DNA of 64,000 nt from Azolla caroliniana (GCA_043228905.1 JBHGNT010000021.1:11284001-11348000); one strand, 5' to 3'; shown: positions 1-64,000, numbered from the stretch's first letter. Program-made: numbers and translations. The notes: generated by a model not told the origin, from the sequence alone.

Positions 1-18
1 GGAGATGGGTTCTATAAA

Positions 19-582
19 ATGGACGAAGAAAGTATCGTCAACATCCGGGAAGAACTGTCGGAGGATTTCTATGCTCTAGCAGAAGAACATCTCAAGGAAA
101 TCCGAGGGTTAGTAGAGAGGTTGGATGACGGACAGCTCGAAACCCAACTAGAATTGGAAGGGTACGAGAAGGACCGACTGCGACAGGAAGCCGAGGGACA
201 CACAACGCCGATCTCCATTAGTGAGGGCGAGCGACCGGCTGAAGAGGACCCAACCAACAATGTACCCGAGGAAGAACTTCCGGAGCAAGAGCAGGTTGAT
301 GCCGGGGATGATGCAGAGTGGAGACAGAGAAGTACCGAATCCGGGGAGGAAAGGACACAACCAGTGGAAACCGGAGAGAGCGATACCGGGAACGGAACGG
401 AGGTGGAGCAGGACAGACCCGGACAGGATACAGAAGAAACACCGGTACCACCGGTACAAGCAGAGTCGGAGCAGCAAGATGCGAAAAGGCAGCCAATCCA
501 ATCGGACGTCGGAGACGGCACAGGCAAAACAACACTTGAAACCTCGGAGCGGAGTTTGCCTGATAATTTGGAGGAAGACTGA
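19..582 (+). CDS. C-terminal part of the long extra 3' ORF of a Gypsy element related to F (5' part outside window)
   Basis: GDGFYKMDEESIVNIREELSEDFYALAEEH..LVERLDDGQLE aligns with GDKVYILDKESIEAIKEELADDFISLVDEQ..LVAQLDDD in F. Both end LEE(D/E)* followed by the same 3' segment and an LTR. The frame is open from base 1. Confidence 0.8.
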   Translation: MDEESIVNIREELSEDFYALAEEHLKEIRGLVERLDDGQLETQLELEGYEKDRLRQEAEGHTTPISISEGERPAEEDPTNNVPEEELPEQEQVDAGDDAEWRQRSTESGEERTQPVETGESDTGNGTEVEQDRPGQDTEETPVPPVQAESEQQDAKRQPIQSDVGDGTGKTTLETSERSLPDNLEED

Positions 583-632
583 AGCCGGCTGTGGGTTCGA
601 AGTGCAATGCACTTTCCCACGGGCGTGCCATG

Positions 633-1003
633 TGTTGGCCGGTCAGAGAAGGCAAATGGGAAAGCAAGGTCGGATAGGATAAATATAGAAATAGGAATAG
701 AATTATTAGGAGGGACGGATCCGGTAGTTGTAACCGATCCGGATCCGAACCGATTCGGTTTCGGTTAACGGTTGCCTACCGAGCACCGATTGTAATCTGG
801 CCGGATGCCTATAAAAGGATCCGATGTTTTGTAATGAAAGCGCGAAGAATTAATATAGTTTTGCTTATGCTGATTAATCTTGTCTTCGTCTGTGCTTAAG
901 TGTAATTATCATACGCGTGTATTAACATCCTATCCCTACCACCCCTTTGGAGAAGTGTCGGATAGACACCTGTGTTGCGGCTAGTCCAGCCATACATACA
1001 ACA
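633..1003 (+). repeat. 3' LTR of an F-related Gypsy element
   Basis: TGTT...AACA ends and a TATAAAAG box near 810. The 3' part CACCCCTTTGGAGAAGTGTC..GACACC matches the F LTR, and the upstream CCCACGGGCGTG.CATG junction is the same as in F. Confidence 0.8.
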
Positions 1004-1305
1004 ACTATAAAAGAGGAGGGGAAAAAGATGAAAGGGTAATGTAAAATTTTTGGGAGCTTTGTACTTGATAGGAAAATTAAAATTAAAAGTAAGAAATTCG
1101 TTATCCAATTGATGATATATCTTGTCTCTCAAAATCTCTCTCACAATCTAAAATCAAGTGTTCTATCTTATCTCGATCTCTCCCTTTCAATATATCTTAA
1201 ATCCTTTCTCACTAAAGCTAGCGCCAACTTCGAGTGCTTCCGGTCCAGAACCTCGGCGGTTCCGCCTCATGATCCGCGCGTAGTGACAGACGAATCTTCA
1301 CGACA
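1004..1305 (+). repeat. 3' part of an LTR ending CACGACA (TGTCG..CGACA group), interrupted by the 633-1003 element and inserted in a Copia protease motif
   Basis: TATA box near 1006; ends TCTTCACGACA. The Copia frame DVWFVDSG breaks exactly at 1305/1306. Confidence 0.65.
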
Positions 1306-2949
1306 CCAGAATCGACGAACCATACGTCTTCTGGACCGGAGGCACTAGTGGAAGTAGAGGCCGACATAGAATTCGCTCTATGTCTCATCACGAACATTCC
1401 GATGCGATCATCATAATCGGAGTTGATGGCGTAATTGGTGAGTTGTCGGCTAGTGGAAGCCGATTCACGTATCTTCTTACGGCATTCTTCTTCGTGGTGA
1501 CCGATTTTTCCGCAATATCCGCATTCGACCGAGCTTTGTCGGTTCGGACCGGAATGGAAGCTCCCCCTTCTTCCGAAGGTTCCTCGATAGCTTCCATCTT
1601 GATGCCGAAATTGCAAGTTGTTTTCGTAAATTGGCCCTTGTCCATCTCGTCCTTGGCCGAATCTGCCTCTTCTTGCACGGTCGCGTCCTCTTCCTCTGTC
1701 CAAATGCGTGTAGAGCATTTGGCCTTCTGAGGCATTGTTCCTTGTTCGAACATGATTCTCTTCAACCAACAACATGGATTGAAGATCAAAGAAGGAGGGC
1801 AGATTCTCCCGTGCTAGTACGGCGGTCCGCATCGCACCGAATCGTGGTGCAAGGCCGTCGAGGCATATTTGCACCATCTCATCATCATCCACATTGGCGC
1901 TTATCAAGCCGAGCGAGTCGCAAAGCTCCTTGATCTTCAAGGTGTAGGTTGTAATGAACATATCCCGTTGTTGAATGTTATTCAATTCTTGGCAGAGTTG
2001 AAGCTTTCTCGCAGTCATGTTGGCGGCGAAAATCTTTCGTAGATTCTCCCACGCTTCCTTCGGTGTCTCGGCTTCTCGAATGTAGCCGAGCATGTGGTCA
2101 TGAACACATGTCGCCAATAAATACATCACTCGGCTTGCCGCTTGCTCCCACGTTGCATAGTCGGCGTCTTCCGGCTTGGGTCGGTTTTCTTGTGCTCCCT
2201 TGATGTAACCCCAATAGCCTTGGTCGACAAGGTATTGGTGCATCTTGTACTCCCAAGATGCGAAGTTGTTTCAATCCAACTTCTCGCTAGGGAGAGCGCT
2301 CCCCATTTGAGTATTCATTGTCGATTAAGCTTCCTTTCTTCTTTTCCATCTCTCTCGAACACAAGCTATGTAGTGGTACTACGATAGCGATGAGCCGGTT
2401 CTTCTTGAACGTCAGCGTAGAGCACAACACACGATCACGATGAGGCGAGTGGGCTAGATTGAGCTACCAAATCGCTCTAATACCATGTAAAGAATCAATG
2501 GTGATTCTTGTGTAGCAGAATAGATGTGTGTTATGTGCGTATATGTGTGAGAGAAAAAGACTGGAGAGAAAAGAGGACTCAAGATAGATAAATGATAGGA
2601 AAATAGAATACTCAAGAAGAAGGTGTATATTTCACAAGTAGAATGAGATTTACAAAGTGTAGCATAACAAGGAGTCACAACCGACTTAGTATGAAGTATG
2701 AGGAGGGTGCTTTATATAGAGTCACCCTCTCTCTTCATTAACTTTACAACAAACACTCTCTCTCTTGGGGAATGTGAAGACTCAAGTCATGGAGAATATG
2801 TAACTCATTAGTTATGTGTCATAGAATATGATTCTATGACACATAGTTAATGTGTAGAGAGTAGTGGTGTGACTCTTGACTTTTGAGTAATCATGGATTC
2901 TCAAAAGGTGTGTTCACACGTTATGCTATGTTGAGCTTGATTCTCAACA
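1306..2949 (-). mobile_element. 5' portion of a Ty1/Copia element (LTR 2486-2949, Met-type PBS 2474-2485, gag with zinc knuckle, start of protease)
   Basis: LTR termini TGTTGAGAATC/GATTCTTTACA; PBS TGGTATTAGAGC. The ORF carries Copia gag, CGYCGKIGHHEEEC and WFVDSG. Confidence 0.9.
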
Positions 2950-5900
2950 CTTCTCCATTCTGTTCTTTCTTATCACCTGAGTAAGGTTTCATGACAAAGG
3001 ACAATTCACCTTCCTTGTCCTCTTTCAAGGAACAATTCACGTGCATATCCAACACATGAGTCTCAAGAGCTTTGTAAGATTTTCGAAGCTCAGAAAGCTA
3101 AGTCAAGGTGGAATTAAGGACATGTTGTATTTGATGAAAATATGCCTCAACAGTCTTAAATGTGGTAGTTGTGCCATGGGCATAGTATCACATTCCATGT
3201 CAATCTCATTAATTTGCACCAAAGGATTGACAACTTTGGGAACTTATGCGAAAAACACAATAGTGTTTCGGCAACATCGTTAGATAAAAAATCTCATGTC
3301 CATATCCCTTTATGTTGGGAAGCAGGTCCGTCCGGATGGGATCCGGATGGATCCGGCGTGAACCGGATCCAGGGACATATATTATGTAAATATGTTTTTA
3401 TTGTGACGTACGACTTTGCCCTCCCCGCTAACCACGTGTCAATGTGCCTCTACGGAAGGAACATTGTCCTGGCCATATTTGTAAATAGTACTAAACTCAA
3501 ATAAGTATAAATATGACTTAGGGCAACCACTTGATTGTGATGAAGAGTTGCTATTATTTGTATAGAGAGAGAGACACAGAGAGCAAGTACGAAACATGAA
3601 GGATTTTCTGTTGTAACCGCCGGTTGGTGAAGACATAGAGCTCAAGGTCATTGCTTTAGAGTCTCGCATTGTACCCTTCCTCTCATAGTGATAGTTTGGA
3701 GTCTGTGGACTCCAAACCTATTAGGGTGTTCCATGTTAACACCTTGTGTCGTCTTATTTCTGTTGTCTTGCCTTTTCCATTGCGAGTTTGAGACTTGGTT
3801 GTGGCCGAGCACTAGTCCGCACAAACTGGTACCAAAGCAAAGGTTCTAAACCTTGAACAAAATGGAAGAGTCATTCGGAAGCATGTTCAAGTTCACCAGC
3901 TCCAACTATCCAGTGTGGAAGTCGAAGATGAGGGACGTGCTCGTGGTCAAAGATCTCTGGCTGCCGGTACATTTCAGGGACAAGAAACTCGAAGAGATCG
4001 ATGCCACGACATGGGAGGTGATGCATATGAAGGAGATGACATACATTAGATGCTTCATCTACATGAGCCTATATAACAACATCAATGAAGAAATCAAGAC
4101 TCATGTGCTCTGGGAGAAAATCAGTACTATGATGGAGAGTAAAAACATCGTAAATCGAGTTTTAGTATTCCGGAAGTTAGTGAGACTCCGGTACCAAGAC
4201 GGATCCAGCATTGTGGAGCACATGAATGCTTTTCAGGGGCTTATAAATCAAGGAAGCTACCTGGAAATACCTGTAGCTGACGAGGTACTTGCGTTGCTCC
4301 AGCTCGGTTCCCTCCTGGATAGTTGGGAGACACTAGTTGTCACTTTGGGCAACGCCGAGTTGGAAGGAAAGTTGTTCACTAGCAAGGATAAAATCAAGCT
4401 TTTTGGATGAAGAAGCTCGCTGGATGGACTGGGAGTCTGGAACCGATCCAAAGGCCCTAGTCACGGAAGATGACCATAACCGGGGAAGAGGCTAGAATCG
4501 GAGTCCCCAAAACCGGGACAAATCAGGGACGAGGTCAAAGTCAAGGGGGAGGCCCACTTGCTTTTATTGTGCAAAGTCATGGCACTTCCAGAAGAATTGA
4601 CGACACTTCCAGAAAACCAAAGGGGGAGTCGAGATTCCAGAACCGAAGAAGATTTCGGAAAGGAGATGAACGTCGGCGATGGCGACAAGTGAAGAATAAT
4701 TGCTCCTAATCATCGAGGAGAGTGAGCTGCATCTTGTCAGCAACGAAACGACATGGGGGGTCGACTCCTTAGCGTCGTTCCACCTAACTCCCGACCGGAA
4801 GTGTTTCTCATCGTATAGAGCCGGAGATCACAGTTCTGTCCAGATGGGAAATTGTAAAAGTTAGTGTGCAGAAGCTTGACAAAACTGGTTTAACCGGGTA
4901 GTAGCAGAGAATAAAAACATAGGTCCAATGGAAGCTTGAGAGTATTTAGCATACACGGGAGAGTCAGAGAGACAGACAGAGCAGAACATCAACTCTATTA
5001 AAAAAAACATAACACTCTGTATCACTCTACTATACAACGTGCAAAACATCACTATTTATACATGTCCTCAAAAGGACTGACAAAAGTACTATGTACTTCA
5101 ATGGTCATACGAGTGGCTAACAGTAACTATGAGGACTCTGACTACCCAGTAGTCTAGAAGTATAGGCTACTACTAGCCTTCCGGTTCACATTTGAATCCG
5201 GCTCACTGATCTAGCTCCTGGTTCCAGATACCATCTGGACACCAATCCTGCTCTAGCTTGTTCACCCGATCCAGATACAGTGGAGCTTTCTCGCTCAACA
5301 CTCCCCCTCAAGCTCAACTTCAGGTTGGATCGTGGTGTCAGTGTCTGCAATAGCCGGTCCTTTCCTCCGACTCCTTCTGACGTCCTCCCGCCTTGCTCGC
5401 GCTCCTCATCTGGTCCGATTTTGCTTCCCACGACCCATCCGGTTCTACGCACCTCGTTATCCTTGGTCAGCTTTTCTGCTCAACAAGCTCATCTCAGCTT
5501 CTTCGGTGGTATGACTCTGGTGCTTGTCGACCCATCGGTTCCTCCATGTTGGTGTCAACTTCTGCTGACTTCTCGTCCGCTTGGCCTTTAGTTGATCCAT
5601 CTTTTCTGAATGCAACTATTGAACCGAATCGACTTCCTCTGATTCGTTCCAGCTCTTGTCCAAGTTGGTGGTCTCCAACTCGTCTTCCATTTTTAGGCCC
5701 TTCACCACATCAGACCATGTCTGGGTTCTTCGCCTTCTTCCGCGGCTCGACTTCCTTTATCTGCTCATCTCCCCCCTTGGTTCTTTATTCCTCTCCGGCT
5801 CCTTGTCCGGTACCATCCATTCCCGTTCCTGTTCTCCCCCTCAAGTGTGGTACATCAGGATGTTGAATGTCGAGCATCTCCCAAAAATGTTGCAACTTGT

Positions 5901-6934
5901 CCGATCCGAGTGGCTTGATGAAGATGTCGGCAACCTACCGATCCGTGTGAACATACCAAAGTTCAACTTCACCGCTTAGGACCCGCTCACGAACAAACTG
6001 ATCATGCACTTCTATGTGCTTTGTCCGAGCAAGGAATACAGGGTTCTTGGCAAGCTGTATGCTACTTATGTTGTCACAATAAATTAGGATTGGGGTCGGC
6101 ACCTCGATCCGAAGGTCTCGCAGCAGTCGCCGAAGCTAGATGGCTCCTAAGTTGGCAATGGTAGCGCCCTGGTACTCAACAAAGCCACTGTTGGCTTCTT
6201 TTTGTTGCTCCATGCAACAGCCACGCTACCAAGAAAAAACATGTAACTGGAGGTAGATAAGCGATCCGATGCATCACCAACCTAGTAGGCATCGGTATAT
6301 CTGTTGAGCGTCATGCTCAACCGGAGCCGGATTGGCTGAATAAGCCTGAGCCGGTAAGCGAGATGAATCGGTATGCCGGTGAGCAACCGAGCATGTAAGT
6401 AGTAAGGACCGGTAAGCAAGAGGAGCCGATATGCCGGATCCAATCCGTAACCGGAAGCCTAGTATAGGTTAGACTACTAGGCAGTTATAGTCTTGTAGTT
6501 AGTGTCAGATGCTCGTGTGAGCATTGAAGTACACCGTACTTCTAACAGTCCCGTGTGAACTTGTATAAATAGTGCTGATGAGCGCGTTGTAGATACAGAG
6601 CACAGAGTATTAATATAATCTTGAAAAATAGAGTGTTTTGCTCTCTCACTCTCTGTCTCTCCCGCGTACTCTCTTTCTCTCTCTCTGTATTGTTCTTTCT
6701 AACGCTACGCAAATTGGCATGCCGCTATGGAGGATGAAATGCGGGCACTGGATGCCAATGGAACTTGGGACCTGGTTGACCCTCCCCATCACTATAAACC
6801 GATCGGATGCAAGTGGGTGTACAAGGTAAAGTACAATGCCGACGGTACAGTTAACCGGTACAAGGCCCGGTGTCGTGAAGGATTTGCTTCACGATATAAA
6901 AATAAACTTGAATATTGTATTAAGTAACATTTGA

Positions 6935-6989
6935 GAGACTTGAACCCGTAACCTCACACACCAAGGATAAAGCATATACCATTAGGATA
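6935..6989 (-). promoter_or_regulatory. tRNA-like Pol III A-box/B-box module, antisense in D LTR U3 (copies near 9867-9921 and 30934-30988)
   Basis: Minus strand TATCCTAATGGTA...AGGTTACGGGTTCAAGTCTC with tRNA-like box spacing. Confidence 0.55.
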
Positions 6990-7715
6990 AGTTATTTTCT
7001 ATAATTATATTTTTATCACAATACTTATGACATGTCTATCTTCATACATTAGAGCTTAGATGAGCATGATGGCTATCATGCATCACATGTAAAGCATGTG
7101 CCCCAAATGGAAATCATGCATCACATGCATCCCATGCACCCCCATATCATCATATGCATGAGAGAACCTATAAAGAGAGGCAAGGAATTAAGGGATGGAT
7201 CAAGGGGAAAATAGGGTAATCAATCAAGAGAGAGTGAGAAAATAATACAATCAAGTAAAGAAGATTAGCCATTGGGTGGAGAACGTCTTGTTTCGAAGTT
7301 GAGGTCATGGGTTCAAATCAAGGGTCGGTAGAGAATGTGTTCAGTTTGCGATCAAGGATTGTAAAGTTGGTAAAATGTTATATTTTTAATATACATCATG
7401 TTTATATCATATACTCTTGTTCCTTGATTCATACTTTGTGTCAATCTTCCTTCTTAAATCATATTTTGTGTCTATCTTGCTTCTTGAATCATATATTGTC
7501 TCTATCTTCTATCTATTCTCATCTCTCTCACACACACACATTACTCGCAACTCTTCTTCTTGCTACTCTTAACCTTTCTACATCACCATACAAGCCTTAT
7601 TAAAATTTAAGTTCCTTCAACTCCCCTTAACCTTCGTCCCTGCGACTTCGCCGCACGAACCACAACTACCCCGACACATTTGGTGAACCCGACGTGAAGG
7701 CGGCGACGAGGAGAA

Positions 7716-9764
7716 ATGGAGGAGCAAATGAGGCTTATGTGTACGATGATGGAACGAGTGATGCGGGAACAAGGGATGATGGCAAGCATCGACAAAGTCG
7801 TTGACAATATTCTCGCACGAGTAGGAATCTTCGAAGGTATAAATTTAACAAGATTTCTGAAGATTTATAATGAAGAAATGCTTAAACGTGGTATCGACGA
7901 AGCTGCAAAAATTAATAGCTTTAGTCGAGTCGCTGCGATTGGGCTACAAGAAAGGATCCATGAGCTACAGAGGGAACATCAGACATGGGCGACTTTCGAA
8001 AGAGCATGGCTAAATGAATACAACCTCAACGATATGTCAAGGATGACAAGGCGAACTTTCATGGATTGGGTAGAGTCTTATAAACATTTAAGTGTTTTGG
8101 AAGTATTAAAAGAGTTTTCGGAAAGATTTGAGCAACTAAATGTTAGAGATAGAAATATAATAGTGCCAGATAAAGTAATATTGTTTCTACAAGCTACTAA
8201 TATTAAAGACAGGAAGGACTTGGGAATGCTTTTAGAAGATTAGAATAGTCCAAGTGGACTTACTGAAGATTGGGAGGAGGTGAAAAGGGCCTGCGCCCAT
8301 TTCTGCAAAAGAAAGTTATGGTTTATGGAGTTGCCCGACAGAAATGATGAAGAAACTGGGAACGAGTCAGGAGAAAAGAAAGTAGAAGAATCACTCTTAC
8401 ACGAATTGGTGAAAGGCATGAAAGACTTGTCGATCAAAGTGACGAAGCTAGAATCGGGACAAAGCTCGACTTCATCAAGGCAGGGAGGTGGAATGGTCCG
8501 AAGGTGTATGTGGTGTGATAGTATCGACCACCAAAAGAAAAACTGTCAAGAACATAGGAATTCTCTTAATCATGATAAAATCTACTATCAAGATGGAAAG
8601 ATTCACTCGACAAAGACTCAACAACCAATCCAGCTCAACTTCGGGAAAGGTGGAATGAAAAAGCTAATGGAAGATGCTGAGAGAGAAACAACTCAAGCGA
8701 TACAATCCGTGACAACCTTAGGGTTGCGTGTAGAAGACTCATATGGTGGATCTAGTTTTTGGCAAGGTGTGATGGAGTATGCAAGAAAAGGGAAGGTTCA
8801 AGTGAAGGAATTAAAAAGCGTGGGTGATGAAATACGGAACTTCACTGGATGGAATGATCCAGTAGACACACTATCAGCATTTGCCCAAGTGAATGTACAA
8901 TATGCACTAGTGGAAGAGAAGCGAAAGAGAGCTGAGGAGGCTGATTCGGCAAAGAAATATGAGACAGAAAAACAACTTCAGAGAAGAGAGATGGAAAAGG
9001 ATGCTCTTGAGTCAAAAGAAGCTAATAAAGTCAAAGGGAAGATAGACCCAACTTTTAAGCTTGCTTCGGACACAGAAGCCACGACGGATATAAAACATGT
9101 CATGGAAGAAGTTACGAGAGAATGTGCAGCAACAAGTCTCCAAGATTTGGATCATGAATCCATCAATATTGCAGGTGTAAAGAAGATAAATGATGTTGGG
9201 ATTCATGAAGGGGATAGGAGTCATTATACAAAGAACCATTGGGCTCAAGCAACAACGGAGGCGCCTACAAAAATTACGGAGCAACAGATTCCTTGTATTG
9301 CTTTGATAGATCATGGATCAGAAATTAACATGATGTCGTCGGAATGTTGTGCTCAAGGAAGGTGGCCAATCGATAAGAATCATGGGTCGAAGAAAAGAGT
9401 TACAACAGAGATGATGGAGGATCAATTCGGAGCATGTCCCAGTGTGAAAGCAACAATGGGAGATGTGTTGGTGGATGAAAATTACTATGTGCAAGATGGA
9501 TCAACCTACCCTGTCATCCATGGTCAACCATACATCAGCGTAGTGAGTATGGAAACAAAGGATGGTGAACCATACATCAACGTAGTAAGGATGGAAAGAA
9601 CTGTGATTAATGATGATTCAACTTTCGCGAGGATCAAGAGTCAGGATGGAAGGAAGAGGGGCCATATCTTAACCATGATGCCTAACCATGAAAGAAACAA
9701 AGAATGCTTGAGGGGACATCCAGTTCAGAAACGGAATGAAGAGTTTTTCCAAGACTTTGGATGA
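7716..9764 (+). pseudogene. gag: Gag-protease of D with one in-frame TAG at 8241-8243
   Basis: ORFs 7716-8243 and 8280-9764 share a frame. CMWCDSIDHQKKNC knuckle and ALIDHGSEIN protease; colinear with the E gag-PR. Confidence 0.88.
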
Positions 9765-10197
9765 ACTTTGCACAACTAGTGTGCAAGTTCAGAGGGGGTG
9801 GGTGTCGTGAAGGATTTGATTCACGATATAAAAATAAACTTGAATATTGTATTAAGTAACATTTGAGAGACTTGAACCCGCAACCTCACACACCAAGGAT
9901 AAAGCATATACCATTAGGATAAGTTATTTTCTATAATTATATTTTTATCACAATACTTATGACATGTCTATCTTCATACATTAGAGCTTAGATGAGCATG
10001 ATGGCTATCATGCATCACATGTAAAGCATGTGCGCCAAATGGCAATCATGCATCACATGCATGCCATGCACCCCCATATCATCATATGCATGAGAGAACC
10101 TATAAAGAGAGGCAAGGAATTAAGGGATGGATCAAGGGGGAAATAGGGTACTCAATCAAGAGAGAGTGAGAAAATAATACAATCAAGTAAAGAAGAT

Positions 10198-10252
10198 TAG
10201 CTCATTGGGTGGAGAACGTCTCGTTTTGAAGTTGAGGTCGTGGGTTCAAATC
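10198..10252 (+). promoter_or_regulatory. Second, sense tRNA-like A/B-box module in the D LTR (copies 7266-7319 and ~31277-31330)
   Basis: TAGCTCATTGGGTGGAGAAC...AGGTCGTGGGTTCAAATC. Confidence 0.6.
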
Positions 10253-11352
10253 AAGGGTCGGTAGAGAATGTGTTCAGTTTGCGATCAAGGATTGTAAAGT
10301 TGGTAAAATGTTATATTTTTAATATACATCATGTTTATATCATATACTCTTGTTCCTTGATTCATACTTTGTCTCAATCTTCCTTCTTAAATCATATTTT
10401 GTGTCTATCTTGCTTCTTGAATCATATATTGTCTCTATCTTCTATCTATTCTCATCTCTCACACACACACACATTACTCGTAACTCTTCTTCTTGCTACT
10501 CTTAACCTTTCTAACATCACCATACAAGCCTTATTAAAATTTAAGTTCCTTCAACTCCCCTTAACCTTCGTCCCTGCGACTTCGCCGCACGAACCACAAC
10601 TACCCCGACACCAGTTACTGGTGAAGGTATATGCGCAGACCCATGGAATCGACTACGACGAGACCTTCACCCCTGTAGCGAAGATGACGACAGTTCGTGT
10701 GGTACTGGCGGTTGCTGCAGCAAGGGGGTGGCATCTTCATCAGATGGATGTGAAGAATGGCTTCCTTCAAGGAGATCTTGAAGAAGAAGTCTTTATGACT
10801 CAGTCCCCCGGATTTCAGTCGGAGATGAACAAGTTGGCGGTATGCCGACTGAGGAAGTCGTTGTAAGGCTTGAAGCAAGCCCCCCGTGCTTGGAATTCTA
10901 AGATCACGCACCGGTTGCGAAAGATGGGGTTTGTTGCCTCTAAGTCAAACTCTTCCCTGTTCATCCGTCAAGGCTGAAACGGTCCGGTGTGTATCTTACT
11001 CTATGTTGATGATTTAGTCATCACCGGCACAGGTCTTCCCGAAATCAACCGCATCAAGTCCCAGTTGTCAGACGCATTCGATATGAAGGACTTGGGGGAC
11101 CTTCATTATTTTTTGGGGATCGAGGTGATCTGCACCCTCGACGACATATTGCTTTCTCAACGCCATTATGTGTTGAATATGCTGTACAAGTTCGGCATGA
11201 CGGAATGTCGACCTGTCTCCACACCCCTGGACCGGAATCAAAAGATCCGTCCCAACTCCGGACCAGCCTGCGATGAGAAATGGTTCCGACAAATAGTCGG
11301 AAGCCTGATCTACTTGACCATCACCTGACCCGACATTAGCTATCCGGTCGGA

Positions 11353-12567
11353 GTGGTAAGCCAATTCATGCAGAAGCCGACCGTGGAGCATCTTCAGTGC
11401 GCGCAACGAATACTGAGGTATGTAATCAGCACTAAGGACCGGGGGCTCTTATATCGGCAAGGTAAAACCGAAGAGCTTGTCAGCCACACGGATGCCAACT
11501 GGGCTGGCGACACAACGGATCGTCGCTCAACCTCCGGCTTTATGTTTTCTCTTGGGAGCGCGGCTGTTGCATGGAGCAGCAAAAAGCAGCCAACAGTGGC
11601 TCTATCCAGCAGTGAGGCTGAATACCGGGGCGCGACCGTTGCCACCTGTGAAGCCATTTGGCTTCGGCGACTACTGCAAGACCTGCGGATCGAGGTACCG
11701 ACCCTGATCCTGATCTACTACGATAACCTCAACAGCATGCAGTTGGCCAAGAACCCTGTGTTCCATGCTCGCACAAAGCACATAGAAGTGCATTATCACT
11801 TCGTGCGTGAGCGGGTCCTGAGCGGTGAAGTTGAACTACAGTATGTTCACACAAATCGGCAAGTTGCCGACATCTTCACCAAGCCGCTCAGGTCGGACAA
11901 GTTGCAACTCTTTACCGAAATGCTTGGTGTTCAGCATCTCAACGTGCCGCACTTGAGGGGGAGACGCAAGGGCAAAGACACTACCGAAACCGGCAAAGGC
12001 AAAACTGTTGAACCCGTAGGTAAGAGAAGAACCGGTAGAGGTGGAGACAAGAAGAAAAATGAAGACAAGAAGAAAAATGAAGCCGAGTTCACGAAGGAAG
12101 TCGGCACATCCGAACAAGTCGGTGAACCGGCTGAAGAAGCCAAGGGAAGCACGGAGAAGACCAAGACCCGGACGTGGTCCGATGTGGTGAGAGGCCTAAA
12201 GCCTAAAATCAAATCAGAGGCAACCGATTCGGACAAGAGTTGGAACGAATCGGAGACAACCGATTCAGATCAACAGACGGATTTGGTTGAGTCGGATCAA
12301 CAAAAGGCCAAGGAGACACGGACGCAGTGGAAGTCGATGCCATCGCGGTGGAACCAACGGATTGGCAAGCACCGGAGTCATAGTAGCGAAGGAGCTGAGA
12401 TGGGCCTATTGAGCAGACATGCCGAAGGACGAGGCGCGCAGAACCAAAGGGGTCACGGCAAACGGAATCGGATCGGACAAGGAGCACGAGCAAGGCGAAG
12501 TGACACCAGGAGAAGTCGGTTGGATGAACCGTCTGCCACAAAGGTTGACACTACGACCCTACCTTAG
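11353..12567 (+). pseudogene. pol: Copia C RT C-terminus and RNase H with a ~200-aa charged C-terminal extension
   Basis: DANWAG..RRSTSG, ALSSSEAEY, HARTKHI and ADIFTK motifs, followed by a K/E-rich tail. Confidence 0.85.
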
Positions 12568-13297
12568 GATTAGCTTGAGGGGGAGTGTTGAGCATCAAGC
12601 TCAACCGGAGCCGGATCGGCTGAATAAGCCTGAGCCGGTAAGCGAGACGAATCGGTATGCCGGTGAGCAACCGAGCTGGTAAGCAGTAAGGACCGGTAAG
12701 CAAGAGGAGCCGATATGCCGGATCCAATCCGTAATCGGAAGCCTAGTATAGGTTAGACTACTAGGCAGTTATAGTCTCGTAGTTAGTGTCAGATGCTCGT
12801 GTGAGCATTGAAGTACACCGTACTTCTAACAGAGCACAGAGTATTAATATAATCTTGAAAAATAGAGTGTTTTGCTCTCTCACTCTCTGTCTCTCCCGCG
12901 TACTCTCTCTCTCTCTCTGTGTATATTGTTCTTTATAACGCTTCCGCAAGCAATCTTTTACAATATCCGACTAGCTTCCCAACTATACCGTGTCGGTATA
13001 ACAATCCCCGGTCCTTCGTGCCGCTCACATATCGCAATAGTCGATGCGTGCACTGAAGGTACTCCATGGTCGGCTTTGGCATCAATTGGCTTATCACCCG
13101 ACTGGATAACTGATGCCAGGTCGAGTGATCATCAAGTATATATGGCTTCCGACAATTTGTCAGAACCATTTCTCATCGCAGGTCGGGCCGAAGTCGGGAC
13201 GTAACTTCAGGTTCCGGTCCATGGGTGCGGAGATCAGTCGACATTCCGTCATGCCGAACTTGTATAACATATTCAACACATAATGTCATGATATGGA

Positions 13298-13352
13298 AAG
13301 ACTCGAACCCATGACCTTATGTTACATGGGTCGAGCTCTTACCATTAGGCTA
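13298..13352 (-). promoter_or_regulatory. tRNA-like A/B-box module, antisense at the U3 start of G/L LTRs (copies ~38847-38900 and 61510-61564)
   Basis: Minus strand TAGCCTAATGGTAAGAGC...AGGTCATGGGTTCGAGTC. Confidence 0.65.
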
Positions 13353-15009
13353 TGTATTGTAATACGAAGGATATTATTTTCATTTATGTTTTACTATAGA
13401 AAATTTATGTATATTCCAGATTTCTCTAGGACATTCTAGAAACTTCAAGAGTACTCTTGAGAACACTATAAAAGGAGGCACAAGGCATTATTTTGAACAA
13501 AATCGGTTCAACGCTAGTCTTAAGACTCTTAGCTACTGTTGTATTTTCCCTTAACATAATATATCTTTTGTTATCCTCATTCTCTCTCTCTCGATCTCTC
13601 TCTCCCCCCCTCACTCTTTCCTTCCCTCGAGAGTTCTACGCCTCCCTTTGTACTAATCCTCATCTTTTAGTACTAATTCCTTCTCTGTTTTAGTACTCCA
13701 CTTTGTGGCACGGCTTTGGCCTGGTTCGCCCCCCTATTAGAAAAAAGCTCTCGCTTGTTAATTAATTTCGAAGAGTTTATTACCGAGTTTAAAGCTTGTT
13801 TTGGAGATACCAACAGTGTTAGAACAACAATCAACAAAATCCGAAGATTGCACCAAGGTGAGAGGCCGGCCTCAGCTTATGCTGTAGATTTCTATCTTCT
13901 CGCCACCGATATTCCCTAGGATGACCAGGCACTAATGGAGCAATCTCGTTTTGGCCTATGTAATCATGTTAAAGCTTTACTTTTAACTTTCCATGAGGAG
14001 CCAAAGTAATTGACAGAAGCAATCAGTCGTGCGGTGCGATGCGATAATTGTCTCTTTGAACAATGTTCGGAACATCAGTTTCCAATGCCTAGGACAAGAT
14101 CAGAGCCCAACTATGCTTCAATCGTAACAAAGCCTTTTCCAAAGGAGTCATTCAATACGTCTCCAACAAATACTCTGACTCCAATGGAAATCGACACCAC
14201 ACGTCATCACGGACCACTATCGAAAGAAGAAAAGCAGTGACGTAGGTCAAATCGGTTATGTCTTTATTGTGGTGGACTGGGGCATATTGCAGTGAACTGC
14301 CCCTATCGGCTGAAAAGGCAGGTAAATCAAATAATCACTAGTTCTAATAGTACTAAACCCGAGTCTATTTGTCTAGGTGTGTTTGATAGTCCTAATAGCC
14401 CAAGCCTTTCAAAAAATTTGAAATCCTTAGTCAACTAGAAGAAGAGTTAAACGATTAAGTCCACCCAAAATGGGAGTCGTTTGGTTGGACAACCCTAGAT
14501 CTGTGCAGCCCATTAGTGGTTCCATTTCCTCTAAGCAAGTTAGCAATGTTACCACTAGGGCCAGACAATGGCCTAACATAGGGTGTCCCTTTGAGGCAGT
14601 TCACCAAAGGGGTGTTGCGGTGAGATAGAGTTAGACCGACTATTAATGGAACCCTAATTGGTTACTAGCGGCAATATCATTAGTCACAATACACGCATAG
14701 GAAAAATTACACTTAACACAGAATGGTAATTAACAATGATTAAGATATAGAACAACAACACTGTATTAATTATTCGATGATGATTACAATCTACGAACCG
14801 CCGGTCCGGATCCGGATCGACATACCAACTCCGGGTCCGTCCATTCGCTTCTCAAAATCATAATAATTCTATATTGTAACATTATAACTAATCAGCTCCC
14901 AGTTATTAATTATCCCCCTTTTCCCATTCTGGACTTCCCTTGCAGGCCGTCTAACACATGACACGCCCGTGGGACAGTACCTTGTACATCGAAGACCACG
15001 ATCCGGCCT

Positions 15010-18000
15010 TCATTCTTCCTCCAAAATGTCCAAAATTCTTTGATCTAAGGGTTCTAATGGTTCCTTGGGAATCTGTACTGTCGTCTATTGCTATTGTTGT
15101 TCCTCCTCCTCCTGTTCCTGTGGCTGTGGCTGCTCTTCTTTCCGCTACGGTGCCAACTGAGGTTGCTGCTGGTTGACATCCATTGCCTGCGGCTCCATTG
15201 GTCTGACCAGCTTTGTCTCCTTTTCTGGCTCAACCGGCCTTGGCGTCTCCTGGCTCTGTTGTCCGGTGTGCACCGGTTCCTATGGATGACCTTCCTCTAG
15301 CGGCTCCTCCTGAGTACTCTATGGTTGGCTTCCCCCGGCTTTAACCGGCGTTTGTTCTTAAGATGGCTCCTCGTCACTGATGCAAATCGCCGCTGTTTTC
15401 TTGGCCACTTCTTGCCGTCGTCGTTCCCATTCGTACTTTTTGAAACAGAGTCGGTTGTCCAACTAGTCATCATCCAGTTGTGCCACCAACTAGCGTACCG
15501 CCACCCTCTGCTCATCAACCAAGGATATGAAATCATCCGCAAGTTCCTCTTTTATTGCTTCAATGCTTTCTTTATCCAGGATGTAAACTTTGTCGCCCTC
15601 TTTCCACTGGTTCTCCACATCTTCCCGTAGCAATTGTAGCTCTACTGCTTGCTTAGCCCACTTCGACCACCATTGTACTGAGCTTTCTTCCACCAATTGC
15701 TTGATTCGATTCCTCCATGCCAGTACAATGTCCTGGATCCGCCCCAACCCCATCTTCGACTTGTTTCCCATGGCCTGTTTTTCGTCCTCCAATTGTTTGA
15801 TCAGGCTTGCGGTTGCCACTTCTTGGCTTCTGTAGTGCATGAGTTGGGTCTGATATGTCCTCCGAACTCTGTCCAGAGCCATTGTAGCGCGCTCCGTTTT
15901 CGCATGGTGCTGCACTTGCAGGTCCAATCGCTCTTTCGCTGCTGCCGCTAGTTGTTTCGCTTGTTCAACTCCCTTCGACTGCTCTTCCATCAATGTCATC
16001 GTCAACTGGTTAACTTCCTCTTGGAGTTCTTTGCAATTTTCATGCTGCCGGTCACTTTTGGTAGTCAATTTCTTATGATCGGCATCCAAATGCTTATAAT
16101 CCCGGTGCAGTCGGTTGAAGTCGTCGGTTTTTTGTTTGAGCTTTTGATTGATCAGCTGGCGAGCGCGGTCCTCACGGTCTTTTTGTTGCCGGAGCTCTTC
16201 TTTGAGGCGCTCAATCTCTACTTCTGCCATCCTCCAAAGTTTCTCTTTTTCTTGTAGGAGTTTGTCTTTCTCTTCTTTCAGCCAGTCATACGCTTGATGA
16301 CCTCTTCTCAAGCTTTCCTCTGTTCGGCAGAGGCTGTCGGCCGTTCTCCTTTGTTCTTCCTCCGCCGCTTTTTTCAATTCTCGTTCCCTGGCTCGTAAGG
16401 CTTCTTGTGCTGCCAGGTCTTCCCTTAGTGTGGCGAGCTCCTGTGCTAACGATTTATGAGTATTTGGGCGTGCCGCCGTCACAGGGGTTTGATCGTTCTG
16501 TAGAGTTACCGGGGCCACCGGTTCCGATTGCTGCGGTCCTTCTATGACCAACTTGGCCATTTTTGTTCTGGCCTTCTCTATGTCTTCTTCCATGCTTCGG
16601 ATTCTTGACCAGGCCATCTCTAATTCCTCGGTTGTGGCTAGCAACCGGGCTTCTTGCGCTTTCTCTTTCGCTTCTAACTGGCAGACAACACCAGTCACTT
16701 GTTCTGCTACCCATCGGAGCCATCGACTGCCGGTGCCTTATGGTCATGCCGAGTCTAGTCGTGGGATGCCGTTTTCACTATTCACGAGCCTACTATTGAC
16801 GGTTACGTCACACGGCCGCTCCGGTTCTGGCTGTTGCTGCTGCGACGGTGATGCGGGCAATTCAATGACCGGTTCTTGATCCACTGGTACTGTCGTGTCC
16901 TGGACAGCTGGTTCCATGATGTCCTGCCGCCGCACTTGCTCCGTCCCCGATTCTTGTTGAGCCAGTTCTGTTGCCTTCCTCGGTTGCGGCTCCTCAGGGA
17001 GGGGTTCCCGTATACTGTCCTCTGTTAGCTTGGATGTCCCCCCTTCATGGCCCTTTTCACTTGTCTCGCGACGCCGTAGTAGGGTCTCGGTCAGCTCGTC
17101 TTCCTGCTGGTCTTCTTCTAGGGTCTTGTTGTTGATTAACGCCACCAAGGGGTCCTGCCCCTGCGTTTTCTCCAGTTGCTGTTCTGCTTGTTGTTCCGAC
17201 AGGCGCAACTTGATTTTCAATGGTCTCCCCGAGGTGTCTACCGATGCCTCCTTCTCTTCCAGCCGCTTCCGATTAGGCCGTTCCTTCACCTGGGTAGCCA
17301 GGAGTTGCCGCCGTTTTGAAGTTGCTTTGGGGGTTGATTCTGTCGGTCTTCCCCTCTTCCTCTGTTTCATGGGCTCCACCGGCGGTGCTAATAGAGTGAG
17401 CCATTGCGCCACTGTTGTCCACATCTTTTTGCCCTCTTTTATTAAGACGATGGCAACGCTCAGGCCGTCAGCAATCATTACCAGCCAATCCACCTGTACT
17501 TCCTCGTAGGTGGCTATGATCAAACTGGCTCTACTCCTGGGCATCGTCGGTGGTCGGGGGTATACATGGCCATACTCGTGGAGTACCCGAGCAATTTCCC
17601 GAAACAAAAGGTCTTCACCGCCTTTCGTGCGGTACGCCTTGCTGCCCAGGGAGTAATCCCCAAAATACCTCGTCAACAGATTCTGCGAAGGGTTGTCGAT
17701 CGAGTAGATTCCCCCTTCCGGTAAGCCGATCATAGCTCGGATGGCTTCCTCGGTGATGAACTCCGTGTCGATATCTTTAACGACATTTTCCGCATCTCCA
17801 TGCGGTGGTGCTTCAACTATTTGCAAGAATCCCTCTAGACCGTGTTGCTTCAACCATTTCTTAGCCGCTTCTGAGAGTACCATGCATTCCATGTCGTCGT
17901 TGGAGTCGGTAGGTTCTGGTAAGATGGGTGCGCTTGTGTGTTTTGCGTGCTCTCGCCTGATCACTCGTAATCGCCTGTGTACGCCGAGATCTCTATGTTC

Positions 18001-18045
18001 ACAAAATGAAAGGGACTCTGCGCGCCGAAGGTTTTCTTTCTCCAT
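15010..18045 (-). pseudogene. Extra ORF of F, ~1011 codons in one frame, broken by nonsense codons: globular N-terminus, linker, long coiled coil, acidic tail
   Basis: The 433-aa ORF, the 402-aa ORF and the tail to TGA at 15010-15012 share a frame. Stops are TGA/TAA/TAG, consistent with C>T changes. A homologue lies at 1-582. Confidence 0.8.
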
Positions 18046-18490
18046 GCGTCACACCTTTTCTTGATTCCCGTGCATGCACGTCCGGTACTGATATAGCAGT
18101 CGGTTGACACGTGGTGCGCCTTTTTTTAAAGGCTTTAATTAGCCACCCACCACACCTTTTCAAAGTTCTCGTTCGCTCCTTGCCTCTACATGATGACTTT
18201 TCTTTCTTTTTTTCTTTTTTTCTTTTTTTCTTTTTTCTTTTTTTCTTTCCAAATTGAGTTTTAGTTAACCGGAAGCACCTGTTTGTCGTTATCCGGTAAT
18301 GCCGGCTCTGTCTGACTGTTGGGTACTTCTTTCCTGCTTCCTACTGTTGTATTCGCCTCCATCTACTCGAACGGATTTCGTGGCATAGGTCCACAATATG
18401 GTTTGAGTCGAAACCCATTGACCCATTTGCTCAGTATCTCATCGGCGAGCCTTCCAAGCTGGTATGAACCGTTGAGTTCCCGTGTTATTC

Positions 18491-19327
18491 GCACACTACG
18501 TGAAAAAGTGCATTTATTGGTCTCTCCGGATAGGACATGGAGTACCTGGTGAGAACCGGAAGGAGGAACCAGTAAGGACCGGACCCGGTAAGGAGACCTG
18601 GTGAGAACCGGATGAAGAAGGTCGGTGAGAGTCTCTCACCGAATGAAGAGACATATTTGTAAATAGAAGAAAGTATTAAAATATATATTCCATGCATAGG
18701 GCAATATTCAAACCTTGCACCTCCATGTTTATAATGTAAAGCCTTACCATTACACTAACATATCATTAGTGTTAAAAAAGTAAACGTCCCACATAGAAAG
18801 GTAAGTTCACGCTAGGATAAACTTTAGTTAGAAGAAAAAGCATGATAAAAGAAAAAGCTACGCATGCACATGTAGCGTGCATGAACACCATAATCGATAA
18901 AAACGCATCAAGTTAGAAAAGGTGGATCACTTTAGAAAAAGCAAGTTAGAGAAAGCATAGAGTCTATCTATAGAAAAAGCATGGATTGTTAAGACTCTCT
19001 CATCACTATATAAGGATGAGGGTATGTGAAATATTTAGGAAATTGGATATATTTCCTAAAACACCTATAATTAATCAATTATATTCGTGGGATTCACGAA
19101 GGTTTCCATATCTCTCGCTCCCAATCTATGATAAATTGTTATTAGGATTCTAAATATTAATAAATCTAATAATCTATACTTGTGGGATTCACAAATTTCT
19201 ATATCTCTTTCTTATAATCTATTCATATTCATATTCTTATTAGCCTTAAAACTCTCCTCCTCCTAGTCTAAAACCCCAACGGTTCCCACCAGACTCACGC
19301 AACTATCTGGTGCCGAAAGGCACCACA
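18491..19327 (+). repeat. Solo LTR, family M (left end deleted), inserted in F integrase
   Basis: Similar to 40532-41363 (CACTACGTGAAAA, GTGGGATTCAC repeats, end GCCGAAAGGCAC.ACA); splits RWIGP|..ITRELNGSY. Confidence 0.85.
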
Positions 19328-20486
19328 ACGGTCCAATCCACCGGAACCGTAGCTTTCCCGGCATCTGACCCATCCGGGTCTGGAACACTAGTACCGGCTT
19401 GCCGATCCCGAACACATCTTCTCGTTGCCCTTCCGGTGTTGATCGAGAAACGCCTTCCTTCGTCACTGCTCTAGTTCCAACTACATGAGACTTGCTATCT
19501 AATGCTCCTCGAGTTCGCATAATGCGGCTAACCGGATTTTTTCCAATTCCTTTTCACTTAGTTGTTCTCTAACCTATATCCGCAAACTTAGAACCTGAAA
19601 TTCGATTGGCATTATTGCTTCAAGCCCAAATGCTAACTGGAATGGTGTTGATCGGATACTCGTTTTGTATGTCGTCCGGTATCCCCATAGTGCACTATGC
19701 AGCTTGGTGTCCCAATGAGTTCGGTTTTCATTGACGATGTCGAGATATTACGCTAGTGCGTATAGAAACGAGGCGGGACCGCGGGGGTCTTGAACCGAAG
19801 AGCAAGCGAGGGTGGAGAAAGAGAGAGGACCGGTTACGCGGGACCGGGGATACACAGGGACACGGCCCTTCAACACAGAGAACGCGAACAGACGTCGACA
19901 CAGGTAGACGCAAACAAATGAATATAAATGTATATATATGAGCAAATATCTGATCAAGAAGCTACAACCCGCGATGGGGCACAGGATGGTTACAACCGAA
20001 CAGGCCGGCGAACAGATGCCGATGCCTGTTCGCTGTGTCGCACAAAAGGGAGCAGGTCGGAGGTGCTGCCGGAAGCACTCAGGCGTTCCTCGGAACAGCG
20101 CGAGCCTCCTCGAAAACCCTGCACAGGAAAAGCTATGGAGGAAAAGAAGGAGAATAGAGAGCGAAGCGTCCAGAATCGGTCCGACAGCACTTCGTCCTCT
20201 CTGCGCGATCCCCCCCGTTCTCCCCCGTCCTCCTCCTTTTTTTTGTCAAGAAGGAGCCGTTCGGCATTAAATTCCTACCTACCGTATCTAACCACTTCGA
20301 TCCTCCTAGGTACCTAATTCGCCTCTATGTACAACTTGGCGCGCACGTGCGTGAAGAGCCGGTTCCCACGCCTCGGTGCCCCAATTCCACCCTTGGACGG
20401 TTTTCTTCACGACATCCGCCCCCACCTAACCGCGCATCCACCGGCATGCGCCAAATTAAGTTGGGACGGAGAAAACCGGCCCGCCT

Positions 20487-23400
20487 TCATTCTTCGCCCA
20501 TCGGTCCTTCCTCGGTCTCGGATCGGTCGTCGCTGCTGTCTAGGAGAATCGGGTCTGGCTCGTCGTGGTGTCGCTTCTTGAAGGCTTTGATCCTCTTTCC
20601 AGCCACGGGTATCGCCATTCTCGTGCCGTCGAGTTCCGCCAGGTGATACGTCCCGTTGTCGTTGGCGCTTTGTACCGCGTACGGCCCAAACCATCTCCGC
20701 GCGAACTTCCGTGTAGCCCAATGCTGGTTGTCGAGGCTGCTGTCGTAGACGAGCACCCAGTCACCTTCCTCGATCTTCTTCGGTCGGAGCCGGTGCGTTC
20801 TGTCGAACCTGGCTTTGTTCTTTGTCCTCGCCACCCGGAGCTTCTCCGAAGCTAGCTCCACGTCCTCTGGTCTCCGCTCGAGTTGTCGTATACACGCGGC
20901 CAACAACTCCTCCCGGCTCATCTCGTCCCTCCAGCCGACTGTTGCCCATGAGGAGATCGTCCGTTCCATCGGCATGATCGGTTTCTGGCCGAACATGAGC
21001 TCCGTCGGCATGTACCCAGTTACCGAACTCTGCGTAGTCCGGTCTGCCCACAAAGCATAAGGTAGCAGCCGCGGCCAGTTACCGACTTGGCCTCCGCATG
21101 CCCGAACCAGCGCCTTGACGATCGGCCCGTGTCCGCGCTCCACCTTTCCATTTGCCTCCGGATTGTACGCAGTGGTGAGCGAGAGCTTGACTCCCAGCCG
21201 GTCGAACAGCTCCGCGGCTTCTTCGGCGTCCAACTCCCCTCGGTCAGCCACGATCTTTCCGACGCACCCGTACCGGCATATCACGTCCTCGATTAGGAAC
21301 CGACATACGGCCACGGTCGTTTTGTACTGAAGGGCTCGGCCTTCCACCTGGTTCGTCAGATCCTCCCGTGCTAGGACCAGATACCGCATCTGTCCTACCC
21401 CCATTGGCATCGTTACCAAATCTACCATCCATTTGAAGTGGATGGTCGGAGGGTACGTAGGGTGAAGCTCATCCCGGTGTCGGACTACGGAGTGCATCTG
21501 ACAATTTTCGCAAGTCGTCACGAACCGACGCACGTCCCGGTACAATCCCGGCCACCAATACTTCCCCTTTAGTTTCTCGAATGTGGCCCACGTTCCACGG
21601 TGTCCAGCCCAAGGGCTGTCGTGGTAGGCCGCCAGTAGCTCCTCCTGTTCCTCCTTCGTCGCCACCACCCGGAGCAGGACGCCGCTCCTCTTCTTCGGGT
21701 GTTTCCATAGATAGCCATCCCGGAGAAAGAAGCGGTACGCTTTCTTCCGGATCCGGTTGGCCTCGTCTTTCGTCCATGACGCATCCGGCGCCATTGTCCT
21801 CAAGAACCCGCCGATCCGCAGCCACTCCCCGTCGTACTTGCTCGCGTCGAAGTCGTTAAGCACCGGAGTGCTCGTCCCGCCTGTTGTTACGTATGCTGCC
21901 TCGAAGAAGTCCATGCCGACCTCTTCGTCCTCCGACACCATGCCGCCCTCGTCATCGAACCTCGCCCTCGAAAGCATGTCGGCCATGGCGTTGTCTTTCC
22001 CGGAAATGTGTCGTATTTCCGGGTCCAGGGACTTGATGTACGCTATCCACCTGAGCATTGCCAGGTCCGGCGTCGCGCATCCGGAAACCATGCCGAGAAT
22101 TGGCAGGCAATCCGTCTCGATAATCACTTCTGTCCCGATCAGATAGTCTTTGTCGGCCTTTACCGCCGAAACGATACCCCAGAGTTCGCGCTTAACCTGG
22201 GCGTATCCTCGCTGCCGCTCACTAAGGACTTTCGCGTCGAATCGGATCAGAAACCGATTGCCATCCTCGTCTTGTTGGTTGACGACCCACCCGATTCCGG
22301 TCGGACTCGTGTCAACCGTTATGTATACTGGGGTGCCCTTCTTGTAGACGGCCTTCCGGAGCGCCGGTGCTGCCGAAAGAGCCTCCTTCAGCTTCCGACC
22401 GACTCCGTGTGCTCGTCAAGCCATTCGAACCTTCGCCCTTTCTTCAGCAACCCGTACAGCGGCTCCACGACGTGTGCATAATGCGGGATCCATATGTGGT
22501 AGAACGCGCATGCTCCCAAGAATCTTCGTACTTCCGTGACCGAGCTGCAGTCGGGCTTCATCGCGGAGATGGCTTCTACCTTTGCCGGAGACGGTTTCCG
22601 GCCATATGGCCCACATAAGTGTCCGACCACCATGATTTCCGACTGCCCGAAGGCTGATTTCTCCCCCGAGAAGGTGAGCCTCGCATCCTCTAGCCTTTGC
22701 AGCACCTTCTCGCAGTCGTCGATGTGCGTCGCCACGAATCGCCGACATCCGTCCGGCCCGATCGTCTCATCCTTCTCTGCTACCGGGCATCCCTTGATCG
22801 GGACGTCGTCCAGAAACGGCATGGTGATGTCCGGGATGCAGTCCCTCAGAACCTTGTTCATTGCATTCACCATGTGGGCCACCGAGTTGGTCCCTCCTTG
22901 CGGCAGCGTACACATCCACACTAGGCCGAGGGGAGTTCGCATCGTCGTGATGTCTCTGCTCTCCACGGCTAGCTGGAACTGGTCGTACCCTGAGTATAGA
23001 TCACCGACCGAGTAAATCGACCTTCCGGCGAAGGCCTCTGCGAACTCGTCTATTGTCGGTCCGATCCCTGCGTTCCGAATGGTCACCCTATTGACCGGTT
23101 GCAGGTCCTGAATGAAGCGCAATGATCCGTTTTTCTTTGGTACGGTAAACCATCGGTTTGAATACGGGGCGCTCGATGGCTCGAGAATGCCCATATCAAC
23201 TTTCTGCTTCAACAGCTCCATCAACTTAGGGATGTGAGCTCTCGGAACCGGAATTGGCTTGAGATTCCACGGTACATGCGGTACCGTGAATATCACAATC
23301 GGCTCTACGATTGTCGGGTCTACGCACCCGATTTCCTCCGGTGAGAATGCGAAGGCTTTCCCGTGCCTTCCGAGCATTCTCCGAAACCGGTCTTCCTCCG

Positions 23401-23968
23401 CCGGTAGTAGGAACCCGCCCCCACCGATTTTGAGCTCCCGGAGCGTCTCGTTGGTGAAGGTGTGTCCTATGCGGGCCGGATCTCGTAAACTGGGGTTTGA
23501 CGCAACCCCTCTGATCCGGGACTCGCTGCCCTCCGGTAAGGGTGCCGCGACTGGCCTTACCTTCCGGTCCACAGTCTTGTACTTTGTGCTCACTCGGGCC
23601 GTCCGATCCGACCCGAGCCCCCGACTGAAGTCCGCGATGACTTCGTACATTTCTTCGGAACATACCGGTATCGTCCGGTCTTCGTTAAGGTCTTCTTCGA
23701 CTACCTTCCCCAGCATTCCCAAGGTGTCGTCGAAGGAGACCGCCTCCATGGCTCCGTTGATTTCCTCGTCAGGGCCGAGAACTCCGCACGCTCGAAGTCT
23801 CCCCTCCGTCCTTGTCTTCTCTCGGCCGGCGATGCCGACTATCGTACATGCTCCGCTGTCGGAGAAGCAAAATTTCCTACCTATTGTACACGGTCTTATC
23901 GTACAGATGTGAGGTTTTCCCGGAGCATCCAGACTGTCGCGGCCCCACGCCTTGGCAGTCCTCTCTAA
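20487..23968 (-). pseudogene. pol: RT-RNase H-integrase of E in the -1 frame, with a single 1-nt deletion near 22397
   Basis: LPQG..FLDD, VDTSP (RH), H..GH..C..C and DDE integrase motifs. The frame is open from the end of gag; GTCGGAAGCTG would read VRKL with one more C. Confidence 0.9.
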
Positions 23969-26310
23969 AAATCCTCTCGTTTTTCGGAACCGAGGGAGTC
24001 GTGGTTACGTTCGTGGTTCGGCCGTACCGTCAGAAACTGGACCGAATGGCGCCCGTCCTGGCTTTTGACCCTTGCATAGGCCGAACCGTTATTCAGCACC
24101 TTGGTCTCCATTCGCGCCGCCGTGATGTACGGCTCTCCCAATATTACCGGATGCGAGGACGTCTCCTGTACGAAGAAGTGCTGGTCAATTTCGACATCGC
24201 CGATCTTGACCCGTACATTTAGGCAGGCCCCGTGCAGTTCCTCGGTGGCGCGCGTCGCCGCCCGTATCTTCCACCCGTGATTGGTGTTGATCGGCCATTT
24301 GCCCTTCTTGTAGAAGTCCATGGACATTAGGTTGATCTCCGAACCGTGGTCCACCAAAGCTACCACCGGTTCCTGGACATCTCCGATCTTCACCGGGGTT
24401 TCCGTGGTTGCTCGGGCCCAGTGTGGCCTCGAATAGTGGCTCTCCGCCCACTCATCTTCCAGCGACATGTCGTCTAGGTGCGTCATCCGCACCTCTACCG
24501 GTCTTTCCGGTTCTACCTCCGTTGACAGCCTCTTCCGCTTCACCAAGTCCACGATGGAGTCGTGGAACTCCTTCCTGGCGATTCCTAGCACTTCCCGTAA
24601 TGATAGTTCCACCTTGCTGTCGAGGATCCGTTCTTCTAGGACCTTCCGCAGGTCCGTGGTCCTCTCTATTTCCGTCCCCAGTCGGTATCCGCCCTTCCTG
24701 GGGTTATCTTGCGCACTAGACCCGCCGGCCTCGTTCCGTCGTTGCCCGAACCGGGTCTCGTATCGTTGTGAGGGCCCGGTCGTTCCGGTTTTCCCCACCC
24801 GCTTCTCTTCTACCAGAGCCTCGTAGTTCTGGCAGGCGGCTTCCACGAAGCCCGTCTTTTCCTCGACCGGGTCGCTCCACCCGGTTATCTCCCGGACCCG
24901 TTTCTCCGCACGGTCCGCTTCGTCCCCTTTCAGCCGCGTACCGGCGAGGCCTTCCAGCATCGCCGACCACAATCCGGCTTTGCTTTCCTTTTGGGCCTCG
25001 TTGCCCCCAACCCGAATGCCGGCCAACGCCGAGTAGTGGACGGTTTCCGCATGTCGGGCCGCCGCCTCTTCCATCAGTCTCTTCATTCCTCCTCGCCCGT
25101 CGTTTCGGTTTAGGGCCCTTCTGGTGTCGCTGGCGTGCACCCGGCCTTCCCACAGGTACACCACCCGGTTCTTCAGCGCCTCCACGAAATCGCCGCAGTC
25201 CTTCCGAATGTGGCCGACCTCGTCGCACCACATGCATCTGCTTCCCGCTGCCGGCCGTCGGTCGCGAGCCGGTTCGCCGCCTTCCCTGCGGGCTTGTGCA
25301 ATTTGGAGGTCCTTTATCGCCCTCGTCAACTCCTCTAGCGCGGCTCCTCCGGTCGAGCCTCTGATCACGCCGGTCGAAGCTGAACCGGTTTCCAGCCACT
25401 CCCGGGTCTCTCCCTTTCGCACCGGCTGCGCCGGTTCAAGCTTCCTTGCTGCGACCGAGCCCGACCCGGTCGCCCCGTTATCCGCCCATTCTCGCCGCTT
25501 GTTGAAACGGCCGCAGGCTCTCTTAACCGCCGCCCAGTCGGTCGTCAGCCCGTCTTCGGTTTCCAGCAGGGCGCCCACGTGATCCCGATCCCGCTCGTCC
25601 ACCGACTTGACGAACAGTAGGACCCGGCTTGTATCCAGGATCGTTCGGTCAAGCGTCGAAAGGCGCGCAAAGTTTTCCTCAAACTCCCGGAGGAGTGCCG
25701 ACGCGTTTCTTCCCTTCCCGGGGAACTCCACCCATTCCATGAAGCTTCGTTTCGAAAGCCGGAGCGCATCGTCCAGCCCGTATTTCTCTAGGAGCCGACC
25801 TTCAAACTCCTCCCAGGTACGGCTCTCAGCCCGCACCTCGAGCACCTCCGCATGGATGCTCGGCATCGCCACTCGGGGAAATCCGACAAGACGCCTTTCT
25901 TCCGGAATGTCCCGCATCAGCATCTTTGCACCGTAGGACGCCAAGTACTTCGTGGCATCCTTTCCGCTGAATCGGCCGATTGTACCAACGACCGCCTCAA
26001 TGGCTCTGTCGAGGGCGCCGGAGCCCTCGCGTGCATTTACTAACCGGTCAACGGCCGAAGCCATGGCTTCTGCCAGATCCGATCCCCTCATCTCCTGCTC
26101 TTCTGCCGCCTCTTTCACGTCGGGTTCACCAAGATGTCGAGATATTACGCTAGTGCGTATAGAAACGAGGCGGGACCGCGGGGGTCTTGAACCGAAGAGC
26201 AAGCGAGGGTGGAGAAAGAGAGAGGACCGGTTACGCGGGACCGGGGATACACAGGGACACGACCCTTCAACAAAGAGAACGCGAACAGACGTCGACACAG
26301 GTAGACGCAA
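23965..26310 (-). CDS. gag: Gag-protease of E (true start probably downstream of the PBS, near 26090)
   Basis: CMWCDEVGHIRKDC knuckle; ALVDHGSEIN..ILGEPY protease. Confidence 0.9.
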   Translation of the reverse strand: MRLPVSTSVRVLFVEGSCPCVSPVPRNRSSLFLHPRLLFGSRPPRSRLVSIRTSVISRHLGEPDVKEAAEEQEMRGSDLAEAMASAVDRLVNAREGSGALDRAIEAVVGTIGRFSGKDATKYLASYGAKMLMRDIPEERRLVGFPRVAMPSIHAEVLEVRAESRTWEEFEGRLLEKYGLDDALRLSKRSFMEWVEFPGKGRNASALLREFEENFARLSTLDRTILDTSRVLLFVKSVDERDRDHVGALLETEDGLTTDWAAVKRACGRFNKRREWADNGATGSGSVAARKLEPAQPVRKGETREWLETGSASTGVIRGSTGGAALEELTRAIKDLQIAQARREGGEPARDRRPAAGSRCMWCDEVGHIRKDCGDFVEALKNRVVYLWEGRVHASDTRRALNRNDGRGGMKRLMEEAAARHAETVHYSALAGIRVGGNEAQKESKAGLWSAMLEGLAGTRLKGDEADRAEKRVREITGWSDPVEEKTGFVEAACQNYEALVEEKRVGKTGTTGPSQRYETRFGQRRNEAGGSSAQDNPRKGGYRLGTEIERTTDLRKVLEERILDSKVELSLREVLGIARKEFHDSIVDLVKRKRLSTEVEPERPVEVRMTHLDDMSLEDEWAESHYSRPHWARATTETPVKIGDVQEPVVALVDHGSEINLMSMDFYKKGKWPINTNHGWKIRAATRATEELHGACLNVRVKIGDVEIDQHFFVQETSSHPVILGEPYITAARMETKVLNNGSAYARVKSQDGRHSVQFLTVRPNHERNHDSLGSEKREDF

Positions 26311-26815
26311 ACAAATGAATATAAATGTATATATATGAGCAAATATCTGATCAAGAAGCTACAACCCGCGATGGGGCACAGGATGGTTACAACCGAACAG
26401 GCCGGCGAACAGATGCCGATGCCTGTTCGCTGCGTCGCACAAAAGGGAGCAGGTCGGAGGTGCTGCCGGAAGCACTCGGGCGTTCCTCGGAACAGCGCGA
26501 GCCTCCTCGAAAACCCTGCACAGGAAAAGCTATGGAGGAAAAGAAGGAGAACAGAGAGCGAAGCGTCCAGAATCAGTCCGACAGCACTTCGTCCTCTCTA
26601 CGCGATCCCCCCCGTTCTCCCCCGTCCTCCTCCTTTTTTTTGTCAAGAAGGAGCCGTTCGGCATTAAATTCCTACCTACCGTATCTAACCACTTCGATCC
26701 TCCTAGGTACCTAATTCGCCTCTATGTACAACTTGGCGCGCACGTGCGTGAAGAGCCGGTTCCCACGCCTCGGTGCCCCAATTCCACCCTTGGACGGTTT
26801 TCTTCACGACAACGA

Positions 26816-29800
26816 TCTTTCACAGGATATTTTGGAGAGTTTTGTTTGTGGATTCGGCCAGTCCATTGGCCTGTGGATAATAAGGGGTACTACGCTTGTG
26901 TACCACGACATAGAATGTTGTTAAGCTCTCCACTACTTGACCGAGAAAATGTCCGCCTTGGTCGCTAATTAACTCGATCGGGCATCCATACCGGCACCAA
27001 ATGTACTCATATAAGAACTTTGTTGTTGATGCCGCAGTGTTGTCCCGCAAAGCATTGGCTTCTACCCACTTGCTGCAATAATCGGTGGCGACTATAACAT
27101 ATCAGTTCTATAACATATCAGTTGCCGGTTCTTATTGCGGGAGGTTTAAACGGCCCAACGAAATCCAGCCCCCATTTCTGAAAGGGTTCTAAGGGTAGCA
27201 CCGACTGGTGAGGCATCCTTGCCTGTTTTGTTGGTTGGCCCATCCGCTGACATAAATCACCGACTTTCGCGTACCGAACCGAGTCCTTTAGTGTCATCGG
27301 CCACCATAGCCCATTGTGCCATATCCGTAGCCTCCCTAGCATAGTATCCTTCGGCAACGCCACAGTGTGCTTCTCGTAATATTGTGTCGTTCTCATCGCT
27401 TCGCACTACTCGCCGCCATATGCCATCCGCACCTTTGTGGTACAGGGTGTCTTGTAGTAGACAAAAATGTCGGCTTTGCACCGCTAACCGCTTCCGCTCA
27501 TCCCGGTTCATCTCCTCTGGAGGGAGTCCCGTGCTTAGGAATTGCTGCATGTTGGTTAGCCATTTTTCTTCGTCGACTACCGTGCTATCAGTTGCCATTT
27601 CTGCTATTACTTTAAAAAACTCGGCATCCGGAAACTCATCCAGGATTCCATCACTGTTCTCGCCGGAATGTAACCGGCTCAAGTAATCGGCAACCACATG
27701 TTGTATTCCCGGCCGGTGATATATTTCGAACTCAAACTCTTGTAGCAACAATATCCTTTGGGCTAGCTTGCCAGTGAGCGATGCCTTTGAGCCGAAATAT
27801 AATAACGCTGAGTGGTCGACATGAAATGAAAATTTCTTTCCCAATAAATAGTGCCTGAACGTGGTAACATTGTAAATCATCCCTAAGGCTTCTCGTTCCA
27901 ATGTTGAATAATCTCGTTCTGCCTGGGATAGTTTCCGGCTTGCATAATAGATCAGTCGGTACCATTTCGGTTCCGTCAGTTGCATTAGTTTGCTTCCTAT
28001 TGCTATGTCGGATGCATCAACGAACACATGGAATTCTTTTGACTAGTCTGGTGGTTGCACTACTGGTGCTTGTGATAGTAGTACTTTCAGTGCCCGGTAA
28101 GCCTCATCCTCCATATTTATCCATTGGAATGGTGTCTGGTGAATCGCGGCATGCAATGGTGTAGCAAGATCGGCCAAATACCGGAGCATCCGGCTATGCC
28201 ACCGGATTTGCCCTACAAACCGACTCAAAGCTTTGGTCGTGGATGGTGCCAGTGCTTCTAAGATTGCTTTCACCTTATCAGGGTCTATCACGATCCCGTC
28301 CTTGCTGACAAGATGGCCCAGCAATGCACCGCTTGTTACTCCGAATACACACTTTGCTAGATTCAGGCTTAACCGATAACTCCTGCATTTCTCAAGACAT
28401 AGTCGGAGGTGTTGGAGTTGTTCTCCTTCTCGGCTATACACGATGAAGTCATCCAGGAATACCTGCATGAATGCCGGAATGAACTCGTCAAATATTTCCA
28501 TGATTATTCGTTCGAAGGTTGCCGGCGCGATCTTGAGCCCGAACATCATTACCACTGCGACAAAGACTCCCCATTTGGTGACAAATGCCATCTTTTCTTG
28601 GTCATCGGGGTGCATCCTTATTTGATTGTAGTCGCTGAAACCATTTAGGAAGCTATAAACTTAATGACCAGCTACCGCGTCCAACACTCCATCTATAAAC
28701 GGCAGTGGAAAGGCGTCGGTCACTGTCGCCGCGTTGAGTTTCCGGTAATCAACGCACACCCGGATCTTACCGTTCTTTTTTGGCACGAAGACTATGGGAC
28801 TTAACCATGTAGCTTTTTTCACTGGTCGGATAAAACCGACCCGTAGCAACTTGTCCATTTCCTCTTTCACCTTTGCCGCATAGTTAGGGTTCATCCGATA
28901 ACGCCGTTGTGCTACCGGTTTGGCATCCTTATTGAGGTGTATTTGGTGTTGGTACAACTGAGGATCCAGCCCCCACATGTCTTCATAGGACCAAGCGAAT
29001 ACATCCCGAAATTCCTTTAATAAAGTGATCATCGCCGTCTTGTTGTCCGGTGACATTTCCTTAGCAATATGAACCGGTTTGGCGTCATCCTCGGTCCCTA
29101 ATTTCACTTCCTCTAACTGGGATGCTTTACGGCATTGGGATATCACCATCTCCCTCTCTAGAGCTTCTTGTGCTTGCCGTAATTCTTTGATAGCTTCCCG
29201 ATCCGGTTCGTCGACGGCGTCGTCCGATTGCATTCTATATGGTGACACTGCTTCTGCCACATTGATTTCAAATAGAGGTACAAATTTTGGGTTTTCTTCT
29301 AAGTATTGGTCGACCTCTTCGTCCGCAAGACCCTCAAGCATGTTTACACCTTCCGAATATAGCGGTGTCAGCTGCTTGCCTGTACTTGCTCGAGGGTGGG
29401 TAGGTACCCTTACTTTAGTCTTTCCTCTTTGGAAGGTAATCATGTTTTTCCGCCAGTTTTGTTTGATATGTGCCGTTTTTAGCCATGGGCGGCCCAACAA
29501 CAACGGGTAAGCCCCTTGTGCACTGAGCTAGAGAACCACCGCCGAAATGGGGAATGCGTGACCTCCAATAGTTACGTCTAGATCCCGTATCAAACTGGTA
29601 GGTCTTACCGAACTTATATCCGCCATCCGGAGCCAAAACGGGCAAGGCTCCCATTCCTGGATTCCCAAGGTATTACAAGTCCGTAGACTGATCACGTTCA
29701 CGCCTGATCCTCTGTCCACAATCGTCCCTGGTAGTTCTCGTCCTTTGATGATGGCGGTGATTGCCGGACTGTTCGTGTCTACCACTACTAGCCCTTCTTT

Positions 29801-32800
29801 CGGATTTGAGAAGAACACAGGAGCCGGCATCGGAATTGATGTGGTCATTCCTGATTTCAGCCCTTCCGTAAACCGGGGCACTAGCTGTAATAACCGACCC
29901 AATGGCAACGTAATCTGACATTCTTGTAACGCTTGCCATGTTGGGTTTTCCAGCTGAATTGTGTAGGTGGCCCCTTCCGGTTTCTCCTTTTGTTGTTCAA
30001 GCTCCGCCACATTTTGCTCATTTGCCTTCTTCACCCACTCGGTGGCCTTCTTTCGGATTGCCTCCTGTGTTTCCCACTCCATTGTTTTGCCTTTTGCCCT
30101 GGTGGTGACTTGTTGTATGTCGGCGACTTCTACTCCCACCATATTTACGACTGATCTTTTCTCGTAGCTTTTAACTGAACATTGATTACTGTAATGTCCT
30201 TCTTGCCGGAATAGTAGCAGTACACTTTCCAGGTGTTGCTGGATTCGGCATTCGCTCCGGTACCCGGTTGAGTTCCTATTGGTGGTCGGTTGGGTGCTTG
30301 GCCTTCGTCCGTTTGGGTACTTGGCGTGCCCTTGTCCTGCTACCACTGGCGGTCCTCCTTTTTTGTTGAAGCGTTTTTTGTTCTGGTAACCCTGTCGGGG
30401 CTGGTTTTCATAGTTGCCTTGATCCTCCCTCCGTTGGTTGTAACCGGGGGAGTGATCCCGGTTGTATCGATCATATCGTTCACCATTGTAATCCCGGTAG
30501 CTATCCTACCGGTCTTAGTCGTGAGCATCCTTTCTACCGCTGTTCCGGGTACCTTGCGCCAGTCGGTAATGCTCATCTCACCGCCAGCGTTCTTCTTCCT
30601 CCTCCCAGTTGCTCCGGGGTTCGATTTGCCTTACCGGTGCCGCTTGCCGGTTCAGCAAGTTATATTCGCATTGGTCCATTGTGTGCGTCTTGGAATGGCA
30701 TAACATACACTATGTCCACATGGTACATTCTATTGTTGAGTGCCTAGGATTGAGACAAGTCGTACATTGTATAGCTTGCCGAAAACGTAGGTCGTCTTCT
30801 GTCGGTAATGTACGCTGGAGTGCCCCCATTGTTAGCCACAAGCTTGTTTTCTCCATCTCCTTGACCCGTTGTCGTGAAGGATTTGCTTCACGATATAAAA
30901 ATAAACTTGAATATTGTATTAAGTAACATTTGAAAGACTTGAACACGTAACCTAACACACCAAGGAAGAAGCATATACCATTAGGATAAGCTATTTTCTA
31001 TAATTAGATGCTTTTATCACCATACTTATGACATGTGTATCTTCATACATTATTGCTTAGATGAGCATCATGGCTATCATGCATCACATGTGAAGCATGT
31101 GCGCCAAATGGCGATCATGCATCACATGCATGCCATGCACCCCCATATCATCATATGCATGAGAGAACTTATAAAGAGAGGTAAGGAATTCAGGGATGAA
31201 TCAAGGGAAAATAGGGTAATCAATCAATGATGAGAAAGTTAGAGAAATAAGATAATCAAAGAAACAAATAATAAGTTAGCTTGTTGATGAAGAGGCTCGT
31301 GTTTCCAAGTTGGAGTCAAGGGTTCAAATCAAGGGTCGGTATTGAAAAGATTCATTTTGCGATCAAGGATTGCAAAGTTGGTAAAATATTATATTTTTAA
31401 TATATGTCATGTTTATATCATATACTCTTGCTCCTTGAATCATACTTTGTCTCAATCTTCATTCTAGAATCATGCTTTGTCTCAATCTTCATTCTAGAAT
31501 CATACTTTGTCTCAATCTTCTTTCTTGAATTATACATTGTCTCTATCTTTTATCTATGCTCGTGTCTCTCTCTCTCTCACACACACACACACATTACTCG
31601 TAACTCTTCTTCTTACTATCCTTAACCATTCTATCATCACCATACAAGCCTTATTAAAAGTTAAGTTCCTTCAACTCCCCTTAACCTTAGTCCCCGCGAC
31701 TTCGCCGCATGAACCACAACTACCTCGACACCGTTCTATGACGTGGTCGATCGTGCTGGTGCGGAAATCGATCACTGCACACACCGTATGCAGGGGTTCC
31801 CTGAGTGCGGCTAGGAATATTGCTTTTGCCTCTGCCTCTGATGGTGCCCGATTGAGCTGATTGTGCATTCGTTGGAACGGGATTACGAATTGCTGAATAG
31901 TTTCTGTAGGTTCCTGCCGTATGGTGTAGAATAGGCCAACCATCTCCTCTTGATCCACCTCCTTGTTGAAGAACTATAAAAATCTAGTTTTTAAGTCCTC
32001 AAACGTCGTGATGGTTCCGGGGGGATGCGTCAAGCGCCATCACGCGGCTGGTCCTTCCAAGGTCATGCCGAACTTTGCAATCTTTGAGCGTTCTACTTTG
32101 GCGGCGCTCAAGCGTTGCGACACATGGTTTGCTTCCCATGTTTGCAAAAATGCATAGACATGAGCTTCTGCGTCCGGATCATCCCGGTACTTGGGATATG
32201 GGAACGACATGTCATCGTCCAGTGTTGGAGGTCTCCCCTCCTCTTCCTTCGGTGTTGGAGGTCTTTCCTCCTCTTCTTTGGGTGTCGGAGGTCTTTCCTC
32301 CTCTGCTTCCAATGTCTCACATGGCAGTGTCGAAAGTTGATCTGCCACTTGCCGGTCTGGGGCTTCCAGTTCCATTAACTTTGGTTCTGGTGTCGGCAGG
32401 GTATCTGACTGCTCGTCCTCCAATCCGTTTGGGTATTGTGGCTGCTACGGTAATTCGAATGGGCATTGCATTCACCGTCCGAATCCGATTCGAAGGCCGA
32501 GAATGGCTCTGAATCGCCTCCCCCTGTCACTAGTGCATGCAGAATGGATTCCGCATCCCGGAGACTGCTCAAACTGCTTCGTTCGTCCGGTTGGGAATTC
32601 TGCTGCCCACGGAGTGACTCTACGGCCACTCACCAGATTACTTTCGAAAATGACCGATTTACACGGATCTCTTCTGCCACCTATTGGAAAGCCTCTCGCT
32701 TTCGCAATCGTTCGGCAAGCAAGTCTTCTTACTCGGTCTGTAACCGAGTCGTTTGTTGGTCTAGTGATCCATGCCTGCTGTTATTCGCTCCGTTTGTGCA
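26816..32800 (-). pseudogene. pol: Degenerate gag-PR-RT-RH-INT of F (INT continues at 19328-19737 and ~18260-18490); split by a solo LTR at 30870-31730
   Basis: ORF fragments 32040-32423, 29528-30346, 28661-29503, 28043-28615, 27257-28027 and 26820-27396 lie in Gypsy domain order. Confidence 0.88.
30870..31730 (+). repeat. Solo LTR of the D family
   Basis: Matches the D LTRs; perfect 4-bp TSD CCGT; splits the F gag. Confidence 0.93.
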
Positions 32801-33470
32801 GGAATCGTGGTCGCCAAAAACTGTGTTACCGTTAGGGCCGGGCAATGGCCTAACACAAGGTGTCCCTTTGAGACACTTCACCAAAGGGGTGTTGCGGTGA
32901 GATAGAGTTAGACTGACTATTAATGGAACCCTAATTGGTTACTACCGGCAATATCATTAGTCACAATACACGCGTAGGATAAATTACACTTAACACTGAA
33001 AGGTAATTAACAATGATTAAGATACAGAACAACAACACTCTATTAATTATCCGCTGATGATTACAATCTAACCGGGCCCTTTTATAGGTCTCCGGCTTTA
33101 GGTACAAACCGGTGCCAACCGGCAACCGGCTATGAACCGGTTCGGATCCGGATCGGCATACCGACTGTAGGTCCGTCCATTTGCTTTTCAAAATCATAAT
33201 AATTCTATATTGTAACATTATAACTAATCAGCTCCCAGTTATTAATTATCCCCCTTTTCCCATTTTGGACTTCCCTTGTTAGCTGACTAACAAGCAATGT
33301 GTTCTTAGCTCAAGTAATGGTTAGAACTAAAAGTACTCATTCAGTACATGTCTTAGCACTCTTAGATTCCGGAGCCAACTCTTGCTTCATGGATAGGAAT
33401 TTTGCCCAAGCTCATAAGATATCCCTAAAAAAACTCCCATGTCCAACCTTTGTAATAGTCATTGATAGTC

Positions 33471-36400
33471 GTGGATCGGCGATCCATTGCATCACTGGCC
33501 CAGTCGGCATCTGTATATACGGCTTGTTCCTCGGTTATACCATGCCGGTATAATAGTCCCCGGTCCTTGGTGCCAGTCACATATTGCAAAATTCGATGCG
33601 CGCACATAAGGTGCTCAGTTTCTGCATATATTGGCTAATAATGCCGACCGGATAACTGATGTCAGGTCGGGTGATTGTCAAATATATAAGGCTTCCGACG
33701 ATTTGTCGGAACCGCTTCTCATTTCTGGTTCCGGTCTAGGGGTGTGGAGACAGGTCGGCATTCTGTGATGCCGACCTGTACAACATATTCAACACGTAGT
33801 GTCGTTATGAGAGCAATATGCCGTCGCGGGTTGGGATCACCTCGATCCAAAGAAAATAATGAAGGTCCCCCAAGTCCTTCATTTCAAATGTGTCCGACAG
33901 CTGGGACTTTACTCGGCAGATTTCATTGAGTCTAGGTCTGATGATGACTAAATCATCAACATAAAGTAGAATGCTAATCGGACTGTTCGGACCTTGCCGG
34001 ATGAACAACGAAGAGTCGAACTTGGAGGCTGCAAACCCCATCTTACACAACCGGTGGATGATCTTCGCATTCCAAGCTCGGGGGCTTGCTTCAGGCCATA
34101 AAGTGACTTCTTCAGCCGGCATACCGCCGACTTGTTCATCTCCAACTGGAAACCGGGGGTTGGGTCATAAAGACCTCTTCTTCAAGATCGCCTTGTAGAA
34201 ATGCATTCTTCATGTACATCTGGTGAAGATGCCACCTCCTTGCCGCAACAACCGCCAACACCACACGAACCATCGTCATCTTCGCTACCTGAGCGAAGGT
34301 CTCATCGTAGTCGATTTCGTGGGTCTGGGCGTATCCCTTCGCCACTAGCTAGGCCTTGTACCAGTTAACCGAACCGTCGGCATTGTACTTTATCTTGTAC
34401 ACCCACTTACAACCGATCGGTTTACAGTGTCGGGGAGGATCAACTAGGTCCACGTGTTGTTGGCATCAAGTGCCCGCATTTCTTCCTCCATAGCGGCACG
34501 CCAATTTGCGTCCTTTGCCGCTTCTGCATAGCTCTCCGGCTCACGCACTTCTGCCATCTTGGTCATGTACGCATAATGATGCGCCATGTACTCATTGTAC
34601 CCGTACCGCTTCACGGGGTTCTTCTAGCGGGAAGACCGGCGTAACTTATCGTTACCTATTTTGAGGCCATTCTTGGCCGGTTCGGTCTTCGTTGCCGAAG
34701 ATTCGCCTTCTTTTTCAGAGTCGGATCCGCTCCGATCCGACTCACCATTGCCGGTCTCATGCTCCGGCATCTTCCTCTTCCCCTTTTCCTTGCGCGTGAA
34801 CCATCTCCTTGGTTCCTTGCGTGGGGGGAACATGGCAGAGTCTCCACTACTCACTGGTTCATCTTTCGACTAGTCTGTCTGACCCAGTCGCTCATTCAGC
34901 CCGCTCAACTGAAACGATTTCCGGACTCACATCTAGAGTCTCGAACCCTTCGTCTTCTAACTGGACCGTTTCGGGCTCACTAGCCTCATCCTCGGGTATC
35001 GGGTCAGGCTTGGAAGTCGGAGCCGGTAAGGCATACCATGATGCCGTCTCATCAAACTCAACATCTCGGCTAACTCAGACCTCCTTCGTTCGGGGGTTAT
35101 AACACTTATACCCCTTTTTCTCATGCGAGTAACCGACCAAGATGCATTTCTCCGACTTTGCATCCAACTTCCTCCTCTTCTCATCCGGCACATGCACATA
35201 TGCACTGCTCTTGAATATCCGATGGTGTCTCAAATTCGGCTTGCGCCTGAAATACAGCTCATGCACGGACACCTTGTCACTGATCCGGTTTTGGATGTAG
35301 ACGGCTGTGCGGATCGCCTTAGCCCAGTAGAAATGGGGCATGATCTTCTCTTCCAGCATTGCCCTTGCCGCATCGACAATCGACCGGTTCTTCCTCTCGG
35401 CCACACCGTTTTGCTCCGGTGTGTATCTGTAGATGAATTCTCTCCGAATTCCTTTTTGTTGCAGATAACTATTGAATTGGCTAGAAAAATATTCTTTTCC
35501 GCCATTCGACCGCATGCACTTGATCTTCCTCTCCATTTCCCGTTCAACCAGACTTTGCAGGTTCCGAAAACACTCAAAAACTTCGCTCTTCCGCTCAATG
35601 AGGTAGATCCATGTGTGCTAGATGTAGTCATCAATGAAGGAGACGAAGTATCGACTCCCGCCAAGACTAACGTTATGTCTCGGTCCCAATACATATGAAT
35701 AAATAAGATCGAGCTTGTTACGGCTATGGTTTTGTTCGGTGGGGAATGGAATCCGGTGTTGCTTCCCGAGTTGCCAGGCGTCACATATTTGGACCTTCCG
35801 GCCACTGAATTTCGGCAAACCGAAAACAACTTATTTCGTTTGCAGGTCTTGAAGCCTCCAGTAATTAACGTGGCCAATCCGCTTGTGCTAGAGATCAATA
35901 TCCGACTCAATCTTCTATCCTTTGGCGAACAAAGCGGCGTCGACGTCATTGGTGTCGAGGATGAACATCCTCCCATCTTTGCGCCCTTGCGCAATAATCT
36001 AGCCCTCTTCCGCAATGAAGCACCCAAGGTGCGTAAACCCCACCTGCATCCCCTAATCAATGATCTGACCGACTGACGTCAGGTTCTTCGTGATAGTCGA
36101 AACGTGTAATATGTTCATCAGCTTCCCCCTCTGTTTGACGTGGCTCAAAGGGACTTCTCCGACATGCACGATTGGGTGAGGCATCTCCGGTTTCGATGAC
36201 TGCCGGTTGTTCTGGTTTCTCCAAGAAGGAGAACCACTCTTTGTGGCTCGTCATGTGATTCGACGTACCAGAATCAACGTACCACACTTCCTCCGATTTG
36301 GAAGTGGTCTTCCTCATCAAGTTAGTCTCGTGTTTCATCACCAAGGCCCTTTACCAGCTTTTCCGGTTTTGGATCCTCCTAATCCTTCTGCATAGTGTGA

Positions 36401-37781
36401 GTATTGCCGGTTCTCTCTGCTGGCCTTGCCGGATCCGGATTTGTCCGAATTGGTGCGCTTCTTCCAACACTCATTTTCTTTGTGGCCCTTTTTACCACAG
36501 TACTAACATTCCATGTCGGCCTCCGGTGCCGCCCTGACTCCCCCTGCTTGTGGAGAGTCCAGAAATGTTGTCGGCACGTTCTCTACGCCTTCTGTTCCGC
36601 TCTTGCCAGCCGCTACCATTGCGAGCCGACCCGCCTTGTCCACCACGCCCATGCAGCCAATCCACCTCTGTGTACAGCATCTGACTGTCGGTAGGTGCAC
36701 TTGTTGATGTACCGGCATGGTTCTCCTCTACAAGGAGCATCGACTATAAGTCGAAAAATGACGGCGTATTCTCCCTCGTACATACTACCATTCGGAACGC
36801 TCTGAACTTAGACGCTAGGCCCCCAAGACAGATCTGCACCATCTCATCTTCCTCTACAATGACATTGATAGAGGCAAGTGAGTCACAGATCTCTTTGATT
36901 CAGGCCGTGTAATCGGCTACCGACATGTCCTTCTATCGGACATTGCTCAACTCCTGTCGGAGTTGTAGCTTCCGGGCCAAAGCGCTCGCTTCAAAAACCT
37001 TCTTCAGGTTTCCCCAAGCTTCTTTTGGCATCTTGGCATCTCGGACATGGGTCAACAACTGGTCTCTAACACTGGACACAAAGTAGTACATCACTCTGCT
37101 TGTTGCTTGTTCCCACACTAGGAAGTCCTTGTGTGCAGCATCAGGTGTTGTGTCGTTAGCTCCGTTGACATAACTCCAGTAACCATGCCCAAGCAGGTAC
37201 TGGTGCATCTTGTATGACCAAGATGCGTAGTTGGATCTATTGAACTTCTCCACCAGGAGCGAGCTAGCCATTCCTCTGTCCATCACTTCTCCTTCTGTTC
37301 TTACCGGGTCTTCGGGTTTGTCTTCAGATGCTGATGTCGGCTACAGAGGTTCTCAACCCTCACGCTCTGATACCATGTAAAAACGAAGGTGCGGAAGCGT
37401 TAGACAACCGGCTAGCCGGATAGCAACAGAGAGAGAGAGAGAGAGAGATTAACACATAGAAGGTATGCGGGAGAAAAACTGAGAAAAAGAGAAACACCTT
37501 AAATCTATTATCAAAGTAATAATAGTTCTCTGTACATACAACTTGCTCAACAACACTATTTATACAAGTCCTAAGAGAACTGACAGAAGTACAGTGTACT
37601 TCAATGCTTACCCGAGCGTTTGACATTAACTACGAGACGTTAACTACCTAGTAGTCTAGGTTGCTACTAGGCTTCCAGTTACTGCTTGATCCGGCTAACC
37701 GACTCCCCAACTCACCGGCTCACTGATCCGGCTCATCCTTTCGGATGCCGATCCGGATCTGGTTGAGGTTTCCGCTCAATA
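33471..37781 (-). mobile_element. Copia H, 3'-truncated; 5' LTR 37376-37781, PBS 37364-37375
   Basis: PBS TGGTATCAGAGC; gag, WYVDSG, PEQNGVAER and LLYVDD motifs; abuts the G protease with no 3' LTR. Confidence 0.88.
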
Positions 37782-38415
37782 CATCTTAACAGTAGTAGTT
37801 CAATATACGAAGATGGCCCATTTCCTGCCATGTACTAAGGAAATCTCGAGTGAAGAAACTGCTAAAAATTTTCTGCGTGAAGTATGTGGGAATCATGGCC
37901 TTCCCGATAGTATCATCAACGACCGTAGACCCCAGTTCTTCTCGAAGTTCTGGAAGCACTTCTTTAAAATGCTTAAGGTCACTTGTAACCTCTGCTCTGG
38001 CTACCACCCGCAAACAGATGGCTGAGCAGAATGAACAAATCAAACGCTGGAGCAGTATCTTCGATGCTTTTTAAGCTATCATCAAGATGACTAGGCAGAT
38101 ATTCTCCACTTCCCCGAATTTGCGTATAATAACTCTGTCCACTCATCGACAAAGGTAACACCATTTTATGCTTACACGGGTTGTCACCCCCGATGGTCTG
38201 TATTTGAAACCCCAAAGTTACCTACAAATCCTTGTGCAGATGATCGTTTGGAGTGGCTACATAAGATACAAGTGCATTTATCTACTCATCTACAACAAGC
38301 TCAACAAACACACAAGGTTTACACAAATCGTCATCGGCTTCCATCCAGTTTTGAAAATGGAGATCGGGTGTGGCTACTACGACGACCAACCAGGACTACT
38401 CGCCCATAGGAGAAG

Positions 38416-38838
38416 TTGGATTATCAGCGATTAGGTCCTTTCTGTATTATCCGAAAGATTAATGATGTTGCTTTTCGTCTCAATCTACCTCCACAGCTAC
38501 GGATACATCCCGTGTTCCATAGTTCTCTCCTAGAACCCTATCAGGACAACACCATCCTAGGTCATATTAAACCACCTCCACCCCCGATCGAACTTGAAGA
38601 TGGACCTGAGTACAAGGTTGCCGCCATCCTCGTTTCCAAGCTTGTTCGCAACAAGCTCTACTATTTAGTCGATTGGTTAGGATATAGTCCCAACGAGCGT
38701 ACCTGGGAACCGATAGAGAATGTGACCAATGCTCATGCTCTTCTTGAAGTCTTCCATTGTCAATATCCAGACAAATTGGGTCCTCAATCCAAAACTACTT
38801 GTGACACTCGTCATTTTAAAGGGGGGATAGTGTCATGA
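38416..38838 (+). pseudogene. Integrase C-terminus (GPF motif) with chromodomain of G
   Basis: GPFCI..IHPVFHSSLL then PEYKVAAIL..YYLVDWLGYSPNERTWEP, a classical-type chromodomain. Confidence 0.9.
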
Positions 38839-40531
38839 TATATTGCAAGACTCGAACCCATGACCTTATGTTACATGGGTCGAGCTCTTACTGTAGTCTA
38901 TGTAATGTAATACGAAAGATATTATTTTCTATTAAATTTTACTATAGAAGTTTGATGTATATTCCAGATTTCTCTGGAACATTCTAGAAACTTCAGGAGT
39001 ACTCCTGAGAACACTATAAAAGGAGGCACAAGGCATTATTTCGAACCAAATCGGTTTAACGCCAGTCTAAAGCCTCCTAGCTACTATTGTATATTCCCTT
39101 AACATAATATATCTTTTGTTATCCTCATTCTCTCTCTCTCACTCACTCTTTCCTTCCCTCGAGAGTTCTACACCTCCCTTAGTACTAATCCTCATCTTTT
39201 AGTACTAATTCCTTCTCTATTTTAGTATTGTTCCTGATAGTACTTTTCTGTCTTAGTACTGCTGCTAACACATAATGTCTTTGTGAGAGCAATATGCCAT
39301 CGGGGGTCCGGATCACCTCAATCCCAAGAAAATAATGAAGGTCCCCTAGGTCCTTCATTTCCAATGTGTTCGACAATTGGGACTTCACTCTGTCGATTTC
39401 ATCGAGTCTGGGTCCGGTGATGACTAAATGATCAACATATAGCTCTCCGGCTCACGCACTTATGCCAGCTTAGTCATGTATGTATAGTGATGCACCATTT
39501 ACTCATTGTTCTCATACCTGATCACGGTTTTCTTTTGACAGGTTCACCCGAGTAACTTTTCGTTACCCGGATTGTGGCCCTTCTTGGCCGGTTTAGACTT
39601 CCTTTCTAAAGATTCACCCACCTTCTTCCTTTTCGGGGTCAGATTTGTTCCGATCTAACTCTTCACTACCGGTATCGTATTCCGGCATCTTCTTCTTCCC
39701 CTTCACTTTGTGTGTGAACCGTCTCCTCGGTTCCTTGCGCGGGGAGAGCACGACAGAGTCTCCACTACTCGCTGGATCTTCATCTGACTAGTCATCCTAA
39801 CTTAGCCGCTCATTTGGTCCACTTAGCCAGAATGAGATCGGACTCTCATCTAGAGTACCGAATCCTTCATTTTCTTCTTGAACCTCTTCGGGTTCACTAG
39901 CCTCATCCTCTAGAATCGGGTCTTCGTCGTGAGTTGGAGTTGGTAGGGAGTACCATGATGCCGACTCATCAAAATCGACATCTCGACTTACTCGTACCTA
40001 TTTAGTCCGGGGGTTATAACACTTATACCCCTTTTGTTCATGCGAGTAGCTAATGAGTATGCACTTCTCCGATTTCAAATCTAGCTTCCTCCGCTTCTCA
40101 TCCGGTACATGCACATATGCTATGCTACCGAATATCCAAAGGTGTCTCAAATTCGGCTTCCGCCCGAAATATAGCTGATGTGCTGACACCTCATCCCCAA
40201 TCTGGTTTTGGATGTAGACAGCTGTCCAGACTGCCTCAACCCAGTAGAATTTGGGCATGCTCTTCTCCTCCAGCATTTCCCTTGCCACGTTGACAATCGA
40301 CCAATTCTTTCTTTCGACCACACCGTTTTGTTCCTGTGTATATCGGCAGTTGAATTCTCTCTGAATTCCTTTTCGCTACAGATCCCTGTTGAATTGGCCG
40401 AAAAAGTATTCTTTTTTGCCATCCGACCGTGGGCACTTTATCTTCCTCTCCGTTTCCCTTTCAACTAAGCTTTGAAGGTTCCGAAAACAATCGAAGACTT
40501 CACTTTTCTTCTCGATGAGGTAGATCCACGT

Positions 40532-41363
40532 TGTCGTAGTGTATTTCGTACACTACGTGAAAAACTTATAAAGTACTTATTTAATAAATATGAATAAATA
40601 GTAGAAAATATTAAAATATATATAACATGCATAGGGCAAGATTTGAACCTTACACCTCCATGTTAATAATGTAATGTCTTACCATTACACTAGCATTTCA
40701 TTAGTGTTAAAAAGTAGATGTCCCTCATAGAAAGTTAAGTTCACGTAGGATAAACTTTAGTTAAAATAAAAACGCATGCTAAAAGAAAAAGCTACGCATG
40801 CATATCTAGCGTGCATGAATGCTATAGTCGATAAAAAACGCACAAGATAGAAAAAGCATGATCACTTTAGATAAAGCATATAGTCTATCTATAGGAAAAG
40901 CATGGAGTCTATAGTTAGAAAAAAAGAAGAAGCATGGATTGTGAAGACTCTCTCATCACCATATAAGGATGGGGAGCAAAATGTAATAGGTGTGTGAAAA
41001 ATATTTGGGAAATTGGATATATTTCCTAAAACACCAATTAATATAATAGTGGGATTCACGAAGTTTTATATAATCTATCTCTTTCAATCTAAATTCATAT
41101 TCTTACATAAATATTGATTAATGTAATACTTGTGGGATTCACAAGGTTTGATCTCTTTTCTATTTCTACTCTAAACTATTCTAAACTATTTCAATTTCTT
41201 ACTATGATTAAGACAAACTAAAACAACTCTACTTGTGGGATTCACAAACTTCTAATAATCTATACATAATTAAAATCGCCTCAAATTCTTCCTCTTCCTA
41301 GTCCATAACCCCAGTGGTTCCCACCCGACTCACGCAAATGATCTGGCGCCGAAAGGCACGACA
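40532..41363 (+). repeat. Solo LTR, family M
   Basis: TGTCG..CGACA ends; TSD ACGT/ACAT; splits the B integrase. Confidence 0.9.
40637..40692 (-). promoter_or_regulatory. tRNA-like A/B-box module, antisense in the M LTR (copy ~18702-18757)
   Basis: Minus strand TAGTGTAATGGTAAGAC...AGGTGTAAGGTTCAAATCTTG. Confidence 0.55.
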
Positions 41364-41445
41364 ACATGTGCCAGCTGTACTAGTCGATGAAAGAGACGAA
41401 ATACCGACTCCCGCCAAGACTAAGGTTCTGTGCCGGTCCCCATAC

Positions 41446-44400
41446 TGACAGGAACTACACGCTCCGTTTAAACAACACTCGGCCACAACCGAGCCTAGAA
41501 TAAAACACAGAAAACAGGGAATGAAACACAACACGATAGAGAGAAGAGTACACAGGATGTTTACATGGAAAACCCAAACTTGGGAAAAAAAAAACCACGG
41601 CAGCCCACAGACCGCAAACTATCACTATGTGAGAATGTACAATAAGAAAGCATCGAGGCCACGACCTCGATCTTGCTATCTTCGCCACAGGCGGCGGTTA
41701 CAATTAGAGGCAACGACCTCTTCCTCTCTCTCACTCTCTCAGTACACAGTTGCGCACTCTCTCGCACTATAACAAAAAATTTGCCCTAGGTCATATTTAT
41801 ACTAATATGACTTTTTGGCTATTTACAAATATAGCCACGATGGACTCTCAAAAACATATTTACGAATATGTCTCTTCATCCGGTGAGCACTCCTCACTGG
41901 GCCTACATCATCCGGCGCTTGCCGGGTACTCGTCATCCAGTTCTCACCGGGCCTGCAATATTCGGCTCTCCGTAGCCGGGTACTCGTCATCCGGTTCTCA
42001 CCGGGTCTTCCGTAGCTGGGTATTCCTCATTTGGTTTCGGCCTCAGCCGAGTTTTCTCATCAGTACTGTTCTTCTAACTTCCCATCTGGAGGGACCTATT
42101 TCCTAACAAACTCCCCCTTCACTCCGGCATGGGATGTCTTACAATTCCGATCCGCTTCCGGCATGCATCCAGCTTGTCGGGTATTAGTACTTTGGTCAAC
42201 ATATCTGACCCATTCTCGGTTGTGTGGATCTTCATCAGTGCGAACTCCTGGTCATCTACTCTTTCCGGATCCAGTGATACCTTCGCTGGATATGCTTCGT
42301 CCGGAATGGTAGGCCGCATTCTTAGCAAGGTGGATGGCACTTTGACTGTCGTAGTAGAACGGATATTCATCTTGACTGATACCGAGCTCTCCGATCAAGT
42401 CCTTCATCCATAATATTTCCTTGCCGGCTTCCACAACCGCCATGTACTCCGCCTCCGTGGTTAACAGCGCAACTGTCTCCAGCAGCCTCGACTGCCACGA
42501 AACAACTCCCCCTGCATATGTCATTACATACCCGGATGTAGATCGGCTGGTATCCACATCAGCCGACATGTCTGAATCGGTAAAACCGTCAAGTTGAGGT
42601 TTACTAGAGCCGAATCGGAGACACATATTCGATGTGCCCTTCAAGTACCGGAGTATCCATTTGACTGTGTTCCAGTGCTCCTTGCCGGGATTGCTCATAA
42701 ACCGGCTCACCACTCCATCTGCGTATCCTATATCCGGTTGGGTACACACCATTGCGTACATTAAGCTCCCGACGGCAGAGGCATATGGAACCTTCATCAT
42801 ATCAGCATTCTCTGCTGTCGTCTTCAGTCTTTGATTACTGGATAATCTGCAGTTTGCCGGGAGTGTCGATCCGACTGGTTTCGCTTCCAACATGTTGAAC
42901 CGCTGAAGCACCTTTGTCACGTACTTCTTCTGTGACAGCCACAATTGCTTTGATGGCCGGTTCCGGAAGATATGCATCCCCAACATCTATCTTGCCGGAC
43001 CCAAGTCTTTCATTGAGAAGGTCCGGTTAAGAGCCTTCTTTAGCATCCGTATTTTGGCTTGGTCCCGTCCGACGATCAACATGTCGTCCACATACAGAAG
43101 GAGTATCAGGAAGTCGCTTTCGTCTTCGGGCTTTGCTTACTGGATAATCTGCAGTTTGCCGGGAGTGTCGATCCGACCGGTTTCGCTTCCAACATGTTGA
43201 ACCGCTGAAGCACCTTTGTCACGTACTTCTTCTGTGACAGCCACAATTACTTGGATGGCCGGTTCCGGATGATATGCATCCCCACCATCGGTCATGCCGG
43301 ACACAAGTCTTTCATTGAGAAGTTCCGGTTGAGAGCCTTCTTCAGCATCCGTATTTTGGCTTGGTCCCATCCGACGATCAACATGTCGTCCACATATAGA
43401 AGGAGTATCAGGAAGTCGCTTTCGTCTTCGGGCTTTGCTTACTGGATAATCTGCAGTTTGCCAGGAGTGTCGATCTGACCGGTTTCGCTTCCAACATGTT
43501 GAACCGCTGAAGCACCTTTGTCACCTACTTCTTCTGTGAGAACCACAATTGCTTCGATGGCCGGTTCCGGATGATATGCATCCCCAGCATTTGTCTTGCC
43601 GGACCCAAGTCTTTCATTGAGAAGTTCCAGTTGAGAGCCTTCTTCAGCATCCGTATTTTGGCTTGGTCTCGTCCGACGATCAACATGTCGTCCATATAAA
43701 GAAGGAGTATAAGGAAGTCGCTTTCTTCTTCGGGGTTTGCTTACTGGATAATCTGCAGTTTGCCGGGAGTGTCGATCCGACCGGTTTCGCTTCCAACATG
43801 TTGAACCGCTAAAACATCTTTGTCACGTACTTCTTCTGTGACAGCCACAATTGCTTCAATGGCCGGTTCCGGTTGATATACATCCCCAGCATCTGTCTTG
43901 TCGGACCCAAGTCTTTCATTGAGAAGGTCCGGTTGAGAGCCTTCTTCAGCATCCGTATTTTGGCTTGGTCCCGTCCGACGATCAATATGTCATCCACATA
44001 CAGAAGGAGTATCACGAAGTCGCTTTCGTCTTCGGGCTTTGCTTACTGGATAATCTGCAGTTTGCCGGGAGTGTCGATCCGACCGGTTTCTCTTCCAACA
44101 TGTTGAACCGCTGAAGCACCTTTGTCACCTACTTCTTCTGTGACAACCACAATTGCTTCGATGGCCGGTTCCGGATGATATGCATCCCCAGCATCTGTCT
44201 TGCCGGACCCAAGTCTTTCATTGAGAAGGTCCGGTTGAGAGCCTTCTTCAGCATCGGTATTTTGGCTTGGTCCCATCCGACGATCAACATGTCGTCCACA
44301 TATAGAAGGAGTATCAGGAAGTCGCTTTCGTCTTCGGGCTTTGCTTACTGGATAATCTGCAGTTTGCCGGGAGTGTCGATCCGACCGGTTTCGCTTCCAA

Positions 44401-47400
44401 CATGTTGAACCGCTGAAGCACCTTTGTCACCTACTTCTTCTGTGACAGCCACAATTGCTTCGGTGGCCGGTTCCGGATGATATGCATCCCCAGCATTTGT
44501 CCTGCCGGACCCAAGTCTTTCATTGAGAAGTTCCGGTTGAGAGCCTTCTTCAGCATCCGTATTTTGGCTTGGTCCCATCCGACAATCAACATGTCGTCCA
44601 TATAAAGAAGGAGTATAAGGAAGTCACTTTCGTCTTCGGGCTTTGCTTACTGGATAATCTGCAGTTTGCTGGGAGTGTCGATCCGACCGGTTTCGCTTCC
44701 AACATGTTGAACCGCTGAAGCACCTTTGTCACGTACTTCTTCTGTGACAGCCACAATTGCTTCGATGGCCAGTTCCGGATGATATGCATCCCCAGCATCT
44801 GTTTTGCCCGACCCAAGTCTTTCATTGAGAAGGTCCGGTTGAGAACCTTCTTCAGCATCCGTATTTTGGCTTGGTCCCGTCCGACGATCAACATGTCATC
44901 CACATACAGAAGGAGTATCAGGAAGTTGCCTCCTTCGAACTTCTTCACAAACACGCAGTGATCGGCCTGCGTCTTGTGGTACCCTTGATCGGGCATGAAG
45001 GAGTCGAACTTCCGGTACCATTGCCGGGGGGCTTGCTTCAACCCGTAGAGGCTCTTCTTCAACCGGCAAACCAAGTGCTCCTTCCCTTTCTTCACGAATT
45101 CTTCCGGTTGCTGCATGTAGATCTCCTCTTCGAGGTCGCCGTGAAGGAATGTCGTCTTCACGTCCAGCTGCTCTACCTCGAGGTCCATGCTTGCCGCTAT
45201 ACTAAGCACCGTTCGGATGGAGGTCATCTGTACTACCGGGGCAAATATCTCGTTAAAGTCAATGCCCTTCTTTTGCTGGAACCCCTTCACCACGATCCTG
45301 GCTTTGTATCTTGGGGGGTTGCCGCATCTCCCGGTTTCAACTTGTACACCCACTTGTTTCGGAGTGCCCGTTTTCCTTTCAGTAATTCCACCAATTCGTA
45401 CGTATGGTTCTCATGCAGGGAATCAATCTCATCCTGCATGGCACTTAACCATTTGCGGTTGTGGGTGTCATCCTTCACTTCTTCGAAGCTTTCTGGCTCC
45501 CCCTCATCGGTTAGCAGCAAATGCTCTACATCCGGAAATCTCCGGGGGGACCTTCTCTCTCTAAGAGGATATCTCCGTCTCTGGGCTTCGGTAACCGACT
45601 CCTCCATTTGCTCTTCATCCGAATCCGATTCGGGGTCTTGGCCGGTTCCGGTTTCAGCTTCCTCTACTTCTCCTTCTGCCAGTTCGGTATCCTCACCGTA
45701 ACCGACTGGTTCCTCGAGTGCTAACCGGTCTATTGCCGGTTGGGTCTGCTTATCGTAGAATCAATCCTTACCGGTTGACTCGGAGTTTATTATCTTCTTC
45801 TCCGACTCCCAGTCGGCGAGCGACTTGTCCTCCATGAAGATAATATCTCGACTCCGGAATACCTTCTTGTCGACCAGGTCCCACACTCGGTAGCCGAACT
45901 CATCGTTGCCGTAACCGAGGAATATGCATGGCCAGGTCTTTGGATCTAACTTTCCTCTACGGTCCTTAGCTACATGCACATACGCGAGACACCCGAATAC
46001 CTTCAGATGCCGGTAGGACACTTCCTTACCGGTCCAGACTCCCTATGGCGATTCTCCGTCCAAGGGCAGTGAGGGTGATCTGTTTATCACATATGTCGCC
46101 GTCGACAGTGCCTCAGCCCAAAACTTCTTGGGTAGTTTTGCATGTGCCAACATACTCCGAACCCTCTCCATTATGGTCCGGTTCATCCTCTCGGCTAGCG
46201 CGTTTAGTTCCGGCGTCTTCGGCACGGTAAATTCGAGCCGGATTCCCTTCGAGCGACAGTACTCTTTGAACTGCCCCCAATATTCACCTCCGTTATGTGC
46301 TCGAACTGCCTTCAGCTTCCGGCCGGTTTCTCTTTGAAGATGGTTAGCACCTAATCCTTCGTCTTCAACGGTGTGGCCCAGAGCTTCCGGCTGTGGTCAT
46401 CTATGAACGTCACGAAGTATATTGCGATTCTGCATGTGACTTCGTGTCCACTTGACACACATCAGTATGCACCAAGTCTAGTGGTGCATTACGTCTCATC
46501 GGTGGCCTTGGTCGGAAGGAGGTCTGGTTTTGCTTATCGGCCAGACAATTAGTGCACTTCTCTAAGTGCACGTTCTTCACTGGAATGAGGTTGTCGTCTA
46601 GAAGCCTCTTCATCCCCTTCTCGCTCATGTGACATAGCCTTTTGTGCCACAGCTCACCGGCAGTGTCGGATGCAACGTTCACTTCCTCCGGACATAGCCG
46701 GGCATTCATCAGGTACAAAGTGTTTACCTTCCGGGCCCGAGCCACAATCAGGCTCCCTTTGCTGAACTTCATAACACCGTTCCAGATGCTACCCGTGTAG
46801 CCTTCATCATCTAGCCGACCGGCTAATATCAAGTTCAGACGAACCTCTGGAACATGTCGGACATCCTTCAGCAGCAGCTTGCATCCGGTTGGTGTTGTCA
46901 ACCACACGTCTCCTATGCCGACAATTCGGCATGTACCTTCATTCCCCATCCGGACACAGCCGTGATCACCGACTGAGTAGGATGAGAAGCATTTCTGGTC
47001 CGGGGTAAGCTGGAACGACGCTCCGGAGTCGACCACCCAGGTCATCTCGTCACCGGCGAGGTTTATCTCACTCTCCTCGGTGATGAGCATTAACTCTTCT
47101 TCAGTTGCCGCGATTGCCGTCGTTCCCTTCCGGTCTGGTCCTCTCCGGTCTTTACCGTTCCGGTCCGGTGTCCGCTTCGAATCGGTACCATCGGTTTCCT
47201 TGTCTTTACGGAAATGCCGACAGTTCTTCTGGAAGTGTCCCGGCTTGCCGCAATAGAAGCAAGTAGGCCTCCCGCTTGACTTTGACCATGTCCCCGACTT
47301 TTCCCAGTTCTGGGGACTACGGTTTCTATGTCTTCCGCGTTCCGATTCAGTAAAGAGTGCTTTGAAGTCGGAGCTCGTATCCTTATCTTTCCGACATGCC

Positions 47401-48627
47401 TCCTCATCTAGTGAGCTCGACTTCACTCTTGCTAGGGATAATCGTTTCCATTTCGGCCCGGTGTTGCCCAAAGTGATAACGAATGTCTCCCAGCTATCCG
47501 GGAGGGAACCGAGCAGGAGTAGCACTAGTACCTCATCGGCGAGAGGTACTTCCAATGATGTTGCCTGGTGGATCAGCCCCTGGAAGGCATTCATGTGCTT
47601 CGCCATGTTGGAGCCATCTTGGTATCAGAGTCTTACTAGCTTCCGGAATACTGAAACCTGATTAACAGCCTTTTTGTTTTGAAACATAATGCCGATCTTC
47701 TCCCAGAGCTCATGAGCCTTGCTCTCTTCATTGAAGTTGTTGTATAGGCTCATGTCGATGAAGCACCGTATGTACGCCGTTGTCTTCATAGGCGTCAATC
47801 TTGTCCGGTCTCTTGTCCCCGAACTAAACCGGCAACCAAAGATCTTTAACCACGAGCATGTCCCTCATCTTCGACTTCCACACCGAATAGTTGGAGCCGA
47901 TGAGCTTGAACATGCCTCCCAACGAATCGTCCATTTTCTGCGTCGTTTCGCTCTGATACCACTTTGATAGGAACTACACGCTCCATTTAAACAACGCTCG
48001 GCCACAACCGAGCCTAGAATAAAACAAAGAAAACATGGAATGAAACACAACACGATAGAGAGAAGAGTACATAGGATGTTTACATGGAAAACCCAAACTT
48101 GGGGAAAAAAAAACCATGGTAGCCCACATACCGCAAACTATCACTATGTTAGAGTGTACAATAAGAAAGCACCGAGGCCACGACCTCGAGCTTGCTATCT
48201 TCGCCACAGGCGGTGGTTACAATCAGAGGCAACGACCTCTTCCTCTCTCTCACTCTCTCTGTACACAGTTGCGCACTCTCTCGCACTATAACAAAAAATT
48301 TGCCCTAAGTCATATTTATACTAATATGACTTTTTGGCTATATACAAATATAGCCACGATGGACTCTCAGAAACATATTTACGAATATGTCTCTTCATCC
48401 GGTGAGCACTCCTCACCGGGCCTGCATCATCCGGCGCTTGCCGGGTACTCGTCATCCGGTTCTCACCGGGTCTGCAACATCCGATTCTCTGTAGCCGGGT
48501 ACTTGTCATTCGGTTCTCACCGGGTCTTCCGTAGCTGGGTATTCCTCATTCGGTTTCGGCCTCGGCCGAGTTTGCTCATCAGTACTATTCTTTTGACTTC
48601 CCATCCAGAGGGACCTGTTTCCTAACA
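41446..48627 (-). mobile_element. Copia I, full-length but degenerate; 663-bp LTRs 41446-42108 and 47965-48627, PBS 47950-47961
   Basis: TSD CATAC (41441-41445, 48628-48632); gag-PR-INT-RT-RH order. Confidence 0.95.
42813..44929. repeat. Tandem array, 7 x 302 bp, derived from Copia I RT coding sequence
   Basis: TTACTGGATAATCTGCAG recurs at 42835, 43137, 43439, 43741, 44043, 44345 and 44647. Confidence 0.95.
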
Positions 48628-51600
48628 CATACATCCGAATGGATTAGATCGAGCTTGTTATGGCTCCGGTTTTGCTCGGTGGGGAATGGAAGCCGGTGTT
48701 GCTTCCCAAGTTGGCAGGCTTCACATATTTGGGCCTTCTAGCTACTAAACTTCAGCCATCTAAACACAAGTTGTTCTGATTGCGGATTTTGAAACCTCTG
48801 GTAGTTGACGTGGCCGATCCACTTATGCTAGAGATTGATGTCTGATTCAATATTTTGTCCGTTGGCGAACAAAGCGGTGTCGACGTCATTGGTGTCGAGT
48901 ATGAACATCTTCCCTTCTTTGCACCCTTGCGGGATTATCCGGCCTTCTTCCTCGATAAAGCACCCGAGGTGCGTAAACCGCATCTACATTCCCTGGTCCA
49001 CGATTTATCTGACCGACACCAGGTTCTTTGTGATTGTCGGAACATGTAGTACGTTCATCAGCTTTCCCTTTTGTCCAACATGGCTTAAAGGGACTTCTCC
49101 GATATGCACAATTAGGTGAGGGGTGTCATCTCCGGTTTTGATGATTCCCGGTAGTTCCGGTTTCTCCAAAAATGAGAACCACTCTTCGTGGCTCGTCATG
49201 TGGTTCGATGCTCCGGAATCAACATACCATACTTCCTCCGATCTGGAAGTAGTCTTCTTCATCGAGTTCGCCTTGTGCTTCATCACAAAGACTGGCCCTT
49301 TTCCGGTCTTCCCGGTTCCGGATCCTTCTGATCTTTCTATCTAGTGCGAGCTTTGTCGGTTCCTTTTGTCTGGCCTTGCTGGATCCGGATTTATCCGAAT
49401 CGGCATGCTTCTTCCAGCACTCGTTCTCTTTGTGGTCTTTCTTGCCACAATACCAGCATTCAGTGTCGGTTTTCGACTGCCGATTTTTGGCTCCGACTTG
49501 ACTCCCCCTACTTGTGGAGGGGCCGGAACTACTGTCGGCACTGTCTCTGTGCCTCCGGTTCTGCTCTTGTCGACCGCGTCCATTGTGTGCCGACCCACCT
49601 CGTCCTCCACTCCCACGGGGTTGATTCGCCTCTGTGTACAACATCCGGTTGCCCGATTAACTGGTCATCAACCCACTCGTATGGTTTTCTTCGACCATCA
49701 ACATGGATTGTAAGTCGAAGAAGGATGGTGGATTCTCCTGGGTGCAAATTGTTGTCCCGATTGGCCCATACTGTTGTGCTAGACCACCAAGACAGATCTG
49801 GATCATCTCTTTTTCCTCTACCGTTATGTTGATGGATCCGAGTGCATCGCAGATCTCCTTAATCTTGGTTGTGTAGTCCATAACCGACATATGTCTCTGT
49901 CGGATGTTGTTCAGCTCTTGCCCGAGCTGCAACTTACGGGTTGTGGTACTTGTGGTGAAAATCTTCCGTAGATTTTCCCAATCCTCCTTTGGCATTTTGG
50001 CATCCTTGATGTAGCTGAGCATCTAATCCTGCACACTGGACGTGAGGCAGTATAATACTTGGCTCACTCCTTGCTCCCATGCCAGGAAGTCTTTGTGTGC
50101 CGGCTTCGATGCTTCCTCGTTGGTTCCTTCCACATAGCTCAAATATCCATTCCCCAACAGGTACTGGTGCATTTTATATGACTAGGATGCATAGTTGCTC
50201 TGGTCGAGCTTTTCTGTGGGAAGTGAACTTGCCATACCTCTATCCATTTCAGTTCTCTAGTATTCTTCACCGGGTGTTAAGGTTTATCTTGGAAAGTGTT
50301 TGTCAACTGTACATGAGTCTCAACCCTCGCGCTCTAATACCATGTAAAAGTTAGCGTGCGAAGCTTGACAAAACCGGTTTAGTCGGGTAGCAGCAAAGAA
50401 TAAAAACATAGGTTCAATGGAAGCTTGAGAGTATTTAAGATACACGGGAGAGACAAAGAGACAAAGAGAGTAGAACATCAAGTCTATTAAAAAAGAAGAA
50501 GACTCTGTATCACGCTAATATACAACGTGCTAAACACCACTATTTATACAAGTCCTCAAAAGGACTGAAAGAAGTACTATGTATTTCAATGCTCATACGA
50601 GCGGTTGACACTAACTACGAGGACTCAGACTACCTAGTAGTCTAGGAGTATAGGCTACTACTAGGCTTTCGTTTCACATTTGAATCTGGCTCTCCGATCT
50701 GGCTTTGGCTTGTTCAGCCGAACCGGATATGGTGGAGCTTGCTCGCTCAACAGAACTGAAGGTGCATGCCTAATTGTTGGCATAGGAGATGTGTAGTTGA
50801 CAACGTCAACCGGGTGCAAGTTGCTGCTGAAGGATGTCTGACACGTTCCGGAGGTTCGGTTGAACCTGATATCAGCCGGTCAACTAGATGATGAAGGCTA
50901 CATGGGTAGCATCTGGAACGAAGTCATGAAGTTTTGCAAAGGTAGCTTGATTGTGGCCCGAGCCCAGAAGATCAACACATTGTACCTAATGCATGCCTGG
51001 ATATGCCGGGAAGAAGTGAATGTGGCATCTGAAAATGCCGGTGAGTTGTGGCACAAGAGGTTGTGCCACATGAGCTAGAAATGGATGATTAGACTTGCGA
51101 AAGATAACTTCATTCCGGACGTGAAAGATGTGCATCTTGACAAGTGTACTAATTGCTTGGCCGGCAAGCAGAACTAAACCTCTTTACAGTCGAGACCACC
51201 GTCGAGATAGAATGCACCACTAGAACTTATGCATACCGATGTATGCCAAGTGGACACGAAGTCACATGCCGAATCACAGTACTTCGTGATGTTCATAGAT
51301 GACCACAACTATGGGTCTCACTCCTAAAGACAAAGGGTCAAGTGTTGTCCGTCTTCAAGGAATTCCACACAACAGTGGAAAGGGAAATCGGCCAGACGCT
51401 GAAGGCGGTTCGAGCAGACAACAGAGGTGAATACCGGGGGCAGTTCGAGGAGTACTGTCAGTCGAAGGGAATCCTGCTCAAATTTACCATTCTGAAGACA
51501 CCGGAGCTGGATAGATTAGCTGAACGAATGAATCGGATTGTGATAGAGAGTCCGATGTATGTTGGCACATACATGCCAAGTTACCCAAGACGTTTTGGGC

Positions 51601-51768
51601 TAAGGTGTTGATGACGGCGACGTACGTGATAAACAAATCACCCTCAACACCCTTGGACCGGTAAAGATGTGGCTTACTAGCATCTAAGGCTATTCAATTG
51701 TCTTGCTGACGTGCATGTTGCAAAGGACAAGAGAGCAAAGTTGGATCCGAAGTCCCAGCCCTTCATAT

Positions 51769-54700
51769 TGTGCGGAAAATAGCGCTCAACCACCACTGAT
51801 TCTTAAACAACGAATGGAAGAAAACAAACTAACACAAAGATGACACAAGATGTTTATGTGGAAACACTAAATGGGAAAAACCACAGGAGCCCATGGACTC
51901 CAACTATCACTATGAGGGGAGGAATACAATGTGAGACTCAAAGGCAACGACCTTGACCTCTATGTCTTCACCAACCGTCGGTTACGACAGAAATCATTCA
52001 GTCTATCTCTCTCTCTCTCACTCACTGTATACACACTCTATCAACAAATCTTATCACACATAAGGTGATTGCCGTAAGTCATATTTATACTTATATGAAT
52101 TTAGGGCTATTTACAAATATAGCCTCGATGGGCTCACTATAAAACATATTTACACATATGTTCTTGGATTCAGTTTGCACCGGATCCATCCGGATTCACT
52201 CGATCCAGTTTCCGAGTCTCATCCAGAACCCTTCCGGATCCAGTTCCTTCATCTCGCTCCTCCGATCCGGCTCCTCCGATTCTCATCTGGATCCCATTCA
52301 GAGGGACCGTATTCCCAAAAAACTTCCCCTTCACTCCGGCATGGGATTTCTCGTTAATCTGATCCGTCTTCAGCACACGTCCAGCTTGTCGGTTGACATC
52401 ACCTTGGTCAATATATCCGATCCGTTCTCCTTCGTGTGGATCTTAGTCAACACGGAGTCTTCATCTTCTACTCTCTCTCGGATCCAGTGATACCTCTGCT
52501 AGATGTGCTTCGTCCAAGAATGGTAGGCCGTACTCTTCGCAAGGTCGATGGCCCTTTGACGGTCGCAGTAGATCCAGAATTCCTCCTGCAAGATCCCTAG
52601 CTCTCTAATCAAGTCCTTCATCCAGATTATCTCCTTGCTGGCTTCCACATCTACCATGTACTCCGCTTCCATTGTCGATAGTGCAACGGACTTCTGCAGG
52701 CTCGACTGCCATGATACAACTCCCCTTGCATAAGTCATGACATATCCGGATGTAGACCGGCTGGTATCTGCATCAGCCTACATTTCCAAATCCATGAATC
52801 CGTCAAGTTGGGTTTTACCGGAGCCAAGCCGGAGGCACATACTTGAGGTGCCTTTTAGATACCAGAGTATCCACTTGACCGCGTTCCAATGCTCTTTTCC
52901 TGGATTTCTCATTCACATATGCAATATCCAACTGGGCACACACCATTGCGTACATTAAGCTTCCGACGGCAGAGGCATATGGTATCTTCATCATATCCAA
53001 CTTCTTTGCCTTTGTCTTTAGGCTCTGCTTTCTAGACAACTTGCAATTTGCTGAAAGTGTCGATCTGACTGGTTTCTCCTCCGACATGCTGAACCTTTGA
53101 AGCACCTTTGTCACGTACTTCTCCTGTGACAACCACAATAGCTTCTCCTTTCAGTCCTGGATGATGTGCATCCCTAAGATTTGTCTTGTCGGACCCAAGT
53201 CTTTCATGGAGAAGGTCCGGTTTAGGGCCTTCTTCAGCATTCATATCTTGACTTAGTCTCGTCTGACGATCAACATGTCGTCCACGTATAGGAGCAATAT
53301 CAGGAAATCTCCTTCATCAAATTTCTTCACCAACACGCAATGATCGACTTGCGTTTTGTGGTACCCTTTATCGGTCATGAAGGAGTCGAACTTTCGGTAC
53401 CATTGCCGGGGAGCTTGCTTCAATCCGTATAAGCTCTTCTTCAGCAGGCACACCAGGTGCTCCTTCCCTTTCTTCTCAAATCCTTCCAGTTGATGCACGT
53501 AGATCTTGTCTTCGAGGTCGCCATGTAGGAATGTCGTCTTGACGTCCAGTTGTTGTACCTTGAGGTCCATGCTTGCCGTTATGCTTAATACCATTCGGAT
53601 GGATGTCATCTTTACTACTGGAGCAAAGATCTCATCGAAATCCACACATTTTTCCTACTGGAAACCCTTCACCACGATCTAGGCCTTGTACCTTGGTGGA
53701 TTTCCGGCGTCTCCCGGTTTTAGCTTGTACACCCACTTATTCTGGAGTGCTCTCTTTCCTTTTGGCAGCTCCATGAATTCATATGTGTGGTTCTCATGTA
53801 GGGAATCCATCTTGTCTTGCATGGTGGAACAACAACCCATGTTGTCTCGTCGCCGGCAAGGTTCAACTCACTCTCCTTGGTGATGAGCATTAACTCCTCT
53901 TCACTTGCTACGATTGTCGTCGTTCCCTTCCGGTCCGGTCCTCTCTAGTCTTTGTCGTTCCGGTCCGGTGACCACTTCGAATCGGTACTGTCGGTTTCCT
54001 TGTCTTTCCGGAAATGCCCACAGTTCTTCTGGAAGTGTCCCAGCTTGCCTCAATAGAAGCAAGTGGGCCTCTCCCTTGACTTTGACCGTGTCCCCAACTT
54101 TTCCCGGTTCTGGGGGCTATGGTTCCTTTGTCTTCTGCATTCCAATTCGGTAAGGAGAGCTTCGGAGTCGGAGCTCATACCCTTGTCTTTCTGACGTGCC
54201 TCCTCATCTAGCAAGCTCGACTTGACTCTTGCTAGGGATAATTGTTTTCCTTCCGGCCCGGCGTTGCCCAAAGTGACAACTAACGTCTCCCAACTATCTG
54301 GGAGGGAACCGAGCAGGAGCAATGCTAGTACCTCATTAGTGAGAGGTACTTCTAACGAAGTTGCTTGGTGAATCAGCCCTTGGAAGGCATTCATGTGCTC
54401 CACCATACTGGAGCCATCTTGGTACCTGAGCCTCACTAGCTTCCGGAATACCGAAACCCGATTAACAACATTTTTGTTCTAAAACATAATGTCGATCTTC
54501 TCCCAGAGCTCATTAGCCTTGCTCTCTTCATTGAAGTTGTTGTACATGCTCATGTCGATGAAGCAACGTATGTATACCGTTGTCTTCATGTGCATCACCT
54601 CCCACACTGTGGCATTGATCTCGCACGGTCTCTTGTCCCCGAACTGAACCGGCAACCAAAGATCTTTAACCACCAGCATGTCCCTCATCTTCGACTTCCA

Positions 54701-55363
54701 CACTGAGTAGTTGGAGCCGGTGATCTTGAACATACCGCCAAATGAATCTTCCATTTTATGTGTCGTTTCGCTCTGATACCAAATTGACAAGAATATGCGG
54801 AATAATGCTCGGCCTCAACCGAGACTTCAATCACTTCATTAGAATCACAACCACAGAAGAAATGGGCAATGAAGGTAAATGCACACAAACACACAAACAA
54901 CATGAGAAAGAGTACACAATGTGTTTATGTGGAAAACCCTAAGAGGGAAAAACCACGGGAGTCCACAAACTCCAACTATCACTATGTAAGAAGAATACAA
55001 TAGAGAGCACAAAGGCAACAACCTCTTTCTCTCAATCTTCGCCCGGTGGCAGTTACAACAGAGACACAATATCTGTATCGCTCTCTCTCTCTTTCTCTCA
55101 CTCTTACACTTTGTCCACCCATTACACCAATAATTCTAGACACGATAATAACCACATCTCTTCTGTTTGCCCTAGGCCATATTTATACTAATATGATATT
55201 CGGGCTATTTACAAATATAGCCCCAGTGGTCCCTCTGGGACATATTTACATATATTTCCCTTCATACGGTGAGAGGTTCTCACCGGGCCTGCAACGTTCG
55301 GTTCTCACCGGGTCTTCCTTGCCGGGTACCCATATCCCATCCGGAGGAACCGAAATCCTAACA
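51769..55363 (-). mobile_element. Copia J, chimeric or deleted: 3' LTR 51769-~52320, RT-RH, junction near 53830, gag, PBS 54770-54781, a different 5' LTR 54785-55363
   Basis: The LTRs are only distantly similar, there is no TSD (CATAT vs GGAAC), and PR-INT is missing. Confidence 0.8.
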
Positions 55364-55867
55364 GGAACTTCATATGACAATAAAGAATGGTTGCAATAAT
55401 AGATCTATTAGAATATTATTCTAAAGAATGCAATGATAGCCAACACTTTTGTTCGGGTTATAAACTATGGATCCACTTCATCATTCTTAAAATATTTTGA
55501 TGCCTTTATAGGGCTTAGAATTGGTACATGATAATTTTCGATGGTGAATGTTGGTGGAGATTGTCTTCAGCTTTCAAATGATTGGGGTACAATGAACATG
55601 ATATTGTTAGATGGGCAATGCCTATTTATGGCATTGATAGATGAACAATAACTTAGCCTTGTCTTCCATGGAAGTGCAATTGAGTCATAAAAATCTGCTA
55701 CTGGCCAAGTCCTCTGTCTCATCAATCTCGATAGTGTATCATCATTCACATTGTCACCCATGAGATTGTGTCCATTGTTAACTACAAGTATCATAGTAGA
55801 TGCATGTAAGGCTGTATATATATTATATATTGACAATATACTAATTAAGCAAAATATATCATGATAT

Positions 55868-58800
55868 TATGAAATGCACATAAATGGAATCCAAACCAAC
55901 TTGCTTAGCTTCTTACTTCCTATTCAATTTATAGTCGTACAAAGGTACCCATTTGGGTTGGCTTTACTTAGCTACATGCGTCCTCACAAGGGTATGCTAA
56001 AAGGGGCACAAAGGAACACATGCACACCCAACATGAAGGCATGCGCTTGCATCCAAGGGACACCACATTTCCCCCCTGACAAAAACAAGGAGTTTTACGA
56101 CATGGGGAAAGGACGAGCACTAGAAGATGGACTTGGGGTAGCATAGGGCTTGATGCGGGCAACATGGGCGGAGGTGAAGCGACCACTGGAATCGAGTAGG
56201 AGCAAGTAAGTCATGGATTTGATTGGTCGAACCACAATGAATGGGCCGATCCATCAGTGCATGAGTGATTCGCTAAGACCGTGCCGCCAAACCGGGAAGT
56301 AAACAAGGACTTTGGTTCCATCATCATAAGTCAGGGTAATTCGACCCACGTCGTAGTGTCGCTTTTGGTGTTGTTGTGTGACTTGTAGGTTTCAAGAGCT
56401 TTCTTGTTGAAGGAGAGGTAGCAATTGTTGGAGATAGAGCCCCCAAGTGGCACCATCCATGTTGGTAGGTTTGGAATGGACATCAATGGATGATTCTGGT
56501 GGGAGCTGAGGGTCACGGCCATAGAGTGCTCGAAAAGGGCTGATCCGTGTTGACACCTGAACGGATGTATTGTAGGCGTGGGTGACGAAAGGCAAGATTT
56601 GATCCCAGGTTTTGTGGCATGGATCGATGTAAGCAACAATCTCCTACTTGAGGGTCTTGTTGAGGCGTTCAGTGAGGCCGTTTGTTTGCAGATGGTACGG
56701 GGATGTAAACACTTGCTGGACACCTAGTTGAGTTGCAACTGCGTTGAGGACATCCCCATGGATTTGGCGGCCCTAATAACATAAGAGTTGGACAGGGCAA
56801 CCATGCTGAAAAATTACCTTGTACAATAGTTGGGATGCGATTGTTGGCGCAGTGACGTCAGGGATGGCAACAATTTCAGCCCATCTAATGAGGTATTCTG
56901 CTATGACCAGGATATACTTGTTGCCATTGGGGGTTTCGGGAAAAGGTCCCATGAAATCCCATCCGACGAGCTCGAAAGGTGATGTGACGGTGATGGGTTG
57001 GAGCGTTCCGGCGAGCTTGCTCACGGGTTTGATGTGTTGACACAAAGCACATTAGTTGATGTAGGTAGAGACAGAGTGTCGCATGTTGGGCCAATAATAC
57101 TTGAGACGTAATTTTTCAAGAACCTTGTGGAAACCCAGGTGACCCGACAATGGGTGGTCATGATAAAATTGGAGATATGTCTGTTGTAGGGCATGAGGGA
57201 TGTAGAGACGCGGCTCGTGATGCGCCTAAATGAAGAACACCAAGTTATCGTGGAGCATGAACCGTCGTTGTGAAGGAAATGGTTGAAGGGAGCGCAACTG
57301 ATGGGTTATCTCTCAGATGGCGGGGTCGTGTTGCTGAAGTGTAGCGAGTTGTGGTAGTGGCAGTGGAAGGTCAGACATCACGGGTAGAAATTGGACAACT
57401 TGGAAATCGGTGTGAGAGAGACTATCGGCGACCAAATTGGTTACACCTTTTCGATAGAAGAGGGAAACTGATAATCTTGAAGTGCCAACGTCTATCGCAA
57501 CCATGATTCCTGAACCATTGTTTTGAGGCGATGAAAGCTGCCTTCCCAAGCAAGATCCAAAACGAATGACACACCTTTCTTCAGGAGATGACGAAGGGGG
57601 AAAGTGACTAAGGCGAGGTTTAGGATGAAGCGAAGGGAAAAGGTGATCATGCCCAAAAAACGTTGCAATGTTTTTATTGAGGTGGGGCGGGGGTAGTAGA
57701 TGATGGAAGTTATCTTTGCAAGGTCCATACGGATTCCATCGCCAGAGATGATGAAGGCGAGAAAACAGAGGCTGGTGCTTCCCCATCGACACTTCTTCCA
57801 TTGGAGTTGCAAGTTATGCTTAGTTATGTAAGCGAGGACTTCAACGAGAGTTTGTAGATGATCCTCCCAAGTGGCCGTGTGGATAAGGATGTCGTCGAGA
57901 TAAATGAGGAGGATGCCTTTACTGATAAGGCCGGCAAAGATGGAGTTTGCCATGTGTTGGAATGTGCTGCCGGCATCAGACAGGACAAACAACATGCAGG
58001 TGAATTGGAACAACCCGCATCGTGTGCGGAATGCAGTCTTGTGGGCGTCAAATAACTTTAAGGTGATCTGCCAATATCCCGAGGCTAAGTCAATGGAAGT
58101 GAAATAACGGGAGCCCCCAAGCTGGTCCAAGAGGTCGTCCACGCGCGGGTAGCGGTCATGGATTGTCACTTTATTGAGAGGCCTAAAGTCGATGTAGAAG
58201 CGGAAGGTGCTATCATCCTTCTTGATGAGGTGGGGTTCCAAAACCCAATCGTTGGTGGAAGGAATGATAATACCTTTGGTGAGCATATCGGTGATAGCAG
58301 CATCAATGCGATCGTGGTCAAGGGGGGAACATCGGCGTGTAGCCATGCGGATGGGAGCGGCGTCCCTGGTACGAATGACATGCTGTACCGGGAAAGAGAC
58401 AATAGAGGCATGCGTGGGTTGGGGGGCTAGTGACGGAAAACAAGCTAACAATTGGCGGACGGAGATTAACCGCTCCTTGGGACTGAGGGCCACCTGGACT
58501 TGGTTGGGGGACATGGGGGCTATCGTGTAGGAGGGGGATAGGGAGAGCTTGTGGGACAACCAATTTGTGAGCATCGAAATCAATCATAGTGCGATGCTTG
58601 AGGAGCCAATCACAACCTAAGCTGAGGGGGAAGAGTTGGTGCGGCAAGACATAAAAGTGGTATGAGAATGTGAGAGGGCCTAAGGTAACGGTGCAGTGGG
58701 CTTGCGTGCGAGAGTGGTATAGATGTTCGTGATGGCCAAAAAGGACTTGGATGGAAGGAGCGGTGGTTTTGGGGAGGCCTAATTGGTGAACTAAGGAAGT

Positions 58801-60202
58801 GCTAACTGAAGAGATACTACTACTAGAGTCTAATAGGATGGTGTGTGTGGAGTGATTAATGGTGGCGAAAGCGGTGCATACCTGTGAACTAGAAGAGGCA
58901 GACGCTTGGACATGGGGGGTTGGCTCTTCCATCAGTACCCCAGAAGGTAGTTTCCCGGAAGCTCAGCCAACGATGCTGCGTCAGCCATGGTTATCTGGGC
59001 TTGCTGATTGTGAGATTGTTGTTGCAATTTCCGGAAATAACGTCGGACGTGTCGATAATTGTGGCAGTAGAAACACTTCGGGCATCCTTGGGCATCGCGA
59101 TTAGGAAGGTTTCGGCGAGTCGGCATCTGCACGTTTTGGACGTCAATGTCCATGGGGGTCACTCCTTGGTAATGCGCGCGCAAGTCGGTCGATGGTGGAG
59201 GAGGCCATCGTGGTTGGGAGTCAAATAGCGTACAAGCTTCGATGCGTTGGGCAATGAGGATCGCATCGTTGAAGGTCTTGGGACCTTGGTCCCGGGCACG
59301 ACAACTAATGTCAGGGCGCAGATGGGGCCATAAGACGAAAAGCTTGACATGTTTGGGCATGGTTGGATCGGCCTAGACAAGGAGCTGATTTAGGCAAACA
59401 CCAAATTGGCCTACTGGTTCGTGCGCTTGCTATTGCAACGTCTCGAGTTCTTGCAATGCCGTCTGGGCCGAATTTTGATGGGCAAAGTTTTGCACAAGGA
59501 GATCCCGGAGGATCACCCAGTTCTCCGTCACTTCGTTGGCTTGTTGTACGTACCAAGTGGCGGCGACATTTTCGAGCAAGGTGCGAACTTCCAAAGCCTT
59601 GTGCTCGTCAGACCATTTGTGGTAACTTGAGATCATCTCAAAGTGATCCAACCATGCTAAGACGTCCTCAGAGGGCAAGCCGGAGAAGGACTTTGGGCGA
59701 ACCTTGGAATCTGGCCGATCTAGAGACCGATCGTTGGTAGCGGATAGGAAGGAGAGCATAGCTTGGTTCGTGTGGCTGATTTGAAGCATGGCGTTGGAGA
59801 GGACTTGCAGGAGTTGCTCCATTTGGAAGGGGGGTGGCTGCTCAGGAGGTTGCGGGAACTCAGATTGCATAGGGGTATCGACTTCGACGGTGACAAGAGG
59901 GAATTGGGACGCCATGAACAAGGTGATAATGGCTAAAATTTTACCCCACTTCTCCACTAATTATGTGAAATTCACATAAATGGAATCTAAACTAGCTTGC
60001 TTAGTGAAATTCACATAAATGGAATCTAAACTAGCTTGCTTAGTTTCTTACTTCCTATTCAATTTATAGTCGTACAAAGGTACCCATTTGGGTTGGCTTT
60101 ACTTAGCTACATGCGTCCTAAGAAGGGTATGCTAAAGGGGGCACAAAGGAACACATGCACACCCAACATGAAGGCATGCACTTGCATCCAAGGGACACCA
60201 CA
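55868..60202 (-). mobile_element. Gypsy K, degenerate, with short LTRs (55868-56067 and 59964-60202, the latter with a ~39-bp tandem duplication)
   Basis: TSD ATAT; PPT 56068-56078; gag PMDID, LLDS protease, DLASGYWQ/YLDD RT, integrase WDFMGP. Confidence 0.9.
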
Positions 60203-61006
60203 ATATTTGTAAAACAATAATAAATTAAAAGTAAAATGTATATATATAAAATATGTTGACCCACATGTGTTTTAATAATAATAGAGTATGAAAGTAGTAT
60301 GAGAACAATTACAAACTTTTTATTGCATATATTGTCATAACCTATGGTAAAGCAAACATTATATAGAAATAAAAATAACCTTTTGTCGAGTGGTATAAAG
60401 ACAAAAATGTAATAGACAGAAACACTTGCTAGTATTGATACACTCTAAGCATTGACCCCATTACAATAATTGCCAAAGCAAACTCATCTATTGGGGAAAA
60501 ATGTTTCTTTTCCTTTGTGATGTACAACATTAGATCAAAAGGACTTTGTAATATTGCTAAAAGAAATAAAAAAATAAGCAAGAGGAATTTTTAAGTAATC
60601 AATTCACTTTAGGTTTGAGGCCTTCACCCAAAATGGTTTATGCTACAAAAGCCAGTGTATGAATGTGTAAATATAAATATGTATGGATGTCTATTTGTGT
60701 ATGTCCACTATTTCCTCAAATGCCCCAATGTTTTCAACTTTTCATTATTTATTGAAATTTCTTATGTTTTCATTTTTGGATTTTCATTGTATACCAAAAT
60801 GCCCTTAGAAAATCTACTTTTGTGCTTAGCTATGCACTATTCGACAAAGTATATAGTCAATTTATATGGTCAATTTATCCCCTTCTTCATCTTTGAGGTC
60901 GATCATGGAAATTTAGAGAAATAACTAAACATAGGAGAATTGAGGAAATGAGGAGAATTTTAAAGATATTTCAAAGTTGATGGGTATAATACGTATTCAT
61001 GTCAAA

Positions 61007-61362
61007 TGTTGAGAATGAAATTCAAATTCACTTGTGTGGGAACACACTCTAGGATACTCAAGTGTGTGATCACCTCACCTCCTTGTATAGTAACTAGTGT
61101 GTCATAGAAGTTAATATCCTATGACACATATTCTTGAAGTAGTTAAGACTTGACCTCTTTCCCAAGAGGCTCCTCGAGTGAGAGAATCTAGAGAGAAGGT
61201 TTGTACATAAGCACCTTCTCCTTCTCTTTATAACTGTTGGTCATTCTTGTTTCCTTATAATACAATTTTTTGTTTTTCTGTAATCTTGAGTTCTTTCTCT
61301 CTCTCTCTCCACACACACAGACACATACAGTTCTTCCACTGCACAGAATCCATCTGATTTTT
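61007..61362 (+). repeat. Degraded solo LTR related to the 2486-2949 Copia LTR
   Basis: Starts TGTTGAGAAT and shares the TGTGTCATAGAA..CTATGACACA inverted repeat; the 3' end and TSD are not resolved. Confidence 0.6.
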
Positions 61363-61495
61363 ATTTTTTTCCCATTACTCGGGAAAAAATTCAGGAGGTA
61401 TCATATGTACAAGGGCCAAGCCTCATATAGAGCTCCTTGGCTTCGATTAACACTAAACTAGAGGGATCCTTCTACAATCCCTTAGGCACGATGGG

Positions 61496-64000
61496 TGTCA
61501 TGATATGGCAAGACTCGAACCCATGATCCTATGTTACATTGGTCGAGCTCTTGACCATTAGACAATTTGTTGTAATACGAAATATTTTCATTTAAGTTTT
61601 ACTATAAAAAATTGATGTATATTCCAGATTTCTCTGGAACATTCTAGAAACTTCAGGAGTACTCCTGAGAACCCTATAAAAGGAGGCACAAGGCATTATT
61701 TCGAACCAAATCGGTTCAACGCAAGTCTTAAGCCTCCTAGTTACTATTGTATATTCTCTTAACATAATATATATCTTTTGTTATCATCATTCTCTCTCTC
61801 TCTCACTCACTCACTCTTTCCGTCTCTTCAGAGTTCTACACCTCCCTTAGTTCTAATCCTCATCTTTTAGTATTAATTCATTCTCTGTCTTAGTACTGTT
61901 CCTGACAATACTTCTCTGTCTTAGTACTAGTCCTAATAGTTTGAATTGATTTCTCCTTCCTTCTCTTCCTTTATCTTCTTACTTCTCCTTCCCTTCATAC
62001 TAATCTCTTATTCCTCTTTTCTCTCATACTATGGCCACTGTTAGCGCCCAAGAATACCAATCCGTTTTTTTGGACTTGCAATGCTTGAAAGAGATGTTTC
62101 TCACATTGGAACAAGAAAATCAACGACTGTTGGGGGAGCTTCAACAAATCTCCTTAGAGAGGCAACATACGCAACAACAACACGGGGAACTAGCGTTACG
62201 TGTGCAACAGCTCAAAGCAACCATAGTAGCAATTCAACAACAAGGATCCAATACGCAAGGGATTCATAAAGAACCCAAGATCCGCCTTTCCATGAAATTC
62301 GATGGAACGTGATCGCAGTTTAGAGGATTCCATAATCAGGTACGATTAGTCATTCAATTGCATCCTTCCTGATATCACACCGATGCATCACGAGTAGGTT
62401 TAGTAGGCACGTTGTTAAGTGGCTTAGCTTTGGCATGGTTCACTCGGTTGTTAGAAAAGGAATCTCCTTTACTAAACAATTTTGAAGAGTTTTTAAGTGA
62501 GTTTAAAGCCTGTTTTGGAGATACTGACACCATAAGGACAACAATCAACAAAATCCAACGATTACGTCAAGGTGATCGTCCAGCCTCCGCATACGCTGCA
62601 GATTTCCGCCTACTTGCCTCCGATATCCCCTAGGATGACAAGGCACTTATGGAGCAATTTTGTTATGGTCTACGTAATGATGTCAAGGATTTACTCTTGA
62701 CCTTCCCCGAAGAACCAAATTCATTGATAGAAGCAATCAGTCGTGCGGTGAGATGCGACAACCGTCTCTTCGAACGACGTTCGGAATGTCAGTTCCAGAT
62801 GACACGAGCAAGATCAGAACCCACCTATGCCTCAGTGGTAGCAAAACCTTTTCCAAGGGAGTCATGTAACACGTCTCCAGTGAATACTCCAACTCCGATG
62901 GAAATTGACAGTACATGTCGTCACGAACCATTATCGGAAGAAGAAAAGCAGCGATGCCAAGCAAATTGACTATGTCTTTATTGCGGTGGACCAAGGCATA
63001 TTGCAATGAACTGTCCCCATAGGCCAAGAAGACAGGTGAACCAAATAGTTGCTACTTCTAATTGTACTAAACCCGAGTCTATTTCAGTAGGAATATTTGA
63101 TAGTCCTAATAGTACTAATAGCCCAAATCTAACGAACAAATTTGATGTCCTTAGTTAGTTAGAAGAAGAGCTAAACGACTATGTCTAACCATAATAGGAG
63201 CCGTTTGGTTGGACAACCCTAGATATGTGCAGCCCATTAGTGTTTCCATTCCCTCTAAGCAAGTTAGCAATGTGTTCTTAGCCCAAGTAATCGTTAGTAC
63301 TAAAAGTACCTCTCCAGTACATGTCTCAGCACTTCTAGATTCCGGAGCTAATTCTTGCTTCATGGATAGGAATTTTGCCCAAGCTCATCAGATATCCCTA
63401 AGAAAACTCCCATGTCCAACCTCTGTAGTGATTATTGATGGTCATCCCATTGCTTCCGGAAACATCATAGAAGAGTCAGAGCTCGTTAATATTGTCCTAG
63501 ATAATTTAGCGTGTGTAGTATCCTTTAATATAATTTGTATCCCTGAACATCCCATTGTTTTGGGATTACCATGGTTCGAATTATATAACCCATACATAGA
63601 TTGGAGAACAAGGGAAGTCCGGTATCAACAAACCCGAGGATCTACTCATAAGATTGCAACCATTTCGCTACATCAGTTGCGTGAGGAAGGATGCAAGGAA
63701 GAAATGTTTCTGTTCAAAGTATCAGTAAAACCCTCCAACACCACTAAAGAGGAGTCCACCATTCAACTTCCCGAGAAGTATCTTCATTATGCCGATGTGT
63801 TCGATAAAGTACAAGCCAATACGCTTCCTCACCATCGACCGTATGATTGCCCCATCGATTTACAATTGGGAAAAGAGCCACCATAGGGACCGATCTACAA
63901 TTTGTCACTAACCGAGCTAGAAATTCGAGCCTATATAGAGGAGAATTTGGCAAATGGTTTCATTCGACATTCGAAATCTCCAACCGACACACACATTTTC
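61496..64000 (+). mobile_element. Gypsy L, chromovirus of the G family: 5' LTR 61496-~61938, degenerate gag, PR, start of RT (runs off window)
   Basis: LTR matches G; PTPMEID, ALLDSGANS and LPHHRPYDC motifs. Confidence 0.92.

What the first reader, a model, noticed from the sequence alone, without database searches (positions are those of the whole stretch)
6935..61564. tRNA-like Pol III promoter (A-box/B-box) modules in the U3 of three dissimilar LTR families
Seen: an antisense ~55-nt module near the LTR 5' end in chromovirus G/L (13298-13352, TAGCCTAATGGTAAGAGC..GGTCATGGGTTCGAGTC), family D (6935-6989, TATCCTAATGGTATATGC..GGTTACGGGTTCAAGTC) and family M (40637-40692, TAGTGTAATGGTAAGAC..GGTGTAAGGTTCAAATC). 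In all three there are exactly 45 nt from the A-box T to the TTC of the B box, as in tRNA genes. The sequence between the boxes and the rest of the LTRs are dissimilar, and acceptor and anticodon stems are not kept. Established: A/B boxes bind TFIIIC, tDNAs can act as heterochromatin barriers in yeasts, and Cassandra TRIMs carry 5S-derived Pol III promoters in their LTRs. Inference: these LTRs recurrently carry a tRNA-type promoter as a silencing barrier or outward Pol III promoter. I do not recognise this as described.
Basis: partly seen in the sequence, partly recalled or inferred. Interest (0 to 1): 0.82.

Follow-up and report, generated by a model that had tools for sequence, protein, structure and literature searches.

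The report
Backward tRNA promoter guards retrotransposon edge
Two unrelated groups of jumping genes in a moss-like plant keep the sequence signals of a tRNA-gene promoter, facing outward, at the outer edge of their terminal repeats; these signals likely bind the RNA polymerase III machinery and would shield the element's own promoter from silencing chromatin.

Summary
Confirmed and wider than reported. G/L is a self-priming Tcn1-type chromovirus; D and M are Phygy-like, so these are two lineages, not three. Of 77 loci chosen by integrase alone, 48 carry the antisense module: 47 of 58 in G's group, 1 of 19 outside it. Across 18 families the boxes and tRNA positions 44-48 stay 61-79% identical at fixed 45/46-nt spacing, while the spacer is at 30-37%. 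tRNA stems do not covary. A 60-nt AT-rich zone lies just upstream, as at plant tRNA genes. It is therefore a selected, promoter-like DNA element, neither a tRNA nor a SINE relic. TFIIIC binding and barrier function are inferred, untested. My searches found no description; the closest are Helenus/Cassandra TRIMs and foamy-virus LTRs. Earlier unchecked scan notes report tRNA-type boxes in LTRs of probably fungal genomes.

The parts
6937..6989 (-). Antisense A/B module, D 5' LTR (tRNA positions 8-61)
   Evidence: 36.7 bits, spacing 45; T5 run 34 nt past the B box, inside the LTR
9869..9921 (-). Antisense A/B module, D 3' LTR
   Evidence: 36.0 bits
30936..30988 (-). Antisense A/B module, D solo LTR
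   Evidence: 33.0 bits
7266..7319 (+). Second, sense A/B module in D 5' LTR, about 100 nt downstream of the TATA-like box at 7168
   Evidence: 27.9 bits, nearly all from the B part (A part 0.6); T5 63 nt further on
10198..10252 (+). Sense A/B module, D 3' LTR
   Evidence: 34.9 bits, spacing 47
31277..31330 (+). Sense A/B module, D solo LTR (worn A box)
   Evidence: 21.1 bits
13300..13352 (-). Antisense A/B module, G 5' LTR, B box 16 nt from the LTR end
   Evidence: 43.1 bits with a matrix that excludes the G family
38849..38900 (-). Antisense module, G 3' LTR (A box worn)
   Evidence: 26.9 bits, A part -1.4
61512..61565 (-). Antisense module, L 5' LTR (G family)
   Evidence: 28.7 bits, spacing 46
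40640..40692 (-). Antisense module, M solo LTR
   Evidence: 28.6 bits; Rfam tRNA only 12.3 bits
18705..18757 (-). Antisense module, truncated M copy (B box worn)
   Evidence: 22.7 bits
6871..10610 (+). Element D: Phygy-like, gag-protease only, LTRs 6871-7676 and 9803-10610 (98.4% identical), PBS 7681-7697, PPT 9791-9802, 4-bp TSD CCGG/CCAG
   Evidence: ORF 33% identical over gag-pro to element A
30870..31730 (+). D solo LTR, TSD CCGT
   Evidence: 90% to D1
40532..41363 (+). M solo LTR, TGTCG...CGACA termini, TSD ACGT/ACAT
13284..39270 (+). Element G: Tcn1-type chromovirus split by nested insertions; LTRs start 13284 and 38831; 5-bp TSD CATAA; integrase-SH3-chromodomain 37777-38835
61496..61938 (+). 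L 5' LTR (G family), followed by a site complementary to its own R start (self-priming)
   Evidence: duplex -11.7 kcal/mol between the stretch after TATA 61675 and the LTR-internal junction
13353..13412 (-). AT-rich zone upstream of the G A box (predicted TFIIIB site)
   Evidence: AT 0.82 against 0.65 at 80-140 nt
13434..13446 (+). Three-unit heat-shock-element-like repeat in G U3, between the module and the TATA box at about 13466
   Evidence: GAA/TTC pattern 81 nt inside the A box; the name HSE is recalled

Best explanation
The module is a conserved DNA element with the layout of a tRNA-gene (type 2) Pol III promoter, held at the outer edge of U3 and facing away from the element, where it likely binds TFIIIC and TFIIIB and would act as a chromatin barrier that keeps the LTR's own Pol II promoter open. 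Shown: the A and B boxes, the fixed spacing, the upstream AT-rich zone, the loss of tRNA folding and the inheritance through a chromovirus clade. Inferred steps: (1) TFIIIC binds the boxes. (2) TFIIIB sits on the AT-rich 60 nt, which the antisense orientation places inside the LTR, about 110-210 nt from the TATA box. (3) The complex stops silent chromatin spreading in from the flank. (4) Because it lies in U3, reverse transcription copies it to the 5' end of every new insertion. That would pay for elements that land in repeats: Tcn1 through its chromodomain, Phygy at NCGN sites. In D, two modules facing away from each other bracket the TATA box, as two barriers would.
For: Pairwise identity over 153 pairs of 18 families (integrase 67% on average): A box 0.61, positions 44-48 0.79, B box 0.79, spacer 0.30-0.37, flanks 0.35-0.36; composition alone gives 0.26-0.33. 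Spacing is 45 (6 families) or 46 (12) although 40-51 was allowed, while the distance to the LTR end varies from 16 to 63 nt. G46 and T47, which were not scored, are invariant in 18 of 18. No stem pairs better than column shuffles: T 60/90 vs 60.7, D 41/72 vs 41.2, anticodon 34/90 vs 30.9, acceptor 51/126 vs 45.0. AT content peaks at 0.76-0.84 in the 60 nt upstream and is 0.56-0.63 further in; it is higher in 13 of 14 families with enough DNA (p 0.002) and in 9 of 9 window modules checked. Plant tRNA genes show the same 50-nt AT-rich zone (PMC11700998, passages). tDNAs and TFIIIC-only sites are barriers in both yeasts (PMC2040200, PMC3395662, passages). In D-type copies from 4 runs, no variant of 25% or more is listed in either box against 9 between them (24 rows not shown).
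Against: No binding, chromatin or RNA data. The A box is weak at position 10 (G in 5 of 18). CAA lies near the expected start in only 5 of 18. The S. pombe barrier works in either orientation (PMC2040200), so a barrier does not by itself explain why the module is always antisense. Other LTR families in the same window lack it, including element A, which has the same PBS as D and 99% identical LTRs, and chromovirus F, so it is not needed to transpose here. L067 lacks the AT peak. tDNA barriers are shown in yeasts; none of the papers I read shows one in a plant.
Confidence: 0.47

Rival explanations
1. It is a working outward Pol III promoter and the RNA is what matters. From the 3' LTR it would read antisense into the PPT and integrase end; from the 5' LTR into the flank. 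Such RNA could limit copy number or shape small-RNA silencing.
For: Orientation is invariant: the best antisense score beats the best sense score in 18 of 18 families. The AT-rich zone implies TFIIIB, hence possible firing. D and M have T4/T5 runs 34 and 23 nt past the B box, inside the LTR. Foamy-virus LTRs make Pol III RNAs from A/B boxes (PMC3993851, passages).
Against: In the chromovirus clade there is no conserved terminator: the first T4 lies 2 to 910 nt away and inside the LTR in only 6 of 18. The would-be RNA has no conserved sequence between the boxes and no conserved fold.
Confidence: 0.18
2. It is a stress-gated brake. The Pol III complex would dampen the adjacent Pol II promoter in normal growth (tDNA position effect) and let go under heat, when heat-shock factor binds the nearby repeats.
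For: Three-unit heat-shock-element patterns lie 60-140 nt inside the A box in 8 of 18 families (shuffle rate 1% or less each) and in G1, G2 and L. tDNAs can inhibit neighbouring Pol II reporters 2- to 60-fold in S. cerevisiae (PMC2040200, passage).
Against: 10 of 18 families (3 of them with under 100 nt of DNA) and D and M have the module without such repeats. The same paper found no position effect at S. pombe cen1. Release of Pol III under stress is recalled, not looked up.
Confidence: 0.12
3. It is a landing pad: elements that target Pol III start sites insert just upstream of the A box, or the element's own integration complex uses the bound TFIIIC/TFIIIB.
For: Lead from unchecked earlier notes on gut-fungus-like genomes. 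The window is a nest of insertions.
Against: Six of the 7 window LTRs tested align with a relative for 195-200 nt past the A box (M1 had no partner in the set), and 36 of 44 metagenome LTRs do so over nearly all available DNA. No pile-up of loose ends 10-25 or about 73 nt upstream is listed (most rows not shown). The test is weak, since high-coverage contigs collapse rare insertions.
Confidence: 0.09
4. It works as RNA: the genomic transcript's U3 is complementary to the D, variable and T loops of a host tRNA and anneals to it to aid strand transfer or packaging.
For: The conserved positions are the loops that most tRNAs share. Precedents in Ty3 (bipartite primer site) and HIV-1 U3-R are recalled; search did not list them.
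Against: G/L primes on itself, without a tRNA (Tcn1 trait in PMC6317226). G46 and G53 never change to A, nor T47 to C, in 35 distinct modules, although G-U wobble would allow it. Pairing does not predict the upstream AT zone. Positions 20, 47 and 58 are modified in mature tRNA and pair poorly (recalled).
Confidence: 0.06
5. It is a relic of a SINE or tRNA pseudogene that fell into an ancestral LTR and is now a passenger.
For: Kojima proposes SINE insertion as the origin of Helenus (PMC10886601). Old copies lose the boxes (G2, M2, L014, L048).
Against: The spacer is close to saturation while the boxes and their spacing persist, even in the 27 family pairs under 60% integrase identity (A 0.55, B 0.77, spacer 0.27-0.36). 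This rival may still describe the origin.
Confidence: 0.04

Closest known systems
Helenus TRIMs (TRIMp3; Kojima 2024, PMC10886601; parts 1-4 of 6 and searched passages read, supplements not read)
   Same: tRNA-like sequence inside both LTRs, conserved around boxes A and B, not a functional tRNA.
   Different: Helenus are non-coding elements of 311-1263 bp thought to be transcribed from that promoter; the only plant family is in Selaginella. Here the elements are protein-coding and several kb long, with their own TATA boxes. The module faces outward, so it cannot make the genomic RNA. The paper argues autonomous partners use Pol II and are unlikely to share long LTR sequence; it also notes other Repbase LTRs with tRNA-like parts that it did not analyse.
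Cassandra TRIM (as described in PMC10886601)
   Same: Pol III promoter carried in plant LTRs and conserved over long times.
   Different: 5S-derived (type 1), drives the element's own transcript, non-coding element.
Foamy-virus LTR Pol III miRNA genes (PMC3993851; passages read)
   Same: Working A/B-box Pol III units inside the LTR of an autonomous retroelement.
   Different: They make defined hairpin RNAs with terminators. Here no conserved fold or terminator exists in the chromovirus clade.
tDNA and ETC/B-box chromatin barriers of S. pombe cen1 and S. cerevisiae HMR (PMC2040200, PMC3395662; passages read)
   Same: The proposed way of working: TFIIIC, with or without TFIIIB and Pol III, blocks spreading heterochromatin.
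   Different: Those are host loci. ETC sites extend the B box on its 3' side; this module keeps a 5' extension (positions 44-48) and an A box, and it moves with a transposon.
Tcn1 chromoviruses and Phygy elements (Neumann et al. 2019, PMC6317226; passages and one supplementary table row read; Novikov et al. 2012, PMC3350952; passages)
   Same: The carriers: G/L has the Tcn1 traits, D and M the Phygy traits.
   Different: No Pol III element in their LTRs is mentioned in the passages I searched.

Membership tests
Type 2 (tRNA-gene) Pol III promoter | B box at tRNA positions 52-61 | tested here: met
   G53, T55, A58 35/35, C56 33/35, C61 30/35 distinct modules; columns 53-58 were partly fixed by the search pattern
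Type 2 (tRNA-gene) Pol III promoter | A box with 5' T and 3' GG at tRNA-like distance | tested here: met
   T8 17/18, A14 17/18, GG 15 and 17/18, spacing 45-46; position 10 is G in only 5/18
Type 2 (tRNA-gene) Pol III promoter | AT-rich 50 nt upstream (plant tDNAs) | tested here: met
   13 of 14 families, p 0.002; 9 of 9 window modules
Type 2 (tRNA-gene) Pol III promoter | Nearby T4+ terminator | tested here: inconclusive
   Inside the LTR in D, M and 6 of 18 chromovirus families; 2-910 nt away overall
Type 2 (tRNA-gene) Pol III promoter | TFIIIC/TFIIIB/Pol III binding and transcription | not testable with these tools
   No ChIP or RNA data
tRNA gene | Cloverleaf with paired stems | tested here: not met
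   ARAGORN 0; Rfam 12.3 bits at best; no stem above shuffles
Helenus / TRIMp3 | tRNA-like sequence in the LTR | tested here: met
Helenus / TRIMp3 | Short non-coding TRIM (311-1263 bp) | tested here: not met
   D is 3.7 kb with gag-protease; G/L encodes gag, protease, integrase and chromodomain
Helenus / TRIMp3 | Promoter able to make the element's genomic RNA | tested here: not met
   Module is antisense; the D sense module meets a T5 run after 63 nt
tRNA-derived SINE insertion | Own TSD, tail, polymorphic presence, free copies | tested here: not met
   Present in all 8 window LTR copies; of 14 further hits in 325 kb of loci, most are other LTR starts and two look like tRNA pieces. TSD and tail judged by eye
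Tcn1 chromovirus (G/L) | Integrase with chromodomain, no tRNA PBS, self-priming, 5-bp TSD | tested here: met
   Pfam Chromo 42.7 bits; duplex -11.7 kcal/mol; TSD CATAA
Tcn1 chromovirus (G/L) | Placement with named Tcn1 references in an RT tree | not tested
   No named reference was among the hits shown
Phygy (D, M) | 4-bp NCGN TSD and tRNA-Trp PBS | tested here: met
   TSDs CCGG/CCAG, CCGT, ACGT/ACAT fit the table row. The PBS is shared with element A; its assignment to Trp is recalled. M has no PBS here
Phygy (D, M) | RT phylogeny with Phygy references | not tested
   D lacks pol; best named relatives of A pol and D gag-pro are Riccia proteins
tDNA/TFIIIC chromatin barrier | Blocks spreading of silencing in a reporter assay, B-box dependent | not testable with these tools
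   Experiment needed

The most novel reading that the evidence does not exclude
Protein-coding LTR retrotransposons of non-seed plants carry their own portable tRNA-gene insulator. A whole Tcn1 chromovirus clade and, separately, some Phygy families have domesticated a TFIIIC/TFIIIB site at the U3 edge. It is copied to the 5' end of each insertion and lets elements that land in heterochromatin stay expressible. Thousands of copies would then seed the genome with Pol III factor sites and act as mobile chromatin boundaries.
Probability: 0.4. Interest if true: 0.88.

Novelty: new variant of a known kind. Interest (0 to 1): 0.72.

Why it matters
How chromoviruses stay active after aiming at silent chromatin is an open question. 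This gives one short cis-element, conserved across a clade and testable by a single base change in a moss. It also extends Pol III promoters in LTRs from miniature non-coding elements, where they drive transcription, to full-size elements, where orientation rules that job out. If TFIIIC binds, a very abundant repeat would supply many TFIIIC sites in these genomes. The invariant positions 46-47, freed from tRNA folding, also point to a B-box extension worth testing for TFIIIC contact.

Tried and rejected
No whole genome is held, so no genome-wide copy alignment was possible. ARAGORN and Rfam found no tRNA in the window; ARAGORN on 60 of the 77 loci found one tRNA-Asp, away from the LTR. Three scans of viral contigs gave no relatives. 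A scan of prokaryote genomes with the PBS motif gave 120 matches, none called a tRNA, so the primer type was not confirmed from sequence. Sequencing runs: no RNA holder listed, which says nothing on expression. Variant tables from laid contigs are cut (32 and 24 rows hidden) and are used as side support only. The tree is the quick one, the careful search did not finish, 15 loci under 200 aa were left out, and it is midpoint-rooted with no named references. tRNA-stem covariation was tested in register and at offsets of 1-2 nt and rejected; one of 12 offset tests reached 44/5000. A first regex had an error and printed nothing; a first column script stopped midway and was rerun. L039 (A box deleted) was dropped before clustering. 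Literature searches for a prior description. None listed a paper on antisense A/B boxes in coding LTR elements of plants; subscription journals and Repbase notes are not covered.


Full report
Setting. The window is a nest of LTR retrotransposons. The best named relatives of its Gypsy proteins are from Riccia, with closer unnamed metagenome hits, so the host is likely a non-seed plant, probably a bryophyte (inference). No genome is held.

Observation. I built a two-part weight matrix from 17 chromovirus families found in other DNA, leaving out the G family. It gives 11 hits of 20 bits or more in the window, against 0.01 per shuffled window (100 shuffles). Eight are antisense and lie 16-110 nt inside the LTR 5' end: D1, D2, D3, G1, G2, L, M1, M2. 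Three are a second, sense module in each D LTR, about 100 nt downstream of the TATA-like box. Sixteen other LTR or LTR-like stretches score 12.7 bits at most. Nothing folds as a tRNA.

Carriers. G spans 13284-39270 with a 5-bp TSD and ends in integrase, SH3 and chromodomain. Its sister copy L has no tRNA primer site; the sequence at its LTR-internal junction pairs with its own R start (-11.7 kcal/mol). These are the Tcn1 traits in Neumann et al. (PMC6317226, passages). D is a 3.7-kb gag-protease element, 33% identical to the gag-pro of element A and sharing its primer site. D, A and M end in TGTCG...CGACA, and D and M have 4-bp NCGN-type TSDs, as Phygy does (supplementary row). So there are two lineages, and within the Phygy-like one A lacks the module.

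Breadth. To avoid selecting for the module I fetched loci by the integrase-chromodomain end, which abuts the 3' LTR (best 80 of 228 matches, 77 loci). 48 of 77 carry the antisense module, 6 end too soon, 23 do not. Among the 58 ERZ-labelled contigs, whose members in the tree form one clade with G (46 rows, SH-aLRT 95, quick tree), 47 have it and 4 are too short. Of the other 7, three have no LTR after the match, one is cut at the B box, one is rearranged and has a module 154 nt on, and two are worn copies whose tree sisters have it. Among the 19 other contigs only L067 has one, about 160 nt into its LTR. Many ERZ contigs are high-coverage and probably collapsed repeat families, and several may come from the same or related hosts.

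What is conserved. 43 modules cluster into 18 families at 75%. In leave-one-out tests, 17 of 18 beat all 200 shuffles and L059 beat 199; the sense strand never scored above zero. Mean pairwise identity is 0.61 for the A box, 0.79 for tRNA positions 44-48 and 0.79 for the B box, but 0.30-0.37 for the spacer and 0.35-0.36 for the flanks; composition gives 0.26-0.33. The core B columns were partly fixed by my search pattern, but positions 44-48 were not scored, and G46 and T47 are invariant. Spacing is 45 or 46 in all 18 although 40-51 was allowed, while the distance to the LTR end runs from 16 to 63 nt. No tRNA stem pairs better than column shuffles. AT content peaks in the 60 nt upstream of the A box and falls beyond, the pattern reported for plant tRNA genes (PMC11700998, passages) and the place where TFIIIB binds (PMC3395662, passage). 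In D-type copies from four runs, nine variable sites are listed between the boxes and none in them (24 rows hidden). In G-type copies none is listed in the B box; A-box variants are listed at positions 10-12 and, rarely, 16 (32 rows hidden).

Against or open. Position 10 of the A box is mostly not G, CAA is near the expected start in 5 of 18, and the first T4 lies 2-910 nt away. D and M do have in-LTR T runs. Several LTR families here transpose without the module. Nothing tests binding or function.

Mechanism. The pattern says DNA element under selection: boxes, spacing and upstream AT zone kept, RNA structure and terminator not. I put about 0.8 on it being a site for Pol III factors (inference). 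For its purpose I favour a barrier (0.47). It sits at the element's outer edge; U3 copying puts it on every new 5' end; both carriers insert into repeats; and D brackets its TATA box with two diverging modules. tDNA and TFIIIC barriers are established in yeasts (PMC2040200, PMC3395662, passages). The fixed antisense orientation is not required by the S. pombe barrier; here it would place TFIIIB next to the Pol II promoter and avoid head-on sense transcripts (inference). Rivals: outward or antisense RNA (0.18); a stress-gated brake, suggested by heat-shock-element patterns in 8 of 18 families (0.12); a landing pad (0.09; no interruption seen, weak test); pairing with tRNA (0.06; G/L self-primes and wobble variants are absent); a relic (0.04).

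Comparison. Helenus and Cassandra are short non-coding TRIMs whose Pol III promoter is thought to make the element's RNA (PMC10886601, parts 1-4 of 6 read). These elements fail that membership on size, coding and orientation. That paper does note other tRNA-like LTRs in Repbase without analysing them, and I did not read its supplements. Foamy-virus LTRs hold working A/B-box units that make miRNAs (PMC3993851, passages). Searches listed no description of an outward A/B module in coding plant LTR elements. Unchecked notes of this scan report tRNA-type boxes in LTRs of probably fungal genomes, one read as a landing pad and one as a relic; they are leads, not support.

Verdict. Real, clade-wide and under selection; a new variant of Pol III promoter capture by LTR elements. 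Function is inferred. Interest 0.72.

Noticed in passing
window 13434-13446, 38977ff, 61637ff; L001, L005, L009, L012, L017, L019, L031, L065 LTRs: Three- to five-unit GAA/TTC repeats (heat-shock-element pattern; name recalled) in U3 of many families of this chromovirus clade, suggesting heat-inducible transposition.
   Followed up: partly
window 7266-7319, 10198-10252, 31277-31330: Second, sense tRNA-like module in the D LTR; contigs of related organisms cover its B-box region but hardly the stretch before it.
   Followed up: partly
window 6873-6894, 40534-40557, start of A LTRs (26811 downward): D, M and A LTRs all begin with a short inverted repeat that includes the terminal TGTCGT.
   Followed up: no
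window 13305-13330: The G family has a perfect inverted repeat within its spacer and B-box edge, so the module folds into one long hairpin (-25.1 kcal/mol); other families do not share it.
   Followed up: partly
L067:4855-4908 (- strand): An AT-rich chromovirus outside the plant clade has its own antisense module about 160 nt into the LTR; host unknown.
   Followed up: partly
window 15490-18048 (- strand): Two long ORFs (415 and 434 aa) with no Pfam match, coiled-coil-like, between LTR elements; perhaps an extra ORF of a Gypsy element.
   Followed up: no
window 42814-45441: Tandem array of about 8 units of 302 bp inside a Copia-like element, with one related unit at 53008.
   Followed up: no
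L012:2961 (- strand): A further A/B-like hit of 21 bits inside an element, 3.1 kb from the 3' LTR.
   Followed up: no
L028:560-620 (+) and 845-900 (-): Two tRNA-like pieces next to a chromovirus end, possibly organelle-derived.
   Followed up: no
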